A stretch of DNA of 64,000 nucleotides from Kiritimatiellia bacterium (GTDB lineage Bacteria > Verrucomicrobiota > Kiritimatiellia > RFP12 > UBA1067). Of the stretch, positions 1 to 64,000 are shown in pieces (the first letter of the stretch is position 1; each line of letters starts with the position of its first letter). The DNA lies in contig JAZOQU010000019.1 of NCBI GenBank assembly GCA_045656225.1, forward strand, positions 13,320 to 77,319. The letters run 5' to 3'. The notes below the pieces were generated by a model, which did no database searches, was not told the origin of the DNA, and worked only from the letters and a program-made list of their open reading frames with translations. The position numbers and the translations under genes are program-made.

Positions 1-155
1 ACACCGCACACGAATCTACCAACCCAGTTCATCTTCATCTCCAATAGACTCTCGTATTTCACTTACTTTTTACGTAAGAGGTTGAACATTTTTAGAATGC
101 CGGAAACTTGTAGGAACAGTCCCCTTCGCATATTACTGCGCACGCATATACGATG

Positions 156-869
156 TCACCACTTGTCGTAGTGAATCTTGGACAGATTCCACTTATCCTT
201 AACTGGAGGATTCTCTGCCGGGTAGCCGACGGGAATGACGTTGAGCGGCATATAACCGTCGGGTATGGACAAAATCTCGCGGACTGCGGCAACACGCTCT
301 TCGCCAGGATAAACGCCCGTCCAAACGGCTCCCAGCCCTTGAGCATGCGCGGCAAGAAGAAGATTCATGGCCGCCGCCGAACAGTCGTGGATCCAGTATT
401 CCTTGCCGCGTCCAGGCAACCCGTTGTCAAGAGAACCGCAAACGACAATCGCAAGTTTCGCGCCGTTGCCAACACGCGAATAAGGAAGTCGCTCGGCGAG
501 CAGCGCCAGTTTCGCAGGATCCTTCACGACAACAAACTCCCACGGACGCTTATCCATCGCCGATGGTGCACTCATCGCGGCACGCAGCATCTTCTCTACC
601 TTTTCGTCCTCGACGGGCTTGGACGGGTCAAACTTTCGGATCGATTTTCGCGTTGAGATCGCGGTCAGAACATCCGGTCCATTCTTCTTGACTGCATCAA
701 CGCCCTCGCCAACGCCGCAGATAAATTCAGTTGCGCCCTTACCGACAAGGTCGCCGCCCTTGCGCGCGACCTTGCGTCCAATATCCTCCGCCTTGTCGCA
801 GCCGCAGATGACAACCGACAATCCCGCCACTAAGACAAATATCCTTGGAAAACCTGTAAACCTGATCAT
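156..869 (-). CDS. Nitroreductase family protein with N-terminal lipoprotein-type signal
   Basis: Motifs ISTRKSIRKF, AAMSAPSAMDKRPWEFVVV, DCSAAAMNLLLAAHAQGLGAVW and IPVGYP; hydrophobic N-terminus ending in VICGC. Confidence 0.88.
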   Translation of the reverse strand: MIRFTGFPRIFVLVAGLSVVICGCDKAEDIGRKVARKGGDLVGKGATEFICGVGEGVDAVKKNGPDVLTAISTRKSIRKFDPSKPVEDEKVEKMLRAAMSAPSAMDKRPWEFVVVKDPAKLALLAERLPYSRVGNGAKLAIVVCGSLDNGLPGRGKEYWIHDCSAAAMNLLLAAHAQGLGAVWTGVYPGEERVAAVREILSIPDGYMPLNVIPVGYPAENPPVKDKWNLSKIHYDKW

Positions 870-1187
870 ATCAAACCTCCTTTGTTTTGCCTAAACCATC
901 GTCGATATCAACATTATACCACAATTCATTCAGGTTGTGACTGAGTGGTTTTTACAGCCGGTGTTTGTGCGATTTTAACCTCTAATATAATATAGCCCAG
1001 AACGCATCCCCTTATTATATTGAGCCTTCAGAGCTTCAATAACAACCATATTTTCAGCCAAAACCCAAGTCCAACTTTGGATTTGCCCAAAACACCCCTA
1101 TCCTCCCGCGCCCTTCCGTCCTGCGCCCTCTTCCCACTTCCCCATTCCCTTTGCGCTCTTTGCGTCCTTTGCGACTAAAACATGCCC

Positions 1188-2219
1188 CTACACCATCATC
1201 ATCAACGCATCCTTCAACAATCTCACCCTCTCCTTCTCGCCCCCATCCCTATACCCCTTCAAATATATCAAGCGACCACCAAACCCAGTCCTCAGCTCTC
1301 CATCTACACGCTCTGCACGTTCTACACGGTTCAAACCATCCCCCCAAGCAGGAGCGCCATCCGTCGTAATAACACGCTTGCCGCGCTCAAGCGCCTCCGC
1401 GACGACCAGCCCAAAATTCTCGCTCAGCGTCGGCAACACCAGCACATCACACCAATCCCAAACCTTCTCCAGCTCCTCACCCTTCGCATCACTTACAATT
1501 CTCAGTTCAATATTTAACCGTGTAGAACGTGTAGAGCGTGTAGAATTTTGTAATTGCCTGACGGCAGCTTCAAGAAACTCAACCCCTTTAAGCGGATGCC
1601 GCCGACCTAAATACAGCAGGTTCAGTTGTGAGTTGTGAGTTGTGAGTTGTGAATTACTTTCATCCCTCTCCGACCCGGAACCCGAAGCCCTAAACCCAAA
1701 ACTCTCTCCCTCTACACGATCTACACGTTCTACACGGCTGATAAAATTCCCTCTCTCTTCTACACGTCCTATGCGTTCTTTGCGGCTAAAATCAAAAAAC
1801 CTCTTCACATCCTCCACCACAATCTCTGGACACTTCTTCCCTAAATACGCCTCAATCCACGCCTTCTCCGCGTCGCACGTCGCGACAATCCTATCCGCCT
1901 TCCTAAGCCAATACCGCTCAATCGGCCCGACAAGCCACTTCTTCCAACCATGATACCTAAGTCTAACAGGATCTAAATTCGCATGCGTCATCCGAACGAG
2001 CGGCCTCTTCGCCTCAACAACCCTCCTACAAGCCTTAAGCGTCATCGGCAACCAGCACGAATGAACCCAAACTTCCTCATATTTCGCTAAATCCTTAATC
2101 TTGCCAAATTCCCGCGCATCGACCATCTCCGCCGCCTGCTCGCCAGCTATCAACTTCGCCGCGACAGCGATGCCGTTAAACGGATTATCCAGCCCTGGAA
2201 CTACATGAAGAATCTTCAT
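1188..2219 (-). CDS. GT4 glycosyltransferase carrying in-frame low-complexity repeat insertions
   Basis: MKILHVVPGL start (ATGA overlap with upstream stop), LLYLGRRHPLKG and LPTLSENFGLVVAEAL; inserts read RVERVDRVE, STRSTRSTR and SQLTTHNSQL. Confidence 0.88.
   Translation of the reverse strand: MKILHVVPGLDNPFNGIAVAAKLIAGEQAAEMVDAREFGKIKDLAKYEEVWVHSCWLPMTLKACRRVVEAKRPLVRMTHANLDPVRLRYHGWKKWLVGPIERYWLRKADRIVATCDAEKAWIEAYLGKKCPEIVVEDVKRFFDFSRKERIGRVEERGNFISRVERVDRVEGESFGFRASGSGSERDESNSQLTTHNSQLNLLYLGRRHPLKGVEFLEAAVRQLQNSTRSTRSTRLNIELRIVSDAKGEELEKVWDWCDVLVLPTLSENFGLVVAEALERGKRVITTDGAPAWGDGLNRVERAERVDGELRTGFGGRLIYLKGYRDGGEKERVRLLKDALMMMV
1303..1545. repeat. Inverted pair of ~29-bp (TCTACACGN)x3-type repeats inside the GT4 gene
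   Basis: 1303-1331 tctacacgctctgcacgttctacacggtt vs 1516-1544 aaccgtgtagaacgtgtagagcgtgtaga (reverse complement, 1 mismatch); further copies near 1711-1739 and 1759-1790. Confidence 0.9.
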
Positions 2220-2812
2220 TTCCTCACCCTCCAGCACATCCCAACAACCTCTAGATTTTCTTTACCGAAAACCTCATCCACAGCGCGCGTAACTCCAAAA
2301 AGCGGATTCGGATTACCATAATCATGACCAGAAATAATCCCGATCCCAGCCGCCTTAGCCCACTCACATTCCGCCTTAACATCCTCATACCGATGACTCG
2401 CATCAAAAAACACCATATCGATCTTACCCTTAAACTTCTCACGCCAATCCTCGCTGTCGCAATTAACAACCTCAACGCCGCTCCCCCTCAAAATCTGCCG
2501 CGTAAAAGCCTCATGAACCTTAGAAGGTAACCCAAAAGAATTCCAGCTGAAATTATCCACCGCGACAACTCGCCCTCCAACATTACTACGCGCCATCTCC
2601 CGCGCCGTTAAACCGAACAAAGTCCCAACCTCAACAACAACAGCGCCCTCCTTTTCACTTGCCCAAGACTTAACCGCATTCAATTCCTCATCCGTTAAAC
2701 TCCCGAGCTCATCAAGCGCATGATTATCCTTCATACAAAAATAACTCAACGCCGATAACATTCTCTTAACGTCTCGCCAATGCTTCATCAATGCCCAAAT
2801 TCGCTTAAACAT
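2216..2812 (-). CDS. Class I SAM-dependent methyltransferase (Methyltransf_24-like)
   Basis: VVEVGTLFG, VAVDNF, IDMVFFDASHRYEDV and ISGHDY motifs. Confidence 0.85.
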   Translation of the reverse strand: MFKRIWALMKHWRDVKRMLSALSYFCMKDNHALDELGSLTDEELNAVKSWASEKEGAVVVEVGTLFGLTAREMARSNVGGRVVAVDNFSWNSFGLPSKVHEAFTRQILRGSGVEVVNCDSEDWREKFKGKIDMVFFDASHRYEDVKAECEWAKAAGIGIISGHDYGNPNPLFGVTRAVDEVFGKENLEVVGMCWRVRK

Positions 2813-2816
2813 AACA

Positions 2817-3815
2817 TCATCCTTTCAAATTAAATTCCCTACAAATCGAATCCACTCGCTTTACCCATTCTGCGCAATCATACTGAGCGGCCAAATTACG
2901 ATTCTCCTCTCGAACAACATCAACATCATCTGACACAGCCTTTTCAACCCTCGCCAATTCACGCGCAAGTTCCCCTGGCTTTCCATGCTTAAACACAAAC
3001 CAATTCTTGCCCAATTCTGGCCGATTAGTACACCTGTCGCTCGCAACTATCATACACCCCGCGCTCATCGACTCCAAAAGCACCAACGGCCAAGGATCAA
3101 AATCACTCGCAAGCACAAAAGCTGCCGCGGATTTCATTAACCCAGGCACCTTCTCAGGCTCCACAAAACCATTGGCTAAATCCTTACCATACAATCGAAG
3201 CTCTAGCTTACCGCCGCGCTCTCGATAAAGCCGATACCCTTCCTGCAAAACATCCAACCGCTTCTCAGGCGAATTCCTCCCAACATACAATAAATAAGGC
3301 TTTTCATCCCTCCTTATCGCATTATAAAATCTCTCAGTCTTAATGCCGAACAAACCCTTAAAAATCCTCTTAAACCCTAACCACTTAGCATACCGCTCAC
3401 AAACCACCCCTGGCACAAACGCCGCGTCATAATTCCACAAAAACCTACCTAAAACCAACGGCGCGACTAAACACCTAAACTTCCACCTCCACGGCATATC
3501 GAAACAACAAACCTTAGGAATACCCGCCCAAGATTCGTCCTCGACAAAATAACGACATACTCGCGACCTCCAACCTACAGAAAAAACAATATCAGGCCTC
3601 CAACCGCCTAAATCAGGAAACGCCGCGTTATCATCAACAAGCTTATAATCCAAACCACGTAAAACATCCTCTGCTTGAAACGAAATCTGAACGGCATTCC
3701 TCTTTTCAATAACGACAATAACTTTAAGATCAATATCCGGGCGCTTTGCCAACTCGCGCCAGCAATCCCCCATATAGCTCGTAAGCCCCGTCCAAACAAA
3801 AAGCATCTTCTTCAT
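2817..3815 (-). CDS. GT4 glycosyltransferase
   Basis: LLYVGRNSPEKRL and FVLASDFDPWPLVLLESMSAG. Confidence 0.88.
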   Translation of the reverse strand: MKKMLFVWTGLTSYMGDCWRELAKRPDIDLKVIVVIEKRNAVQISFQAEDVLRGLDYKLVDDNAAFPDLGGWRPDIVFSVGWRSRVCRYFVEDESWAGIPKVCCFDMPWRWKFRCLVAPLVLGRFLWNYDAAFVPGVVCERYAKWLGFKRIFKGLFGIKTERFYNAIRRDEKPYLLYVGRNSPEKRLDVLQEGYRLYRERGGKLELRLYGKDLANGFVEPEKVPGLMKSAAAFVLASDFDPWPLVLLESMSAGCMIVASDRCTNRPELGKNWFVFKHGKPGELARELARVEKAVSDDVDVVREENRNLAAQYDCAEWVKRVDSICREFNLKG

Positions 3816-4643
3816 TTATCTCCACCAATATAAACAAGCCAGCAAACTCTTAATCCGAAAACGCAAAGACATTCCCCTTAACACCAATATACGCCAAAAA
3901 TATGGTCGTAGATATTTATTAGCCCCTTCAGCTGCCTTGTCATGCAATATAACATCAGTAAGCATTAATGCCATCCCCTGACGCGCTTCATCACGCCATT
4001 CCTCAGGAAGTTCATTAATCAACCCTAAAAAGCCTTTGCACGCTTCATCATAATCCATTCTCTGAGTATAATTACTTAATCCGTGACCATGCTTAACATA
4101 GCAATACAAACAATCAGGAATGAACTTAACTCTCTTCACTTTAGGCAAAACCTGAAGACTGGCCTGATAATCTTGCTTAACTCTTCCGTCAAATACAACA
4201 CCCTTCCAGAGCTCTCTACTAAACACCCGATGCCACAACCAATGAGGCATACCAAGCCCGCTTAACATATTCCTTGCATACGCTGAACCGTCTTCAATAT
4301 GCTCATTAGGAGAATATAGCCTACGCTTTTTACCTAAACGTATCTCATTAATGCCAAAAACTAAAACATCACAATCACGATTTACTTCCAATGCATCGGC
4401 AATTACACTAAACCATTCTGGCTCAACCACATCATCACAATCCACCCATGCTATCCAATCGCCAGTCGCTTTTGACAATCCCTCATTCCTCGCAATATAT
4501 GCACCGCGATGCTCTAAATCAAAACAAGGCAGCAGCTCATGCTCCACCTTACCGGAATATGCCGCGATTGATGTTGTAAGACTCTCGTCGCAGACTTTCC
4601 ATTCATCCATATTACCGACAGGAACTATAACCGATATTTTCAT
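3816..4643 (-). CDS. GT2 glycosyltransferase
   Basis: MKISVIVPV and ARNEGLSKATGDWIAWVDCDD. Confidence 0.9.
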   Translation of the reverse strand: MKISVIVPVGNMDEWKVCDESLTTSIAAYSGKVEHELLPCFDLEHRGAYIARNEGLSKATGDWIAWVDCDDVVEPEWFSVIADALEVNRDCDVLVFGINEIRLGKKRRLYSPNEHIEDGSAYARNMLSGLGMPHWLWHRVFSRELWKGVVFDGRVKQDYQASLQVLPKVKRVKFIPDCLYCYVKHGHGLSNYTQRMDYDEACKGFLGLINELPEEWRDEARQGMALMLTDVILHDKAAEGANKYLRPYFWRILVLRGMSLRFRIKSLLACLYWWR

Positions 4644-5407
4644 CCTTCACCCCTTATAACATGAAGAATTAAATGTATACAACTTGCCGTCGCAACGCAT
4701 ACGCCCCAATTACGTCTACGATAAAGCCACAGATCATGCAAATTCCATCCCTTCGGATTAAATAGCATCCTCCACCTCTCTCCAAACCTGAGCCCTTTTA
4801 ATGACGGACGATTCGCATGTCCCTCCGCCTTCCCTACAATATCGGCGCTCACAACAGCGACCCTGGCTCGCTTGGCCTGCATTGCATAATCGCTGTCCGC
4901 CCAAGCGTGAAAATATTCTCCACAAATAACGCCGATTCGATTATAAACCCGCCGCGGAATTAATACGCAATTACCTGTAAACAACCCATCTTTACGAACG
5001 CCATAAACAATCTCACCTTTTGAATTTTCAAGCTCGCCGACGACAATCCTTTCCCCATTATTAACCGACAACATCTTCGTTATCGAATCTTCCCTCAAAA
5101 CCGTATCGTCATTCAACCAAAGATACGCATCCCAATCATAAACCTTAATAGATTCATTCCATGCCAAATTCATTCCTTTTGCCCAAAAAAGATTGCCATT
5201 GCCACCAATAACATTTACCTCTGGAAATCTCTCACGAACAGCTGCTGCCGTACCATCAATACTGCCGTCATCTACCAGAAAAACCTTAAACGAGCAATCT
5301 GCCGCCGCATCAAATGCAGACACCAACCGTGCGAGACAATTAAGCGTCGTCTCGCATCGATTATGACATGTCATTAATACAGCAATACGCATTTCTTTTA
5401 CGTCCAA
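4640..5407 (-). CDS. GT2 glycosyltransferase (rhamnosyltransferase-like)
   Basis: IAVLMTCHNR, LVDDGSIDGT, GNLFWAKGMN and LWLNDD. Confidence 0.9.
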   Translation of the reverse strand: MDVKEMRIAVLMTCHNRCETTLNCLARLVSAFDAAADCSFKVFLVDDGSIDGTAAAVRERFPEVNVIGGNGNLFWAKGMNLAWNESIKVYDWDAYLWLNDDTVLREDSITKMLSVNNGERIVVGELENSKGEIVYGVRKDGLFTGNCVLIPRRVYNRIGVICGEYFHAWADSDYAMQAKRARVAVVSADIVGKAEGHANRPSLKGLRFGERWRMLFNPKGWNLHDLWLYRRRNWGVCVATASCIHLILHVIRGEG

Positions 5408-5423
5408 AAAGCTTCATTTTTTT

Positions 5424-6950
5424 TCACTTTATTTTACCAATTTCCCGGTCAACAATCCAGCGATACCATAATCCTTGCCAGAAATGCCATCGCCAGCCAG
5501 CAACCCCATCTAAGAATCCACGTTTAAGAAAATAGCGCACACAGAAATAGAGAAAAGCCCTAAAATAACGCGGCAGTTTATAATACTTCGCCTTGCGCGG
5601 ATCTTGAAACGAACCCTCTAAAGCTTGTTGCGCTTCACGCTTCGCATATCCTCTATGCTTCTCTTTCCACCATTCAAGCGAATTTAAGTTATCATCATAA
5701 AACACAACAGGAACAGCCAACTTATCCCCTTCATAAACAATCCGCTCATCCATCAAAGTTTCCGCATATCTGCCGCGGCCCCTTCTGAACATGCGAACCA
5801 TCTGTATGCCGTTCGTTCCATGCCGGATCTCCCCGCCCATGAACTTGCGCTCAAGCGTAAACTCAAGAGCCGACACCTTCTCGTCGATTCCATCAAGATT
5901 TGCCTTCAGCCAATCTATAGACTCAGGCGTCAAGTACTCGTCCGCGTCCAATCGCAGAATCCACTTCGCCTCTATCGGCAGATTGTCCAACGCCCAATTG
6001 AACTGCACAGACTGCAATCCCGGCCATTCATGCTCAGCAAGGACGATGCCGCCCCCCTTGCGCTCTAGCGCGGCATTTGGTATACTTTCTTGTGTGGACG
6101 GATTGGAGCCTGCCGCGACTTGGCGATGTACCACCGTCTCTACAGCCTCGGCGAGCGGCATTAACCGAGGCGCTTTTTTTACCCTTTTAGACGATGCCTC
6201 AAAAGTGACTTCTGTCAGATTCGCGTCAATGTTCCCAAAATCGTCAAGCCGCGTAATAACGTTCACAACCCGTCCCAGAACATCGTCCCCTTCAAACATG
6301 ATGGCGTCGTATCGGGCGTTCTCATTTCGCCTGACGACACATCTTTCAAGTCGCAGTGTCGATTCCAGCACATCGAACGCTTCAATCTTGTGATAATTCA
6401 GCCACCTTTCGTTGTATGTTTTGCCGGGCAACCGCTTGCCGCCATTCGTCACCGCATGAACTGAATACTCCGCCCATGAAACAGCGTTGTCCTCATTTCT
6501 CCTTCTCGCCCTTTCGTCTGGCGTGAAGTAGACGCACCGTCCGTCGGACAACTGCACGATCTTCCGTGAGAACTCCCTAAAGAACCGAATCGCCCCATCT
6601 CGCATGGCGGCGCGTCCGTCCGCGCCCTTGGACCGATACTCCCCGGCAGCAAGCTTCTCGTCAAGAAGCACATCCAGTGCAGCGACAAACCGCTCTTCCG
6701 AAACATCCGCCAACCACTCCTCCACCTTCTCCAATGCGCGGCGCATGAATTCATCGGCAGAAGAAATGATAAAATGGGTCTGACCTATTTTATCATTTTG
6801 CCACTCCTCCACTATCCTCTGCGTTCCATCGGTGGAGAAGCAGTCAACGACAAAAATCTGGCGCGGCGAAAGTGCCGCGATCCGCTCCAAGCACCGCACG
6901 ATATGCAGTTTCTCGTCCTTCGTCAAAATTATTATAGCAATGTCAGACAT
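5424..6950 (-). CDS. GT2 glycosyltransferase with a ~250-aa in-frame foreign insertion
   Basis: N-part IAIIILTKDEKLHIVRCL...VVDCFSTDGT joins C-part EHEWPGLQSVQFNWALD...WILRLDADEYL...GFLDG; residues ~52-300 are unrelated to GT2. Confidence 0.85.
   Translation of the reverse strand: MSDIAIIILTKDEKLHIVRCLERIAALSPRQIFVVDCFSTDGTQRIVEEWQNDKIGQTHFIISSADEFMRRALEKVEEWLADVSEERFVAALDVLLDEKLAAGEYRSKGADGRAAMRDGAIRFFREFSRKIVQLSDGRCVYFTPDERARRRNEDNAVSWAEYSVHAVTNGGKRLPGKTYNERWLNYHKIEAFDVLESTLRLERCVVRRNENARYDAIMFEGDDVLGRVVNVITRLDDFGNIDANLTEVTFEASSKRVKKAPRLMPLAEAVETVVHRQVAAGSNPSTQESIPNAALERKGGGIVLAEHEWPGLQSVQFNWALDNLPIEAKWILRLDADEYLTPESIDWLKANLDGIDEKVSALEFTLERKFMGGEIRHGTNGIQMVRMFRRGRGRYAETLMDERIVYEGDKLAVPVVFYDDNLNSLEWWKEKHRGYAKREAQQALEGSFQDPRKAKYYKLPRYFRAFLYFCVRYFLKRGFLDGVAGWRWHFWQGLWYRWIVDREIGKIK
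6058..6086 (+). promoter_or_regulatory. Sigma70-type promoter antisense to the 3' end of the inserted domain
   Basis: TTGCGC (6058-6063), 17 nt spacer, TATACT (6081-6086), with TG one base upstream of the -10. Confidence 0.65.
6092..6180 (+). ncRNA. Candidate ~90-nt antisense small RNA
   Basis: Bounded by the promoter above and an intrinsic terminator GCCTCGG-13nt-CCGAGGC-gc-T7 (6145-6180); 5' GGACGG can pair with CCGTCT. Confidence 0.5.
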
Positions 6951-7047
6951 AGTGTTTAACCACCAACTACATGAACAGAGTTATTGCACACAAATTCACA
7001 TAATCAAACTATCATAAAATACGATAACTCGTCCAGCGTACAGTATT

Positions 7048-9186
7048 TCAATACTCTTCATCAATATTCGTTTCTAAAGGCTCTGAAACATCCGATGCTT
7101 CACACTGAGACTCTTCGTCTCCTATCCATTTTTTACACGTTGTTTCGTATGGGATCAAATTATCTTTATTAAGCCAATTCTTGATGAATTCAGGATCATG
7201 GCTATTAGGTGTCGGCCTTACCTTGTCAATACGAACCTGAATTGGCGTCCTGACACAATCTCCTGTCACGATGGCATGTCTTTGCGGCAATATTGGCAAC
7301 TGATCTAAAATATCCGCGCTTGCACTAGACACCAATCCTCGAACATATTTCTGGTCCTCAGGATTTTGCAATCGGTGTATGACAAAGGAATTGCACTGTG
7401 ATAAGACGGTCTTCGACAACTCCGAAGGACGCTGGCTAGAGACTATCAACGAAATGCCGAACTTTCGACCCTCTCTGGCTATTCTCTCAAAAACCCGCTT
7501 CGCCACTGAATCTTCTTTCTCTGCAATGTAGTTCTGTGCCTCCTCCAAGACAATAACAATTGGGTGCGTCCCTCTTTCTTCAGGCATGAAATTAGAAACA
7601 AACTCCAATATAATGCGCCCAAGTAGTGCTGTCACTGTCTCGAGAACCTCAAATGGCAATAACGAAACATCAACTACGGTAATTTGGTTTGTGCGGGATT
7701 GGTCACATGTGGTGTTTATCTTGTTATACACTTCTACAAAGTCATTCTTCCTATCTTCTGGGCGGGACGTTGAAGAAAACTCTGCATTATAGTCACCAAG
7801 CAACAAAGCCAAGAAATGCGGCAAGACTTTACGATTGCACTCATTCTCATCTTTCAGCATCAGCGGAATAGCCATACGGTTATCATTCAGGAAACTGTGC
7901 ATCCTAAGCCGTAGCGTGGAAACAAAATCGGAAATCCTTGCATTACCTCTCTCTTGCTCGGTAATGGCCGCATCCAAAAATTTTGTGCAAAGTTCACGAT
8001 AGCTAAACCAGGTAGGCAGGTCAACATTCTTTTCACTTAAGACTTGTTTTCTGGTGTTTGAACTTTGCATGCCAAGGATAAATGACTCCAACCGTTTAGT
8101 GCATTTCTCAATTTCTGACGGCTTTGGAACATTATATGTAGCACCATCCCTATTGGGAATTTCTGAGATTACATCAACCAACTTTTCACCAGTTGGCAAT
8201 TCAATGTTTCGGCTCTCCCAATCCTCAAACACCTCTTTGAAATTGCGAATCTTCCAATATTCAGAGGACTTCATTGTGTTAACAATTAACATCAACTGTT
8301 GAATATCCAAGTCAGAATATATGCCCTCGACAGAACATTCTATTTGATTCTTTGCGAATGAAATCGCCCTATTAAGAACCGGTGCCTGGGTCCCTTCTCC
8401 TGGTTTTAATAGTGCTTTAAACTCTTGCCAATTCATTAGCCAATATGGCACCTTGACTTGTCCATCTCCTCCATAATAATAAGCGTTTATATCTTTCAAC
8501 CCGTCTTCACTACCACCTGAATCCGCGAAAAATGCATCTCGATATTCACCGTTTGTGTCCAGAATAATGATATGTGCTTTCTGCAGCTTCCCTTCTTTGT
8601 ATTTAAACTCGAAAAGACTACGCAGAATAGATGTCAATGTACACGACTTACCAGATCCCGTATTCCCAAGAATCGCGGCATGCTTAACAAAGAACTGATC
8701 GGGACATATCTTTACCTTGTAGTTAGAAAACACAGGTGATATGCCGATTGGAAGGTAATAGTCTTTCTTGTAATCAATAGCAACACTGTCTTTGTCATCG
8801 AAAATCTGCTTCAGATCATCTTCCGTCGCATACCAAACAGGATTGTCCAGGACTGGGAAGTTGTAGACGCCCTGAAGGAAAGACTCTCTGCCATCTTCTT
8901 TATGAATAGTCCCTTGCATTGTTGCCAGGATATATCGGGAGGAATCAGGCAAAGAGACAGTCTTCATATTCCTGTCCAACTCAGCCTCTTCCTTCATCGT
9001 TACTCGCGTAATGATAGCCACTACTCTATCTGCCCCTACTGGAATAATCAGATAGGAGTTTATCCTTGCCACCTCATAAATGTCGTTTATGCCACTTTTG
9101 TAGACACTTTTGATTTCATCATTAATCTTGACATAAACTCGAAAATTATCAACCGAAAGGACTCTGCCAATAACTCTATCTTGCAT
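7048..9186 (-). CDS. herA: HerA/FtsK-like ATPase (DUF87), partner of Sir2
   Basis: Start MQDRVIGRV after GGAAGGAGG; HAAILGNTGSGKS (Walker A), LEEAQNY (Walker B), IAREGRKFG and SQRPSEL. Confidence 0.92.
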   Translation of the reverse strand: MQDRVIGRVLSVDNFRVYVKINDEIKSVYKSGINDIYEVARINSYLIIPVGADRVVAIITRVTMKEEAELDRNMKTVSLPDSSRYILATMQGTIHKEDGRESFLQGVYNFPVLDNPVWYATEDDLKQIFDDKDSVAIDYKKDYYLPIGISPVFSNYKVKICPDQFFVKHAAILGNTGSGKSCTLTSILRSLFEFKYKEGKLQKAHIIILDTNGEYRDAFFADSGGSEDGLKDINAYYYGGDGQVKVPYWLMNWQEFKALLKPGEGTQAPVLNRAISFAKNQIECSVEGIYSDLDIQQLMLIVNTMKSSEYWKIRNFKEVFEDWESRNIELPTGEKLVDVISEIPNRDGATYNVPKPSEIEKCTKRLESFILGMQSSNTRKQVLSEKNVDLPTWFSYRELCTKFLDAAITEQERGNARISDFVSTLRLRMHSFLNDNRMAIPLMLKDENECNRKVLPHFLALLLGDYNAEFSSTSRPEDRKNDFVEVYNKINTTCDQSRTNQITVVDVSLLPFEVLETVTALLGRIILEFVSNFMPEERGTHPIVIVLEEAQNYIAEKEDSVAKRVFERIAREGRKFGISLIVSSQRPSELSKTVLSQCNSFVIHRLQNPEDQKYVRGLVSSASADILDQLPILPQRHAIVTGDCVRTPIQVRIDKVRPTPNSHDPEFIKNWLNKDNLIPYETTCKKWIGDEESQCEASDVSEPLETNIDEEY

Positions 9187-10398
9187 TGTCAGCCTCCTTC
9201 CCAGATGAGAACAACAGGTTTCGCGTCTCAGCAATTCTTTCCTCGTCGCTGATTTCATACAAGTCGGGGAGGATGTTCTTAACGAAACCGACAAAAGTTG
9301 ATTGCGAATAGTTGGACTGATCTAATATTAAGATCCGCTTGGCACCGAGCCTCTGTAATCTTGCGATTTCAGAATCTGGATCGGGTTCTGGTGAATAGTT
9401 TACAATAAACAATGTAAATGAAGGATTTGAGAGAGCTTGATAAATTATATCGTTAATATGTTCGTCATAAAACGAATATCCAAGACAAATTAGGACAGAC
9501 TGCGGCTTGTTAATCGCATCGGCAAATCTCCGAAACAATTCCGAATACGGCAAGTCAAGCGTAAATGTTTTCTTGCTCACACATGGGTAGATCATTAACT
9601 GCGTACCCGCCTTAAACTCGAAATTTTCATTAAGAGGTATTTCGCTTATGCCATATGTATTCGTTGGCGATGGCGCTTCGGCAATCCACGACAATGAACC
9701 ATGAAGTTTGTAATAGCGCAGAACTTTTTCCGCCCGGTGAACCTTTCCGCTTACGCTTTGGCCTGGATAATAGAGATCATAATCATACACTTCAGGTCGG
9801 AAACAACGGTTATGAATCCCATGGAAACCATTAATGTAAAACACCCCTAAATTATCAAGGGCATAATCAAAAGCCATATCATAGTTCGTAGTAAAGAGAT
9901 CTACACGACTAAGATTATTGGGACGCTGCAACAACTTCTTTATCAGCATCTCGTGATAAAAGTAGCGATTATCCTTCAGATTAACATCATCTTTGTATGA
10001 TTTGTAAATTTCACACTTCTCTCTGTATTACAGTGTTCAAAAAGCCATCTTTGCATATTTTGCATTAGGGCCACATATCTCGAAGCATTCTTGCCCTTCT
10101 TTTGTAAAAGAAAGTAATTGGCCTGCAAGCAATTGAACAAATCTTCATAAGAAGGCTTAGCACCTTTGCCAAAGCATAGATCGATTGCCCAGCCACATCT
10201 TTTAGACAAATCATCAGGAACAGTTCGTATCAGCGGCGCACCAAGATGAAAACTCGTACCTGCCCCAGCTAAGACTGAGACATTATCTATCTCAAGATAG
10301 CGCTTAATCTTTAGCCTCAAAGTCTCAGTCTCCGTATCGCATACGCTATTTTTAACGATCTCTTCATTGCCACTCATTTGAATACCCTTTCTCATCAA
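9176..10398 (-). pseudogene. SIR2-like NADase, split into two ORFs by a frameshift
   Basis: N-part VSVLAGAGTS (9976-10398); C-part FTTNYD, KLHGSLSW and LGYSFYDEHIN (9176-9949); removing one GA from ACAGAGAGAAG near 10017-10024 restores one frame. Confidence 0.85.
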
Positions 10399-10649
10399 GG
10401 ATTAGAGTTTGTTTAACGCCTACGCACAAAAAGATGCCGTTCTTCGTCATTATAGAATCAGGGCAGAAATCGAACATTCAACAATAACGACGAAGTATAC
10501 CACGACTCAGATTTCTTATCCTTCCTCCTCTGGAGATTCTTAGAATATCCCTAATACAGCAACGAAGTCAAGCACATAAAGCACTTCTTAAAAGTTGATG
10601 AACAAAACATACTAAATCACTACGCACATGCCTAATCGAATTTCTGTCA

Positions 10650-13600
10650 TCAAAATGGATAGTCGGAAGAATCATCAAAATCTGTCTCATCGTAATCCTT
10701 GTATGCATCTAACCGAGTACCCATATCCACATAACCAGTCGGTAATGGCTTGAACTCTCTTGACGGCAAACCCTTAAGCATTCTAGTCTGCTCGCGTCGC
10801 AACTCACCAATGCGAAGGCTACCAATCATCACTTGATCCTCCTCTCCACCGCTGATTCGAACAATATCTCGTGCCCAAGATTCCTTTGCCGGGACACGAA
10901 TACGTGTGTCCCCATATATTCGATCATTCACACATATTACGTAAGAATGCAGATCACTTGCCGTTGCTTCCACCAACGATGAATAGGTATGTATATCCTT
11001 ATTCCAGCAGGGGACTATTATCAAATCAACTCGACCTCGCATCTTACTACGCAGTGCCATATCCGTAAAGTCACGACAAATCATCAACCCGAAAGAAAGC
11101 GAAAGGTCCTCATTATCATGATGCACTATCTTAACTATTCCTTTCTCTAGCATTGGGTCTGGCCGAAACTCGCGTCCTATTTTCCGAAGTAAATCTCTTT
11201 CCGCCTCAGCAGGAAACATTTTGTCAAAAGCCACAACCACTCCCTGAGGCCTAACATGTTTCGAACTATTTGATACAACTAGCGAACATAAAACCCTATT
11301 AATGGCATGTGTTGTATCACAAAACACATGATCAATGCCTGCAACAAAGGAAATCTTGTGGCTTATGAGTTTCTTAGACACCTCCCAAAACCATTTGCGC
11401 CTAATACTCAATTCCGGCATTATGAGATATTTAGGCGGTTTTTCTAATGCTAAGACCCCTTCTACCACACGTCGAAGTCGATCATAGCAGTGAAGTGGCG
11501 ATTCATTCCCTTGATTTCCATGCCAATGTGCAATCGCAACATTTATATCACGACCCTCTTGTCGTCTATTAGCGCAACCTCCAAGACTTCCATATTTATC
11601 GTTGACATAGACATTTATGACATCGCCATCTTTTTTGCTTGTAATCGAGCCTTGAAACGGCACCCCATATATTTGCGAGTAAACACTACCAAGATCAGTG
11701 AATATCTCTGCTCCAACTTTATCTTCATCAAAGAGAGAGGAAAAGCGCCCATAGTCAACCTCGTGACACGGAAACAAGATTGACCACGGCAAGGTCTTGC
11801 CTCTATAAGCATACTGTTTATGCAACAATCTGCAAATTCTCTTAGTATCAAAGCCATAGACCTCACTGCCATTTATACCAGACCCTTTTACATGGTCATC
11901 GTGAAACATGTCAAGATCAACAATAGATGTTCTACACAAATCATGCTGTGCGAAATCCTTCCAAGACGGCAATGGCCTAAATGCGCCGCCTGAAAATCTA
12001 AGAATGTCGTCTCCAAAAGAAAACGCAAGTATGTGCCCAATGACCATTTCAACGCCTTCGAAAGTTGACCTCCGTGCTATAAGCAAGCTCTCAAGAAATG
12101 ATTGTTCAACATAGCATAGAAGGCGTTTTTGGACATTCGCTCTCAAGCGATGAGGGCACAACTTTCCATCAACATATACATTCGCCCCTTGTTCAAATAC
12201 AACATTTTCCCTTATTGCTTTAAGAATATCGACAACATGTTTCCATTCCGGATTAGCTATGATATGTCCCTTTTCAACATCATTTTCCGACTCATCTATC
12301 AAGGCAATTTTTGGCATGCCAGCAGCCGTCAATAATCGGGGAAAATAGTCATGAAGTTCATAGTATGCCGCCTTGTCAAGATAAGAGTTTTTTATTTTTT
12401 CCAACGCAACTATCCGCTCGCGCTCCCATTCATCTGGCAATAAAGCATTGCCAAGCGCTTCAAAATCAGACACAATATTCGCAAACTCCGACCGAAGAGG
12501 AGAAATCCCTTGCGTCTTCACATCAGGCACAGCATCATCGCGAGACAAAATCCGCCGGAATGTCATAGAAAGTATTACGTCATTAGAATCTTCCTCTTTT
12601 GAATTTAAAGAGTTATATCTATCGCAATTATCAATTTCTTCCATTGACGCTTCAACCGAAGCCCCCTTATCATAAAGATATAACTTACTCTTGTCAGCAT
12701 TAAACTTTAGTTTTGTCTCTCCAACTTCACCTTTATTTATGATATAACTCAAATCCAAGAAACTCACGGTGGCATAGCGTCCATCCCTACGCATAGATGA
12801 AGCATACTCAGACTCTAACTCTTCAAACCCAGTCACTGGGCGATTACCCCCTACCAAAAGTATATCATCGCAATATCGGCCATACGAACCACCGACTTGC
12901 AACGCAAACTCTTCAAACTCGTAATCTAAATCATACATAGACACATTCGCAATTACATCTGCAATCGCCATTCCTGTAGGCAATCCTTGTTTCAATGGCG
13001 TACTCTCAGCCCACTCGCGCAACAAATCGACTATTAATTTTGTAAATCTCTTTTCTGCATCAGTGAGGGAAACTCCTATTCTGTTTGTGAAAGTCTCATC
13101 TAACAATATGCCGGAATCAATATTACGGTAAAATGACTCTACATCAAGATAAAGAAGCCATTGGGCTCCTTTCTTAACAGCATCGAATGACGAATCAAAC
13201 CATTCTTTATATGAATCTCTATATGAGCGAAACGACCCAAGGGAAAGTTCATCCACAGGGCCAATGACATCTGGCTCCGAAGCAAGTTGTCTTGTAATAC
13301 GTGCTGCATAACTATTGCGAGAAATCTTTGCCTCATACTTCTCGCCAACCTTTAGAATCCACAAAGTGGAGAGAATATGAAACTCAACACTAACATCTGC
13401 CATTATCCGCAGTTCATACCTATCCACCTCTCCTGGTCGTTTACCAGCTCTATAATCAACAATCCTCTTGTCTTCGTTTCTCCGTTTCTCAACCGCTCTT
13501 TTAGGCACCAAATAATATCCAAACTTACATAGCCGACGAATGCGCTCAAAATCATCTTCTTTAAGCGCGCGCAATAAGCGTTCAATGCGAGAGTCGAAAT

Positions 13601-13706
13601 GATTCTCAAAGTCAAGAAACTTCCTACGATCCGGAAGTCTTGACCCAATACAGTCAACCTTTGTCTTGCGATACGCAATTAGGAGTTCTCGCTTTGTTAC
13701 ATCCAT
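10650..13706 (-). CDS. Reverse transcriptase-nitrilase fusion (UG1/UG5-type defence-associated RT)
   Basis: RT motifs YLDVESFYRNID, GLPTG...VIAN and YGRYCDDILL; C-terminal nitrilase triad candidates MPEL, DKMFP and ICRDF. Confidence 0.9.
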   Translation of the reverse strand: MDVTKRELLIAYRKTKVDCIGSRLPDRRKFLDFENHFDSRIERLLRALKEDDFERIRRLCKFGYYLVPKRAVEKRRNEDKRIVDYRAGKRPGEVDRYELRIMADVSVEFHILSTLWILKVGEKYEAKISRNSYAARITRQLASEPDVIGPVDELSLGSFRSYRDSYKEWFDSSFDAVKKGAQWLLYLDVESFYRNIDSGILLDETFTNRIGVSLTDAEKRFTKLIVDLLREWAESTPLKQGLPTGMAIADVIANVSMYDLDYEFEEFALQVGGSYGRYCDDILLVGGNRPVTGFEELESEYASSMRRDGRYATVSFLDLSYIINKGEVGETKLKFNADKSKLYLYDKGASVEASMEEIDNCDRYNSLNSKEEDSNDVILSMTFRRILSRDDAVPDVKTQGISPLRSEFANIVSDFEALGNALLPDEWERERIVALEKIKNSYLDKAAYYELHDYFPRLLTAAGMPKIALIDESENDVEKGHIIANPEWKHVVDILKAIRENVVFEQGANVYVDGKLCPHRLRANVQKRLLCYVEQSFLESLLIARRSTFEGVEMVIGHILAFSFGDDILRFSGGAFRPLPSWKDFAQHDLCRTSIVDLDMFHDDHVKGSGINGSEVYGFDTKRICRLLHKQYAYRGKTLPWSILFPCHEVDYGRFSSLFDEDKVGAEIFTDLGSVYSQIYGVPFQGSITSKKDGDVINVYVNDKYGSLGGCANRRQEGRDINVAIAHWHGNQGNESPLHCYDRLRRVVEGVLALEKPPKYLIMPELSIRRKWFWEVSKKLISHKISFVAGIDHVFCDTTHAINRVLCSLVVSNSSKHVRPQGVVVAFDKMFPAEAERDLLRKIGREFRPDPMLEKGIVKIVHHDNEDLSLSFGLMICRDFTDMALRSKMRGRVDLIIVPCWNKDIHTYSSLVEATASDLHSYVICVNDRIYGDTRIRVPAKESWARDIVRISGGEEDQVMIGSLRIGELRREQTRMLKGLPSREFKPLPTGYVDMGTRLDAYKDYDETDFDDSSDYPF

Positions 13707-13802
13707 TTGAAATCCTCCTGATGCCCTCTCATTGCATCTTCCTGAACTGTGGAAATTACTTCTCTGTTGGCATAGCCACGACGCTTTTCCCCACTCTTCA
13801 CC

Positions 13803-16304
13803 TTACTCTACTACCCCTTCATCGGGACTCGCCCCGAATTTTTCCAGTAGCCTTTGAACTTCAATCGCTTTTAGATTCCCCTTCCTATAGCTATCTTCCA
13901 AGAACGCGTCCAGTTTACTCCCCTCAAGATTATATATTTTTATCTTCTCTTCAACATCCCGTATTGGATTATAAATTTCAGTATGAACAGCGAAAACATC
14001 TTCATATTCCTTCAGAATGGCGCTAGATTGGAGAAGCTGATTATTCTTGTCGAGAAAACAACACAACATAGCACAGTCATCTTTAATCACATCAAGTACT
14101 ACTTCCTTCTGTATGTTTCTCAGTTGAGATCTAATATCTTTAGCAATGACTTCAAATTCATCAATAATTTTTGACTCTGCCTCTCCAGTCGCAATTAATA
14201 ATTCAAAGCCATATTCACGAATTCCAGTCAGATTAATTATCTCTTGGAGATACTTTTTCAAAAAAATTGGATAAGCATTTGTCTTCTTAAGATTGCCCTT
14301 AATTTCCAATCCATTAAATCTCCTAACTACATCGAAGAAAACATCGCGGCAATCTGTGCGGCAATAATTTAGGCACTGTATAACTGCAGCAGTAATTCCA
14401 GTAACATTGCAATGAGAAAAGTATAAATCTATTAGTTTTAACCAATAATCGCTACTGCGTTCGTACAATAAGAAGCTTCTGAATATTGGAAGGAATTGCG
14501 GTACTCCTAACAGAAAAATTGTCGCGTTATCAACTCTCTCAAAATCTTGGTAATATGCCTTATTCAAGAATTCTTGAAATTCTGACTCTCTTTGGGATCC
14601 ATTTAAATCGAGAACTTTCTCAAGTTCCAAAACTGCATTCTCGAGGTCTGTCCTATCAGATCTGCCCATAGCATACATACGACGAATCAGTCTATCAAGT
14701 TTTTCGTTATCATCCTTATCTCTAAGAGACGACGCCTTTTCATTTAACTTTTCCGAAAGCACATCTCTACTATTAGATGATTTAGGCAAATCCTGAATCT
14801 TTAAGAGCTTATAGCCTAGTTTATTCATTAGCACTAGATAAAACAAGTTTACCGAATCTGATGGAAATATTTCACTATATATCTTACGCATACTTTCAAT
14901 ATCGTCAATCCCTCTCAGCTTAGCTAGTATCTGCTGAATGTTGTAATTAGTCCCCTTAAACGAAAAAATAGTATTATCGTAAATTCCTTCACTTAGGTTA
15001 ATATTAAATGCACCTGGCATGAAATGCTTTATAAACTGGAACAGCACCACCACCTTTTTATCATATGAAACATCCTCGGTCACAAGTGTATCGACTTCTT
15101 TGATAAATAAATCAATTGATCTTATTGAATACCACTTAAGCGCGAGAGACGCGACCGCACCTATACCATCTACTCCAGCCATTGAAAGCCATGAGCCAAT
15201 ATTCGCATCCTGTGTAATAATATAAAAATCTTTTTCATTAATTGTTTCAAAGTCTCCCCTATTATGTCCATCCTTAAGTATAACTTTAAGGCAACGACTA
15301 AAACTAATGGGAGTTAAATCAATCGTATAAGGAATATACTTTTCAATGTAACTTTCGTGTTCCCCTTCAAATTTCTTAGCCAATGTCAACCTATCATATT
15401 GAAATAAAATGCGGATGCGATTCGTCCATCTAGTTAACATCTCACTAATCGCGAACACTTTATGTGCGATTTTCACATCGGAAACCCTATCTATGTCTTC
15501 AAACGTGATAAACAAATGGCGATCTAACTTATTTATATCCAACATCAATGTCTGAAATGCCTCGGTATATGAGCTGTTGGCAGTAAAAAAGCGACCAACC
15601 CCACGAAACGCATCTCCATACAGGAAGGTTGATAGCTTTGCTGAAGCAGCTGAATATATCTTATTCTGCTCCAAAATCCTTGATATCTCAGAAACAAGAA
15701 ATCTCTCTACACTGTCAAGCTTAAGAGTCATTCCGCTAATTGATATGAAATAATACGCCTTCTCATTTTGCTTCTTGAACATTTCATATAGACACGTTTT
15801 ACCGTTCCCCCAAAAGGAATTTATGCCTATCACCTTGAAGTCCTCAAGATATCTCGTAAGCCGCTCTAAGTCCTGATCCCTTTCAGGAAATAAATTCTCA
15901 AAGCCCCCATCTTCGTTTAAAGATTCACCTTCTTTGACACGATATAAACACCACCCCACAGACAATAGCAATAAACTGATGATCAAGAACATGATTGTGG
16001 CAGCCCAAAGCGGAAAACTTAATCCCTTCTGGACATATAAACAAACTTCACTAAAGACTAATATCCAAGCATAATACAAATATAGACCGGGATTCTTTTG
16101 AAACGAAAAGCACGACCATAATGTTACCGTTGCAAGAACAACGATAACAATATACGTTTCACACTTTACGTCTTCTTTGGCAATAAACAACACGGCCAGC
16201 AATAGCGCTGCTAGCGACACCTTGAAAGCTATACTAGGATTACTGACAAAACGCCGCAATTCTTTGCATACGTTTGTACAAAGCTGTTGGATTGCAACGA
16301 TCAT
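13803..16304 (-). CDS. KAP-family P-loop NTPase with N-terminal transmembrane helices
   Basis: About 4 hydrophobic segments, then GINSFWGNGKT, ITFEDIDRV and YIEKYIPYTIDL. Confidence 0.82.
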   Translation of the reverse strand: MIVAIQQLCTNVCKELRRFVSNPSIAFKVSLAALLLAVLFIAKEDVKCETYIVIVVLATVTLWSCFSFQKNPGLYLYYAWILVFSEVCLYVQKGLSFPLWAATIMFLIISLLLLSVGWCLYRVKEGESLNEDGGFENLFPERDQDLERLTRYLEDFKVIGINSFWGNGKTCLYEMFKKQNEKAYYFISISGMTLKLDSVERFLVSEISRILEQNKIYSAASAKLSTFLYGDAFRGVGRFFTANSSYTEAFQTLMLDINKLDRHLFITFEDIDRVSDVKIAHKVFAISEMLTRWTNRIRILFQYDRLTLAKKFEGEHESYIEKYIPYTIDLTPISFSRCLKVILKDGHNRGDFETINEKDFYIITQDANIGSWLSMAGVDGIGAVASLALKWYSIRSIDLFIKEVDTLVTEDVSYDKKVVVLFQFIKHFMPGAFNINLSEGIYDNTIFSFKGTNYNIQQILAKLRGIDDIESMRKIYSEIFPSDSVNLFYLVLMNKLGYKLLKIQDLPKSSNSRDVLSEKLNEKASSLRDKDDNEKLDRLIRRMYAMGRSDRTDLENAVLELEKVLDLNGSQRESEFQEFLNKAYYQDFERVDNATIFLLGVPQFLPIFRSFLLYERSSDYWLKLIDLYFSHCNVTGITAAVIQCLNYCRTDCRDVFFDVVRRFNGLEIKGNLKKTNAYPIFLKKYLQEIINLTGIREYGFELLIATGEAESKIIDEFEVIAKDIRSQLRNIQKEVVLDVIKDDCAMLCCFLDKNNQLLQSSAILKEYEDVFAVHTEIYNPIRDVEEKIKIYNLEGSKLDAFLEDSYRKGNLKAIEVQRLLEKFGASPDEGVVE

Positions 16305-16368
16305 TCACCGTAATTGTTCTGTTAACACTTCCTATTAACCATCCTATATATCAACGCAGATATGAGAA

Positions 16369-16923
16369 TCACCCCTTCAACTCCCTCTTCTTAATCACCT
16401 TCGCTGGATTCCCACCAACAACAGTCCAATCTTCAACATCCTTCGTAACTATTGCGCCCGCGGCAACTACAGCACCCTCACCAACCTTCACGCCTGGCAT
16501 CACTATTGACCACGCGGCAACCCAAGCATTTGCACCGATTTCTATCGGTGCAAATGTAAGCTCCATTATCTTTGAAGTAATATCATGTCCAGCCGTGCAA
16601 AGCTTTACGCCCTGACTAACCGTAGCTTGTGCGCCAATCTTAATTTCATCAACTGTATAACAATCAACATTTTCGCTTAAGCAAGCATAAGCCCCCATTG
16701 TAAGTCTCCAAGGCTGCCAAATCCGACAACTCGGCAAAACATTACTAGACCATTCAACCTTAGCACCAAACAACTTCAAAAGCGCAATGCGCCACGGCCT
16801 AAACAGATTCCCGCGCGGCGTCGTCCTAAAAAACAACAACCAAACAACATTCCACACAACCCGCCCAATCTTACTCTTAAGCGAATGCCGATTCTTATAA
16901 TTCTTTAAATCAAGTTTTTCCAT
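16369..16923 (-). CDS. WcaF-like hexapeptide O-acetyltransferase
   Basis: LLKLFGAKV, IWQPWRLTMG, VSQGVKLCTAGHD, IGANAWVAA and VVGGNPAKVIK. Confidence 0.9.
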   Translation of the reverse strand: MEKLDLKNYKNRHSLKSKIGRVVWNVVWLLFFRTTPRGNLFRPWRIALLKLFGAKVEWSSNVLPSCRIWQPWRLTMGAYACLSENVDCYTVDEIKIGAQATVSQGVKLCTAGHDITSKIMELTFAPIEIGANAWVAAWSIVMPGVKVGEGAVVAAGAIVTKDVEDWTVVGGNPAKVIKKRELKG

Positions 16924-17759
16924 CTTCTTACTCCTCCCTTATACTTGAAGCACCGATAAATAAAAACGAGAATAGGATGTCGTATAGCAAACATCATTCT
17001 CCTCGCATAATCATCTTCCAATATCGCCTCCATACCATCCTTAACGAGTCGTGATGCTATAAGAGAATGACACATAAACTTCAACTGTTTCCATGTCAAT
17101 GGCAACCGGCAAAATGAACAGGCTATATACAAAAATGATTCTTTCGACAATAAATCCCTCCTAACATCTTTTCGAACATCTACCGCCCAATCAACCAACA
17201 ACTCACGCTCCGATATAACTTTGGGATTAAATTTATGAGTAGCCGAATCCTTTCTATGGATGTATCTATAAATAGCCTCGTTTGACTCCGCAATACTCGA
17301 GGCATGCTTTAAAGCTGCCAAATAAAAAATGCCATCTTCACACTCCTTTAACTCTAAATCTCCGATTTCATCAAAGGCCTTAAGTGCCACTTCTCGCTTG
17401 TAAATCTTATCTCCAATACACATCCATCCATATTCCTGTTTGTATTGAACCAAATCTACTCTGGGAATGTTTGGAATTTGCTTAATCTCGTCGTCTGAAT
17501 CCACAAACCAAACATATTCACCACTAGAAATTTCACACCCAAGCCGCCTAGCAGCCAAGACACCTTTATGCGCTTGACGAACAATCTTCAATTGGACATA
17601 ATTAAATCTACTACCACACATTTTTTCTACATCAACATCAGAGCCATCATCAATCACAACGATTTCAACTCCGTCTGAGTTGGGTATACTATTTAAACAC
17701 CCAAAGAGATACTCCACCCGATTAAAAATTGGGATAACTATCGAGAGTCTGATTTTCAT
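16905..17759 (-). CDS. GT2 glycosyltransferase
   Basis: LSIVIPIFN, VIDDGS and YVWFVDSDD. Confidence 0.9.
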   Translation of the reverse strand: MKIRLSIVIPIFNRVEYLFGCLNSIPNSDGVEIVVIDDGSDVDVEKMCGSRFNYVQLKIVRQAHKGVLAARRLGCEISSGEYVWFVDSDDEIKQIPNIPRVDLVQYKQEYGWMCIGDKIYKREVALKAFDEIGDLELKECEDGIFYLAALKHASSIAESNEAIYRYIHRKDSATHKFNPKVISERELLVDWAVDVRKDVRRDLLSKESFLYIACSFCRLPLTWKQLKFMCHSLIASRLVKDGMEAILEDDYARRMMFAIRHPILVFIYRCFKYKGGVRRWKNLI

Positions 17760-17787
17760 TCTTTACAAACCATAAGTCACAATTGAT

Positions 17788-18729
17788 TTAGCTATCAATG
17801 TCAATAGGATGTCGATTCCCATCCCCAAAAAAATCTAAACACAAACGCTTTACTCTATCACCACATCTTTGACTAATGGTCCTATTAAATGAATTCTGAA
17901 AAGCTGCTACAACCGACGAGTCCATAACAGGAAATTCATCTAATACAGGGTGGAAATTATAGTATTTCTGTTTTGAATATCGAGAGGAGGGCGTAGTACA
18001 ATGTTCACACTCAGTTCCAAAACCATTGTTTTTCGTCAATGTCAACCGTGGCCGAAATGTATATAATCCATTCTTCCGCATATAATATGTACATTGCACA
18101 TCCCAGCAATTCAATTCTCCAGAAAACTCTGCGTCAAGCATTTTGACTATGTCTCCTCCAGCCATATTCAATTCGCGAATAAAAGAAATATCATTTTGTT
18201 TCATACGCCAATCCTTAATTTCAAAATCAACAGCAGCCCAGCGATCTTTCCATATTCCCCATCCCCAAGCACTATGTCTAGGAGCGAAAAAATAATCCTT
18301 TTTATATTGCCTTGGCATTATCATTTTCGGATCAACATACGCATTTATAGCCCATATTTTAGAATTGCCTTCATACATAGACAATGCATCGTCCATAAAT
18401 GTAAGAAAACTCTGCGAAACCAAGATATCATCCTCAACAACAATTACCTTCCCATACAATTCTAACATCTCTGTCACAGATAAAATCATATTCTGGACTC
18501 CGCCCAAATTTACACCCCGTCTCTTTATTTCCACATCATGATCCCATTTCTTTGCCACCTCAATGACTGCGTCAATTTTTGATTTATCCGCTATATGCCT
18601 TGGACCATCAACATAAAGATAAATATCTCTATCGTCTACAGTATCGCATCGCGAAAGATTATATAACGTCTCCTTAAGCATAGTGGGCCGATTAAACGCA
18701 ACAACCATTAGTGGAGTTTTTGATTTCAT
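17788..18729 (-). CDS. GT-A fold sugar transferase
   Basis: VAFNRP, YVDGPR, VIVVEDDI, SAWGWGIWKDRW and WDVQ. Confidence 0.82.
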   Translation of the reverse strand: MKSKTPLMVVAFNRPTMLKETLYNLSRCDTVDDRDIYLYVDGPRHIADKSKIDAVIEVAKKWDHDVEIKRRGVNLGGVQNMILSVTEMLELYGKVIVVEDDILVSQSFLTFMDDALSMYEGNSKIWAINAYVDPKMIMPRQYKKDYFFAPRHSAWGWGIWKDRWAAVDFEIKDWRMKQNDISFIRELNMAGGDIVKMLDAEFSGELNCWDVQCTYYMRKNGLYTFRPRLTLTKNNGFGTECEHCTTPSSRYSKQKYYNFHPVLDEFPVMDSSVVAAFQNSFNRTISQRCGDRVKRLCLDFFGDGNRHPIDIDS

Positions 18730-19646
18730 TCAAAATCCCTTCCTTTACAATACTTCAAATATGGAATTTCCGGTTCAAAAAGAACAAGACCCTCATGCCA
18801 TTTACCTCGTTCAGAAACTGATGGCATTTTCATATAATCACCGTAAATCGCTGTCAGCACCCCCACAAAATCTTTAGGAGCTGGAACATCAAACCATTCA
18901 AACGGGACACGACATGTATTGCGCCATTGTTCATCAGTAATTCCATATTTATATTTATAATCACCATGCGTATTTTGATTCCAGCTCGTAGGATTTATAT
19001 TATACATAGACATTATAGCTTCATACCATTTTACTCGAGTCTCGTATGGGATAAGTGAAGCGATTGGACGAATCAATCGATAAAACTTACGAACATTTTT
19101 TGAAGTATTCTCAGGAGATGCAGTAGCCATAATCAATTTTTCCACAAGCCACCGCAATTTATTTTGTAATAAGTTCGCTAATGGCGATTTTGCACGCCCG
19201 TCCAACACATAGATATCAAGGTATATGCCATTATTATATTCTGAACTCGAAAACCACTCTATAACTCCTGTCGTCTCCGAATTCCGCAACCTCGCATAAC
19301 TGCAAAAATATTTACGGTCTGTAAGTGCCGTCTGAAGAAAATAAGGATACTGTAGTTTACCTTGCGCTACAGATATAAATTTACGAAACTCTTCACGCGT
19401 CATGGCCACATCTAGGTCATCATCCCAAGGAATAAAGCCACTGTGTCGAATAGCGCCGAGAAGAGAACCTCCAAATATCTGATACTTGATTTCATATTGC
19501 TCGCATATTCGGGCAAATTGTAGATACAAATCAATTTCAATCGCCCAAATCTTCTTCAATTTCTCCGAGACAAAGAAACCAGATCTCTCCTCTGCATTCA
19601 AGAAGCCCTCTGGCAATTCACATATTATAGGCAATCTATTTGTCAT
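18726..19646 (-). CDS. licD: LicD-family phosphotransferase
   Basis: GGSLLGAIRHSGFIPWDDDLDV, IYLDIYVLD and IYGDYM. Confidence 0.92.
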   Translation of the reverse strand: MTNRLPIICELPEGFLNAEERSGFFVSEKLKKIWAIEIDLYLQFARICEQYEIKYQIFGGSLLGAIRHSGFIPWDDDLDVAMTREEFRKFISVAQGKLQYPYFLQTALTDRKYFCSYARLRNSETTGVIEWFSSSEYNNGIYLDIYVLDGRAKSPLANLLQNKLRWLVEKLIMATASPENTSKNVRKFYRLIRPIASLIPYETRVKWYEAIMSMYNINPTSWNQNTHGDYKYKYGITDEQWRNTCRVPFEWFDVPAPKDFVGVLTAIYGDYMKMPSVSERGKWHEGLVLFEPEIPYLKYCKGRDFE

Positions 19647-20778
19647 TTTTTAACCTTACTAAAACATGTGCTGCATTGACAACAGACCATGCCCCAATAC
19701 CAACTATATCACGCTTTGTCATTATAAGTTCTTTAAGCTTCTTCCAATCCCCACAATGGAAAAGATTTTTATCTGGTAAAATGGCGCTACTAGCACCTGC
19801 TTCATATGTGCCAATAACATCCATCCCTTCTTCCAATGCCTCATTAACAACCGCCCCCCAGCCCTCCCAAGCATTACTCGAAAGAATATACAAGTCATGT
19901 TCTCTCATCACTTCGCGAACTTCGGATATTGGTAGAGGCTTATGAAAAAAAACTGGGGCGTTAATCCGGAAAGCCAACTTGCGCAAGTGACATTCTTCTG
20001 GCCCAACGCCAAACAAATCGACAGAAACATTTTCTAATCCCGCTACCGCACGAATAATTGTGTCAACCCTTTTCCACGCCAAAAATCGTCCAACCCATAA
20101 AATTTTTAACTCATTCTTCACAGTATGCGCATACTGAGTCGATCTCCTATCTTTTTCAGATGTTGCAACAAAATACCCCCACGTAAAGAGTTGTTTTTTG
20201 ATTAATTCATGTATTCTCAGATGAGATTGAGTTGTCACATTACAGCCAGGACTTTTTACAAAATTAATTTTGGGAGGAAACAACGCTCTCCATATTTTCC
20301 CCTTTGACAACATACATATTCTTACAAAATCTTTTGCAGCGTGTATTCCGTCAGATAGATATAGGAGATTATCATATTTACCAAACAGACGTCCTGCTTT
20401 AATAGCCATTATTAAATATGATGGCTTCAATAAACGCAACCATCCAGGCAGATACGTCATTATAGGCTTGAACCAACGTTCACTTGTATAATACATGCCT
20501 TTACCGCTTTCAGCGCGTTTCTTCCACAATACTAAATCTCTATGTTCGCAAAGAAGAATCTCACTATTTAGCAACCAATCACTTGCTTCGCCTGGATGCT
20601 CGCTCATATTAACCACCCATGGTTCCAAAGTCTCACTCCATCCCATTTCTTTACGCCCATCACCAAGTGCTTTTGTATATATATACCTAACTTCCTCAAT
20701 TCCCAATAGCCCCACCATCTCTCGTGCCAGCGGCATAAGATGAGGCGAAACCTCGTGTGCATAGAGACAAAATTTCAT
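19636..20778 (-). CDS. GT4 glycosyltransferase
   Basis: Start MKFCLY (ATGA overlap); LWVGRFLAWKR and EGWGAVVNEAL. Confidence 0.88.
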   Translation of the reverse strand: MKFCLYAHEVSPHLMPLAREMVGLLGIEEVRYIYTKALGDGRKEMGWSETLEPWVVNMSEHPGEASDWLLNSEILLCEHRDLVLWKKRAESGKGMYYTSERWFKPIMTYLPGWLRLLKPSYLIMAIKAGRLFGKYDNLLYLSDGIHAAKDFVRICMLSKGKIWRALFPPKINFVKSPGCNVTTQSHLRIHELIKKQLFTWGYFVATSEKDRRSTQYAHTVKNELKILWVGRFLAWKRVDTIIRAVAGLENVSVDLFGVGPEECHLRKLAFRINAPVFFHKPLPISEVREVMREHDLYILSSNAWEGWGAVVNEALEEGMDVIGTYEAGASSAILPDKNLFHCGDWKKLKELIMTKRDIVGIGAWSVVNAAHVLVRLKNDK

Positions 20779-21695
20779 TTCAAATGCTCCTTTAATATAT
20801 CCATCCGTGAATCCCAAGAACCGATTCTCTCTGCTATTTCTCTATTTTTGTCGACAAGCGACTGATAAGAGTCTATGTTGCAAAGAATTTTCTCCAATTG
20901 AGCCGCTGGGTTCACACCTAATTCAACAACTGGATTATAACCACAAAGGTCAACTAGTTCTTGAGGAGCATGGCCTGCAATTACTGTGCCAGTCAACATA
21001 AACTCCCAATACCGCTGGGTCATTGTTTCTATATTACCAGCACGCTCAGGATGCGTCATTGACTGCGGATAACAAATACTAATCTTTGTATCCTGCATAC
21101 CACGAACCATACTTTCATTATCAGCAAAAACTAGTCCTTCGCTTTGATATAAATGCATTATTGACCTAGAGAATTTATAATTAAGGATTGCAGAATGCAC
21201 ATATGGCATATTACGCCCTAATTCAAGAATGTCAATGGTTCGAGACACTAAATTCCCACCTTTCGGATATTCAGAAATCTTAACGCCCTCTGGAAGCCAT
21301 ACAGCATCAACATCGGGATAAGTACTTCTCACAAGCAAAGCCGTTTGTGAAGCTGTACAGAAAATCGTCTTTATTTTATTACGTTTAACGAATTTCAACA
21401 ACGTCGCTTCGCATTCTGGCCAACAATCCCATACGACAGGAACTATCTCATAAAAATAACACCATGGCCACGAAAAATAATTTGGCTTTCCACTCGAACA
21501 CACAATTAGTTTGTTTTTAGGTGAAGACCCTAAATGAAAACAAAGACCAAGTTTCCCAATGATTAATCTGAGGTTCCATGGCAATGGGATATCCGAAACC
21601 ATATCCATTCCAGCGTTAACGCACGCTTCAGCAAACCATCTTTTGAAATGCTGGAAGCGAAGTATAGAAAAAGGCTCAAGAATTTTAACAGACAT
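20775..21695 (-). CDS. Putative GT-B glycosyltransferase (polysaccharide locus protein)
   Basis: Likely start MSVKILEP; DILELGR, KISICYP and MTQRYWEFMLTG; operon context. Confidence 0.6.
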   Translation of the reverse strand: MSVKILEPFSILRFQHFKRWFAEACVNAGMDMVSDIPLPWNLRLIIGKLGLCFHLGSSPKNKLIVCSSGKPNYFSWPWCYFYEIVPVVWDCWPECEATLLKFVKRNKIKTIFCTASQTALLVRSTYPDVDAVWLPEGVKISEYPKGGNLVSRTIDILELGRNMPYVHSAILNYKFSRSIMHLYQSEGLVFADNESMVRGMQDTKISICYPQSMTHPERAGNIETMTQRYWEFMLTGTVIAGHAPQELVDLCGYNPVVELGVNPAAQLEKILCNIDSYQSLVDKNREIAERIGSWDSRMDILKEHLK

Positions 21696-22590
21696 AGTCG
21701 ATCCTTTTATTGATATACCTATGGCGCATATAGCTACGGACAAACAAAGATCCGTCCAATATCCTAATAAATAGCCATAAGACATACCAAATATTCTTAA
21801 ATGAGAACTGATAAGAATATCTACTTTTTTCGCGCAGATATTGCAATTCCAGCTCTTGTTTGCATTTTGTTGTAGGATCTATTTCTCCAGCTGTTTTAGA
21901 CTCCTCATGCACACGGAACGCCCATGAAAATCGATTTAACCTAACCTGCCTATATCCAGCCATCGTCAACCGTGCCCAATAATCATAATCCATTGCATAA
22001 TGCAAAGATTCATCTATTGGGCCGACCTTTGCGTATACTTCCCGATGGAAAAACGACGTTGGACCAAAGACTGAAAATGGCGCTTGATTCCTACATAGAA
22101 AAGGCATCTGTGTATGCGGCCCCCACGTTAAGTGGGTAATTCTCTTTGTTTCATCATTAAAACTAACGCGATTCGATGTAATCCATTTCGCATCTTTTCG
22201 CTTTCGATCCAGTTTGGCCAATGCTTTTAGTGTTCCTGGCACATAGACTTCATCTGCATTCAGCCATGTCAACCATTTCCCTCGCGAATGACTAAACCCC
22301 TTATTGAATGCCTCACTTTGTCCTCGATCCCTTTCGCTGCACCACCAACTCAATTTATCAGAATACATCCTAATTACATCCATTGAATTATCCGTACTTC
22401 CTGCGTCACAAATTATAATCTCAGCAAAGCACTTATCGCATCCAGCAATTGGAAGCATAGCCCGCCCAGAACTATCTACGACAGCCTCTCCGCACTGATT
22501 AACAATAGATTGCAACGCATCAGGAAGATATCGACCATAATTATAATTGGCAATTACAATTGATAAAAATATAGCTTGTGATTCAATCAT
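21685..22590 (-). CDS. GT2 glycosyltransferase (WcaE-like)
   Basis: SIVIANYNYGRY, DAGSTDNS, SERDRGQSEAFNKG, WLNADE and YAMDYDYW. Confidence 0.9.
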   Translation of the reverse strand: MIESQAIFLSIVIANYNYGRYLPDALQSIVNQCGEAVVDSSGRAMLPIAGCDKCFAEIIICDAGSTDNSMDVIRMYSDKLSWWCSERDRGQSEAFNKGFSHSRGKWLTWLNADEVYVPGTLKALAKLDRKRKDAKWITSNRVSFNDETKRITHLTWGPHTQMPFLCRNQAPFSVFGPTSFFHREVYAKVGPIDESLHYAMDYDYWARLTMAGYRQVRLNRFSWAFRVHEESKTAGEIDPTTKCKQELELQYLREKSRYSYQFSFKNIWYVLWLFIRILDGSLFVRSYMRHRYINKRIDYVC

Positions 22591-23923
22591 ATCGTCTAGC
22601 CTCCATTTCCATCTTATTAGGCAACACCAAAATTCGATTACCTACAGCACGAGCCAATATAAGACAAGCTATCAACAAAGCAACATCTTGGCGACGAGTT
22701 GCTATAGGACTAAACAAAATATGCCACACATAAGTTGGAATGGCAATAGCAAAATACCCAAACCATTGTGGAATTGATGCGGTATATTTCCTAAGGAATT
22801 GATAGATCAATCCCATCACATATAACCAAAATAAAAGACCAACTATGCCACAAGCAACCCACGCAGAGATAATATGAGAATGCGTTTGAATCAGCATCAG
22901 CGGGAAGGATTTCTTTTGTTGTTGATACTCAAATCTCTTAGCATCCTCCCAATTACCATAACGCAATAAAGTCTTATAATAATAACCCTCATAATCTATC
23001 GGCAACGCCCCATACCCGAGTAATGGTCTATCTAAAGCTGCAGTTAAGCCAACGAAGGGTTCAAGACGTCCTACTATTATCATTCCCAAGACCCCTTTAT
23101 TGCCATCCGTTTGATGATAATGTTTTTCAATAGCACGATCTGTTAATCTTCCTGTTTCTGCCAAATAATAATAACCCTGCTTAAACAACAAAATCACAAG
23201 CAATCCTAATATCACCACCCAAATAAAATTTCGTCCAATCTTGTACATACTCCTGCGACTTTTACGGCCTAATACCATTAATAAACATCCTCCAAATGCC
23301 ATTAGTGCCGCACTTCGCCCACTCATAGAAGTAACAGCTGCTACACCCAAAACAATAAAAGGCATAATAATAACATACATAAGGGGCGTATTCAAATAGA
23401 ACGCTTTTATTGGAAAATACAACAACATAGAAACCTTTTCTATCCAAAACAATTCTCCGTTAATAACATCTGAAACATCCATTTGAGAAAGCGCAACTGC
23501 GCCTTGTGAAGAGACTGCTGCTCGCGGATTTAATATAAAAATCGTTATTAAAGATGAAATAACAGCTCCTAAAAAATACCATCTCAATGCCTGCAAATCT
23601 CTTTTAAGAAAATGAATAAAAACAACAATAAATGATAATATTGAATAATATACAGCAACCTCCTTTATTATAAATACGAATGGCGCATGGTTCACCACTG
23701 AACTAATAACTATCATTAGAATTACAAAAATCAAAAGCCAAACAACTCGCGTTGCACGCACCCGCTTAATTTCTCCATATTCTCGTAACAATATCAAAGG
23801 AGCTAGAAAAAAAGCAAAAATTTCAGAAAGACTGAGGCAGCCAACAAAGAGCACTCGCGTAGCCGACCCTAGCCCCAATAAAAATAATGTTAAACCATTT
23901 TTTTGTCTTACGTTTAATTCCAT
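22583..23923 (-). CDS. wzy: O-antigen/polysaccharide polymerase (Wzy-like)
   Basis: Many TM segments, SGRS motif, large loop with PLLGYG and THSHII. Confidence 0.72.
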   Translation of the reverse strand: MELNVRQKNGLTLFLLGLGSATRVLFVGCLSLSEIFAFFLAPLILLREYGEIKRVRATRVVWLLIFVILMIVISSVVNHAPFVFIIKEVAVYYSILSFIVVFIHFLKRDLQALRWYFLGAVISSLITIFILNPRAAVSSQGAVALSQMDVSDVINGELFWIEKVSMLLYFPIKAFYLNTPLMYVIIMPFIVLGVAAVTSMSGRSAALMAFGGCLLMVLGRKSRRSMYKIGRNFIWVVILGLLVILLFKQGYYYLAETGRLTDRAIEKHYHQTDGNKGVLGMIIVGRLEPFVGLTAALDRPLLGYGALPIDYEGYYYKTLLRYGNWEDAKRFEYQQQKKSFPLMLIQTHSHIISAWVACGIVGLLFWLYVMGLIYQFLRKYTASIPQWFGYFAIAIPTYVWHILFSPIATRRQDVALLIACLILARAVGNRILVLPNKMEMEARRYD

Positions 23924-23964
23924 AACTAACAGATTTTAAAATTACATTCTCATCTGTACTATGA

Positions 23965-24909
23965 TTAAGGCAAATCTTTCAGCCATTGTGGATTATAACC
24001 AAACTCTTTTATTAAGAGTTCCTTATACGAGCAGTTAACATCATATAAACAAACCCCGTGATAACTTTTCGCCTTAACAGGAACACGCCACTCCCCATAT
24101 TTATTCGTTAAAATCTCTTCATATCCCTCTGGAATCTTTAAACTTAAATACTCAAAAGGCACTGTTTTGTAAGATTTATAAACATGACAGGACCATCTTT
24201 CTTTTGTGCTGCTCGTTAAAAATGAAAATTCACCACACACTCTACAATGTGAAAATCGATTTCGTCTAAACACCCACTCTCGTAAAGCCCAAATTTTCTT
24301 TCTTCCAATTAGTCGACAAACAAGCGCCGAAACAAAAAACTTCACCCATACACCTATTTTACGGCATTTATGAAGTCGTTCACTTCTTGCTAAAAGTATA
24401 GTTGTAAAACGAGCAAAAAATTTTGTAAAAGCCATCGAAATTCGATTTTGAGGGATTCCATCAACAGGAAATATATCTACACCAATACCCATATTACAGC
24501 ACTTATATGCCTCGGCATATTTAGGGTCTATGGCTGCAGTTTGCACATTGCGAACTTTAACATACCCACTCGCATACCCTAAATCATTAAACGGTGCTTG
24601 TAAAATCAACGGAAACCTCAATGGTTCCTTTGAAGATACGATTTCAATAAACTTGTCATAATCTGGTCTTGGCATATCAATATCAATATCATCATCCCAA
24701 GGGATAAACCCCTTATGACGAACCGCTCCAAGCAAACTCCCGCCCGCTAATGTATAATGCAAATTATATTTATCGCAAATACGAACAATTTCTTCTACAA
24801 TGTCTAACATCACCTTCCACACCGACTTCATCCGCGAATCAATATAATATCCATCACGTACCTCTGGTTGAAGAAATTGCTCCTTCTTAAGCATCTGCTC
24901 TTCCGTCAT
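23965..24909 (-). CDS. licD: LicD-family phosphotransferase
   Basis: GGSLLGAVRHKGFIPWDDDIDI and VDIFPVD. Confidence 0.92.
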   Translation of the reverse strand: MTEEQMLKKEQFLQPEVRDGYYIDSRMKSVWKVMLDIVEEIVRICDKYNLHYTLAGGSLLGAVRHKGFIPWDDDIDIDMPRPDYDKFIEIVSSKEPLRFPLILQAPFNDLGYASGYVKVRNVQTAAIDPKYAEAYKCCNMGIGVDIFPVDGIPQNRISMAFTKFFARFTTILLARSERLHKCRKIGVWVKFFVSALVCRLIGRKKIWALREWVFRRNRFSHCRVCGEFSFLTSSTKERWSCHVYKSYKTVPFEYLSLKIPEGYEEILTNKYGEWRVPVKAKSYHGVCLYDVNCSYKELLIKEFGYNPQWLKDLP

Positions 24910-24977
24910 TTTAATGAAATCCTTTTATATTACACTGTTTTAATATTACATTATCCTATAAAATTCACAATCAGCAA

Positions 24978-25376
24978 TTACACTTTTAACTTCTTCTTTA
25001 ACTCTGTCGACGAAATATCTGGTGTTCGCGGCAAATATACAACCTCACATAAATCCTTCAGGAAGTCAAACTTCCCTTTCCAATCATCACCCATCACAAA
25101 AATATCAATATTGTTATCAATAACATCTTGACGCTTCTGTTCCCAAGAATCTTCAAAAAGCACCTTGTCTACACACTTAAGCGCACCTACAATTTCAGCG
25201 CGTTGCCAATCGGGAATCGCACATTTCTTTTGCTTCTCTTCCCAATTAAAACGATCGCTTGAGACAACAACTGTAAGCGTTCCATTCTCACCACCCAAAG
25301 CCCTCGCTCTTTGCAATAGCTTCAAATGCCCAATATGAAACAAATCGTACGTCCCGTATGTTATAACATTCGCCAT
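24978..25376 (-). CDS. tagD: Glycerol-3-phosphate cytidylyltransferase
   Basis: VITYGTYDLFHIGH, VMGDDWKGKFD and YLPRTPDISST. Confidence 0.93.
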   Translation of the reverse strand: MANVITYGTYDLFHIGHLKLLQRARALGGENGTLTVVVSSDRFNWEEKQKKCAIPDWQRAEIVGALKCVDKVLFEDSWEQKRQDVIDNNIDIFVMGDDWKGKFDFLKDLCEVVYLPRTPDISSTELKKKLKV

Positions 25377-25395
25377 AATCTTCCCTTCCTTTTAT

Positions 25396-26406
25396 TTAAT
25401 TATATTGTACCATACCTAACGGATTATGCAATGATATTAATAGAACTCTAAACCACCCTGTTTTTAGAAAAATCCGCCATCTCAGACCATCTAATCGAGC
25501 CCATAGTAAAATATGACCTACAGCTCCACGCCGTAATAAATCTAGAACACACTTATAAACTTTAACACAATCTTCATGTTCTTTATCCAAACATCCACTA
25601 TACCATTGACGCACATCCTTCGCGACCCAAAATGTTGATGCCTCGACTAAACGTTTCAAATCTACATCAGACATTTTATTAAAAGCCGCAATTTTTTTCC
25701 AAATCTCTGCATATGCCGTCAATAACTTAAATGAGTCATCTCTTTTTCTTGGAGAAAATGTCGCACTACCTATTCTCTCTCGCCTAAAATACTCGCTTTC
25801 GTCTACTATTTTCAACTTCTTAGATTTCATTGCCACTTCAAAGCAAAAAAGAGCATCTTCTCTAAATCTAATTCCTTCAGAAAAATAAACTCCATCTAGC
25901 AGATTCTTCTTATAAAAATTTATAAATGGGAAGCCACATCTCGAAATAAGATACCAACCAAAGGAGAATATATCATTTGAAAAAATTTTCTCACTCGTAC
26001 CGATGATCGAACTCAGCTTAGGAGAATACATCCCCTTCTCCATATCCCAATCAGTCCACCCAGTTCTTATCCAATCAACATCCCTATCTACATTTTCATG
26101 AATATTATTTAGCCACTCTTTCCCCCATACATCATCCGCATCTAAAAAGCCAACCCATTCCCCTTTAATCTCTCCAAGGGCATTATTCCTCGCCGCACTC
26201 ACACCTGCATTCGCCTGATGAAATACTTTAAATCGCTTATCATTCGCAGCATATTCGTCAAGTATCGAGCCAGAATCATCCGTTGATCCATCATCAACAC
26301 AAATCGCCTCCCAATCAGTAAACGTCTGCGCCAATACCGAATCCAAGCACTCGCGTAAATACGGCGCTACATTATAAACTGGGATTATTATTGAAAAATA
26401 CGGCAT
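25396..26406 (-). CDS. GT2 glycosyltransferase
   Basis: FSIIIPVYNVAPYLRECLDSVL, VDDGSTD and FLDADD. Confidence 0.92.
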   Translation of the reverse strand: MPYFSIIIPVYNVAPYLRECLDSVLAQTFTDWEAICVDDGSTDDSGSILDEYAANDKRFKVFHQANAGVSAARNNALGEIKGEWVGFLDADDVWGKEWLNNIHENVDRDVDWIRTGWTDWDMEKGMYSPKLSSIIGTSEKIFSNDIFSFGWYLISRCGFPFINFYKKNLLDGVYFSEGIRFREDALFCFEVAMKSKKLKIVDESEYFRRERIGSATFSPRKRDDSFKLLTAYAEIWKKIAAFNKMSDVDLKRLVEASTFWVAKDVRQWYSGCLDKEHEDCVKVYKCVLDLLRRGAVGHILLWARLDGLRWRIFLKTGWFRVLLISLHNPLGMVQYN

Positions 26407-26416
26407 AATTTTAGTT

Positions 26417-27592
26417 TTAGTTCTTAACCAGCGCCTGTTTAAGCCAAGCGAAGGAATTCAAACGCAATTGAGAAATTTTCTTTTGATTATACGATATTTT
26501 ATCACCTTTACCAAAGGAGTGCAACGCTCCTTCAACATCATCAACAAAAAAACCTCCATTCACACACGAAGATGCGAACTCTTCTATTCTCGCAAACATT
26601 ACAGACCTCATTATATTTGAAGGTCTAATAAATCGTGCATTGCATTCAAATATTGATGAAAACATTACAGCATGGAACGAATCTGTTAATGTCCATGTGG
26701 CCCTTGAAAAGGCTTTTACGAAATCCCTTGGACCAGAAGATCTTAGAATATTAATCCTACTAGGTGGAATATTCTTAATTGCTTTACCAAGCGAATTAGG
26801 AATCGGCAATATAGCTCCATTATTAACTAGAATATCTACCTCACAGTTCATCTGCCGAGCAAAGTTAATTAAATAAGGCATGGCTTTATTTAAATCAACC
26901 GACATAAAATAACAGACCAACCGTCTCTTCGCATTTTGCTTCCAGGCGTCAACTCCAAACTTTTTGCGCCATGTAGCCGTTTCTACAAGTAATGTCGGAT
27001 CTACTACATGCGTTGCTTCATAGCCCAATCCCTTGCAAATTTCCACACCTTCTCGTTCGCGGCACGATATAGCCTTAAATCTGTTCAGTCCGCGCTTATA
27101 TAACGGAATAAAGTCTTTAGGTATTTCCCTTAGACCAAACGATGCCGCGTAAGAAATCGCCGGAAGTAAATTACATTTTTTAACCCCCTCCAACAGATAA
27201 ACAGTCGGGTCCCCCCAATCTCCACAATGCCAAACCTGATCACTGCCGACAACAATAAAATCTACGCCTAGAGCTGCAGGAGCATCTTTCCATTGAAGAA
27301 AATGATATGGGGTTAATTTTAAATATTTATTTAGAAACCTTTCCGTCTTTTTGTGGCGCCTATAAAGACCATAATCCCCAAGGCCCAATACTGAGCGAAT
27401 AACGAATTTAATCCAGTGCTTTAAGTTCCATTTGTTGTAGGTCCCAACCAATGGTTTTCTATCAGCGTCAAGCCAACGGTCAATAACAACCACCTCATGT
27501 CCCATCTCTTCAAGGGCGGTCTGCAACGCCCAACACTGAAGGACGCCACCATAATTTATCTGAGAATGAAATGTGAGAATACCGATTTTCAT
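26417..27592 (-). CDS. Polysaccharide pyruvyl transferase family protein
   Basis: IGILTFH..NYGGVLQ, VGSDQVW, ISCRE, DPTLL and TDSFH. Confidence 0.9.
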   Translation of the reverse strand: MKIGILTFHSQINYGGVLQCWALQTALEEMGHEVVVIDRWLDADRKPLVGTYNKWNLKHWIKFVIRSVLGLGDYGLYRRHKKTERFLNKYLKLTPYHFLQWKDAPAALGVDFIVVGSDQVWHCGDWGDPTVYLLEGVKKCNLLPAISYAASFGLREIPKDFIPLYKRGLNRFKAISCREREGVEICKGLGYEATHVVDPTLLVETATWRKKFGVDAWKQNAKRRLVCYFMSVDLNKAMPYLINFARQMNCEVDILVNNGAILPIPNSLGKAIKNIPPSRINILRSSGPRDFVKAFSRATWTLTDSFHAVMFSSIFECNARFIRPSNIMRSVMFARIEEFASSCVNGGFFVDDVEGALHSFGKGDKISYNQKKISQLRLNSFAWLKQALVKN

Positions 27593-28767
27593 TTACCTAA
27601 GGCCCTCTTCAAAATACGTTTGATTCGCGCTTTAATTCTATTCATTAACGGTAACATCAAAAGTTTCATCACTATTACATCAAAATCCTTAGCCTTACAG
27701 GCAACATTAAAAAAGCGCGCTCTATTTCTATGAGGAAGAGGAGATTTGACGAGTGCGGGATTAATCCGCACAGCGTCATCATAATCCGACGGTACTACTG
27801 TAAGCGCCGCGTTGATGTCGCTCCAATACTTTTCGCCCTTATCTGTATTAACCAATATCAGCGAAGTACCCTTATCATCATCCATCTGAGGGAACTTCTC
27901 ATGAACGCGCCAATAATCGGCGATCGTCAAATCAGCCCCACTGCGCAATTCGCGGCACTTGCAGTTATGGCACGACGGACGATTATAAAGTTCAGAGAGA
28001 AAGCCGCGCAAGAATGTATCTTCGGTTAAATCTTTTAGATACTCATTGTCATTCGCGAAGCGTAATGATAATGAGTATCTCTTCCAGCCGCAATTCTTGC
28101 GCCTGAAAGAGATTCTCATTATATCACTAAGCTCACCCGCCCTATCCGTATAATCGGTAGCGAGGCGTTTCTCAAGGAATTTACGCCAGGCTAAAGGCGA
28201 AGGCGCCGCGTGACAGATAACATCAACTAAAAGAAGATTATCGTATTCTTTACCGAGAAAAAACTTAAGGCCAGCGACTTGGCAAGGAGTTCCGCTAAAG
28301 AGGACCTTACGATTTTTAGCGAGCTCGCCTTTAACGCGCTTATAAGTTTCGCCCATATCCGATTGGACATACTTTGAGCCGCGTAAATCTTCAAGCTCTT
28401 CTTCGTTTTCAGCAGACTTATGAATGACGCGCCAATCAGAATGATCAAAACCCGCGCCAAAAACTATGCCACCGTCAGCGATAACTGCGCGAGCTAAAAG
28501 CGAAAAGACGCCGCCAGACGACGAGCGCATACGAAGTTCGTCGTCGTTGGCTTTCGCGGCAAAAATGGCGAGCGGCTTACGCGGCGCGGGGCGCACCAAT
28601 ACAGGGCAAGCCTTAGCACAAAGGCCGCAATTAACGCACTTAGCCGAATCAATTTGGGGATGTGCAAATCCTTCAGCGTCTGGCACCATCGAAATAGCGC
28701 CCTTCACGCACGCGGCATAACACGCCGAGCATCCTGTACAATCGGTATGTGTTGCAAGAGAAATCAT
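27589..28767 (-). CDS. 4Fe-4S / F420 hydrogenase beta-subunit (FrhB/FdhB)-like protein
   Basis: CTGCSACYAAC, CVNCGLCAKACP, SSSGGVF, GSKYVQS and GTPCQ. Confidence 0.9.
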   Translation of the reverse strand: MISLATHTDCTGCSACYAACVKGAISMVPDAEGFAHPQIDSAKCVNCGLCAKACPVLVRPAPRKPLAIFAAKANDDELRMRSSSGGVFSLLARAVIADGGIVFGAGFDHSDWRVIHKSAENEEELEDLRGSKYVQSDMGETYKRVKGELAKNRKVLFSGTPCQVAGLKFFLGKEYDNLLLVDVICHAAPSPLAWRKFLEKRLATDYTDRAGELSDIMRISFRRKNCGWKRYSLSLRFANDNEYLKDLTEDTFLRGFLSELYNRPSCHNCKCRELRSGADLTIADYWRVHEKFPQMDDDKGTSLILVNTDKGEKYWSDINAALTVVPSDYDDAVRINPALVKSPLPHRNRARFFNVACKAKDFDVIVMKLLMLPLMNRIKARIKRILKRALGK

Positions 28768-30314
28768 GCTCTACCCACCTTCGAAAGTAAACCTTTAATT
28801 TTGGAGCCCACGAAATTTCGCTCTTCCTTATTTAACAGAATCATCCACGATAAAGCGACTAAAACCGTTTCAACTAAAAGTCCGGATACCAAAACTCTAA
28901 CGAAAGAAGTTTTCATAAAAAGTCGTGGCAAAAGTCCTATACCTGCGGTTATTGCGGCGACCATAAAAAGCGGCAAAAAGATGTGAAACAACCAATACCT
29001 CGCCGATAATCCAACTAATTTGCGAGCAAACCAGACTCGCCCCCATGCACACATAGCCATAGTGATAACCATTGAATAACCTACCGCGTACACGTTCCAA
29101 CCGATATGCACAAATATCCAGGCAATCGGCAATGTTAAAAGTAAAGCCCCGCCCAAGAACGCCTGATAAACTGCGATTTTGCCGCGAGCATTAACAGCAA
29201 GCATATGACCTACCGAGGTTTTATCAATAATAACCATCGCCATAACCGACCAGCACAGACCGTCAGTGTAGCGCGGAGGATTCTTAAGCCATATCCTTAA
29301 TATTTCAGGCAATTCAACAGCTATTGGAATCATAAAAATTAAAAGGAGCAATGTTCCGATTTTGCAAGCTTGATAAGCTAAAGCCCGCATTCGATCCATA
29401 TCTCCTGCTCCGTAAGCATTAGCAATAGCAGGCTGAAACGCTCCAATTAAACTCGACGATAATGTGCCAGCATGATTAACAACATTACTTCCGAGAGCCA
29501 TAGCGGAATTAACCTTAGGACCAAAGTACTTATTTACCAGTATAGCAAGCCCCTGCCCGCGCAACATAGCCCCAAGACAGCCGAAAGTTTGCCATCCAGC
29601 ATAGTAAAATAATTCCTTAAACTTATCGGTCGACCATACATAAGAAAGCTTAAAACGGCATTCGGGAAAGACAATAATAGCACGAATGCAGATAATAAGT
29701 TGAGGGACTACCGACATTAACATTCCCCATAGCGCGTATTTTGCCAACCAATCGCCAGGATTGGAAACCATATAATACAGGAAAAGGAAGTTAAGCGTTG
29801 TAGTAGCGAAAGAATATATCGTTAACTCTGCTATATACTGTTTAGCAGTATACATCGCCTGGAATGGCACATTAACCATACCGATAAAGCATGAAATGCA
29901 CACAAAGCGAAAAACCCAAACGCATGATTCTATTCTATCGGGAGGGATGATAAGCCAGTGGCGCACAGCCCATTCGCCAATCGGATAACCAATCATCATC
30001 AAAATTATCGGAATAACAGTATGAATAAACACCGCTATCGAGAACCATTGGCGACAGGACTCAAGGCCCTCGCTACTATTCTTTTGGGCTGCGCCGATCG
30101 AAACGGCATAAAAGCGACCTACGGCAGTAGCTAGGAGCCCATTAAAGAAAGCTATAAACGCAGTTAATCCTCCAACAACACCATACAACCCAAAGTCCAC
30201 CTGCCCCAGCGCCTCCAACACCCACCGCGCCGTAAAGAGCCCCAGCACAAGCGCATAAAGCGACCGCCCATACGTGGCGATGATGTTTAGGAATATGCGA
30301 CGATTAGGGGACAT
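28764..30314 (-). CDS. wzx: Polysaccharide flippase (Wzx/MOP family)
   Basis: Start MSPNRRIFLNIIATYGR; LGQVDFGLYGVVGG; many TM helices. Confidence 0.88.
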   Translation of the reverse strand: MSPNRRIFLNIIATYGRSLYALVLGLFTARWVLEALGQVDFGLYGVVGGLTAFIAFFNGLLATAVGRFYAVSIGAAQKNSSEGLESCRQWFSIAVFIHTVIPIILMMIGYPIGEWAVRHWLIIPPDRIESCVWVFRFVCISCFIGMVNVPFQAMYTAKQYIAELTIYSFATTTLNFLFLYYMVSNPGDWLAKYALWGMLMSVVPQLIICIRAIIVFPECRFKLSYVWSTDKFKELFYYAGWQTFGCLGAMLRGQGLAILVNKYFGPKVNSAMALGSNVVNHAGTLSSSLIGAFQPAIANAYGAGDMDRMRALAYQACKIGTLLLLIFMIPIAVELPEILRIWLKNPPRYTDGLCWSVMAMVIIDKTSVGHMLAVNARGKIAVYQAFLGGALLLTLPIAWIFVHIGWNVYAVGYSMVITMAMCAWGRVWFARKLVGLSARYWLFHIFLPLFMVAAITAGIGLLPRLFMKTSFVRVLVSGLLVETVLVALSWMILLNKEERNFVGSKIKGLLSKVGRA

Positions 30315-30375
30315 GTCAACTGTTGCCAATGTGAAAATGTTACCAATTACCAAATTCAGAGCATTTTAATTCCAC

Positions 30376-30894
30376 TCATTGTTTATCTTCCTCAGGACAT
30401 GCAGTTTTATGACTTTCGCTCATGTGGACACGAACAAATACTGTTCCTCCATTCAAATCCATTGGTTCTTTATTATCATCGCTATTGCACTTATGGCACA
30501 ACGGCACGATCCAAGCGTCCTTCCCAGTATTAGGCTCACCATCTTTCCTAACATGTGCTCCAACAATTTTGGGATTTTGCTCCTCATTTTTGCAATCAGA
30601 ATTTGAACATGCATTAGGAAAGGCTAACCAAGTCTTATCTTGCCAATATCCACCCCATCCATTTAGAACTGGTGACTCCTCCTTTGATGTGTCCTCAACA
30701 TTGCGCACTATCTGTGGATAATCTGAACGAAATATATCGTCACTTTTTTGCAACACATCTCGATGAATCTCGCCTGATCGCATCAGATCTTCTTCATGCG
30801 GTACGGGTTTTAGTGCCTCCAAAATGAGTTCTTTAGGTGTCACAAGTCTTTTCCTTTCCTTACATTGTTCAAAAAATCTCCAAGCGGCTTCCAT
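30376..30894 (-). CDS. Hypothetical protein with Cys/His-rich HNH-like C-terminal domain
   Basis: CSNSDC...GAHV...WIVPLCHKCN. Confidence 0.55.
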   Translation of the reverse strand: MEAAWRFFEQCKERKRLVTPKELILEALKPVPHEEDLMRSGEIHRDVLQKSDDIFRSDYPQIVRNVEDTSKEESPVLNGWGGYWQDKTWLAFPNACSNSDCKNEEQNPKIVGAHVRKDGEPNTGKDAWIVPLCHKCNSDDNKEPMDLNGGTVFVRVHMSESHKTACPEEDKQ

Positions 30895-31014
30895 GTCCTC
30901 AAGGAAACTGATTCAACCTCTCAATCGGTACGCACAATGCCCAGCTCTGCAATGACGAACCATAGTTCGTGATGTTACATGAGATATTGTAGCTAACTAT
31001 ACCAACTGTTTTCA

Positions 31015-31803
31015 TCATAGCTTAAAGTCTTGATACAAGCTATCTAGGAATTTCGCACCACAACGTCCATTTGTTCCACAAAATGCCGTCTCTATCCTAA
31101 CTTTACGCATGATGTTTTGTAACGAAGAATACGAGACATTCATTAACCCCTTAGTGTCTGCCTTATATTTTAAGTTGAGCATTGACTCATTAAGATTTTC
31201 CAGACTCGTATCTTCAGCAAACTTGCCAAACCGCGTACAAGGTCTTCGCGCAATTATCCGAGCAATTGTCAACTCGTGATACAACCATGGAGATAGTGTT
31301 TCAACTCTATTTCTAGATGCAGTGATTGACGAATTTGGCGTATCCAAGAAGATAAAGCATTCCGTCAAATCAATCATTCGCGTAAGCGCATGAGCAAGCA
31401 TGATATAAACATGAGCAGTTGATCTATTACGCCTTTCATAAGCATATATCTTTGAGCCATCAGCATCTATATTCTTCACACAATACGTATCATCTATTTT
31501 TCTAAGTAATTCGCTCGCATACCTCCACACTTCTGAATCAACAAATACTTTCAGGCCCATACGCTCTAATTGACCGGCTAACTTCCTTGTGAGTTCGCAA
31601 TCGTTATGTGAATGAGACAGGAATATGTCTGCATCGTAATTGGGAAACCATGTATCCATTATCCAATTGGCATCCTGCGAATCAAGTACAGAGTCAATGT
31701 CTAGATCGACATTTAATTTCGCTACTGGTTTGTGTCCCTGATTTAACTTTTTAATTTCTTTGATGTTAGCATCATCCAAGATTAGTCTAAATCCCCTATA
31801 CAT
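31015..31803 (-). CDS. TIR-domain protein
   Basis: DIFLSHSHND, VFVDS and SPWLYHEL (candidate catalytic Glu). Confidence 0.82.
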   Translation of the reverse strand: MYRGFRLILDDANIKEIKKLNQGHKPVAKLNVDLDIDSVLDSQDANWIMDTWFPNYDADIFLSHSHNDCELTRKLAGQLERMGLKVFVDSEVWRYASELLRKIDDTYCVKNIDADGSKIYAYERRNRSTAHVYIMLAHALTRMIDLTECFIFLDTPNSSITASRNRVETLSPWLYHELTIARIIARRPCTRFGKFAEDTSLENLNESMLNLKYKADTKGLMNVSYSSLQNIMRKVRIETAFCGTNGRCGAKFLDSLYQDFKL

Positions 31804-31922
31804 TGTAATTACCCCCTATATTTTTTACATATTGCCATCAAATGTCATCGCCAAAATGGAAACCGTAATCACAACATAAACCTACGTACCAATAGCTGTC
31901 AATTTCGACTTGAGCGGTTACC

Positions 31923-32534
31923 CTATCGAAGATTCCTCAGTCTTATTTTTTCAGCAATCCTACTATATCGTTTTTCATAGGCGCAATTGACATATTGATC
32001 AGGATCCGCAATAAACTGCGCATAAGTAGTCAAAACGCAATATCTGTCCCTCTCACCCCAACAGCAACCTGGCTTCGGGGGAATAAAATAATTACAACTA
32101 AATTCCCTGACCACCGTGCTATCATCAACTATCGCAGTGAAGTGAGTCTTTCCACAAACCGAACACTGGTAATTACCAGTAAAAACCCTGCTTTCCATCT
32201 CTGGCAGAACAACTCCAACAATCCCACTGCGCGTGTTGCCTTTCCCGTCGAACAAAGACGCTTGCAGTTCTCGTTTGATGAAAAAATTGTTATCTCTCCC
32301 AAATCTATCGACGCCTTCATCCTCCTTTGAATGCAGCCCTATAAGAAAAAGTGTGACAGTGGTATCGGAAAGATAGTTGTCTCTGATTTCCTGCAAAATA
32401 TAATCAGCATCTTCACTATCAATCCATCTATCCAGAAACTTAACGGGCACATCCTCCTGTCCAAGTTTCTTCAAGATTTCATCACGATAATACTTGTCCT
32501 CTTTCTTAAAAGATATAAAACACTTATGACTCAT
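31923..32534 (-). CDS. thsB: Thoeris ThsB TIR-like protein (DUF1863)
   Basis: MSHKCFISFKKED, IRDNYLSDTTVTLFLIG and FIKRELQASL; ATGA overlap with thsA. Confidence 0.85.
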   Translation of the reverse strand: MSHKCFISFKKEDKYYRDEILKKLGQEDVPVKFLDRWIDSEDADYILQEIRDNYLSDTTVTLFLIGLHSKEDEGVDRFGRDNNFFIKRELQASLFDGKGNTRSGIVGVVLPEMESRVFTGNYQCSVCGKTHFTAIVDDSTVVREFSCNYFIPPKPGCCWGERDRYCVLTTYAQFIADPDQYVNCAYEKRYSRIAEKIRLRNLR

Positions 32535-33367
32535 ATACGCCACTCCCTTTCTAAAGAAACCAGATTCATGTTCTTCAGCGATTTCTTGTAAAGAACAATA
32601 TTCACTTGGGTTGAGACTTTCTCGTGCTCTAAGCATTCTGTCACAATTGATGCAAGCAATACATTGAAAAGAGCCTGCTCAGGAGACTTTATTCGAGCAT
32701 TCCCGCTACCCATCAGGGGAAACGATACCGTATCGCCATTTGCACGTTCTCGTGCTACATCCAAGGCACCGCTAACAACCACGTTTAAATCCTTGAGTTC
32801 CGACTGCGTACGATGCGTCTCAGCATTAGTCCTAGATATTGCAACTAAGACAAACCGCTTGCCAGCATCCGTTTTGACAAAAACCGCCGTTCCTATCGGA
32901 TATCGTTTCTCCTTTGCCATTCCATCTCGTACTGTTGTTTCATACTTTTTACCTGTAAGTCCATCCTCTATCTGCATGTCAAGGGCTCCAACATTCGCAC
33001 CCCAATACTTTTTCACCATCATTCCATGTAGACTTTTCTCTGATATATGGCAATCATCGACTAATGTATCGAAAAAATCATTCACACCTATTACAGCAAC
33101 GCCATTTTCGTTAAAGATATCACCATATGACACATTAACTTCCATCCCGACCGCACCAACACGAATGCGTGCCCGACGTTTTAGATACCCCTCTATCAAA
33201 AATCCGTTTACAATGAATATACCCACACCAACAACAAAAACACAAACGATGTAACACCATGGATTATGAAGCGGCTCCAACTTGCATTCCATTGGAATTG
33301 ATGCGATTGACTGAACAACTGTCAATCCGTAAAATAACGCCAATATAATCCTTAAAACATTCTTCAT
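32531..33367 (-). CDS. thsA: Thoeris type II ThsA (TM plus macro domain)
   Basis: Two N-terminal TM helices; YGDIF, IGVNDFFDT, SLHG, YPIGT and FPLMGSG. Confidence 0.85.
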   Translation of the reverse strand: MKNVLRIILALFYGLTVVQSIASIPMECKLEPLHNPWCYIVCVFVVGVGIFIVNGFLIEGYLKRRARIRVGAVGMEVNVSYGDIFNENGVAVIGVNDFFDTLVDDCHISEKSLHGMMVKKYWGANVGALDMQIEDGLTGKKYETTVRDGMAKEKRYPIGTAVFVKTDAGKRFVLVAISRTNAETHRTQSELKDLNVVVSGALDVARERANGDTVSFPLMGSGNARIKSPEQALFNVLLASIVTECLEHEKVSTQVNIVLYKKSLKNMNLVSLEREWRI

Positions 33368-33417
33368 TGCTTGATCCTCTTATATTCGTTGAATACTTTC
33401 ATCACAAGTCACTTTTA

Positions 33418-33972
33418 TCACGGAAGCCTTTGACATTCCTCGCGGTCACGAATCATGCTTGACGCCTTTTCCTTAGTTCGTCTGCTAAACCGTCTTCCAT
33501 ATCTGTAATAATACTGTAACTTCTGCAATTCATCCATCCCTGTATGCCCAAAGAAGTTTTGAATCATTGTCACATTCTCTTCAATGCTACGAGAATAGGT
33601 TATCCACGAGGAAAGTATCGCAAGAGCTTTGGCAAAACACGACCATGTTTTATCGTTCGACCATATCTTTTGGCTCCAAGTAGGTATCAACTCCCCTCGC
33701 ATCTCTGCTTTGCGAAGAAAATCTGTCAAGTTTCGTCCAAACAAAACCCAATTGTCTTTTCCATAATCTCCATCGCTTTCTTCAATCGCTGAATTGCAGC
33801 CACATGAGATATTTTCATGCCAATATTTAAACGCTAACAAACATATCAATCCCGAAATGCACATTGCAGGATTTGGAAACGCTTCCTCCAACGTTATCTT
33901 AGCAGAAGACAACATACGTGTGAATTCTATCGGATCACTGAGTTTCTTGTCTATGTGATTAATTCTTTTCAT
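33418..33972 (-). CDS. Hypothetical protein
   Basis: 184-aa ORF co-oriented between the leader module and thsA. Confidence 0.55.
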   Translation of the reverse strand: MKRINHIDKKLSDPIEFTRMLSSAKITLEEAFPNPAMCISGLICLLAFKYWHENISCGCNSAIEESDGDYGKDNWVLFGRNLTDFLRKAEMRGELIPTWSQKIWSNDKTWSCFAKALAILSSWITYSRSIEENVTMIQNFFGHTGMDELQKLQYYYRYGRRFSRRTKEKASSMIRDREECQRLP

Positions 33973-34039
33973 AAGAAATCATGATCATTAGGTTTTTCCA
34001 GCCTTCCATGGGGGCACCCCCCCCCATGGACGAATCCCG

Positions 34040-34175
34040 TCAACGCTCTCGCCCCGTGGGGTATGCAGTCGAATACCTCATTTCAAATTTTTCTAATGCT
34101 TTATTGCAGTTTTGGCTCATTATCGACGCCATTCTTTATGTTATATATTGTAACCTTTTAGTTACCCAAAGTCAA
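34040..34175 (-). promoter_or_regulatory. Promoter plus leader ORF plus ops-like motif, copy A
   Basis: TTGACT-17-TACAAT; ORF 34132-34040 MASIMSQNCNKALEKFEMRYSTAYPTGRER; GGGGCGAGAGCGTT. Confidence 0.75.
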
Positions 34176-34444
34176 GTTACAAGCGCATCATTGGCAATTG
34201 CATCATCTACGCCAACTTCATCTGAAGAAGGCCTTAAAATCGGCATAAAGTCCATCTTCAGCGCCTGAGCCAACTTCGCCGCCGTCCGGAACGAAAAGTT
34301 CACATCCTGGCTTAACACCTTTGTGATATACGGCCGCGAAACCTTCATCCTCTTCGCCAGCTCAGTCTGGTTAATCCCCAACTCCTTCATCCGAAGAAGT
34401 ATCGCCCTCAGAAACGCCGAGCCTATTTTGTTGAGTGTGTCCAT
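34172..34444 (-). CDS. XRE-family helix-turn-helix protein
   Basis: LGINQTELAKRMKVSRPYITKVL...NFSFRTAAKLAQAL. Confidence 0.85.
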   Translation of the reverse strand: MDTLNKIGSAFLRAILLRMKELGINQTELAKRMKVSRPYITKVLSQDVNFSFRTAAKLAQALKMDFMPILRPSSDEVGVDDAIANDALVT

Positions 34445-34463
34445 TTTAGTCGTTAGCTTTTTT

Positions 34464-34600
34464 TAGTCGAAGTCCAAAGTCGAAGTCGAACAGTGGCGGT
34501 TTTTAGCCGTGTAGAGGTGGAGATGGGGAGAAGTGATTTTATTTAGGTAAAACTTCACGACTAGGCCCCCGTGACCCTAGACAAGAAACTAGCTTCGACT
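34464..34600. repeat. Micro-repeat stack (AGTCGA-type hexamer unit ending GAACAGTG)
   Basis: agtcgaagtccaaagtcgaagtcgaacagtgg...ttttatttaggt; a related stack lies at 39129-39197. Confidence 0.75.
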
Positions 34601-34601
34601 C

Positions 34602-35216
34602 TCAACTAAGAATCAAATCACGAACACTAGAACGGATCTTGTCCTTTGCTGCTTCCCAGTCGAAATCAATCAACATCTTCGGCATCGGCATCATCTCAGC
34701 ATCAACAAAATACGACAGACTTCTCAAAGCTAGAGCAGGATTCGCCTGTGGATATTTCTCCTGATACCATTCTTTCAGCGGATATTCATCCAGCAATCTC
34801 GCCAAATCAACAAAATCTTTTCTTGTTCCACGATTCGTTATGGCATTGACCTTCATCGCACCTATATCCTTGATTCCCGCCAAACGAACTCCGTCATCTT
34901 CTATTGCAGACTCAAGCCATGCATACATATCATAACAAACACAATCAACTTTTATATCATCGATAAAGAAGAACTGCATTTTCCCATTCGGCGTACCGCT
35001 TTGCTTTTCGACAGTCCCTATTTGGGCGAAAAGCGAAACCAAATCCAATGAATAATCCCATCCGCCAAAAACATCCAAATCAATGCTTATTCTATGCCCG
35101 AGTTGCAACGCAAGTGCTGTTCCGCCTACCAGTCGAGTGTTTTTCAACTCGGGCAGGCGCTGCATTCTCCGCAATACCTCAAGCGTATGGGATTCTATTG
35201 TCTCGAAGTGTAACAT
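34602..35216 (-). CDS. AbiEii/AbiGii-type nucleotidyltransferase toxin
   Basis: LVGGTALALQLGHRISIDLD and AMKVNAITNRGTRKDFVD. Confidence 0.88.
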   Translation of the reverse strand: MLHFETIESHTLEVLRRMQRLPELKNTRLVGGTALALQLGHRISIDLDVFGGWDYSLDLVSLFAQIGTVEKQSGTPNGKMQFFFIDDIKVDCVCYDMYAWLESAIEDDGVRLAGIKDIGAMKVNAITNRGTRKDFVDLARLLDEYPLKEWYQEKYPQANPALALRSLSYFVDAEMMPMPKMLIDFDWEAAKDKIRSSVRDLILS

Positions 35217-35545
35217 TTAAAAGACTCTTCTGGCTGATTAATCAGGCATGAAGCGAAAGATAATGTAACCGGATCAAGAGACCTGATCTCCCGAGCTTCT
35301 TCTGCAACAACTGAAAGAGAATAATAACTTATCAATTGTCGTATATCCTTAACGCCACCGCGTTCCAAAACCCGTTGAACGATAAAGCGTTTGTGAGTAT
35401 TTTCTTCAATTGATTCAATAGAGACATCCCAGAAGAGCCGTTTTGAAAGAGATCGAACCAACCCCTTCTCCAGACAACGCTCTCGCCCCGTGGAGCATGC
35501 AGCAGAATACCTCATTTCCGTGTTTTGTGGCAATCCTTCCACCAT
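35195..35545 (-). CDS. DUF6922-like putative antitoxin, in frame with leader copy B
   Basis: LSKRLFWDV, FIVQRVLERG and LDPVTLSF; N-terminus MVEGLPQNTEMRYSAACSTGRER is the leader peptide. Confidence 0.7.
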   Translation of the reverse strand: MVEGLPQNTEMRYSAACSTGRERCLEKGLVRSLSKRLFWDVSIESIEENTHKRFIVQRVLERGGVKDIRQLISYYSLSVVAEEAREIRSLDPVTLSFASCLINQPEESFKCYTSRQ

Positions 35546-35570
35546 AAATTTACCGTATATTATACTATTT
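35476..35570 (-). promoter_or_regulatory. Leader/ops-like module, copy B (divergent)
   Basis: TATAAT near 35559-35564; GAAATGAGGTATTCTGCTGCATGCTCCACGGGGCGAGAGCGTT. Confidence 0.65.
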
Positions 35571-35619
35571 TTTACAGAACACAACACTATCAACTGATTG
35601 TCACGATAGGACTATGGAT

Positions 35620-36297
35620 TTACTTCTTAGTCGGAAACCAAGATCTAAACCGTGCAATCAAGGTTTTAGGCCTACGAAACAACTTCTTTGCCATTTTATC
35701 TTTAGAAATCTCATCCTTAAGTTGTGTATAAATGGTTTGAAGATAATTAGTTTCATTTTCAATCATAGGCAATATCCGCTCTACATCCCCCCTTAATCCA
35801 TTAGCAGATTGCCTTAACAGTTCTTGTGAGTCCGGCAGATTCGCCAGGCACGAAAAATCCTGAAGACGAGACAAAAAACACGCAAGTTCCTTCACTATCG
35901 GCCTTGCATCATAATAGGGAAATACTGTATATAAGGCAACGCCAGTAACATTTGAATCTTCTTTTTCTACCTCTCCCAATTTTTGAAAAGATGCTACTAA
36001 TAAAACCACCTTACTCTTCACAACTTCTATCGGTGCCTCCGCATCCTTTAACGACTCAAACGCCGCAAGGATAGCATAATAAACATTCAACTTAAGCGAC
36101 AAAAAAGTAATCGCTTTCTCGTACGCTTCAAAACGCCGCACACACAAAGTCCTTCGCAAATCCATGCCACTGGTTATCCTCGCTATCACAGCCGATGAAA
36201 TAAAACCAGCAACAGCCGCCACCAACGCATCATGCTCTCCGCACCAATCAAGAACCGCGAAAAGAACTTCCTTAAAATCACAACAACAACTTATCAT
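35620..36297 (-). CDS. Hypothetical protein, N-terminal TM plus helical body
   Basis: LVAAVAGFISSAVIA hydrophobic segment; resembles 39237-39827. Confidence 0.6.
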   Translation of the reverse strand: MISCCCDFKEVLFAVLDWCGEHDALVAAVAGFISSAVIARITSGMDLRRTLCVRRFEAYEKAITFLSLKLNVYYAILAAFESLKDAEAPIEVVKSKVVLLVASFQKLGEVEKEDSNVTGVALYTVFPYYDARPIVKELACFLSRLQDFSCLANLPDSQELLRQSANGLRGDVERILPMIENETNYLQTIYTQLKDEISKDKMAKKLFRRPKTLIARFRSWFPTKK

Positions 36298-36329
36298 TTA
36301 CCCCTCTTAGTTTTTAAACTCCACCAGCC

Positions 36330-37360
36330 GCAATCCCCTTCAAACTAAATTCTCTAAGCTTCGCCAAGTATCAGATATCATCCCCAAAATCAAGTTCCAG
36401 TTGATCAAACGGTTGCGGGAAGGCCTTTTTAAAATAACGCCTAAATGCCCCTTTGTCCGCACTAATCACCAAAAGAGTTTCAATTTGATTAAGATGTTTT
36501 TGTAATGCCGGCTTACCGATCTCTTTTGTTAAGAACTGATGTAACTTATATCTTCGCCCACGAAAATTGACAACTGGGTTTTTCTCTTTCAATTTCTCAA
36601 GAATCGCCCCATGACTATTTGCAAGGGGGAAATAGACATATTTATTGATGAATGCACCAAAAAATGACGGGTGATTTTTACCATTCTTAGCAAGATGATA
36701 AATCTTATATATGCCGTCAAAGAAAGAATCCTGAAACTCTTTCTCCCACTCTCTATGATATTCAGAAATATATGCACGAAATAGACGTCGATATTCATCC
36801 TTTTGGCGCTTGCGATACCCTGTAGCCTCATCAATTAGGGCAACAAGACCTGTATCAGCAAGCCCCAGCATAAAACGTTCGCAATTTTGCGCGTACGCGA
36901 GATATGACCCTGATAGTTTATTTATCGCACGTAACTGTAGCATTAATCGACAAAATTCAGTAATAACCCTGCAATCAACAAACAATGTCTCCGTTCCGTT
37001 CCTATCAATGCAATATCCCTCATTCAAACGATTGAGAATTTTTTTCGAGGATGACGTACGAACACTTGGATGTGTCAAAAAACTTTCAAATGATTTTATC
37101 ACATCTTTTGCATACGTGCCAATTCCTACAATACCAAAGAAAGAATCTATTGACACAAGTCGTAAGACTTTCCCTTTTACCTCTACATTTGCGCAATCTA
37201 TATTCTCAAATACCCCCATTGCGAGCCGACCACAATTTAAAACTCTATCAACTCGATTAGGCTTCCCACTGAAATCAGTTAAAAGCATATGTCCTCCTAT
37301 ATTCATATCTAGTCATACCAGAAACATCTCAAAAGCAATCCCCTTCAAAACAAATTCTCT
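36330..37360. repeat. 26-bp direct repeats flanking the P63C gene
   Basis: gcaatccccttcaaactaaattctct (36330-36355) vs gcaatccccttcaaaacaaattctct (37335-37360). Confidence 0.85.
36371..37306 (-). CDS. P63C domain protein (phage-associated)
   Basis: GLADTGLVALIDEATGY, WEKEFQDSFF, FINKYVY and KLHQFLT..IG. Confidence 0.85.
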   Translation of the reverse strand: MNIGGHMLLTDFSGKPNRVDRVLNCGRLAMGVFENIDCANVEVKGKVLRLVSIDSFFGIVGIGTYAKDVIKSFESFLTHPSVRTSSSKKILNRLNEGYCIDRNGTETLFVDCRVITEFCRLMLQLRAINKLSGSYLAYAQNCERFMLGLADTGLVALIDEATGYRKRQKDEYRRLFRAYISEYHREWEKEFQDSFFDGIYKIYHLAKNGKNHPSFFGAFINKYVYFPLANSHGAILEKLKEKNPVVNFRGRRYKLHQFLTKEIGKPALQKHLNQIETLLVISADKGAFRRYFKKAFPQPFDQLELDFGDDI

Positions 37361-37480
37361 CTGTGCCACACCCCTGCAAGGGCATTCGCTTCACAAACAG
37401 CCTTCGGTTGGGGGGATACGAACCTTTGTGTTAAAATCTTTTCGTGTCTTTCGTGTATTTCGTGGTTCCTCACTCCCCCA

Positions 37481-37625
37481 CTAAAAAACGCCAAGCTCTC
37501 GCCCCGTGGGGTATGCAGCCGAATACCTCATTTCAAATTTTTCTAATGCTTTATTGCCGTTTTGGCTCATTATCGACGCCATTCTTTATGTTATATATTG
37601 TAACCTTTTAGTTACCCCAAGTCAA
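37481..37625 (-). promoter_or_regulatory. Promoter plus leader ORF plus ops-like motif, copy C (near-identical to A)
   Basis: TTGACT-17-TACAAT; ORF 37582-37481 MASIMSQNGNKALEKFEMRYSAAYPTGRELGVF; ~135 bp nearly identical to 34045-34179. Confidence 0.78.
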
Positions 37626-37817
37626 GTTAGAAGTTTTTCAGCAATATTTGCAGGGTGCGATTCTAAATTGTTGAAGGTTTTGCGGCTTTGGGCGTGTGGT
37701 TCGTCCGTCGAACGCGTCGACTCCGCGCGTTCCGCGCTTTCGACGCACCCCGCATAGCGCCCGCTTCGCAGCTCGGCTTCGCCTCGGGGGATACCGGAAT
37801 TCGCGACACTGGACAAA

Positions 37818-38180
37818 ATGCGCAGCAACATCCTACTCGCCGTCAGTCTTTCCCTCATCTCCCTGAGCGCCGTTTCTGCGGATCATTACGTCGATTCGTC
37901 CAGAGGCAGCGACTCCGCCGCCGGCACATCTCCCGCCGAAGCGTGGAAGACTCTCGCGCGAACACGCAAAAGCGGAATAAAACCCAGCGACACCGTGCGC
38001 CTCGCATGCGGCGGCATATGGCGAGAACAGCTTGTTCCCGTCTCAGGCCTAAAGGGCAAGCCCGTCACTTATGCATCGTACGATCCGCCCGGCACCAGGG
38101 GTCTGCCGCCGCCGACCATCCAGTCGTCCCTCGACAGATCGAAACCGTCTGACTGGAAGAGCGTCGTCGAAGGCCTGTGA
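37818..38180 (+). pseudogene. Truncated secreted beta-helix (DUF1565-like) protein N-terminus
   Basis: Signal peptide, HYVDSSRGSDSAAGTSPAEAWKTL, DTVRLACGGIWREQL and GKPVTYASY; stops at 120 aa. Confidence 0.6.
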
Positions 38181-38341
38181 GCGACAGCGGAATTCTCGTT
38201 CGAATACTGGCATGCGGGCGAAACGCGCGACATACTTTTCGAGGGCAACATATGTATCCGCTGGCTGACAGGCATGCACGAGGCATTTTTCGACATCGAC
38301 GGATTCAAGGCGCTCGGCTTTGACTGAGAACGCGCCATCTT

Positions 38342-38833
38342 TCAGCGTTTGACAGGTTCGATATCATTGGGCGATACCGACACTTCGACCGCAGCGCCAA
38401 GTATTTCGACATTCAGGCAAAGCGTCGCATCGCGACCGCGTCTGACGACACAGCCTTCAACTCCATAGAGCGGCCCGGAAATCACCTTTACAAAATCACC
38501 GACGTTGGACATGACAACGGGTTTGAGCTGCGGCGCATTGCGGGAGGCCCGAGAAATCTGGCGCAACTGGTGGATCATCGTTCTCGGCTGAGGCACGAGG
38601 ATCGTTCTGACGAGAAGATTCGTCTTCAGCATCTTCAGTCGCTCTTCTGGATAGAGTTTTGTGAAAACATACCCCGGGAAGCACGGAAGAATGCGGCTGA
38701 CCTTGCGCCGCTGAACTCTGGTTATCTTCTGGTATGTCGGCAGATATCCGAAATACCGGTAATTCTCAATAAAGCTCATCACCTTCTTTTCGGTGCGAGG
38801 TTTCACATGAAGAACATACCAGTCACGCTTCAT
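38342..38833 (-). CDS. NusG-paralog transcription antiterminator (UpxY/RfaH/LoaP-like)
   Basis: WYVLHVKPRTEKKV, PCFPGYVF and KOW motif VGDFVKVISGPLYGVEG. Confidence 0.9.
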   Translation of the reverse strand: MKRDWYVLHVKPRTEKKVMSFIENYRYFGYLPTYQKITRVQRRKVSRILPCFPGYVFTKLYPEERLKMLKTNLLVRTILVPQPRTMIHQLRQISRASRNAPQLKPVVMSNVGDFVKVISGPLYGVEGCVVRRGRDATLCLNVEILGAAVEVSVSPNDIEPVKR

Positions 38834-38964
38834 TTTCAGACAAACGCAAAAAAACCGAACATGAAAAAGCGCACCTTGTCAGCAGCACGGCCAACAAGGC
38901 GACAGCAAGCATCAGCAGAAAAATCGAGCAATCTTCTCATACCCAATAGTATAGCACAAAAATG

Positions 38965-39064
38965 CCCACCCCTCCACACTACCCACTAAGCTCCACATTT
39001 ACGCATCCAAACTCCGAGCGCCTGTCGCTATGATGTTGAGAAATTTTCACCGATTAGGTGTTAT
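38965..39064 (-). pseudogene. Degenerate wzx 5' fragment
   Basis: Minus strand reads ITPNR*KFLNIIATGARSL, vs intact wzx MSPNRRIFLNIIATYGRSL. Confidence 0.7.
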
Positions 39065-39236
39065 AGTTAATGTGTTGGAGTTACGAGTTCGAGTTCGAGT
39101 TACTTGTTTCGGGTTGAGGGTTTCGAGCTAGTCGAAGTTAAAAGTCGAACAGTGGTGGTTTTATTTAGGTGAAGGTCAAAGATGAAGGTGAACAGTGAAA
39201 GTATAGATGGTAATTTAATTATTGAATTATTGAAGT

Positions 39237-39827
39237 TTATTTTCCTGTAAACACACCTAGATCTGGCCTATCCAACTCTTTATAAAAAATATCTAATATT
39301 CTTAACAAATGATTTGACTCACGCTTAATAGCCTCCTTAGATGCCTGCAAAATCTCATAAAGTTCATTAATTTCAGATGGCATCAATTTACTATTAAGAC
39401 CTCTCAATATTACACTGGCATTTATTCTCTGGCATGTCGTGACAAAATTTAACAAAGTATTTGCGTCCGAAATTTCACTAGGCCCTCTTGCTGGTATCGC
39501 ACTATGTATATACGGCATCACAGCCAGTACTTCCGTGTCCGTGTCAGAAGCCGTCGCATATTTTTGAATCATATTAAATGTCAGGACTACATTAAGCCGC
39601 ACTTTTTCCTCAGACGGATCATCTGTCACAATTTTAACCAATGTATCACATAAATTATTCCTATAGGTCAATGCTTTAATAGCCCCGATTATTGCATCGT
39701 GTGCTTTAATATACATAAGATGTCGTATATTAGCTTCTGATGCAAATCTCTGCGCTTTTATTGATGCGCATCGATTTATTACAGCACCTACTATTACCCC
39801 AACCAATCCAATAATAGCTTCACTCAT
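39237..39827 (-). CDS. Hypothetical protein, N-terminal TM plus helical body
   Basis: IIGLVGVIVGAVI hydrophobic segment. Confidence 0.6.
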   Translation of the reverse strand: MSEAIIGLVGVIVGAVINRCASIKAQRFASEANIRHLMYIKAHDAIIGAIKALTYRNNLCDTLVKIVTDDPSEEKVRLNVVLTFNMIQKYATASDTDTEVLAVMPYIHSAIPARGPSEISDANTLLNFVTTCQRINASVILRGLNSKLMPSEINELYEILQASKEAIKRESNHLLRILDIFYKELDRPDLGVFTGK

Positions 39828-39928
39828 AAAAATCTTCTTGTTAATTTATTTTTCTGACACATCATTAAACTCTAACTCGAACCTTTCCGCTATCAGCGGT
39901 TCACTACTCTGCGAACTCACAAAAAAAA

Positions 39929-40138
39929 CTATCGTTCTTTTGACTTCAGTTCCGCTATAACATTCTCTAGCACATACCCATCACTCATCAACTGAAGACC
40001 ATACTTTGCATCTGACAATTGCTTGTATGTTTCTGTTGAATAGAAGATATCCAACGCCTTCTCTTCATCAACTTCAAGCGCTGAAGCAAGGGCCATAATG
40101 ATTCTCGCCTGCTTTCTCCATAAAACATTGTCACGCAT
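39929..40138 (-). CDS. DUF3791-like small protein
   Basis: MRDNVLWRKQARII...ALDIFYSTETYKQL...GLQLMSDGYV. Confidence 0.7.
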   Translation of the reverse strand: MRDNVLWRKQARIIMALASALEVDEEKALDIFYSTETYKQLSDAKYGLQLMSDGYVLENVIAELKSKER

Positions 40139-40146
40139 GATACACC

Positions 40147-40641
40147 TTATAAAATTTCAGCTCCAATAAACTTAAGACATGTATCAATCACAACTTGAGA
40201 ACGAATGCATATCTGATGATTTACCTTTTTATAAATTAATTGGCCCAACGCCTGCTCTGCTGTTATTATGCCATTTTCATAATCTTCGACGGTATCAATT
40301 ACATTATCATTAGCAACGCCACCTTCTATCACATCGTATTGAAGCTGCAATTCTCCTCCACGCCTACAATCAATCACATAATTTAGCCATTCCATATCAT
40401 ACGCATCAAACACCTTATAACGCGCACCTAACATATTCTTGGCCATCGCTTCATTAAAATCATAAGTGTTCAACACTGGCTTACCATATCGAGTACGACT
40501 TGCAATAACCCTAGCCCAAGATTTAGCTTGATCTGAAAGACTTGAGAGATAGAACCCTCTACCAAAATCCACCCTGGCGCGCCCAGCTTCCACCTTTGGA
40601 TTCGCTACACTAACATCAGACCCGTGAAACAACTGAATCAT
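40147..40641 (-). CDS. DUF3990 family protein
   Basis: LFHGS, DFGRGFY, EWLNYVIDCR, YDVIEGGVAND and HQICI. Confidence 0.85.
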   Translation of the reverse strand: MIQLFHGSDVSVANPKVEAGRARVDFGRGFYLSSLSDQAKSWARVIASRTRYGKPVLNTYDFNEAMAKNMLGARYKVFDAYDMEWLNYVIDCRRGGELQLQYDVIEGGVANDNVIDTVEDYENGIITAEQALGQLIYKKVNHQICIRSQVVIDTCLKFIGAEIL

Positions 40642-40880
40642 ACACCGGCCTCCCAATTTTTCAAAGTTGTTATGGTATCTTCTGCAACCCAATCGAGACT
40701 TTGGGTATGCAAGTCATCATACATTGCGATTAAACGATTGTGAATCAAGTCTTGAGCTTTGAGCCGATCATGCATAACTTGACCCGAAATACCAAGCTTT
40801 CGAGCGCCACTCTCAATCGCCATCACAGCAAAGTGTATGCGCTTATGTACATCAGATTTATTGAACGCATTCATACCCAT
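40638..40880 (-). CDS. DUF3791-like small protein
   Basis: IHFAVMAIESGARKLG...YDDLHTQSLDWV; ATGA overlap with DUF3990. Confidence 0.75.
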   Translation of the reverse strand: MGMNAFNKSDVHKRIHFAVMAIESGARKLGISGQVMHDRLKAQDLIHNRLIAMYDDLHTQSLDWVAEDTITTLKNWEAGV

Positions 40881-41004
40881 AACTCTCCCTTCATCCAATC
40901 TTGTAAATCCCGTTAATCCTGTCAAACCCACTCACCTTAAATCTCCAATTCCACTGTTCACCTTCACCTTTCACCTTCACCTCTAAAAAACTCGAACTAA
41001 AAAA

Positions 41005-41137
41005 GCCACGCTCCGCACTCAAGAGGCACTCACTCGAATACCTCATCATATTTTCTAATGCGTTGTTTTTATTTAGGCTCATTATCCACGCCATTCTTTA
41101 TGTTGAGTATTTTACCTTTTTAATCCCCAAAAGTCAA
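41005..41137 (-). promoter_or_regulatory. Promoter plus leader ORF plus ops-like motif, copy D
   Basis: TTGACT-17-TAAAAT; leader MAWIMSLNKNNALENMMRYSSECLLSAER; GTGCGGAGCGTGG. Confidence 0.72.
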
Positions 41138-41405
41138 CTTGTAACCGCCTTTTCTTTAATTTATATTTAATGATTTACGATAATTTTAACTAAATTTATG
41201 CTATAATTTTACATAACGCTTAACCGCCAATTCATAAGGAGTCGCAATGTCCGATCAAGCCCCCGCCCTAAAAATAATTTTCCAAAAAATCTCTCGAAAA
41301 TTACTTAAACAAATCCTATCCATAAACGAAAAACCTCTCGATTTAGATTGGACGCTCCCCTCCCCCAACTTTGAAGAAGACCTTTTCAACGCCCTCACCC
41401 ACAAT

Positions 41406-41533
41406 TTTGGCACAAACAGGTCTGACCTTCCTGTGCCACTTTGGCACTAATTCCCCATATCCACCCCTTTTCCACCCAAAACCCCAACATATAAAAGTGG
41501 CACAAAAAGGTCAGACCTATTTGTGCCACTTTG
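41406..41533. repeat. REPIN-like doublet of TGGCAC...GGTC(A/T)GACC...GTGCCA palindromes
   Basis: Two ~36-40-bp imperfect palindromes about 50 bp apart; the ~127 bp recurs at 46388-46514. Confidence 0.88.
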
Positions 41534-41537
41534 TCAA

Positions 41538-42560
41538 TCATCCGCGCACCTTCTTCAAAAGCCGATACGCTGTTCGCAACGACACCCCCAACGCATCCTG
41601 AATAGACTTCGCCCTGGCATCAGGATCTCGTTCAAGAATTTCCCGAACGGCCACCTCCAACATATCGTTTCGTGCTGCGCGCCGCCCTTTCATCGCTGTC
41701 GATTCATGCATCTCGACCGCCGCCGAGCGAACCTTCTCAAGATGCGCCGAGGCTTGGGCGATCATCGCCTCGGTCGTTAATGAGTCTACCGGCATTTCAT
41801 AACCGGCCGCGCGCTTGCGGGCGATTTCTTCAGCACGGCGCAACTTCTCCTTTTCAAGCAGCCGCTCAAGTAATGCTTCATGTCGCTCAGTTATCTCATC
41901 CAAAGAATCGTCATCACCATAAATAAAACGCATCCCCTTTTCAGACAACCTATTGCCGCGACGAAACGCAGTGTAGCTGCTCCAAAAATATCCATCGAAT
42001 TTATCAGCTACAGCTGCGCGTATTGGATTTAGATGAATGTAACCAAGACACTCAGCCATCTTTGAAATTGATTGTTCAACAATTCGATCATGATATGCCG
42101 ATTCCCAAAGTGTACCCTTATGACTGTATCGCCGATTGTATTCCATCGAGAACCATTGCTTAAGAATCTTCATAAACTCTCCAACATCGAACATTCGAGC
42201 GTAAAGTTTATCCAACTCCTTTTTAACAAGCTTCTCGCCTGGCTCACCTTTAAGCCGCCACTCCTCGAAACTCTTCGCTAACTGAGCTGCGGCAGTATCA
42301 CCTTTTAAAACACCATAACGACGTAAAATCTCATCCTCTTCCAAAACGCGGCGATTCGGTAAATAAACAAGAATGTGAAAATGATTGGTCATAATGCACC
42401 AACCGATAAGTTCAAGACAACAAAATTCAGCAGATCGCCGCATCATATCAATAAATTCATCGCGCTCCTCATCCTTCAAAAAATAAACGCGATGCGCAAT
42501 GCGACTAACCAAATGATGAACAGTATCAGTTTCTTTAGAACGATTATTAGAATTCGCCAT
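41538..42560 (-). mobile_element. REP-associated tyrosine (HUH/Y1) transposase, RAYT-like, with C-terminal HTH
   Basis: HHLVSR, WCIMTNHFHIL (HUH), GTLWESAY, YIHLNPIRA and YFWSSY; likely start MANSNN after AAGGAGG. Confidence 0.88.
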
Positions 42561-42577
42561 ACCACCCTCCTTCACAT

Positions 42578-42706
42578 TTTGGCACAAATAGGTCTGACCT
42601 TCCCGTGCCACTTTGGCAGTATATTATCATAATCGCGCCAAAACTGCAATAGACACCCACTTATGATTTTGGCACAAACAGGTCAGACCTATTTGTGCCA
42701 CTTTGG
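42578..42706. repeat. REP-like palindrome pair upstream of the RAYT
   Basis: tggcacaaataggtctgaccttcccgtgccactttgg and tggcacaaacaggtcagacctatttgtgccactttgg. Confidence 0.88.
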
Positions 42707-43029
42707 TAAAGATTTTACTACAAACCTATAGTATTCCTTTCTAATTAGTTTTTGAAAGATTATTTAGTTTATAATTTATGTTATACTCCTATTAAAAAAC
42801 ATCAATTCAAGGAGATTAAAATGACAGAACAATCACCCACGATAAGAATTACTTTAGAATCTACATCAAAAAATTTTTGTATCCATTAATGGTCAAAATT
42901 TAGATACTATCCCTACTGATTCAATAAAAATAGCTCAATGTACATCTTGCAATATCATTTTTCAAATCAATACCAACTCGCCCAAGAAAAAACACAACCC
43001 TAAGTTGGCAATCATCCCCGCCTCATTGT

Positions 43030-43202
43030 ATAAGCCAACATCACAATCACCGTCATTCCACCAACCACTCCATATAATCAAAGCTCACTCTTTCCCGCCG
43101 CCGCCAAACCCACCGGCTAACGAACAACCCGCACACAAGCGCATACAGCGACCGCCCGTATGTCGCTATGATGTTCAGGAAGATTCGACGATTAGGAGTC
43201 AT
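43030..43202 (-). pseudogene. Degenerate wzx 5' fragment
   Basis: Minus strand reads MTPNRRIFLNIIATYGRSLYALVCGLFVSRWV, then frameshifted. Confidence 0.85.
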
Positions 43203-43509
43203 TTTAGGGGTTAGGAGTCAGGAGTTAGCTGGTTTCGTCTGAGGATTATTATTTAACAACAAGATGTCAGTTCATAGCCATCTTTCAGAAGTATGTTGCA
43301 AAGGTAACACCTCAAGAATCCAACCCTCCCGTAACTAACGCCTTCTTAAATAATTTTAGCTCCATTTATTACAACTCTCGATTTTTAAGACATAAGTTTA
43401 GATTAACTTTCTAAGCAATAGTCACGCAATCCCCAACTTTGCAACATTGCCAAAACTTTGCGCACAACATGTTTTAAATCATTATTTTAGCGCACAAGAG
43501 TACTTTATG

Positions 43510-45024
43510 TCATTTACTATGGATAACACTATCTAAACTTTCTCGAAATGCTTTGTGCGCCTCTTTAAGAATCGCCGATGCCGAAACTCCTTTAGACCGC
43601 CTAACAAAAGCGTTGAAGTAGAATTTGGGCGCTATTGCATTGGCATTAAATAAATCATAAGTTACACATTCCTTGCACTCTTCATCAAGAAGCACATCAA
43701 TATGTGTTGCTTTCCGCTTTGTGATCTTTATCTCGCCCGCTTTGATAAATATATATTCATTTCCATGATCCTTGCAAAAAGCAATCATCCTCCCATTAAA
43801 CTCTTCCCATACCATCTCTCTGTCTATGCGATTATCATACTCTGCAGCAAAACAACTCAAAAAACGCTTTTCAAAATCGATATGAGACTTCCATAACGGC
43901 ACATACTCGTTATCCCTATAGTAATAAGCACGAAAATATATATCATTAGGAATATACTTCTTCATCAAATGCAAGAAATCGCCATCAGTCGGCAGATAAA
44001 TCACCTCATCGCCAAGCTTTTTCACGTTCTTATTGGACAATAGGCGTTTAGGAGAAAACATGTGCGCTCCCAAACTCAATTCATTACATCTTCCTAATTT
44101 GTTTTTTGCCAAAGCCTTGACAAGAGACTCTATGGCACGCTTCAAAATTACATTTGCAAAATCAATCTTGTGATGCACAATTACCCACTCGTAGATAAAA
44201 TCCCGAGCACTAACCGCATTAACCAAAGCCGACAACGCCTTTTTCCGCATTACAACATGCCCGTTTTTTAAATCAAGCCACAACCCATTGATCAATCTCT
44301 CCGTATCAACGGATGCGTTACATATTCCTGTCGCCCATGTATCACGCTGTAAATAGTCCAGTCTATCCGCATCAACAATAAATCCATTTATCAAAGACAC
44401 AAAACAATTCCATACACGATTTTTCAATGGCTTTGTATTGGCATTCTTCAATCCGATAATCATTCGCGCAAACTGCTCACAATCTATATCTTTCTCATCT
44501 GCGGATTTCAAACTCGAAAACCTAGGAAGCATTTCCCTGCAAGCAACAAACGCGCTAGCCAATTCATGTACGGCATACCGCACCGTCCCCACTCCGATTG
44601 AATTGAAGAAGTCAGCACGAAAATCATCGGATTTAACTTCATCAAGCAACAACTCTCGTATTTCATTGTCGCCACAATAATCAACAACACATTTCTCCCC
44701 AGTATGCGAAAAAGGAGAGTGGGCGCAATCATGCAACAATGCCGCAGCCAGAAAAGTATTCCTCAGTTCATCTATAAATCTACGCTCTCTTACAACTTCA
44801 AGCACTTGTGGTTCAAGCACAGTAAACATTCGTTTGGCAATTGCAAAAACGCCTAAACTATGGGCAAAACGCGTATGACTCGCCGCAGGAAACAATACAT
44901 CCATCGTCGATTGCCCGATAAAGCGCAAGCGCTGGAAAATCGGTGTATCAACAAATGCGCGACAAAATAGAGACGACACCTCTATATTGCCATGAACAGA
45001 ATCTCTAAATGACTTTTCTTTCAT
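43510..45024 (-). CDS. HD-domain phosphohydrolase (dNTP triphosphohydrolase-like)
   Basis: FRDSVHG, FQRLRFIGQ, HTRFAHSLG, LLHDCAHSPFSH and DADRLDYLQRD; TGATG coupling to the upstream ORF. Confidence 0.88.
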   Translation of the reverse strand: MKEKSFRDSVHGNIEVSSLFCRAFVDTPIFQRLRFIGQSTMDVLFPAASHTRFAHSLGVFAIAKRMFTVLEPQVLEVVRERRFIDELRNTFLAAALLHDCAHSPFSHTGEKCVVDYCGDNEIRELLLDEVKSDDFRADFFNSIGVGTVRYAVHELASAFVACREMLPRFSSLKSADEKDIDCEQFARMIIGLKNANTKPLKNRVWNCFVSLINGFIVDADRLDYLQRDTWATGICNASVDTERLINGLWLDLKNGHVVMRKKALSALVNAVSARDFIYEWVIVHHKIDFANVILKRAIESLVKALAKNKLGRCNELSLGAHMFSPKRLLSNKNVKKLGDEVIYLPTDGDFLHLMKKYIPNDIYFRAYYYRDNEYVPLWKSHIDFEKRFLSCFAAEYDNRIDREMVWEEFNGRMIAFCKDHGNEYIFIKAGEIKITKRKATHIDVLLDEECKECVTYDLFNANAIAPKFYFNAFVRRSKGVSASAILKEAHKAFRESLDSVIHSK

Positions 45025-45362
45025 CAACGCATCGCAGTCAATACAGAAACGATCTTGTTGTATTCCTGCGGCGTATAAAGTGCGCCATAACAATCACGAA
45101 GATGTGTATCACTGAAGAAATCTGGGAAACGTTCGCCGTTACCTTTCTCCACACGAAATGTTCCACGTTCGCCAACAATCCGAATCGCACCTTCATAACG
45201 ACGAGCCGCCTTGATTAACGAACTCAATGAGACATCTACGGCGATGCCATCCTTGTACCCTGCAAGCTTGTTCCGCATCTTTTGCAAATCATTTTCGGAA
45301 ACACTACCCCTATCTTTAAGCGCATAGCCCAAAGCCATCTTTGTGTTTACTTTTTTGCACAT
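45024..45362 (-). CDS. Small hypothetical protein coupled to the HD gene
   Basis: 112-aa ORF whose TGA overlaps the HD start ATG. Confidence 0.6.
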   Translation of the reverse strand: MCKKVNTKMALGYALKDRGSVSENDLQKMRNKLAGYKDGIAVDVSLSSLIKAARRYEGAIRIVGERGTFRVEKGNGERFPDFFSDTHLRDCYGALYTPQEYNKIVSVLTAMR

Positions 45363-45559
45363 AGTCTTGAATTTTATCTTTTTAGAAAATAAGCTTGAGT
45401 ATTATATCAAATTTACCGTTCGCATTTCAATGAGGCCATGACTTTCACGCTTATCACGATTTTTCGGAAATTATCCCGACTATATGAAAACCCCTGCATT
45501 ATTCAGGCACCTGATCATATCTCCATAATCAGCATTCATCGGACCCTTCGCCACGTTCC

Positions 45560-45655
45560 GACCACGCTCCGCGCCCCATGGGGTATGCAGCCGAATATTC
45601 CATAGCCAAATTTTTCTGTGTTTTCTCTCTCATAACGCTTACATTATATCATTTT
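45560..45655 (-). promoter_or_regulatory. Leader/ops-like module, copy E
   Basis: TGaTATAAT near 45643-45651; leader MREKTQKNLAMEYSAAYPMGRGAW; TATTCGGCTGCATACCCCATGGGGCGCGGAGCGTGG. Confidence 0.68.
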
Positions 45656-45914
45656 TTGCATTTTTTTGAAAATTCCCTCTTAGCTTGATTAAGTTCGGAG
45701 CTAAAATATCGCTACCAGCCAATACTTTGCAATATAAGCTTTAGAAGAAATTAATATGATATAATATTAAAAGTTAAATTAGACTACTGGCGAAGCGACA
45801 GCAGATAAACACTTTATTTACGTTTTTTGCACAAATAGATCTTTCCGTACCACTATACTAACTAAAAACACGTTAATGTATGCTTCTTATACATATCTAT
45901 CAACAGCCCAAATT

Positions 45915-46115
45915 CTATACTGCCCCAACAGGGAATACTACAACACCATCAACAAGCGGCAAAGCCTTTTCTACCGGACAAATAACAGCGCCATAACCTA
46001 ATTTAAACCCAAGATTTTCTATCTTGCGAAACGCTTTAATATCTGAAGGCATTGGATTAGTACTTCTTTTTACTTCTATTGGATCGAGTATCCCATCATG
46101 TTCTATAAGCCTAAA
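45915..46115 (-). pseudogene. C-terminal remnant of an AAA ATPase/DUF4143-type protein
   Basis: Reads LIEHDGILDPIEVKRSTNP...IKAFRKIE...GYGAVIC...VFPVGAV*, with no in-frame start. Confidence 0.6.
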
Positions 46116-46387
46116 TTTTATACATTACCCCCGAATCAATTTCAACGACAATATTGGACAAATTCAAAATGACATTTTAAATTTGCCAGCCAAAACTCAA
46201 ACTCTTATGCATAATTTTAGAATTAACTTCTTTTTCATTAATATTTTTTGGATATCATTTTACTCTTGCGATTAAAGAACCACCATTCATAAATTCTATA
46301 ACTTATATTTTATGTTATACTCCTATTAAAAAACATCAATTCAAGGAGGTCAAAATGGCTGAACAATCACCCACAATAAGAATTACT

Positions 46388-46514
46388 TTTGGCACAAATA
46401 GGTCTGACCTTCCCGTGCCACTTTGGCACTAATTCCCCATATTCACCCCTTTTCCACCCAAAGCCCAACATATAAAAGTGGCACAAAAAGGTCAGACCTA
46501 TTTGTGCCACTTTG
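46388..46514. repeat. Second copy of the REPIN-like doublet
   Basis: Near-identical to 41406-41533 including the spacer, same orientation. Confidence 0.88.
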
Positions 46515-46603
46515 ATACTGCAAATTAAATACTTTCAGAAGACTCAATTACATTCGGACGCGACGCTGAAAAATCACCAGTTTGTGCAAATCTGAAAGGC
46601 TGT

Positions 46604-46969
46604 TTAATCAAGTTCTTTTTTCGATTTCAGCACTTTACCGGTGGCAGCATCAATGTCATATTCATAATCGTAGAGACCCGACTCGAATTCGACTTCATAA
46701 ACCATGACGCCGTTTTCGCGATCAAGCTCACACTGAAGATCACGCACTTTGGAGCGCTCGAGACCGGCATGCGTAAGAGCCGCATTGATTGCAGCCTCCT
46801 TGCCGATATATTTCTTGGCTACAGTGGACTTACCTTTTTTGCAGCACGATTTGCACTCTGCTTTAGCTTCGGTCTGCTGTGCGTTGCATTGTTTCTGGGG
46901 TATCTTGATGTCGGTCGCGAATACCGCCGCTGACACCGTTAATACGACAAGTATTAGACTTTTCTTCAT
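46604..46969 (-). CDS. Secreted PepSY-domain protein
   Basis: Signal peptide MKKSLILVV...AVFA; IGKEAAINAAL...ELDRENG.MVYEVEF...YDIDAATGKVL. Confidence 0.85.
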   Translation of the reverse strand: MKKSLILVVLTVSAAVFATDIKIPQKQCNAQQTEAKAECKSCCKKGKSTVAKKYIGKEAAINAALTHAGLERSKVRDLQCELDRENGVMVYEVEFESGLYDYEYDIDAATGKVLKSKKELD

Positions 46970-47083
46970 TTTGGTACTCCTTTCTTTTGACCGAATTATA
47001 TCATGATTTTTCCTGCAACACAATAAGAAAATTTAAGGAAAAATTCCTCACGGATATCTCAACCGGTGATCCAGGTGACACAC

Positions 47084-47121
47084 AAAAGGGAAGGCCCGGC
47101 ATATGCCAGGCCTTCCCTTTT
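47084..47121 (-). terminator. Intrinsic terminator downstream of nifJ
   Basis: AAAAGGGAAGGCC..GGCATATGCC..GGCCTTCCCTTTT hairpin. Confidence 0.8.
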
Positions 47122-47138
47122 CCATGGTCGAATCCCGA

Positions 47139-50100
47139 TTACGAGATTTCGGCGAGCTTCTTGAGGAGAGCGTAGTTCTCCTTGAAGCCCTGCTCGGCAC
47201 CCTTGAGCATAGCCTCGGCCTGCTCCTGACCAACCTTCTTGACGAGCTGCTTGAAGCGGTTCTCGCCGCAGTCCTTCGAGAGCGCACGCTCAGCGAAGCT
47301 GACGGTGTCGGACTTGTCGGCCGAGTCGAGCTGAAGCTTCTTCTCGGCGAGCGACGGATTGTAGCGCCAGAGCGGGAAGTGGACCGAGTCAACGGCAGCC
47401 TGCTGGTGGGCGGGACCCGTCTTCGTCAAGAGACCCTGCTCAATGCAGTGTGCGTAAGCGACGATGAGCGCGGGACCGTCATAGTTCTCAGCCTCGTTGA
47501 AGGCCTTGACCGTAGCGGCGGGATTAGCACCCATCGAGACGTAGGCGACGTAGACGTTCTTATACTGCATCTGCATGAGACCGAGGTTCTTCTTAGCCTG
47601 AACCTTACCGGAAGCGGCGAACTTAGCGATCGCGCCGGTAGGCGTAGCTTTGGAAGCCTGACCGCCGGTGTTGGAGTAGACTTCGGTATCCATGACGAGA
47701 ACCTTGACGTTCTTACCAGAGGCGAGAACATGGTCGAGACCACCGTAACCGATATCGTAGGCCCAGCCGTCACCACCGAGGATCCAGACGGACTTACGGA
47801 CGAGGTTATCAGCGACGGAGAGGAGCTGACGACCGACGGCGCAAGTGCAGGGGCCTTCCTTACCGGAGCAGCAGCCGTTCTTGAGAGCAGCCTTGAGCTC
47901 GGCGACGGCGGCGCGCATCTCTTCGACGCCCTGGCCCTTCTCGTCGTACTGGTTGATGCCCTTGATCTTCGTCAAGATCGCCTTGATGGCTTCAGGAGCC
48001 TCGGGCTTAGCGAGAACCTTGTCGACGAGTTCCATGGCGAAGCCGTAGAGCTTATCGGCAGAAACGCGCATACCGAGACCGAACTGAGCGTTGTCTTCGA
48101 AGAGCGAGTTGGACCACGCAGGACCACGGCCGTCGGCGCGCTGGCAGTACGGGGTCGTCGGGAGGTTACCGCCGTAGATCGACGAGCAGCCCGTCGCGTT
48201 GGCGATGAGGAGGCGGTCGCCGCAAAGCTGGGTAAGGAGCTTAACGTACGGAGTTTCGCCGCAGCCCGCGCAAGCGCCAGAGAACTCAAAGAGCGGACGC
48301 TTAAGCTGGCTATCGAGAAGCATCTTGGTGTTGAGCTTAGCAGGATCAACCTCAGGAAGATCGAGGAAGAACTTCCAGTTGGCAGCCTCGGTCTTACGCA
48401 GAGGAATCTGCTCAACCATCTTGAGCGCACCCTTAGCCTTCATCGGGCACTTAACGACGCAGAGTTCGCAGCCCATGCAGTCTTCAGGAGCGATCTGGAT
48501 GGTGACCTTCTCGCCGAACTTGGCGGTGAGCTTACCGGCGTCGACCGACTTGAACGTCTCGGGAGCGCCCTCGAGAGCGGCGGCGGGATAGACCTTCATG
48601 CGGATAGCGGCGTGAGGGCAGATAGCCAAGCAGTTGCCGCACTGGATACAGGAGGTAGGATCCCATGCGGGGATGAACGCGGCGACGTTGCGCTTCTCCC
48701 ACTGGGTCGTGGCGGTAGGCCATGTACCATCGTCGGGAATAGCGGAAACGGGAAGCTCGTTACCCTTCTGAGCGATCATCTTGGCGGTGACATTCTTGAT
48801 GAAGTCGGGAGCCTCGGCAGCGACCGTGGCGGGCATCTTAAGCTTGCCAGCCGTCTGAGCAGGATATTCAACCTTCTCAATCGCGGCGGAAGCGGCCTCG
48901 ATGCACTTCCAGTTCATCTCAACGACGTCCTGGCCCTTCTTGGAGTAAGCCTTCTCGGCGTAGTCCTTAAGAACCTGAATAGGATCGAGCTCGGTGCCGT
49001 CGGCCTTGGTGAGCTTAATGCCGGAGAGCTTGAAGAACGCAGTCTGGAGAACCGTGTTCGTACGCGTACCCATACCGTTCTCGCGAGCGATCTTAGCAGC
49101 GTCGATTACGTAGAACTGGAGCTTCTTATCGATAATAGCCTGCTCGACTTCATCGGGCATGTGATCCCAGATCTCAGCAGCCGTGTAGGGCGAAGCGAGG
49201 AGGAATACGGAGCCGGGCTTAGCGGCCTTGAGCATGTCATACTTCTCAAGGTAGGGGAAGCAGTGGCAAGCGGTGAAATCGGCCGAGTTGATGAAGTAGG
49301 GGCTGCGGATGAGCTCGCTACCAAAGCGGAGGTGGGAGATCGTAACGCCGCCGGACTTCTTGGAGTCGTACTCGAAATAACCCTGAGCGTAGTTCTCGGT
49401 GTAGTTACCGATGATCTTAATGGAGTTCTTATTAGCACCAACCGTACCGTCAGCGCCGAGACCCCAGAACATGCACTCCTTGCGGTCGCCCTTAGGAACG
49501 ACGAATTCGGAGTCGCCGAGGATGTAGCGGCCCATGACGTCATCGACGATACCGACGACGAAGTGGTCGACGGGCTTCTCGGCAGTCATGTTCGCGTAGA
49601 TGTTGGCGCACATCTGAGGAGTGAAGTCCTTTGAACCGATACCGTAGCGGCCGGCGAGAACCTTCGGATAAGCGTAGGAAATGATGCCTTCCTGCTTGGC
49701 CTGGCCGATCGCGGCGCAGACGTCGAGGTAGAGAGGATCATTGGCGCCAGGCTCTTTCGTGCGGTCGAGAACGGTGATGCACTTGACCGTAGCGGGAATG
49801 GCGGCGACGAAATCCTTCATCGAGAAAGGACGATAGAGGTGTACCTTGACGAGGCCGACCTTCTTGCCTTCCTTAACGAGAGCTTCGACGGTCTCGTGGA
49901 GCGTATCGCAGCCCGAGCCCATGGCGATGACGACGTACTCGGCATCAGCGGCGCCGACGTAATCGTAAAGCTTGTACTGGCGGCCAGTAAGCTTAGCGAG
50001 CTTATCCATGTACTTTTGGACGATGGCGGGAGTGGCGACATAGTACTTCTCGCAGCTCTCGCGGCCCTGGAAGTTGATGTCTGGGTTCTGAGCCGTACCG

Positions 50101-50744
50101 CGCATCGTGGGATGCTCAGGATCGAGAGCGCGCTTACGGAAATCTTCAACATACTCCTCTTCGATCATCTCGCGGATCTGCTCCATCGAGATTTCGTCGA
50201 TCTTCTGGACTTCGTGGGAAGTGCGGAAGCCGTCGAAGAAGTGGAGGAACGGAACCTTGGCCTCGAGCGTCGAAGCGTGGGCGACCATCGCCATATCGTG
50301 GGACTCCTGAACAGAGTTCGAGCAGAGCATCGCGAAACCAGTCTGACGGCAAGCCATAACGTCGCCATGGTCACCGAAAATGCAAAGACCCTGGCAAGCG
50401 AGCGAGCGGGCGGAAACGTGGAAGACCGAAGGAGCGAGCTCACCGGCGATCTTGTACATATTGGGGATCATGAGGAGCAAGCCCTGAGACGCCGTAAAGG
50501 TCGTCGTCAAAGAGCCGGTCGTCAACGAACCGTGAACAGCACCAGCAGCGCCGCCTTCAGATTCCATTTCGACGATCGAGGGAATCGAGCCCCAGATGTT
50601 CGTCTTCGCGAGAGAAGCGAGCTCGTCGCACGTCTCAGCCATAGGCGAGGACGGGGTGATCGGATAGATCGCGGCCACTTCGGAGCACGCGAACGCGATT
50701 TGGGCGGCGGCGGTATTGCCGTCAACCATGATCTTTTTAGCCAT
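47139..50744 (-). CDS. nifJ: Pyruvate:ferredoxin (flavodoxin) oxidoreductase
   Basis: AIYPITPSS, EMESEGGAAG, two CxxCxxC ferredoxin motifs, FSGACAGCGETPY and GGDGWAYDIG. Confidence 0.97.
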   Translation of the reverse strand: MAKKIMVDGNTAAAQIAFACSEVAAIYPITPSSPMAETCDELASLAKTNIWGSIPSIVEMESEGGAAGAVHGSLTTGSLTTTFTASQGLLLMIPNMYKIAGELAPSVFHVSARSLACQGLCIFGDHGDVMACRQTGFAMLCSNSVQESHDMAMVAHASTLEAKVPFLHFFDGFRTSHEVQKIDEISMEQIREMIEEEYVEDFRKRALDPEHPTMRGTAQNPDINFQGRESCEKYYVATPAIVQKYMDKLAKLTGRQYKLYDYVGAADAEYVVIAMGSGCDTLHETVEALVKEGKKVGLVKVHLYRPFSMKDFVAAIPATVKCITVLDRTKEPGANDPLYLDVCAAIGQAKQEGIISYAYPKVLAGRYGIGSKDFTPQMCANIYANMTAEKPVDHFVVGIVDDVMGRYILGDSEFVVPKGDRKECMFWGLGADGTVGANKNSIKIIGNYTENYAQGYFEYDSKKSGGVTISHLRFGSELIRSPYFINSADFTACHCFPYLEKYDMLKAAKPGSVFLLASPYTAAEIWDHMPDEVEQAIIDKKLQFYVIDAAKIARENGMGTRTNTVLQTAFFKLSGIKLTKADGTELDPIQVLKDYAEKAYSKKGQDVVEMNWKCIEAASAAIEKVEYPAQTAGKLKMPATVAAEAPDFIKNVTAKMIAQKGNELPVSAIPDDGTWPTATTQWEKRNVAAFIPAWDPTSCIQCGNCLAICPHAAIRMKVYPAAALEGAPETFKSVDAGKLTAKFGEKVTIQIAPEDCMGCELCVVKCPMKAKGALKMVEQIPLRKTEAANWKFFLDLPEVDPAKLNTKMLLDSQLKRPLFEFSGACAGCGETPYVKLLTQLCGDRLLIANATGCSSIYGGNLPTTPYCQRADGRGPAWSNSLFEDNAQFGLGMRVSADKLYGFAMELVDKVLAKPEAPEAIKAILTKIKGINQYDEKGQGVEEMRAAVAELKAALKNGCCSGKEGPCTCAVGRQLLSVADNLVRKSVWILGGDGWAYDIGYGGLDHVLASGKNVKVLVMDTEVYSNTGGQASKATPTGAIAKFAASGKVQAKKNLGLMQMQYKNVYVAYVSMGANPAATVKAFNEAENYDGPALIVAYAHCIEQGLLTKTGPAHQQAAVDSVHFPLWRYNPSLAEKKLQLDSADKSDTVSFAERALSKDCGENRFKQLVKKVGQEQAEAMLKGAEQGFKENYALLKKLAEIS

Positions 50745-50871
50745 TTTCCTTTTCCTTCACTTTATTTAGTGTTGTTAAATTAAAATCGATGTTCTTGTAT
50801 TATACCAAACTTTGATTCTCTTTGCATAGAGTTTCCAATCAGATTCATACTTGGATGCGACACCGGTTAAA

Positions 50872-51651
50872 CTACCTGAATATCCGATATCCAAGCATCC
50901 CGATCCATTCGTGAAATGCTACAGAATTGAGATGAAGCGTATATGCATCAGCTCCGAAACGCCGCCACCATGAAGAATTCTCAATCAATGCCATCATCTC
51001 AAAATCTGCAGGCGCGAAAAAAACCTGAAGTTCCGGGGCGTACTTTTCAAACATCATTCTCGCACGTTTCATATGCCATGCGCTCGTCACAAGCAGAATC
51101 CTCCGTCGCCCAGTTCCCCCGCCGGACACCAGTCTTCCTACCCCACGCGCCTCCTCTTCCGTATTTCGAGCGTCCAAAAACTTAACACGCTCAGCGTCGA
51201 CCCCCATATCCTTCAATAATCCAAGGGTGCTTTCGCGCGACTTGTCGCCTGTCGCGATAATCACCGGAGCTTTGCCGGCTTTCCAGAGTCTTGCGGCCTG
51301 CCACACTCTGTCTGCGCTTGCGGACATTTCGGCGTAGGGGCTCAATTCGGCATTAACGCCCATCGAACCGCCAAGAACGACAATCGCATCAACGGCTGAA
51401 AATGATTCAACCTCCGGCACTCGGCCATCTTTTAGAAATTCGCTCTCAAGCGGCGCGCCGACAATCACCGTCATGAACGGCGTTGACCAAAACCATAACA
51501 GAGCGGCAGCGCCGGCTGCAATACAGTACCCGGACCGTCTTCGCCGCTTCAAGGCAAAGAACATCCCGACCGATGCGATTACACCCGCCATCACCAACGG
51601 ATTTATCAATACTCCAACCAATTTGTTTATATAATACATATTGCGGAACAT
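50872..51651 (-). CDS. YdcF/ElyC (DUF218) family membrane protein
   Basis: DAIVVLGG, ARNTEEEA, LVTSAWHMKRA and HEWIG. Confidence 0.88.
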   Translation of the reverse strand: MFRNMYYINKLVGVLINPLVMAGVIASVGMFFALKRRRRSGYCIAAGAAALLWFWSTPFMTVIVGAPLESEFLKDGRVPEVESFSAVDAIVVLGGSMGVNAELSPYAEMSASADRVWQAARLWKAGKAPVIIATGDKSRESTLGLLKDMGVDAERVKFLDARNTEEEARGVGRLVSGGGTGRRRILLVTSAWHMKRARMMFEKYAPELQVFFAPADFEMMALIENSSWWRRFGADAYTLHLNSVAFHEWIGMLGYRIFR

Positions 51652-51698
51652 TATACTAAATTCATGCGGCGTTCGCAGTCACATTCATGTCAAATAGG

Positions 51699-51740
51699 TA
51701 AAAAAAGAGAAAGAACCGTCGCCTTGGCAACGGTTCTTTC
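51699..51740 (-). terminator. Intrinsic terminator after rplI
   Basis: GAAAGAACCGT...ACGGTTCTTTC stem, followed on the minus strand by a T-rich run. Confidence 0.75.
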
Positions 51741-51762
51741 GCAATCTCGGTCCGACGAGGAA

Positions 51763-52233
51763 TCAAGCCTCGGCGGAAGCCTGCTCGTCAAGAATCGTGA
51801 TTTTGAACTTGACGACTACGCCCTGACCGAGGTCGATGGCAGCCTCGTATTCGCCGACTTCGCGGAGCGAGTCTTCGATGGAGAGCTGGCTGCGCTCAAG
51901 CGCAACACCGCGATTAGCCTCGATGGCGGCGAGAATGTCGGAGACGCTGACGGCGCCGTAAAGCTTCTTGCCGTCGGTCGTGGCGGCAGAAACGGTGAGC
52001 TCGAGCTTTTCGAGCTTCTTGGCGACTTCGAGAGCGGCCTTCTTCTCCTCGGCGGCGCGGGCTGCGCGCTCGGCCTCGAGCTTTTTAAGACGACGCTTGG
52101 CAGCCTCGGTGGCGACCGCGGCGAGACCCTGAGTGAAGAGGTAGTTGCGGGCATAACCGGGGGCGACCTTGACGATCTCGCCGGCCTTGCCGAGCTTCTT
52201 CACGTTATCCATGAGCATAACTTCAATAGCCAT
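51763..52233 (-). CDS. rplI: 50S ribosomal protein L9
   Basis: LGKAGEIVKVAPGYARNYL and GKKLYGAVS. Confidence 0.96.
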   Translation of the reverse strand: MAIEVMLMDNVKKLGKAGEIVKVAPGYARNYLFTQGLAAVATEAAKRRLKKLEAERAARAAEEKKAALEVAKKLEKLELTVSAATTDGKKLYGAVSVSDILAAIEANRGVALERSQLSIEDSLREVGEYEAAIDLGQGVVVKFKITILDEQASAEA

Positions 52234-52250
52234 TTTCGAACTCCTTTCGA

Positions 52251-52481
52251 TTAAGCCATGAGGCCCATGTTGCGCGCACGCTTTACACCCTGGCGGATCT
52301 GACGCTGCTGAGCGGCGGTGACGCCGGTGATGCGAGCGGGAAGAATCTTGCCGTAATCGGTAATGTAGTAGCTGAGCGTTTCAATATCGTTAACGTCGAT
52401 CTGATCCTTAGGACCGAGCGGCGGGCGCTTTCTCGCGGCGAATTCTTCACCTGCAGAGCTGTTGGATTTTTTGAAAGCCAT
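52251..52481 (-). CDS. rpsR: 30S ribosomal protein S18 (no zinc-binding cysteines)
   Basis: YITDYGKILPARITG...QRQI..GVKRAR.MGL. Confidence 0.94.
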   Translation of the reverse strand: MAFKKSNSSAGEEFAARKRPPLGPKDQIDVNDIETLSYYITDYGKILPARITGVTAAQQRQIRQGVKRARNMGLMA

Positions 52482-52517
52482 TTTGGTTTCCTCTGTATAG
52501 ATTGTTATTTACGTGTA

Positions 52518-52934
52518 TCAGAACGGGATATCATCAGGGTCGCTCTCAAGCGAATTGGGCACGACGGGAGCCTCATGACGCTGAGGACCGCCGCCGAGGC
52601 GATCTCCCTGCGGGAGGAACTTGATCGTGGAAGCCCTGACTTTGAGCTTCTGGTGCTTAACACCGTCCTTTTCCCATGAATCCATCTGCAGACGACCCTC
52701 AACGAGAATCGTCCTGCCCTTTGACAGGTACTGTCCGCACAATTCGGCGAGTTTATCCCAGGCGTCGACATCGACAAACACGGGAAACTCCTGAATCTGA
52801 CCGTTGCGGTCTTTGCGGCGCTCGTTGACGGCAATGCCGAGACGGGCGACTTTCATGCCGCTCGAACCGGTTGCACGGACATCGGGGTCGCGCGTCAGAT
52901 TACCCATCAGGATTACTTTATTGAAAGAGGCCAT
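52518..52934 (-). CDS. ssb: Single-stranded DNA-binding protein
   Basis: FNKVILMGNLTRDP, VEGRLQ and C-terminal DDIPF. Confidence 0.96.
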   Translation of the reverse strand: MASFNKVILMGNLTRDPDVRATGSSGMKVARLGIAVNERRKDRNGQIQEFPVFVDVDAWDKLAELCGQYLSKGRTILVEGRLQMDSWEKDGVKHQKLKVRASTIKFLPQGDRLGGGPQRHEAPVVPNSLESDPDDIPF

Positions 52935-52951
52935 AACCCGTTCCGTTCTTT

Positions 52952-53338
52952 TTACGCTTCAACTGCGGTCGCGGCAGCCGCGGCGGCAGCATCCTTCTTG
53001 GCCTGACGTTCGGCGCGGGCCGCACGCTCCTCGACGAGCTTGGCCTCACGGCGCTCATCAACCGCGAGAATCTGAACGCGGAAGACTTCTTCGACGAGAC
53101 GGTAGCGGGCGAGGAGTTCGGAAACCTTGGCGGGATCGAGCTCCATGCGGACCTTCACGTAAACACCGCTGTCCTTCTTGGACATCGGACGGGAAAACAT
53201 GCGCTTTCCGAGAGACTCGGTCGTAAGCACGTTGCCGCCGACGCGGGCGACCTCGGCGAGAGCCTTCTCGAGATTGGCGTTCAAGGCATCATCCTTGGAG
53301 ATGCCGACGAAGATATAGAGAGCATCATACTTCTTCAT
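52952..53338 (-). CDS. rpsF: 30S ribosomal protein S6
   Basis: MKKYDALYIF, LGKRMFSRPMSKKDSGVY; position before ssb-rpsR-rplI. Confidence 0.9.
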   Translation of the reverse strand: MKKYDALYIFVGISKDDALNANLEKALAEVARVGGNVLTTESLGKRMFSRPMSKKDSGVYVKVRMELDPAKVSELLARYRLVEEVFRVQILAVDERREAKLVEERAARAERQAKKDAAAAAAATAVEA

Positions 53339-53967
53339 TACTTCTTCTCCTCATCCTTACCCTTCTTGATCACATCGGGCGACTTGTCGCCGGCGGCAGA
53401 GGCCGCATCGGCCGGAGCCTTGACGACGGCAACGGCGAGCTCGCCGCGCGTAACAATCGTCTGCTTCTCACCGAGCTGGAGGTCACGGACGAAGAGCGTC
53501 TGATCGAGACCGAGCTGGGAGACGTCGATGAGGAACTTCTCGGCGATGTCTTCGGGGAGGCAGTCGACTTCGATCGTACGGAGAGCCTGCTGAAGAATAC
53601 CGCCGCCGATCTTAACGCCGACGGCTTCGCCGGTCAGGTAGATCGGTACTTTTACGCGAACCTTCTCGGTGAGAGAAACTTCGCTGAAATCCACGTGAAT
53701 GGGAGTACCGGCGAGAACATCGTTCTGCATTTCACGCATAAGCGCAGGTACTTCCTTACCGTCCATGTCAAGCGTGACGAGGAGCTGCTTGCTCGCGCGG
53801 CCGCGCATTGCCATCATGAAGTCGTGGGCAGGAAGCTTGATGAGTTCCGTGCCGCCCTTCTTCATCTTCATCACCGAGCCGGGAATCATACCCGTACGGC
53901 GCAAACGGCGAACAGCACCGGTACCCTGTTCGGTACGGACAGCCGCCTTGATTTTGATCTGAGCCAT
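53338..53967 (-). CDS. rplY: 50S ribosomal protein L25/Ctc
   Basis: GAVRRLRRTGMIPG, IHVDF and VPIYLTGEAVGVKIGGGIL. Confidence 0.93.
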   Translation of the reverse strand: MAQIKIKAAVRTEQGTGAVRRLRRTGMIPGSVMKMKKGGTELIKLPAHDFMMAMRGRASKQLLVTLDMDGKEVPALMREMQNDVLAGTPIHVDFSEVSLTEKVRVKVPIYLTGEAVGVKIGGGILQQALRTIEVDCLPEDIAEKFLIDVSQLGLDQTLFVRDLQLGEKQTIVTRGELAVAVVKAPADAASAAGDKSPDVIKKGKDEEKK

Positions 53968-54101
53968 TTTTTACCTTGGTTTTATCAGTTTACTGTCACG
54001 TACTCTCGCGCACGCACGCTACACTCCGCGACAAAACGGCAAATATTATATCAAATATGACATATCAGCCGCAATAGCCAAAAATATGTTATAATTAAAA
54101 T

Positions 54102-55064
54102 ATGAAAAGAAGTGCAAAAAACGTTTTCGTGCTGTCCGCATTTATTCTCTCGCAGATCGCCATAGCCGATGTTTCCGCAAAGAACGGCCTGACAGCAGAT
54201 ATTGACCCCGTCGTACTCAGCCATTTCCCCGCAGAACTCAGATCCAAACCCATGCGCTCGGCATCCGTCAGAAACCTTTCCGAAGGCGTTACATATCTCT
54301 CGGCACATTTCGACAACCTCTTCGGCGACGGACCTGTTGCTACACACTGGCTTTTGATCGACTGGAAAAAGGCCAAAGACATATCGCTCAACATCGCACG
54401 TCACGATAAACGCCGCGAACGCCCGAGCCTGCTGGCGGCGGAAACGAAAGCTCTTGCCTGCATAAACGGCGTGTACCACTCTACCGTCGACCCGTCCACC
54501 CCGTATTTCCAGCTCAAAGTCGACGGTAAAATGATACCTTCAAAATACCCGAACGGTGAAGCGACGCTCGCGTTCAACGCCGGCGAAGAACCCGTCATAC
54601 GCCGCTTCGGTAAAGACCTTCTCGAGAAGTACGACAATGTGATGTCCTGCGACGGAGTGCCCGGCTACGGAAAAACCCTTCCCGACTACTCCGACAAATC
54701 TCCGAAGGCCTGCAAAAAACGCGCCGCCTGCCGCGCCCCACGCACCTTCGCCGGCAACAATTTAACAAACCGCATTACCGTAATCGGAATCGCGGATGGC
54801 CGCCAGAAACATTCCATCGGCGTAAATTATGTAGAGCTACGCTATCTTCTCGAAAAGTTCGGATGTGATCCGAAAGCGCTTATTTCAATGGACGGCGGCG
54901 GGTCGACGATGATGGGTCTGCGCGACAGCGAAACCGTCTCCATCGTCAACAAGCCTTCCGACGGCAATGAGCGCCGGGTCTCCGAATCACTCCAGATTCT
55001 TGATTCCAAATCGAAAAAAAGACTCATTCGACAGGGCGGACGCGGCGAGTCGCGACAGCCGTAA
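54102..55064 (+). CDS. Secreted phosphodiester glycosidase (NAGPA) family protein
   Basis: Signal peptide; CINGVY, APRTFAG, ADGR, MDGGGST and VNKPSDG.ER.V. Confidence 0.85.
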   Translation: MKRSAKNVFVLSAFILSQIAIADVSAKNGLTADIDPVVLSHFPAELRSKPMRSASVRNLSEGVTYLSAHFDNLFGDGPVATHWLLIDWKKAKDISLNIARHDKRRERPSLLAAETKALACINGVYHSTVDPSTPYFQLKVDGKMIPSKYPNGEATLAFNAGEEPVIRRFGKDLLEKYDNVMSCDGVPGYGKTLPDYSDKSPKACKKRAACRAPRTFAGNNLTNRITVIGIADGRQKHSIGVNYVELRYLLEKFGCDPKALISMDGGGSTMMGLRDSETVSIVNKPSDGNERRVSESLQILDSKSKKRLIRQGGRGESRQP

Positions 55065-57441
55065 AAGGATCTTCGGGCCAATAATGCTTAGGGTAACGTC
55101 CGCGCATATCCTTGCGTACGAGCGGATAGCCCTCTTTCCAGAAAAACGCGAGATCCTTCGTTATCTGTATCGGACGCTGCGCGGGCGATAAAAGCGTCAT
55201 AACGACCGGCACTCTGCCGCCCAGAACCTTCGGCGTTTCAAGAAGCCCGAAGCATTCCTGAAGTCTTACTTCCACGGTAGGTTCATCGCCTTCGTAATGA
55301 ACAAGCATGTGACTGCCGCTCGGAACTTCGAGGCGCTGCGGCGCAAGACGGTCAAGCTCGCGCCTGTCATGACCTGATTCGAGAAGGATAAAATCGATCA
55401 CGGCGAAAAGATCTATCTTCTCAAGATCCTTCCACTTCGAAACAGCGCCCACGAAACCTTCAAGGCCGCGAAGAATAGCCTCGTCCGTAAGTTCGGGCCA
55501 GGTCGGATCGTTTTCGTGGACATGCCGGAAAACGAAATTTACGCGCTCTTTAAGTTGCATGGACTCTTTGGTCCAGCAGGGCATATTCTCAACGCCCTTA
55601 AACCTGATTCCGTCGATGACAGCGCGCACCGCCTCTTCGCTTCCGGCCTTCTTCAACGGCTTTTCATTGAGCGAGACCGATCCGAGCATCCTGCGCGCAA
55701 CAGCTTTGACCGAATCCGTGCGGCGATCCCATTCGCAGACTTCCTTTTCTGTTATGAAATCCGCAAACATCTCCTCAACCTCTTCTCGCCCGACGGGAGA
55801 CGCCAAAAATATTTTCGCGTTGCCTAATCTGTCGTCAAGTTCGCAACATACGATAAACTCAGCTTTCGCCATCGGATCGGAACTCTCTAAGGTCGCGCCT
55901 CGTCCGGAAACCATGACGAAGCTTCCGTTGCCGCGGTTTTTAGCGATTCGGTCGGGATAGGCGAGAGCAAGTGACGCGCCCTCGGTCATCGGCTTCGCCG
56001 TGCGAGAAAAATCGGAAACGAACCGTTCGAATCTTTTTGAAAGCTGTATCGCCCGCCGCGCAAAAGGTTTGTTCGGCAATTCCTTGATTTCATCAAGAAT
56101 CTTTCTTATATCGGTTTCGCGCGTCTTGACACCCTCCTCGATTATCGCGGCTAAAAGCGCAACATCCGCCGAATTAGAACCGAGCAGCATATTCGCGAGA
56201 CGGGGATGCATCGGCATGCGCGACATCTTCTCGCCTTTCTCCGTAAGTCGGCCGGAATCGTTCAGCGCGCCCAGTTGTTTCAGAAGGCCCGTCGCCTGTT
56301 CCCATGCGCTCGCGGCGGGCGGCGTCAGCCATGGCAGATCCGCGCGCGAAACCGCTCCCCACGAAACGCTGGTGAGAACGAGCGAGCACAGATCGGCGTC
56401 TAAAATCTCCGGCGTCATTTTTGCCGGTCGCGCCGCCTCGGCACCCTCTTCCCAGAGACGGTAGCATACACCGGCCTGAACGCGACCGGCGCGGCCTCTT
56501 CGCTGTTCGGCGCGGTCGTGCGAGAGAGGAAGCGTCACGAGCTCAGTCATTCCCGTACGGGGTGAAAATCTTGGAACGCGCATTAGCCCGGAATCGATTA
56601 CGCAAACTATGCCGGGTATCGTAAGAGAAGTTTCGGCAATTGATGTCGCGAGAATGACCTTACGGCGGCGGGACGGTTCGAAAACTCTATCCTGCTCCTC
56701 CTTGGGAAGGCTTCCGTACAACGGCAGAATATCGATATCGCCGAGATGATCGAGCGATTCCGCGGCGCGGCGGATTTCACCCTCTCCCGGAAGAAAAACG
56801 AGTATATCACCCTCCGTCTCCTTTATCGCGCGCGACACAGCACCAGAAACAGTCATATCGCCTAAATAGCGCGTTTCGACCGGAAACATGCGTCCCTCGG
56901 CACAGACGACTTCGGCATCTCCAAGATGATTTGAAACCTCGGCCGCATCCAATGTCGCCGACATCACCATAAGCCTCAGGTCGGGTCTGAGAGCGCGGCG
57001 GACTTCAAGAGCGAGAGCGAAACTCAAATCGCACGCAAGGGAACGCTCGTGGAATTCGTCGAAAATAACAAGTCCGACATCGGACAGTTCAGGATCAGAT
57101 ATAAGACGCTGGGTCAAAAGCCCTTCCGTCAAAATTTCAAGACGGGTGGACGAAGAGATTTTCCGCTCGAGCCTGACCTGATAACCGACAAGTCCGCCGA
57201 CGGAAGTGCCGAGCTTTGACGCGATATACGAAGCCGAAGAGCGTGCGGCGAGCCTGCGCGGCTCGAGCATGATGATCTTTTTGCCTTCTATCCACGGCTC
57301 ATCCAACAGCGCAGCCGGAACACATGTCGTCTTTCCGCTCCCGGGTAGCGCCGTGAGAACGAGCGATCTGTTTTTCGCAAGAGCGCACTTCAGTTCGCCC
57401 AGCTTCTCTTCAACGGGGAACCTCGTCTTTGTCATTGACAA
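55024..57441 (-). CDS. hrpB: ATP-dependent helicase HrpB
   Basis: PGSGKTT, FDEFHER, MSAT, ATSIAETSLTI, QRRGRAGR and GRYPKHYWPEDP. Confidence 0.96.
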   Translation of the reverse strand: MSMTKTRFPVEEKLGELKCALAKNRSLVLTALPGSGKTTCVPAALLDEPWIEGKKIIMLEPRRLAARSSASYIASKLGTSVGGLVGYQVRLERKISSSTRLEILTEGLLTQRLISDPELSDVGLVIFDEFHERSLACDLSFALALEVRRALRPDLRLMVMSATLDAAEVSNHLGDAEVVCAEGRMFPVETRYLGDMTVSGAVSRAIKETEGDILVFLPGEGEIRRAAESLDHLGDIDILPLYGSLPKEEQDRVFEPSRRRKVILATSIAETSLTIPGIVCVIDSGLMRVPRFSPRTGMTELVTLPLSHDRAEQRRGRAGRVQAGVCYRLWEEGAEAARPAKMTPEILDADLCSLVLTSVSWGAVSRADLPWLTPPAASAWEQATGLLKQLGALNDSGRLTEKGEKMSRMPMHPRLANMLLGSNSADVALLAAIIEEGVKTRETDIRKILDEIKELPNKPFARRAIQLSKRFERFVSDFSRTAKPMTEGASLALAYPDRIAKNRGNGSFVMVSGRGATLESSDPMAKAEFIVCCELDDRLGNAKIFLASPVGREEVEEMFADFITEKEVCEWDRRTDSVKAVARRMLGSVSLNEKPLKKAGSEEAVRAVIDGIRFKGVENMPCWTKESMQLKERVNFVFRHVHENDPTWPELTDEAILRGLEGFVGAVSKWKDLEKIDLFAVIDFILLESGHDRRELDRLAPQRLEVPSGSHMLVHYEGDEPTVEVRLQECFGLLETPKVLGGRVPVVMTLLSPAQRPIQITKDLAFFWKEGYPLVRKDMRGRYPKHYWPEDPFTAVATRRVRPVE

Positions 57442-57456
57442 TGTGCTGATTTAATT

Positions 57457-58344
57457 TTATTTCCCGGCGGAGAGATCAACAGCCTCAAGATAATCAAGAC
57501 GCATTTCCTGGGCGCGGTTTGTCGTCACCGTATCCGCGCCACGGCGGAACGCTACAACTGCAGAGCCGAGATCGTCAATCGTCCATACGTGAAACTCGAA
57601 TCCGGCGCCCTTGACCTTATCGATAAACTCCTTCGTTATGATGTCGCGTTTGAAGTTGATGTCGACGCCGTCGGCACCCGTATCCTTAAGAACCTTAATA
57701 ACCTCTTCGGGCGTTATCGGACGCCATTTACCGTTAGCGATGACATTCCCGTTTTTATCAATCGGCGGAACCTTTGAACTTACGAGCCAGTAAACCTTAT
57801 ATTCCGGCATGGCCTCCTTGACGGCCTTGCACGACTCCATGTTGAATGAAATGAAAAGCGTATTCTCCGGCGTAGCTTTTTTCTGGGCGGCGAATACCTT
57901 TTTGACATAAGGAACAATTTCAGGCCCGGTCTTTATTTCGACGTAGATTTTGCGACCGTCGCGGGCAAGATCCAAAACCTCCTCCAAAAGAGCGGGCCGC
58001 GTACCGGCGAACGTGGAACCCTTCCACTTTCCCCAGTTTCCGACATCGAGACGGGAAACCTCGTCCCACGTCACATCACAGCAACGGTTGGTGTTCGCCC
58101 CGCCCGTAGTACGCTTTAAATCCCTGTCATGAAACGTGAAGACCCTTCCATCTTTGGAAAGATAGATGTCGCATTCAAATCCAAAACCTCTCTCCACGGC
58201 CGTCTTGAACGCTGGGAGCGTATTCTCGGGCGCATCGATCGATTCGCCGCGATGCGCGATAAGCGTCGTGTAATCGGGGATGTTAGCCGCGAATACGGCG
58301 GTTGCGGCGGCGATAGCGCACATCATAACGGAACTTTTTTTCAT
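57457..58344 (-). CDS. Glycerophosphodiester phosphodiesterase
   Basis: IAHRG..APENT, FECDI, FHD, VEIK, HVWTID and TTN. Confidence 0.92.
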   Translation of the reverse strand: MKKSSVMMCAIAAATAVFAANIPDYTTLIAHRGESIDAPENTLPAFKTAVERGFGFECDIYLSKDGRVFTFHDRDLKRTTGGANTNRCCDVTWDEVSRLDVGNWGKWKGSTFAGTRPALLEEVLDLARDGRKIYVEIKTGPEIVPYVKKVFAAQKKATPENTLFISFNMESCKAVKEAMPEYKVYWLVSSKVPPIDKNGNVIANGKWRPITPEEVIKVLKDTGADGVDINFKRDIITKEFIDKVKGAGFEFHVWTIDDLGSAVVAFRRGADTVTTNRAQEMRLDYLEAVDLSAGK

Positions 58345-58391
58345 AGCATAAAACTCCTTTTTAGGGTTGATAGACTTAAACTCGGTAAAAA

Positions 58392-59201
58392 TTATTTCTT
58401 TGCCGCGAAATCGGGGAGATCGTCAAAACCGACAATCGCCATACCCTCTTCGCTCGCGGCTTTCAAAATCGCCTCGAGCCATTCGGTTTTCATGCCGATG
58501 CCGCTGGGCTTTTTCGAAATATCGTGTGAATAAAGGACCATCGTCTCGTTGTTGGCGGCCGCTCTGCGGATTCCTTTGACAAGATCGTCGATGTCGGTGT
58601 TGTAATAAGTACCGATACCGACACCGCGCATAAGATGATTGGTGGCGACGGCTGCATCGCTCATATACATCATATCGAGCTTTTCGAACGGCACAAGCCC
58701 GTCGCGCTTAAGCCCCTTCGGATCATGAGGCCGCGCCTTGGGCAACCCGCCGCGCAAACGCTTAATGCCGCGGAAGACGAGCTGCGCGTCTATTTCCGGG
58801 GTGCTCGCGTTGTTGGGAAAAGCCAAAGCTTTAGGAACGATACCGACCGACGCGTAGGCTTTCATCTGAGGGGCGACCTCATCGTTCCAGAAAGCCTCGA
58901 ATCCGTTCTTTTTGACGTAATCGGTCGCCTTGCGGTGATGAACGGTGTGAGGCCCCACCGTATGCCCTGCGTCATGAAGCTTCTTCATGCATTTCAACGC
59001 GCCCGCGCTCAAAGCGCTGTGAGGAAAGAAACTCGCCTTGGCGTTGTATTTCTCAAAAATCGGCATCGCCGCCACCCAGCCGTTCCAGTGGCAGTCGTCG
59101 AACGTCAAACAAAGCCTGCCGCGTTTCAAGGATGCGTCAGCAAACGCAATAACAGAAACAAAACAAACAAAAACCGCAAGTAGCGTTTTTCTCATTACCA
59201 T
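58392..59201 (-). CDS. Secreted polysaccharide deacetylase (NodB-like)
   Basis: LTFDD, GHTVGPHTVHH, AFP and LYSH. Confidence 0.82.
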   Translation of the reverse strand: MVMRKTLLAVFVCFVSVIAFADASLKRGRLCLTFDDCHWNGWVAAMPIFEKYNAKASFFPHSALSAGALKCMKKLHDAGHTVGPHTVHHRKATDYVKKNGFEAFWNDEVAPQMKAYASVGIVPKALAFPNNASTPEIDAQLVFRGIKRLRGGLPKARPHDPKGLKRDGLVPFEKLDMMYMSDAAVATNHLMRGVGIGTYYNTDIDDLVKGIRRAAANNETMVLYSHDISKKPSGIGMKTEWLEAILKAASEEGMAIVGFDDLPDFAAKK

Positions 59202-59207
59202 CTCCTT

Positions 59208-60290
59208 TTAAATTTCAACTTTAAGAGCGCTTTCGATCGATTTATCCATATCGAAATATTTATAGGCTCCGAGCCGCCCGCCGAGAACAAGATTCGGAAT
59301 CTTTTCGGCTTCAGCCTTATAAGCGTCGAGAAGTTCGCGGGATTGAGCCGTGTCTATCGGATAATAAGGCTCATCGCCCAACTTCCATTCGTCCGAGTAT
59401 TCGCGCATTATAACAGTTTTAGGCTTAGCCATTATATCCTTCAGTTCAGGATGATAATGCTTGAACTCGTGAATTCTCGTATACGGAACTTCGGCCTCGG
59501 TATAATTCACAACGCTCGTACCCTGATAATCCGCGATGTCGAGCTTCTCGGTTTCGAACCTAAGCGTACGCCAGGGAAGAACGCCGAGCCTGTAATCGAG
59601 AAGCGCGTCGACAGGACCGGAATAATACAAAGGAACTCTTGGCAAGTCGTCAGCGTCCACCTTAAAGGCCCCGTTTTCAAGTCTTACGCCGGCATCGCAT
59701 CGAACCGTAATATTAGAATGATCAAGAAGTTTCTCAAAAATGGAATTGTAACCGTCCAAAGGAATGCCCTGGCAGTAATCATTGAAATAATTGACGTCGT
59801 ACGTCGATCTGACCGGGACGCGTTTAATAATCGACGGATCAACTTCCTCCGGCGCCCTGCCCCACTGCTTGGACGTATAGCCTCTGAAAAACGCGTCGAA
59901 TATGGCTGAGGAATGAGCCTCGTCAGCCATGAATTGAGGCAACTCTCCGGGCGTAAGCTCGACACCGAAAAACGCATTGACGAGGGTCAATCCCAAAGGA
60001 AGAAAATAGGTTTTCCCCTTATAACGGGCGAGAACTTTATGCTGATAGCCGTTAAAGGTCGTAAATCTGTTTATGAACTTCCAGACCTCGGGGATGGACG
60101 TATGGAAAATGTGCGAACCGTAAGAATGGATTTCAATACCCGTTTCGACATCTATCTCGCAGCGGACATTGCCACCGACTTGACGACGTTTTTCCAGGAC
60201 AAGAACCTTACGCCCCGCTTCCGCAAAACGACGAGCGAGAGTCGACCCCCAGATGCCCGCTCCCGCTATGATTACATCAACATTCGTCAT
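59208..60290 (-). CDS. glf: UDP-galactopyranose mutase
   Basis: GAGIWG, YGSHIFHT, YTSKQWG, TRIHEFKHYHP, EPYYP and GGRLGAYKYFDMD. Confidence 0.95.
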   Translation of the reverse strand: MTNVDVIIAGAGIWGSTLARRFAEAGRKVLVLEKRRQVGGNVRCEIDVETGIEIHSYGSHIFHTSIPEVWKFINRFTTFNGYQHKVLARYKGKTYFLPLGLTLVNAFFGVELTPGELPQFMADEAHSSAIFDAFFRGYTSKQWGRAPEEVDPSIIKRVPVRSTYDVNYFNDYCQGIPLDGYNSIFEKLLDHSNITVRCDAGVRLENGAFKVDADDLPRVPLYYSGPVDALLDYRLGVLPWRTLRFETEKLDIADYQGTSVVNYTEAEVPYTRIHEFKHYHPELKDIMAKPKTVIMREYSDEWKLGDEPYYPIDTAQSRELLDAYKAEAEKIPNLVLGGRLGAYKYFDMDKSIESALKVEI

Positions 60291-60302
60291 AATCTCGAAA
60301 AA

Positions 60303-63008
60303 TTACTTGGCCTGAACCGCCGGTGCGAGCGGATAACGCCCGAATCGCGCACCGTAAACGCCGAGACCTGCGTCAGATTCAAGACGGATCTTGACCTTGC
60401 CGTTCTTGACCTGATCCGCCGTAACCGGAACCTCGACCAGATAGCCGTAGCTACCCGCTTCGCGCATCCTGCGGTCACGCAACTGCGAGAACCACGAAAG
60501 AATGCCGCGGTGATCGGCGGGGTCGTCGGGAAGAACCTGCTCAGAGACCACCTTACCGTCAATGACAACCTTGAGATTGGCGGGGAACTTGACATCGCAG
60601 GTCTGAGGATAGCTGTTGGGATTTTTGGAGCGGTCAGACGCGCCGCCGCCAAGCATATAGTCAAGCGTCGAGGTTTTAAGATCGTCCTTGAAATCCTTGG
60701 CGTTCTTGCGTTTGGCGGAAAGCTCAATTCTGAACACGCCGCCCTCCTTGGGAGCATCTAACTCATATTCAAAATACCCCTTGCCGAAGCCATTGATCTT
60801 AAGCCCGTCGAGAACTTCGGCTGTACCCAAGGACCAATTGGATTCAACAGGTTTAACCATCATAGCCTTGGTATCAACAGTCGAGAACGACCAGAAGTTG
60901 CGGGCGATTTCCTTGCCGTCGGCGAGAAGTCTGAAGATGACGCATCCGCATGAAGGCGTCTTGGGGGCATCGAATACAGCGTCCCAAAGTTTCTCGGACT
61001 TCCAGCCTGCGGCGACAACCTCGCGCTTAAGCGTTGTCTCAGGAAGAGTCACCTTCGAGCCCTTTTCATCGTACCACCAGGCGCTCATGGCGAGTTTAAG
61101 CTTTTTACCGTTAAACTTGTCGGTTATGAGCGAGGGACCTACAGGAATAGTATACTTAGCGCCGGGAGCGATGAACTCGCCGATTTCGCTGCCTCGCTTG
61201 CCGAAGAAGACAATACCGGCTTCGCCGTGGAAGTCCTTCAACGTCATTCCCGCGAGTTCGTCCATGCCATCGTATTTGGGCGAACGGTCGAAACGGACAT
61301 AACCGTTCCACTCGTTGATCACGTCGTGATGCTCAGTGTAGAGCCAGCCCGCGCATTTTAGACGACGGCGGAACGCGTTCATCATCATGTGATAATCCCA
61401 CGAGAAATCGCAATCGCCGGTAGAACCGATATACCCCCAGACATTACCGCACTCGGAGTTCATCATCGGAACACCCGTTTGGACAAAGCCGCCAATGTAG
61501 TTAAACTTGGAACCGACCTGAGTATTCCTGCAGATATCATCAACCCGCTGATCCCAACCGTAACCGGCAACGTATGAGTGCCAGGTATTGACATCAGTAA
61601 CAATATGATCACGGTTGCAAGGCGAGTTATCTTCAATAATGCGCGTTGAGTCGAGCTTCTTAGCCTTAAAGTAGGCGTCAGCTACACGGCGCTGAGTCCA
61701 CGGGCGGAACATGGGACGGCCGCTCTTATCGCCCGAGGCCAACCCCATCGCGAGCGAACGGTTCGATTTAAGACCCCAAGTCTCATTGAAGAGAGTCCAC
61801 TGATAAATCGAGGGGTGGTTATAGTCACGCTTAACCATATCCTCAAAGCACTTCCAATGCTCCTCGAACATCTGCTCGCTCGGATCGCCCCACGCGTTGG
61901 GAACATCGGCCTGAATAAGAAGACCAAGCTTGTCAGCCCAGTAAAGTTTACGGGGAATTTCAACCTTGATATGAATACGGTTGCCGGAAAGAGCGAGTTT
62001 CTTGGAAATGAGAAGATCGTTCTTCATGAATTCATCGGTCGGGAAAGTGTACCAACCATCCTGATGATAGCTCTGGTCGAGACAGAGCTGAAGATAAATC
62101 GGCTTACCGTTGAGCGTTACATAATTGTCACCCGCCGAATTCAGGCCCGTACCGATTTCTCTGAAACCGAAGTAGGTCTTGATCTTATCGGCTTTCCAGG
62201 CCTGTGAAACGGGCGAAAGAGTGATCGAGACATCATAAAGGTTAGGATTGTCCAAATCCCAAAGTTTAGGATTCTCTATCTTGATTTCAACACTCTTTTC
62301 CATTTCTCCCGGATTAAACGTGACATTCGTAGTCTTGCCGTCAAGACCGATCTTCGCCACGAGTTTTGACATCGCGGGCGCTCCAAGGCGCAGATCTGCC
62401 GTCACGCTTGAATTCTTTATGCTCGGCGTAAAGCGGGTATGATCGATGTAATTCATACCTCTTGCCTCAAGATAAACGGTCTGCCAAATGCCGCGCGCGT
62501 TGCCGTAACCCTGTTTACCGTAGAGATAGTGACCTTCACGGGCTTCATGATCATTAGGGTCCCAAACCTTAAACTCGACATTCTGAGGCTCGCCCCAGCG
62601 GATGAAGTCGGTAATCTCGTATTCAAACGGAGTATAGCCGCCGATATGCTTTCCGAGCGGTGTTCCGTCAATAAAAAACTCCGTATCGTGATCGGCGGCG
62701 CCGACGACCACGAAAACGCGCTTACCCTTCCATGCTGCAGGAACAGTGATAGACCTCTTATAATAACCAGTATCCTTACCCTTCTCCATCTTAACGCCAG
62801 AAAGCTTAGACCCCCAGCCGAAAGGCACGGTAATCTTTTGGTTATAAGAATTCGTTTCGAATCCAAAATCCCATTGACCATTTAAATTAACCCACTCAGA
62901 GCGTTCCCAATCAGGACGCGGATGCTCAGGAAGCGGAATTGTCTGGGCGAATACAGTCGCCGTAACGGAAAGGCTGAATAATGCCGTCACCATTTTTTTT
63001 GGAATCAT
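60303..63008 (-). CDS. Secreted glycoside hydrolase family 2
   Basis: PLPEHPRPD...NLNGQWDF, GIWQTVYLE, FGFREI, NHPSIYQWTLFNE and NSECG. Confidence 0.9.
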   Translation of the reverse strand: MIPKKMVTALFSLSVTATVFAQTIPLPEHPRPDWERSEWVNLNGQWDFGFETNSYNQKITVPFGWGSKLSGVKMEKGKDTGYYKRSITVPAAWKGKRVFVVVGAADHDTEFFIDGTPLGKHIGGYTPFEYEITDFIRWGEPQNVEFKVWDPNDHEAREGHYLYGKQGYGNARGIWQTVYLEARGMNYIDHTRFTPSIKNSSVTADLRLGAPAMSKLVAKIGLDGKTTNVTFNPGEMEKSVEIKIENPKLWDLDNPNLYDVSITLSPVSQAWKADKIKTYFGFREIGTGLNSAGDNYVTLNGKPIYLQLCLDQSYHQDGWYTFPTDEFMKNDLLISKKLALSGNRIHIKVEIPRKLYWADKLGLLIQADVPNAWGDPSEQMFEEHWKCFEDMVKRDYNHPSIYQWTLFNETWGLKSNRSLAMGLASGDKSGRPMFRPWTQRRVADAYFKAKKLDSTRIIEDNSPCNRDHIVTDVNTWHSYVAGYGWDQRVDDICRNTQVGSKFNYIGGFVQTGVPMMNSECGNVWGYIGSTGDCDFSWDYHMMMNAFRRRLKCAGWLYTEHHDVINEWNGYVRFDRSPKYDGMDELAGMTLKDFHGEAGIVFFGKRGSEIGEFIAPGAKYTIPVGPSLITDKFNGKKLKLAMSAWWYDEKGSKVTLPETTLKREVVAAGWKSEKLWDAVFDAPKTPSCGCVIFRLLADGKEIARNFWSFSTVDTKAMMVKPVESNWSLGTAEVLDGLKINGFGKGYFEYELDAPKEGGVFRIELSAKRKNAKDFKDDLKTSTLDYMLGGGASDRSKNPNSYPQTCDVKFPANLKVVIDGKVVSEQVLPDDPADHRGILSWFSQLRDRRMREAGSYGYLVEVPVTADQVKNGKVKIRLESDAGLGVYGARFGRYPLAPAVQAK

Positions 63009-63040
63009 AACTACCCCTTTGTGTTTTTGAAATTCGATTG

Positions 63041-64000
63041 CTATTTTACCATTTTATTTTTAAGCCATAACGAACGGCGGCGCTGAATTTCAAACGAAAC
63101 GTTAGTCCAACGCGGGAGTGCGGTCTCAGCAAGACGAAGTACAGTCGCATCATCCATATCGCCTTTAACCTCTTCACCTAACTTATCAAGTTCAGCGACG
63201 AGGGTCTTAACTTCGCTCTCGTAAAACTCGACTTCGCAGAACTCTGGATCCTTAGTCCACTCGATTATACCGTTCTTAGCGCCATGACAAATCTTCTCAG
63301 ACTTATATTCGGCGAACGCCTTGCATACGAGCGGCTTTAAGATTTTAGCGCGCTGAGACTTAGTCAAATCAAATTCAAGCTCACCCCAAGTCGAGCGACC
63401 GTGAATCGATTCCGTACCGTTCCAACACTGATTGCCAGCACGATTCCAATACATATTCTCAAAATCCCAAATAGAACCGTCATTAGGAATGCGCTCAGCC
63501 CAATTATCCCACGAAAGGAAGAAATAAAAAGCGATTGAGCCATCGCGATATTCGCAGTCAATCTTATATTTAGTAGTATCATTGCGAGCATTGAGGAATC
63601 GATACCCGAACGTCGAGAACATCGTATTGAATACCGTCATCTTCTTGGCAAGAGGATTCATCATCATGCAAATATAAGGCTCATTCTCGCCAGGAGCGAT
63701 ATACGCTTCGAACGATCCGCCTCCGACTAAGCCGAGACCGACATCACGCGCTTTAGGATCATCACTTACCACAAGGAAGTGAAGTCCGCGCTCATCGGCA
63801 ACGACTTTCATCTTAGCGTCTGGTATAACTTCCTTGGTCGAGCCGACTTTGCCGCGGTCGCCCGAAGTAACGTCGGTCGTTAAAAACTCCATACTCCCGC
63901 CATAACGACGGTCATAAACTGTCATGGGAGCATCGAACTTCTCAATATCGTTAATTCCCGTAATAGTTTTATCAGAGAATTTAACTTCATAACGCTTTTT
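63041..64000 (-). CDS. Hypothetical protein, partial (runs off the window edge)
   Basis: Frame is open from 64000 to the stop at 63041; possibly a sugar-binding-like C-terminal domain. Confidence 0.6.
   Translation of the reverse strand, partial: KKRYEVKFSDKTITGINDIEKFDAPMTVYDRRYGGSMEFLTTDVTSGDRGKVGSTKEVIPDAKMKVVADERGLHFLVVSDDPKARDVGLGLVGGGSFEAYIAPGENEPYICMMMNPLAKKMTVFNTMFSTFGYRFLNARNDTTKYKIDCEYRDGSIAFYFFLSWDNWAERIPNDGSIWDFENMYWNRAGNQCWNGTESIHGRSTWGELEFDLTKSQRAKILKPLVCKAFAEYKSEKICHGAKNGIIEWTKDPEFCEVEFYESEVKTLVAELDKLGEEVKGDMDDATVLRLAETALPRWTNVSFEIQRRRSLWLKNKMVK

Follow-up and report, generated by a model that had tools for sequence, protein, structure and literature searches.

In gut and rumen Kiritimatiellae, a short repeated element is probably the head of a surface-polysaccharide operon, and our favoured reading, held with about the same modest confidence, is that this antitermination-type head doubles as an integrase-free hotspot at which cassettes are swapped and stacked through recombination. 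If this is true, it amounts to integron-like behaviour without an integrase. The DNA that we examined (hereafter the window) is a 64,000-nt stretch of a metagenome-assembled contig from Kiritimatiellia bacterium GCA_045656225.1 (JAZOQU010000019.1:13320-77319). An earlier note had described five related minus-strand leaders with different cargo behind each, together with three flippase 5' ends, one intact and two decayed, and this observation is confirmed: repeat search and alignment recover all five leaders at about the coordinates first given, Pfam and PADLOC bear out every named cargo, and tblastn with the intact wzx finds both decayed copies. The accompanying interpretation, of an exchangeable slot that puts immunity genes under the polysaccharide promoter, with upstream heads that would be the older ones, is partly supported.

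The stack and its cargo

The stack comprises five co-oriented minus-strand leader copies, five different cargoes, an intact wzx and two decayed stubs of the wzx 5' end (Table 1), and a blastn search of the 62 contigs of the source genome returned no leader copies beyond these five. The heads have sigma-70-type promoters and a short leader ORF that begins shortly after the -10 box and continues through the conserved core; at E2, the promoter scan listed no site using the TATAAT -10 hexamer. E1 and E3 are 97% identical across 139 nt, and E4 is 85% identical to a leader from another family (G032). Three features of the stack go beyond those of the earlier note: the NusG paralog, the REP-associated Y1 transposase and the plus-strand gene fragment. 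All but one of the 19 annotated genes between 30376 and 45362 lie on the operon's strand, and the cargo has a GC content of 0.37-0.47 versus 0.52-0.59 in the flank from 47 kb.

Table 1. Coordinates of leaders, cargo and other features of the stack, counted from the first letter of the window
Feature	Position	Strand	Details
Leader E1	34040-34175	-	TTGACT-17-TACAAT promoter; TAAC-N6-GTTA inverted repeat; 30-codon ORF 34132-34040; hairpin 34081-34056; GGGGCGAGAGCGT 34055-34043
Leader E2	35477-35564	-	TATAAT 35564-35559 (no TG, no clear -35); ORF ATG 35545; hairpin 35515-35490; GGGGCGAGAGCGT 35489-35477
Leader E3	37490-37625	-	copy closest to NusG paralog
Leader E4	41008-41137	-	TTGACT-17-TAAAAT promoter; ORF ATG 41094; degenerate core with different 9-bp hairpin and GCG-G-AGCGT
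Leader E5	45564-45672	-	extended -10 TGATATAAT; ORF ATG 45633; hairpin 45603-45578; GGGGCGCGGAGCGT 45577-45564
Cargo 1, Thoeris block	30376-33972	-	Pfam, PADLOC
184-aa ORF, cargo 1	33418-33972	-	
ThsA macro, cargo 1	32531-33367	-	ThsA_Macro 4.3e-40, ThsA 2.8e-50
ThsB, cargo 1	31923-32636	-	Pfam/PADLOC
ThsB-like TIR, cargo 1	31015-31803	-	Pfam/PADLOC
172-aa Cys-rich ORF, cargo 1	30376-30894	-	
Cargo 2	34602-35593	-	DUF6922 ORF and AbiEii toxin (Pfam)
DUF6922 ORF, cargo 2	35195-35593	-	9.2e-18; frame continues from leader ORF
AbiEii toxin, cargo 2	34602-35216	-	3.4e-12
Cargo 3	35620-37306	-	P63C-domain protein 36371-37306 (1.6e-16); 225-aa TM protein 35620-36297
Cassette 4	39151-40969	-	DUF3791, DUF3990, 69-aa ORF, TM protein
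DUF3791, cassette 4	40638-40931	-	5.1e-10
DUF3990, cassette 4	40147-40692	-	7.7e-45
69-aa ORF, cassette 4	39929-40138	-	
196-aa TM protein, cassette 4	39237-39827	-	
Cargo 5	43510-45362	-	112-aa ORF 45024-45362; HD-domain protein 43510-45093
REP-associated tyrosine transposase region	41375-42705	-	gene 41538-42611; Pfam Y1_Tnp; NCBIfam REP_Tyr_transpos 57 bits, cut-off 80
Secreted-protein gene fragment	37818-38180	+	ORF between NusG paralog and E3
NusG paralog, specialised, UpxY-like, 163 aa	38342-38833	-	Pfam NusG 3e-11; inside stack
Terminator-like hairpin	38872-38901	-	12 pairs and T run; just upstream of NusG paralog
HTH_3 (XRE-type) gene, 90 aa	34172-34444	-	Pfam 1.1e-9; recurrent leader partner
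wzx-type flippase, intact, 529 aa	28764-30353	-	conserved ATG 30314; first polysaccharide operon gene; Pfam MatE 6.1e-8
wzx 5' stub 2	39002-39073	-	aa 11-34, 62%, one stop (tblastn with intact wzx)
wzx 5' stub 3	43042-43217	-	aa 9-67, 79% then 50% identity, one stop (tblastn)

Within the cargo, the Thoeris block has two ThsB matches (1.7e-62 and 1.9e-10, Pfam/PADLOC), the TM protein of cargo 3 is 54% identical to an ORF in a relative (G045, locus L013), and the HD protein of cargo 5 (Pfam HD, 1.8e-6) has a weak dGTPase likeness (PADLOC dGTPase, 9.5e-8). Inverted 51-nt tracts, 82% identical, flank cassette 4 (40941-40991 and 39158-39208). In general the cassettes are low in GC and all share the operon's orientation; most of their genes belong to defence or toxin-antitoxin systems or derive from phages, and their content varies among relatives, which carry other cargo. 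The description of the cargo as immunity genes therefore holds for many of the genes and not for all, since 23S_rRNA_IVP, lipocalin and acyltransferase genes also stand behind leaders.

The leader core and its likely reader

Searched as a 24-nt pattern with no more than two mismatches, the core was present in 40 of the 221 genomes of the family, spread over 4 of 27 genera, and the same pattern reversed gave a single match in total. At least two copies are found in 19 genomes, 17 of which have copies on one contig, and none of the 18 multi-copy contigs (from 17 genomes, the window's own included) has copies on opposite strands. The largest arrays reach six or seven leaders, with up to six core copies in 40 kb. 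Ten longer loci have blastp matches to biosynthetic genes of the window, and in all of these the arrays lead into polysaccharide genes; in two genomes (G044 and G115) the leader heads such genes directly.

The core itself is about 45 nt long, consists of a hairpin and then GCG-N2/3-AGC-GT, and hardly a base of it differs among four genera, while the sequences on either side diverge. In the alignment 83.2% of hairpin cells are paired (22-53% in slid controls), and both sides have changed in 4 of 9 pairs (15 such cells), a score that 0 of 500 shuffles reached. Thermodynamic folding gives the hairpin no support in four copies (z of 0.55 for E1, 1.10 for E2, 1.38 for E3 and -0.11 for E5), and E4 alone folds better than shuffles (z of -2.47). 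The GCG..AGC element was scored in 48 of 57 aligned leaders (4.5% in shuffles), with a spacing of N2 in 23, N3 in 23 and N1 in 2; the nine leaders scored without it include E4, whose row is out of register in the alignment. GT follows GCG-N2/3-AGC directly in 36 of 46. In addition, 17 of the 57 leaders have an operator-like TAAC-N6-GTTA palindrome at -78 to -93 (1.3% in shuffles).

This layout resembles the RfaH ops and Bacteroides class-1 opsX sites, and we think that the element's likely reader is the UpxY-like NusG paralog of the locus. Its NCBIfam scores are 76 bits for UpxY (cut-off 100), 43 for LoaP, 42 for RfaH and 32 for NusG; the AF2 model (pLDDT 87) has an NGN domain and a beta KOW, with Foldseek matches to NusG/RfaH, and one of its 872 homologs bears the NCBI name UpxY family [Kiritimatiellae]. 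The operon does not begin with the paralog gene. In G043 the paralog is found 350 nt upstream of the leader, in G234 (L056) next to a leader, in G177 at the array and in G044 77 kb away from the leader. Because the same paralog (98% identical between G177 and the window) accompanies both loop variants of GCG..AGC, no pairing of paralog and element specificity is visible. A homolog of the small HTH protein accompanies leaders in 17 of 28 tabulated arrays, always on the leaders' strand (tblastn), and this protein probably controls the palindrome-bearing promoters.

We propose that the pause hairpin, and then an ops-type hairpin in the non-template strand, would recruit the NusG paralog to RNA polymerase, and that polymerase modified at any leader could transcribe through the cassettes into the polysaccharide genes, in which case immunity cargo and capsule would be expressed together. 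From E3 to wzx, the terminator scan found no terminator-like site of more than 7 pairs; a terminator-like hairpin does precede the paralog gene, and transcripts from E4 and E5 may therefore end there.

The strongest competitor, which we nevertheless consider unlikely, is that of an ordinary defence island beside a polysaccharide locus, its leaders being duplicated promoters of independent small operons with no link to the NusG paralog and no read-through into wzx. Such operons would fit the promoter-like site at each leader and the further, strong one of cargo 5 (45430-45401), the terminator-like hairpin at 38901-38872, the unremarkable hairpin thermodynamics and the distance of the paralog from the leader in G044. 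They sit poorly, however, with a core that is near-invariant over four genera despite diverged flanks, with the common orientation of copies on all 18 contigs, with arrays that lead into polysaccharide genes in those 10 loci, with the same leader heading such genes directly in G044 and G115, and with a GCG..AGC-GT element in 48 of 57 leaders. On the reading that we favour, transcription of the cargo would be coupled to the polysaccharide operon.

Known systems offer two close models for this antitermination-type head. Like RfaH/ops, which serves enterobacterial polysaccharide, conjugation and toxin operons, it has a locus-encoded specialised NusG paralog, a short conserved element in the 5' leader of a polysaccharide operon, and targets that are horizontally acquired, low-GC genes. 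The leaders of RfaH/ops operons are known as JUMPstart, which also has a role as a recombination end. The Kiritimatiellae element differs in lying within a short ORF, behind a hairpin and up to seven times per locus, and the paralog's KOW is predicted to be a beta barrel, not the alpha hairpin of RfaH, whose model scores just 42 bits. A pause hairpin with an ops-type hairpin after it serves to bring in RfaH in E. coli and, in Bacteroides, class-1 UpxY. E. coli ops (5'-GCGGTAGC) shares GCG-NN-AGC and the GT after it with our element, ops and class-1 opsX alike have GCG..AGC stems preceded by pause hairpins, and in class-1 opsX, a multipartite element of ~40 bp, a pause hairpin in the nascent RNA is joined by a GCG..AGC hairpin in the non-template strand (PMC11685472). 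The Kiritimatiellae core matches that layout, and the label 'ops-like' given to it earlier agrees with these stems. UpxY is also the best-scoring family for the paralog, yet below the curated cut-off, and both systems occur in capsule loci of gut bacteria. In contrast to UpxY/UpxZ-opsX of Bacteroides capsule operons, the Kiritimatiellae paralog does not come first behind the leader, the window ORFs scanned gave no UpxZ-like match, no invertible promoter was seen, and there is one locus per genome, not eight; the portion of PMC11685472 drawn on here describes no defence cargo behind the leader.

Exchange and stacking of cassettes

Comparison with relatives shows the interval from leader to first biosynthetic gene to be, at the level of sequence, a cassette hotspot, and the exchangeability proposed for this slot is borne out by blocks that recur in other company. 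The whole Thoeris block is found on an independent metagenome contig (L058 2394-6276, window 34080-30196) at 97.5% identity, with a leader whose upstream part differs on one side and a wzx stub on the other; the homology begins in the leader core and stops 118 nt into wzx, and the block there lies mid-array, with the wzx stub (42 codons), an unrelated cassette, a further stub and a further leader next in line. Cassette 4 is about 98-98.5% identical in G156 (L054 1696-3514) behind another leader, with a boundary ~40 nt beyond the core; the cargo 2/E2 block is 96% identical to one in G170 (L051 3353-3779) from the leader core onward; and HTH plus E1 match G177 at 93%, ending at the core's 3' edge. 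At the other extreme, the leader of G044 abuts polysaccharide genes with zero cargo. Homology thus breaks at the leader core on one side and, on the other, within ~110-170 nt of the first gene's start. In wzx, which is 32-61% identical in relatives' loci, DNA conservation in this opening stretch is far above that of the rest of the gene.

Stacks with stubs recur across many independent assemblies. In relatives there are about 20 first-gene 5' stubs (wzx, aepY-like and ThDP enzyme) across 9 loci, all on the leaders' strand; the scripted count was 21 over 10 loci, one being a further alignment piece of stub 3 in the window. These stubs divide neighbouring cassettes and are 20 to about 136 aa long, a variation from which it follows that some junctions, at the least, arose illegitimately or by later deletion. 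Since many of the relatives' cassettes are divided by stubs without a leader, what is repeated is not the leader alone but the operon head as a whole, represented by the leader, the 5' end of the first gene or both.

How might such cassettes move? We infer that the core and the first-gene 5' end act as portable homology arms: double crossovers would exchange cassettes, single-crossover (Campbell-type) entry of a looped-out circle would add one and leave a duplicated leader or stub, and recombination between repeats would remove them. Contigs assembled from four public runs, which were compared as such, contain leader-to-leader joints (41014>45620, X1, side 26; 35482>45575, X15, side 30) and further joints (42989>45623, X3, side 30; 38983>41495, X2, side 34), and contigs from two runs break at 38255/38256 (sides 82 and 69).

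A true site-specific cassette system, an integron analogue in which the core hairpin, as single-stranded DNA, would be the substrate of the Y1 transposase or of an unrecognised recombinase, seems to us very unlikely, even though the core is a conserved imperfect palindrome, one homology boundary falls at the core edge in all five pairs compared, and a Y1 transposase lies within the window's stack. That transposase has its own, different REP hairpins (pairs at 41375-41533 and 42577-42705 around it, and a third at 46357-46514) and no homolog among the relatives' loci compared; Pfam detects no integrase or resolvase among the 20 window ORFs scanned, as the earlier note had remarked of integrases; the genes upstream of arrays vary (PepSY in the window, ComEC in G177, an rve-like ORF in G045); the stubs end at differing positions; and the cassette 4 boundary lies past the core.

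Set beside integrons, including the sedentary chromosomal ones, whose cassettes may carry defence genes, the homology-driven hotspot that we favour has the same co-oriented, small, exchangeable and mostly promoter-poor cassettes after a fixed head, strain-variable and with defence and toxin-antitoxin cargo. It has no IntI and no attC, however; its cassette borders are homologous blocks of 45-170 nt (leader core and first-gene 5' stub), many cassettes bring a promoter, and the array ends in a housekeeping-type biosynthetic operon. Neisseria minimal mobile elements have variable content that is swapped by homologous recombination in conserved flanks. The P2/P4 and Pseudomonas core defence hotspots likewise hold variable defence content at a fixed place through such recombination. 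In Kiritimatiellae the flanks are instead formed by a regulatory leader and by the opening ~40-60 codons of a gene, and because they are carried along and duplicated, this hotspot, unlike those, grows as a tandem stack with stubs.

The short ORF and the assembly

Slightly less probable again than a site-specific system is the idea that the core works mainly through translation: its short ORF would serve as an attenuator or encode an arrest peptide (..RYSAAYPTGRE..), and the core would not be a site for the NusG paralog. Of 58 leaders, 45 have an ATG-started ORF crossing the core in frame 0, compared with 11 in frame 2 and 1 in frame 1, and 20 of these 45 end no more than 30 nt past the core; but the 11 show that another frame can run through the core, third codon positions are equally fixed, and the substitutions R>K and P>S coincide as pairing predicts (GAGG/CCCC to GAAG/CTCC; pair 26-43 is GC in 48 and AU in 6). 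The peptide sequence itself probably does not matter, translation through the hairpin may, and the short-ORF reading is compatible with the antitermination-type head as best explanation.

Least probable of all is that assembly produced part of the five-head stack as a chimera, by joining co-existing strains at their near-identical leaders: the E1/E3 identity would be enough to mislead an assembler, no independent contig bridges the HTH-E1-Thoeris join and joints in the four runs give other arrangements at leaders, but E1 core, Thoeris and wzx 5' end are contiguous in L058, overlapping pieces span 34150 to 41600 in all four runs, and 17 genomes, that of the window among them, have multi-leader arrays, on 18 contigs in all.

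Leaders, cargo and leader anatomy

Repeat finding and alignment place five minus-strand copies of the promoter-leader element (E1-E5) where an earlier note on this DNA had put them, and Pfam and PADLOC uphold every cargo name that it had given, as does tblastn, with the intact wzx as query, for the two decayed 5' pieces (stubs) of this flippase gene (see the table). No copy beyond these five was found in the 62 contigs of the 2.6-Mb genome that contains the window (at C19:13320-77319). E1 and E3 are 97% identical across 139 nt, E4 reaches 78% across some 120 nt, and no more than a core of ~50 nt is shared by E2 and E5. Eighteen of the 19 genes of the stack share the operon's strand, and GC stays at 0.37-0.47 across 30-47 kb, except in the kilobase with the NusG paralog (0.53), before rising to 0.52-0.59 in the flank from 47 kb.

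Features of the window; strand and remarks as far as recorded
Feature	Position	Strand	Remarks
wzx, intact	28764-30353	-	first gene of polysaccharide operon
~35-nt repeat	30315-30358		directly upstream of wzx
Cys-rich ORF	30376-30894		172 aa
ThsB-like TIR gene	31015-31803		
ThsB ORF as listed	31923-32636		
ThsA	32531-33367		Pfam ThsA_Macro 4.3e-40; PADLOC ThsA 2.8e-50
ThsB, Thoeris block			PADLOC 1.7e-62 and 1.9e-10
E1	34040-34175	-	cargo: Thoeris
HTH_3 gene	34172-34444		90 aa
C-rich tract	34445-34530	-	
E2	35477-35564	-	cargo: DUF6922-AbiEii
E3	37490-37625	-	cargo: P63C plus TM protein
Signal-peptide protein, N-terminal fragment	37818-38330	+	convergent with NusG paralog
NusG paralog	38342-38833	-	163 aa; Pfam NusG 3e-11
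wzx stub	39002-39073		
C-rich tract	39065-39240	-	
Cassette 4	39151-40969		DUF3791/3990 plus TM protein
G-rich tract	40941-40991		reverse complement, behind E4
E4	41008-41137	-	cargo: cassette 4
REP-like hairpin pair	41375-41533		flanks Y1 transposase
REP-like hairpin pair	42577-42855		flanks Y1 transposase
wzx stub	43042-43217		
C-rich tract	43212-43250	-	
E5	45564-45672	-	cargo: 112-aa ORF plus HD
ATPase remnant, C-terminal	45925-46110	-	upstream of E5
REP-like hairpin pair	within 46286-46514		upstream of E5

The Thoeris block combines a macro-domain ThsA with ThsB TIR proteins. As listed, the ThsB ORF overlaps ThsA by 106 nt, and since the PADLOC match begins only at residue 35, the true start is probably an internal Met directly after the ThsA stop. 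The Cys-rich ORF, for which no family match was found, accompanies the ThsB-like TIR gene also in the relative G043 (L038 8768-9178 with 9455-10234; 35% and 37% identity), and a homolog stands ahead of an AAA_15/DUF3226 pair in another, G115 (L046 18325-18750).

The promoters of E1, E3 and E4 read TTGACT-17-TA(C/A)AAT, that of E5 has an extended -10, and E2 shows TATAAT alone. A short ORF that begins with an ATG 9-23 nt past the -10 extends in frame through the core; of 58 distinct leaders, drawn from all loci, 45 have the core-crossing ATG in frame 0, 11 in frame 2 and 1 in frame 1. It is translation through the core that looks constant, not the peptide (..RYSAAYPTGRE..). The core consensus is RTGAGGTAT-TCGGCTGC-ATACCCCAC, followed by GGGGCG-AG-AGCGT or GGGCGCGGAGCGT. 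Four of the nine pairs of its predicted hairpin have changed on both sides, a score attained by none of 500 shuffles (pair 26-43, for example, is GC in 48 leaders, AU in 6 and GU in 2); minimum-free-energy folding makes the hairpin no better than shuffles in E1, E2, E3 and E5, and it is on covariation, not folding energy, that we retain the candidate. The GCG..AGC element that follows occurs in 48 of 57 aligned leaders (spacing N2 in 23, N3 in 23, N1 in 2) against a shuffle rate of 4.5%, and one of the nine rows lacking it is E4, which is mis-registered in the alignment and really has GCG-G-AGC; GT comes directly after it in 36 of 46 leaders. No curated Rfam family was matched at the leaders at E up to 1 over 27000-48000, and for E3 alone, at E up to 10, the matches were at chance level only.

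Cassette movement and distribution across the lineage

The proposal that the slot between leader and first gene is exchangeable is borne out by L058, an independent 9.6-kb metagenome contig in which the same Thoeris block occupies another array position (2394-6276 corresponding to window 34080-30196, at 97.5% identity). The homology runs from a point within the leader core as far as 118 nt into wzx. Upstream of it lie another leader front and the other GCG..AGC variant; downstream, the wzx piece ends after 42 codons, and behind it come three unrelated ORFs, then one more wzx stub and a further leader, so that a cassette that is terminal in the window is internal in L058. This one locus came from a protein search, after an exact 27-nt junction pattern had given 0 matches in metagenome contigs. 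Cassette 4 recurs at 98.5% identity in G156 behind a different leader, the E2 block is shared with G170 at 96% from the core onward, and the HTH gene plus E1 is shared with G177 at 93%, ending at the core's 3' edge, where the homologies between E1 and E3 and between loci L024 and L025 likewise stop. Across relatives, the cargo in this slot varies.

Contigs of four public runs (X1-X3 from DNA, X15 from an RNA library, all as Logan contigs) contain joints that link one leader to another or span blocks, namely 41014>45620, 35482>45575, 42989>45623, 38983>41495 and 40143>40640. Their sides measure 26-51 letters, and we take them as moderate support for movement, because the runs are metagenome contigs. 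Three joints with sides that were too short were left out (30970>45620, side 20; 37467>40904 and 37531>39074, side 23 each). At most 0.67 of the sampled words of 33400-41200 occur in any run. None of the four has a contig over 30996-33491 (Thoeris), and over 43476-45347 (HD) there are joints that span it and nothing else; such gaps in cover do not count as evidence. The X15 contigs match 34567-36555, 37813-38983 and 41512-41945, which is no sign of transcription, since an RNA library can contain DNA. Contigs also break at 38255/38256 in two runs and at 38983 in three, and these points look like recurrent module boundaries.

Besides the two in the window, wzx 5' pieces are found in L014, L040, L038, L046, L048, L054, L057 and L058. 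The first biosynthetic gene is not always wzx: it is aepY-like in G115, G102, G112 and G045, where its first 33-57 codons are repeated at least 11 times, five of the copies ending at codon 38, and a ThDP-enzyme 5' piece is also repeated. A scripted count put the stubs at 21, spread over 10 loci and invariably on the leaders' strand. One entry is the second alignment piece for stub 3 of the window (43042-43217), and stub 2 (39002-39073) escaped the script, so that nine loci of relatives account for about 20. Several of the G115 cassettes have stubs alone between them. Because stub lengths vary, some junctions are presumably illegitimate, or later deletions.

The core is present in 40 of 221 family genomes and 4 of 27 genera (a reversed control pattern gave 1 hit). 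At least two copies occur in 19 genomes, in 17 of these on one contig, and none of the 18 multi-copy contigs carries copies on opposite strands; G115 has six within 40 kb. Of 16 public contigs sharing the element, all gut or rumen assemblies according to their titles, nine are titled Kiritimatiellae, Kiritimatiellia or Kiritimatiellaeota, three 'uncultured bacterium', and one each Verrucomicrobia, Lentisphaerae, Bacteroidaceae MAG and Lachnospiraceae MAG. In the longer loci, the arrays are followed by polysaccharide or sugar-nucleotide genes (blastp to the window's biosynthetic genes), and in G044 a leader leads directly, without cargo, into an acyltransferase and glycosyltransferases. The genes upstream of the arrays differ among relatives.

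The content of the arrays is that of a defence hotspot, with known systems clustered (Thoeris by PADLOC and AbiEii by Pfam in the window) and differing among relatives. Of 50 relatives' proteins in or flanking arrays, 30 have a Pfam match at E 0.001, including AAA_15/21 with DUF3226 or DUF4276, ThsB with SLOG-patatin, S8 with AAA, DUF4062 or SLFN_AlbA_2 with HATPase_c_4, zeta toxin, D12 methylase, RhuM, ORF6N and Exo_endo_phos, and also 23S_rRNA_IVP, a lipocalin and an acyltransferase.

Several smaller observations belong here. L033, a 66.8-kb contig that continues into two-component-system genes, and L029 carry the element and are binned as Lachnospiraceae and Bacteroidaceae MAGs, which may reflect mis-binning or transfer. 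Upstream of the array, G177 has ComEC (competence; L057 7769-9220) and G045 an rve-like ORF below the Pfam cut-off (L013 10308-11519). The E4 promoter and leader front (41023-41197) is 85% identical, and the tract behind E4 (40949-41006) 98% identical, to L014 of G032, a genome of a different family, which hints at transfer between families.

The NusG paralog and known systems

The paralog, one of a family of at least 872 proteins, adjoins leaders in the window, G043 (where it ends 350 nt ahead of the leader), G177 and G234, and lies 77 kb from the leader in G044. Its AF2 model (pLDDT 87) has an NGN and a beta KOW domain, and NusG and RfaH are its best Foldseek matches. A second candidate partner is the HTH_3 gene, with homologs by tblastn in 17 of the 28 arrays tabulated, on the leaders' strand every time and in most arrays immediately before or after a leader. 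Seventeen of 57 leaders have a TAAC-N6-GTTA palindrome between -78 and -93, where the rate in shuffles is 1.3%, and at the loci inspected such leaders mostly adjoin the HTH gene or the paralog. No pairing of the GCG..AGC loop variant with paralog type was seen: the G177 paralog is 98% identical to the window's, yet the variant found in the leaders of G177 is the other one.

E. coli ops is 5'-GCGGTAGC, and the Bacteroides class-1 opsX is described as an element of ~40 bp with a nascent-RNA pause hairpin and a 5'-YGCGNAGCR hairpin (PMC11685472). The leaders appear to share this layout, with a candidate pause hairpin that covariation supports and folding energy does not, and the label 'ops-like' fits, as a resemblance only. 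The Kiritimatiellae system is like RfaH/ops and UpxY/opsX at the level of layout, and has the specialised NusG paralog (NGN + KOW) of RfaH/UpxY-type systems at its locus. We nonetheless do not class it with either, because it fails on three points: the paralog stays below every curated cut-off (UpxY, the best, 76.1 against 100; LoaP 43.4 against 125; RfaH 41.8 against 144.5); in Bacteroides the leader is followed first by upxY and upxZ, whereas here the paralog lies upstream of leaders, behind a terminator-like hairpin; and strands are predicted at residues 104-160, unlike the autoinhibited alpha-helical KOW of RfaH. No UpxZ family match was found in the 20 window ORFs scanned.

The likeness to an integron, also proposed earlier, stands in part. 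Co-oriented exchangeable cassettes do lie downstream of a common head, but where an integron has attC at each cassette end, the ends here are leader core, first-gene stubs or C-rich/G-rich word tracts, and neither IntI nor any integrase family was found among the scanned window ORFs (28764 to 47023), in line with the earlier impression that no integrase is visible. Integron membership is therefore rejected, with both defining parts, IntI/attI and attC, missing; the system is integron-like in outcome and a defence hotspot by content. In a literature search of limited scope, we came across no account of operon heads in stacks, nor of a NusG-paralog leader with a stack of defence cassettes behind it.

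A possible mechanism, and the repeats around the stack

The structural part of our account is solid. As to how the arrays arise, leader core and first-gene 5' end could act as homology arms that travel along: cargo would be swapped by a double crossover involving the two, recombination between two repeats would loop out a circle with one repeat, and single-crossover entry of that circle at the leader or gene 5' end would add a cassette together with a duplicated leader or truncated stub. The observed pattern matches what we infer such a mechanism would leave.

One strong terminator-like site (12 pairs) lies immediately before the paralog gene and none of more than 7 pairs between E3 and wzx; given this and the shared strand, transcription from E3, E2 and E1 would be expected to run on into wzx with help from the paralog, and transcripts from E4 and E5 may end before the paralog unless antiterminated. 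The most far-reaching reading, possible but in our view less likely than not, is an integrase-free integron analogue in gut Kiritimatiellae, in which the paralog's site and the opening ~40-60 codons of the first gene in the capsule operon would be the arms, homologous recombination would bring in, stack, rearrange and remove defence/TA cassettes, and antiterminated read-through would co-express them with the capsule, each capsule type travelling with its own anti-phage set.

A plain defence island, its genes served by independent promoters, would dispense with read-through, and we think it unlikely. It is very unlikely that a site-specific system acts on the core hairpin, and a shade less likely still that the leader is a peptide-based attenuator. 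Chimeric assembly of the window's stack, possible for the HTH-E1-Thoeris join, accounts neither for arrays on 18 contigs of 17 genomes nor for L058, and is most improbable.

If capture by homology arms with antiterminated read-through is true, there would be a second, recombinase-independent way to integron-like cassette arrays, founded on a regulatory element. The arrays tie anti-phage immunity physically, and perhaps transcriptionally, to the surface polysaccharide through which phages must pass. The leaders also offer a candidate ops-type site with a partner paralog in a little-studied phylum, bearing on how NusG paralogs locate their targets, and the arrays can be mined for candidate defence genes: of the 50 proteins scanned in relatives, 20 have no Pfam match at E 0.001.

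Several repeats accompany the stack. REP-like hairpin pairs (GGCACAAATAGGTCTGACC..GTGCC) flank a Y1 (REP-associated) transposase and recur upstream of E5, with 88-93% identity between 42752-42855 and 46286-46389 and with 13 REP-core hits in the whole genome; the transposase was considered as array recombinase and placed outside the system, because no relative's locus examined carries a homolog. C-rich, G-poor word tracts (TTCACC, TTCGAC, CTCGAA, AACTCC) stand before the wzx stubs and the HTH start, the C-rich and G-rich forms making 51-nt inverted repeats around cassette 4. The motif CACTGTTC(A/G)AC occurs four times, and L003 and L029 have comparable tracts ahead of leaders; such tracts might load Rho, act as a translation leader or be scars left by recombination. 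The ~35-nt repeat (..ATTGGCAACA.T.TCACATTGGCAACATT) has other copies in the window's own genome at C45:769-812, C50:700-732, C47:83-115 and C27:83-115, two of them near contig ends. The apparent ATPase remnant upstream of E5 was judged by eye from its translation, and full-length ATPases of the GPRGTGKTTW type adjoin leaders in L052 and L019.

What the first reader, a model, noticed from the sequence alone, without database searches (positions are those of the whole stretch)
39075..41002. Cargo genes bracketed by nested inverted micro-repeats with fixed architecture but interchangeable hexamer
Seen in sequence: a 31-bp inverted pair (39167-39197 and 40952-40982, 29/31 identical) encloses four genes, with both GAACAGTG ends pointing inward. 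AGTTCGAGTT-type repeats form an outer inverted pair (~39078-39101 vs ~40989-40999), and an inner copy at ~39868-39882 brackets the single gene 39237-39827. The unit AGGTGA AGGTGA A AGGTGA AGGTGA ACAGTG has the same layout as AGTCGA AGTCCA A AGTCGA AGTCGA ACAGTG at 34465-34495, with only the hexamer changed. Inference: these are cassette ends or recombination sites belonging to several specificity classes.
Basis: partly seen in the sequence, partly recalled or inferred. Interest (0 to 1): 0.78.

Follow-up and report, generated by a model that had tools for sequence, protein, structure and literature searches.

The report
Repeat-armed gene cassette carrying defence genes
The inverted micro-repeats are the two stem arms of a widespread but little-described hairpin cassette, the kind that normally holds the small gene known from ribosomal-RNA intervening sequences; here it holds a candidate anti-phage operon that has recently passed between gut bacterial species.

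Summary
Units 39167-39197 (+) and 40952-40982 (-) match 29/31, point inward, and enclose four minus-strand genes. The organism is a ruminant-gut Kiritimatiellae MAG.

In two relatives the same AGGTGA arms enclose a 134-aa PF05635 gene (23S rRNA intervening-sequence protein). PF05635 genes are generally bracketed by inverted arrays of a short tandem repeat whose unit differs per locus: 22 of 29 loci in this genus and 45 of 77 across phyla, against 4 of 200 control ORFs.

Here the usual cargo is replaced by a DUF3791/DUF3990/69-aa operon (PADLOC candidate PDC-M13) plus a 196-aa ORF. The constant ACAGTG holds the ancestral cargo's GTG start codon.

The cassette is 98.3% identical in another species, where a core gene is 87% identical, and the identity stops at the arms. 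Metagenome contigs show the 36-nt arm in many contexts.

No recombinase is tied to the arms. The neighbouring Y1/RAYT-like gene has different palindromes of its own.

"Cassette ends" is supported; "recombination sites of several specificity classes" is not shown. An RNA stem (-69 kcal/mol) cut by RNase III is the likeliest function, by analogy only. Mismatch patterns do not favour RNA over DNA.

The parts
40941..40999 (-). 5' arm of the cassette on the transcribed (minus) strand. Core unit is 40952-40982: AGGTGA AGGTGA A AGGTGA AGGTGA ACAGTG. Outer AGTTCGAGTT at 40989-40998. The GTG of ACAGTG now opens only a 5-codon vestigial frame.
   Evidence: 58 nt (40949-41006) are 98% identical to the 5' arm of a PF05635 cassette in a genome of another family. 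It behaves as a dispersed repeat with many flanks in metagenome contigs.
39158..39208 (+). 3' arm. Core unit 39167-39197, G-rich when read on the plus strand; its complement lies in the minus-strand transcript after the last cargo gene.
   Evidence: RNA duplex with the 5' arm is -69.0 kcal/mol, against a shuffled mean of -37.8, sd 4.3.
39128..39154 (+). Second, shorter unit of the AGTCGA class (three hexamers plus ACAGTG), outside the 3' arm.
   Evidence: family D9
39074..39101 (+). GAGTTC/GTTCGA tandem array, the outer part of the 3' arm. Copy number varies: one metagenome contig carries an extra CGAGTT at 39083.
39024..39058 (-). 35-nt remnant of the 5' end of the Wzx-like flippase gene (27/35 to the intact gene).
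40638..40931 (-). Cargo gene 1: DUF3791, matches PADLOC PDC-M13A. The likely real start is the ATG at 40880, read from the sequence.
40147..40692 (-). Cargo gene 2: DUF3990, matches PADLOC PDC-M13B. The likely start is the ATG at 40641, overlapping the stop of gene 1. One metagenome contig lacks exactly 40144-40639.
39929..40138 (-). Cargo gene 3: 69 aa, matches PADLOC PDC-M13C.
39237..39827 (-). Cargo gene 4: 196 aa, no family. It is not PF05635-like.
41003..41148 (-). Promoter-like site (TTGACT-17-TAAAAT, 41137-41109) plus a conserved leader, one of three full copies in the island. It would drive the transcript that holds both arms.
34465..34495 (+). Solo arm of the AGTCGA class. No partner was found in the island.
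43057..43232 (-). 146-nt copy of the flippase 5' end (43202->43057, 116/142), preceded by a GGGGTTAGGAGT-type arm (43208-43232).
28764..30353 (-). Intact Wzx/MatE-like flippase (ATG at 30314), with a TGGTAA/TGGCAA-type repeat directly upstream (30315-30353).

Best explanation
The inverted pair is the two stem arms of an intervening-sequence-type cassette. In this element type a small cargo sits between two inverted arrays of one short tandem repeat. The arm 5' of the cargo is C-poor on the sense strand, and the repeat unit differs from element to element.

Its usual cargo is the PF05635 four-helix-bundle gene, the ORF of 23S rRNA intervening sequences. In the AGGTGA class the hexamer resembles a Shine-Dalgarno sequence (my reading, not tested). 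The constant ACAGTG(G) carries the GTG start codon of that gene.

In this window the frame sits in the leader region of a polysaccharide locus, next to a remnant of the flippase 5' end. Its cargo has been replaced by a PDC-M13-like candidate defence operon plus one unknown gene.

Shown:
- the arms are conserved;
- they recur with other cargo;
- they delimit a segment exchanged between species.

Inferred:
- Both arms lie in one minus-strand transcript and pair into a duplex of about 45 bp that RNase III cuts, as in rRNA intervening sequences. The insert would then be separated from the host operon's RNA.
- Exchange of cargo and context happens by recombination between the dispersed arms and the repeated promoter/leader and flippase-fragment modules, not by a dedicated site-specific enzyme.
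For: Same arms, canonical cargo:
- L013 (another family) units at 5820(+)/6226(-) and L014 units at 4132(+)/4538(-) each enclose a 134-aa ORF that hits PF05635 at E 1.8e-36 and 5.4e-36.
- The ORF in L013 starts at the GTG of ACAGTGG.
- L018 (two copies) and L020 hold the same arms around a 5' remnant of that gene. L020 aligns to L013 at both ends and lacks about 250 internal nt.

Generality:
- 22 of 29 PF05635 loci in the genus have an upstream arm complementary to a downstream arm.
- Across many phyla the figure is 45 of 77 (46 in a re-run with another seed).
- Each locus has its own unit. Periods are mostly 7, 14 or 8.
- Only 4 of 200 control ORFs of 100-150 aa in this genome pass the same test, and one of those is a PF05635 gene.

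This window:
- The arms give an RNA duplex of -69.0 kcal/mol, against shuffles with mean -37.8 and minimum -48.3.
- There is a promoter-like site at 41137-41109(-) and no terminator-like site before the 3' arm.
- An RNase III gene is present.

Exchange:
- Window 39143-40969 equals L020 1688-3514 at 98.3% over 1828 nt.
- This was the only full copy in the 117 genus genomes searched, this genome among them.
- The core gene PFOR is 87% identical between the same two genomes.

Precedent: the Coxiella intervening sequence has an S23p ORF and a 28-bp terminal stem cut mid-stem by RNase III (PMC4990558, passages read).
Against: - Nothing here shows an RNA stem or RNase III cutting. The laid runs were contigs only and cannot show RNA ends.
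- Mismatches between arms do not favour G:U pairs on the sense strand. Counts were 39 sense against 21 antisense in the genus set, but 38 against 53 across phyla. Transversions are the largest mismatch class (56 and 116).
- Most units in this genome are unpaired. Only 2-3 of 16 have a partner within 3.5 kb, and U3/U4 is the only intact tandem-repeat pair in 30.3-47 kb.
- 7 of 29 and 32 of 77 PF05635 loci did not pass my arm test.
- Two other DUF3990 loci in the genus have no arms. The arms therefore belong to the site or frame, not to this cargo.
- How the cargo was replaced is not reconstructed.
Confidence: 0.6

Rival explanations
1. The arms are the terminal inverted repeats of a foldback-type mobile DNA cassette. 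It would be moved in trans by an enzyme that recognises hairpin or cruciform structure rather than sequence, for example a Y1 HUH enzyme or an unknown one. Different repeat units would be different lineages of the element.
For: - Deletion derivatives keep both arms (L018 twice, L020).
- An ORF-less pair exists (C33 28143/28189, 17-nt gap).
- The 36-nt arm sits in many contexts in metagenome contigs: depth 151 and 219 against about 20, with loose ends at 40947-40950 and 40982-40983.
- Arm mismatches are symmetric, as expected for DNA copies.
- The cassette has recently moved between species, and the shared segment is bounded by the arms.
- A Y1/RAYT-like gene lies 540 nt away.
Against: - I saw no target-site duplication next to the arms in the copies I read.
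- That Y1 gene is flanked on both sides by its own palindromes (TGGCACAAA..GGTC.GACC..GTGCCA, six copies in the window). These are unrelated to the hexamer arms.
- Relatives with the arms (L013, L014) have no such gene among the ORFs I annotated next to them.
- Contig joints seen were a deletion of one cargo gene and tandem arm duplications. None showed excision at the arms.
Confidence: 0.15
2. One reading: the units are site-specific recombination sites of an integron-like cassette array, with several specificity classes defined by the hexamer.
For: - The island is an array of same-strand cassettes separated by arms. In L014 an AGGTGA unit stands before an AbiE pair, two stand before the PF05635 gene, and one stands after it.
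- Arms coincide with the ends of the shared segment.
- A close relative, G106 (99% identical in the NusG-like gene and in the 680 nt of PFOR at a contig end), breaks away from the window inside the unit at 34475.
Against: - There is no integron integrase. The two tyrosine recombinases of the genome are on other contigs.
- The arms are split across the cargo instead of forming one compact site per cassette.
- The flippase remnants beside the arms have different lengths, 35 and 146 nt. That argues against a fixed crossover point.
- Hexamer copy number changes by slippage.
- The unit is different at nearly every locus across phyla. That many sequence specificities is implausible.
- Another breakpoint with G106 lies at 38983, 184 nt from the nearest unit.
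Confidence: 0.1
3. The arms are purely regulatory repeats of the host. The 5' array would be a ribosome landing pad: Shine-Dalgarno-like AGGTGA repeats plus a start codon. Its complement downstream would mask it or act as a 3' stabiliser or insulator. The arms would play no part in gene movement.
For: - AGGTGA resembles the Shine-Dalgarno consensus (my knowledge), and the start codon lies in the arm.
- Heptamer direct repeats just upstream of start codons, in forward orientation, are described in Beggiatoaceae, cyanobacteria and Bacteroidetes, with a proposed post-transcriptional role (PMC4679880, abstract and passages).
- 12 of 17 units in this genome point at the 3' end of a gene on the other strand.
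Against: - Most other units (GTGCAGG, TGGTTTG, TAGCTTC and others) are not Shine-Dalgarno-like.
- In this window the start codon in the arm opens only five codons.
- Regulation alone does not explain why identity between species stops at the arms.
Confidence: 0.08

Closest known systems
ORF-bearing 23S rRNA intervening sequences (Coxiella burnetii; also Leptospira and Salmonella as cited in PMC4990558)
   Same: A small cargo is enclosed by terminal inverted repeats that form a long stem. The canonical cargo is the same protein family (S23p, PF05635). Distribution is sporadic and horizontal transfer is proposed. In the paper the stem is 28 bp and RNase III cuts it mid-stem.
   Different: - Here the element is not in rRNA; there were no Rfam hits in the window. 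It sits in the leader of a polysaccharide operon.
- The arms are arrays of a 6/13-nt tandem repeat.
- The cargo is a four-gene, 1.75-kb candidate defence module instead of the PF05635 ORF.
- RNase III cutting is not shown here.
Short tandem heptamer repeats of bacterial intergenic regions (TAACTGA repeats of Beggiatoaceae/cyanobacteria/Bacteroidetes, PMC4679880; cyanobacterial STRR, recalled)
   Same: Short-period tandem arrays in intergenic DNA lie directly upstream of start codons in forward orientation, and the units are lineage-specific.
   Different: That paper describes direct repeats. It reports a single inverted case and has no occurrence of S23, 23S rRNA or four-helix in its text. Here the arrays come as complementary pairs around a cargo.
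Integron gene cassettes and attC sites
   Same: Arrays of same-strand accessory and defence cassettes are separated by imperfect palindromic elements of variable sequence. Toxin-antitoxin cargo is present.
   Different: There is no integrase. The two halves of the palindrome flank the cargo instead of forming one site at its 3' end. Each module carries its own promoter/leader copy.
REP/REPIN elements with RAYT (Y1 HUH) genes
   Same: A RAYT-like gene (NCBIfam REP_Tyr_transpos, 57.4 bits, below the cut-off of 80) lies next to the cassette and is flanked by palindromes.
   Different: Its palindromes (TGGCACAAA..GGTC.GACC..) are a different sequence family from the hexamer arms. This is a neighbour, not the same system.
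Foldback transposons of eukaryotes (recalled)
   Same: Long terminal inverted repeats are built from short tandem subrepeats of variable copy number. Some copies carry cargo and many carry none.
   Different: Those are eukaryotic elements with known transposition. No transposase or target duplication is seen here.

Membership tests
23S rRNA intervening sequence (IVS) with S23p ORF | Inserted in a helix of the 23S rRNA gene | tested here: not met
   No rRNA or any Rfam family in the window. The element lies between protein-coding genes.
23S rRNA intervening sequence (IVS) with S23p ORF | Terminal inverted repeats able to form a long stem around the insert | tested here: met
   29/31 core and 51 nt at 82%. 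Duplex -69.0 kcal/mol against a shuffled mean of -37.8.
23S rRNA intervening sequence (IVS) with S23p ORF | Cargo is a PF05635 (S23p) ORF | tested here: not met
   None of the four cargo ORFs hits PF05635, and the 196-aa ORF shows no profile similarity. The feature is met in relatives carrying the same arms (L013, L014).
23S rRNA intervening sequence (IVS) with S23p ORF | Excised from the precursor RNA by RNase III | not testable with these tools
   An RNase III gene is present. Only assembled contigs of RNA runs were available.
Tandem-repeat-armed PF05635 cassette outside rRNA (not found described in the papers I searched) | Upstream array complementary to a downstream array of the same short unit, with the C-poor arm 5' on the sense strand | tested here: met
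   Met in the window; in 22 of 29 genus loci and 45 of 77 loci across phyla, against 4 of 200 control ORFs.
Integron cassette / attC | Integron integrase next to the array | tested here: not met
   The PF00589 search of the whole genome found two genes, on contigs C54 and C34, and none on the window's contig.
Integron cassette / attC | One compact imperfect palindrome at the 3' end of each cassette | tested here: not met
   The arms are 1.75 kb apart on either side of the cargo. Other units in the island are solo.
REP/REPIN of the neighbouring RAYT-like gene | The repeat flanking the RAYT gene is the same as the repeat in question | tested here: not met
   The gene at 41538-42611 is flanked by TGGCACAAA-type palindromes at 41405-41443, 41495-41533, 42577-42614 and 42667-42705. 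These are unrelated to the hexamer arms.
MITE / foldback-type transposable element | Target-site duplication outside the terminal inverted repeats | tested here: inconclusive
   None was seen by eye beside the arms in the window, C33 or L001/L013. No systematic test was made.
PADLOC candidate system PDC-M13 (cargo) | Components A, B and C encoded together | tested here: met
   40638-40931 hits PDC-M13A (9.1e-13), 40147-40692 hits PDC-M13B (9.2e-49), and 39929-40138 hits PDC-M13C (4.6e-11). The defence function itself is untested.

The most novel reading that the evidence does not exclude
Tandem-repeat-armed hairpin cassettes would be a pan-bacterial class of structure-recognised mobile element. 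Its native gene, the Avd-like four-helix-bundle protein PF05635, would be the maintenance or mobility factor. Its frame could capture other genes, here an anti-phage candidate operon, and carry them between species. The concerted TC<->GT change in all four hexamers would then reflect a templated way of rewriting the arms, not ordinary mutation.
Probability: 0.15. Interest if true: 0.9.

Novelty: new variant of a known kind. Interest (0 to 1): 0.62.

Why it matters
It connects three puzzles:
- the intervening sequences of ribosomal RNA;
- the large PF05635 protein family of unknown function;
- the short tandem repeats that litter intergenic DNA in many phyla.

It shows one such frame outside rRNA carrying a candidate defence system that has recently crossed a species boundary as a unit.

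If the arms act in RNA, they show how an insert in an operon leader can be made harmless to the host transcript. If they act in DNA, they are the ends of an undescribed kind of gene cassette.

In practice, the arms mark the edges of exchangeable accessory modules in these gut bacteria.

Tried and rejected
- Rfam, at gathering threshold on the whole window and at E-value threshold on 33-47 kb, gave only chance microRNA-like hits on the RAYT palindromes.
- Chance or simple-repeat origin is rejected.
- The adjacent Y1/RAYT-like gene as the enzyme of the arms is rejected, because it has its own palindromes.
- The 196-aa cargo protein as a diverged PF05635 protein is rejected: hhalign probability 0.3%, and the Atlas gives only unnamed clusters.
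- The sense-strand G:U bias test for an RNA stem gave opposite leanings in the two sets, so it decides nothing.
- A strict exact-seed scan of the genome for inverted repeats missed the imperfect arms and was dropped.
- The conserved leader motif has no conserved fold: 3 predicted pairs and no covariation.
- Arms around other DUF3990 loci of the genus (L057, L062): none found.
- No tRNA gene at the island ends in the window.
- Laying public runs gave only contigs, so there is no information on RNA ends, excision or inversion. RNA-library contigs cover parts of the cargo but do not prove transcription.
- The first profile for the cross-phylum search was too diverse and was rebuilt from 17 sequences.
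- Literature searches returned no paper whose title or abstract, as listed, describes PF05635 genes bracketed by inverted tandem arrays outside rRNA. I read passages of only PMC4990558 and PMC4679880. Supplements were closed and subscription journals are not covered, so this is not proof of absence.
Full report
**Observation**

On the plus strand, 39167-39197 reads AGGTGA AGGTCA A AGATGA AGGTGA ACAGTG. The reverse complement of 40952-40982 reads AGGTGA AGGTGA A AGGTGA AGGTGA ACAGTG. That is 29/31, with both ACAGTG ends inward. The repeat finder extends the pair to 51 nt at 82%.

- GAACAGTG is 5-fold over expectation in the window: 5 against 1.06, and 0 of 100 shuffles reach 5.
- The AGTCGA unit at 34465-34495 has the same layout. 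A shorter AGTCGA unit lies at 39128-39154.
- The outer AGTTCGAGTT pair is exact but only 10 nt long.
- The 'inner copy' at 39868-39883 is not above chance.

**Setting**

The window is contig C19:13320-77319 of a 2.6-Mb, 50% GC assembly. Exact copies of the unit occur only in Kiritimatiellae MAGs from ruminant guts.

Window 7-47 kb is a low-GC stretch (about 40%, against about 55% on the high-coordinate side) with almost all genes on the minus strand. The part from 30 to 46 kb holds, in order:
- a Wzx/MatE-like flippase;
- Thoeris-like ThsA/ThsB genes;
- an HTH gene;
- an AbiEii gene;
- a P63C-domain gene;
- a NusG-like UpxY/LoaP-type gene;
- the four genes of the finding;
- a Y1/RAYT-like gene;
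- an HD/dGTPase-like gene.

The intergenic DNA is built from repeated modules:
- A promoter-plus-leader module has three full copies (34035-34186, 37485-37636, 41003-41148) and two partial ones.
- There are copies of the first codons of the flippase gene. One is 146 nt (43202->43057, 116/142). The other is 35 nt (39058->39024, 27/35).

**What the arms are**

The 25-nt unit (up to 2 mismatches) occurs 14 times in this genome, 16 times in G017, 6 in G001 and 3 in G032, which belongs to another family. In all, 7 of the 41 genomes searched (this genome and 40 relatives) have it. The reversed-pattern control gives none.

In L013 (the G032 locus) and L014 (the G001 locus), a plus unit and a minus unit about 380 nt apart enclose a 134-aa ORF. 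That ORF hits PF05635, the '23S rRNA intervening sequence protein', at E 1.8e-36 and 5.4e-36. The ORF begins at the GTG inside ACAGTGG and reads on through the downstream arm.

In L018 (two copies) and L020, the same arms enclose only the first ~110 nt of that gene. L020 aligns to L013 at both ends and lacks about 250 internal nt.

The window's 5' arm with its outer flank (40949-41006) is 98% identical over 58 nt to that of L013. The 3' arm is 97% identical over 31 nt.

**Generality**

PF05635 genes occur in 43 of the 61 genus genomes searched, this genome among them. For 29 such loci I aligned 220 nt upstream with the reverse complement of 220 nt downstream. Twenty-two scored more than 5 points above the best of 30 shuffles.

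- Each arm is a short-period tandem array, and each locus uses another unit (TGGTTTGT, GTGCAGG, AGGGATG, TAGTCGT, AGTCGA, AGGTGG and others).
- The arm upstream of the gene is always C-poor on the sense strand.

A profile of 17 of these proteins found 597 relatives in the species-representative genome collection. The 80 best came from these groups:
- Bacteroidota
- Acidobacteriota
- Verrucomicrobiota
- Planctomycetota
- Clostridia
- Proteobacteria
- Patescibacteria
- Elusimicrobiota

Of the 77 with enough flank, 45 passed the same test (46 with another random seed). Periods were mostly 7, 14 or 8.

As a control, 4 of 200 ORFs of 100-150 aa in this genome passed, and one of those four is a PF05635 gene. 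So 'fixed architecture, interchangeable unit' is a general property of the elements that carry this gene. The window holds one of them.

After these tests I looked at the scan's notebook. It holds 137 earlier notes that fit a word search on this theme. The eight shown describe such repeat-built arms or hairpins in other genomes, six of them around the PF05635 gene itself. They agree with my result but are not independent evidence.

**The hexamer swap**

Window 34459-34534 and L020 1081-1156 differ at 8 of 76 positions. All eight are TC<->GT at the same two places of each of the four hexamers. The irregular fifth base of the second hexamer, the extra A, the ACAGTGG tail and 39 nt of flank are all unchanged.

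Over this genome plus all fetched loci (2.96 Mb, a biased sample), the layout occurs in three classes: AGGTGA 30, AGTCGA 6, AGGTGG 1. A reversed-tail control gives 0. I have no tested explanation for this concerted change.

**The cargo here**

- 40638-40931 is DUF3791.
- 40147-40692 is DUF3990.
- Together with the 69-aa ORF they hit PADLOC's candidate system PDC-M13 A, B and C, at 9.1e-13, 9.2e-49 and 4.6e-11.
- The 196-aa ORF has no family and is not PF05635-like.
- Two other DUF3990 loci of the genus have no arms. The arms therefore belong to the frame, not to this cargo.

**Evidence for exchange**

Of the 117 genus genomes searched, this genome among them, only G092 (the genome of L020) has the whole cassette. 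It matches window 39143-40969 at 98.3% over 1828 nt. The core gene PFOR is 87% identical between the same genomes.

Beyond the arms the neighbours differ on both sides.

G106 is 99% identical in the NusG-like gene and in the 680 nt of PFOR at a contig end, yet it has a quite different array. One breakpoint with the window lies at 38983, 184 nt from the nearest unit. Another lies inside the unit at 34475.

Sixteen DNA runs hold 0.42-0.59 of the sampled words of 38900-41250. In the four runs laid:
- Depth at 40954-41032 is 151 and 219, against about 20 elsewhere.
- Loose ends of differing sequence sit at 40947-40950 and 40982-40983.
- The cassette has at least two other left-hand contexts, starting at 39151 and 39164.
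- One contig carries an extra CGAGTT at 39083.
- One contig lacks exactly the DUF3990 gene.
- Two contigs carry tandem duplications of the 5' arm.

No excision or inversion joint at the arms was seen. Contigs cannot exclude one.

**Mechanism**

A promoter-like site lies at 41137-41109 (-). No terminator-like site lies between it and the 3' arm. So both arms are probably in one transcript. This is an inference.

The arms can form a duplex of -69.0 kcal/mol, against shuffles with mean -37.8, sd 4.3 and minimum -48.3. The antisense pairing gives -58.5. RNase III is encoded in the genome.

In rRNA intervening sequences such stems are cut by RNase III (PMC4990558, passages read). By analogy I take RNA-level excision of the insert from the operon transcript as the likeliest function.

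The evidence for RNA over DNA is weak. G:U-compatible mismatches lean to the sense strand in the genus set (39 against 21) but the other way across phyla (38 against 53). Most units in this genome are unpaired.

For the DNA side, the arms and the other repeated modules are dispersed repeats long enough for homologous exchange. The flippase remnants differ in length (35 and 146 nt). No dedicated recombinase is at hand:
- The genome has two tyrosine recombinases, on other contigs.
- It has three Y1-like genes.
- The one next to the cassette has its own palindromes.

I therefore favour recombination at repeats over site-specific integration. A structure-recognising mobile system is not excluded.

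**Comparison and novelty**

The closest known system is the ORF-bearing 23S rRNA intervening sequence. The window's element shares the stem-around-cargo design and, through its relatives, the cargo family. It fails membership on location (not in rRNA) and on present cargo.

Heptamer repeats upstream of start codons are described (PMC4679880, abstract and passages). That text has no occurrence of S23, 23S rRNA or four-helix.

My four literature searches returned no paper whose title or abstract, as listed, describes PF05635 genes bracketed by inverted tandem arrays outside rRNA, or such a frame with other cargo. I read passages of only PMC4990558 and PMC4679880. Supplements and subscription journals were not searchable.

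I rate the finding a new variant of a known kind.

Noticed in passing
window 41405-41443, 41495-41533, 42577-42614, 42667-42705, 46387-46425, 46476-46514; gene 41538-42611 (-): A 357-aa Y1_Tnp/RAYT-like gene (Pfam 9e-08; NCBIfam REP_Tyr_transpos 57.4 bits, below the cut-off of 80) is flanked on both sides by pairs of a 35-40-nt palindrome, TGGCACAAA.AGGTC.GACC....GTGCCACTTTG. A third pair lies 4 kb away. Single copies lie on contigs C34, C35 and C39, and in G106 at the end of its array.
   Followed up: partly
window 34035-34084, 35469-35518, 37485-37534, 41003-41050, 45557-45606 (minus strand): A conserved leader motif, ATGAGGTATTCGGCTGCATACCCCACGGGGCGAGAGCGT, follows the repeated promoter in five places here, and also occurs in G092 and G106. 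It has no conserved fold. It contains GGCGAGAGCGTG, which resembles the ops element of RfaH as I recall it. A NusG-like UpxY/LoaP-type gene lies at 38342-38833. It could be the loading site of that antiterminator.
   Followed up: partly
window 1303-1331, 1516-1544, 1624-1652, 1711-1737: More tandem-repeat arms of other classes. TCTACACG-type 9-mers occur in inverted copies 184 nt apart, around what reads as a fragment of a glycosyltransferase (my own translation by eye). There is also an AGTTGTG x4 array.
   Followed up: no
window 40144-40639: One metagenome contig (run X1, depth 16) joins 40143 to 40640 with TT between. That removes exactly the DUF3990 gene from the PDC-M13-like operon.
   Followed up: no
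window 31015-33367: Thoeris-like genes: ThsA Macro domain (4.3e-40) and two TIR/ThsB-like ORFs. They lie just upstream of the flippase, in the same minus-strand array.
   Followed up: no
window 37744-37796: A GC-rich stretch of about 50 nt (..CGCTTCGCAGCTCGGCTTCGCCTCGGGGGATACC..) lies upstream of a truncated secreted-protein ORF. It matches at 85-98% in many genomes of the genus, in several copies in some (four in G078).
   Followed up: no
L020 1118-1156 and 1420-1478: In G092 a 94-aa PDDEXK_3 (PF13366) gene is bracketed by an inverted pair (27/30) of the sequence that follows the window's unit at 34496-34534. This is another non-PF05635 cargo in a stem frame.
   Followed up: partly
genome contigs C22, C25, C29, C31, C37, C55, C59: A repeat of about 50 nt, GTGGTATAATGGTCTTGTGAATCGCGAAACGAACAGTGTTATAAACGGGCG, occurs 8 times in the genome. 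It shares only the GAACAGTG octamer with the arms.
   Followed up: no
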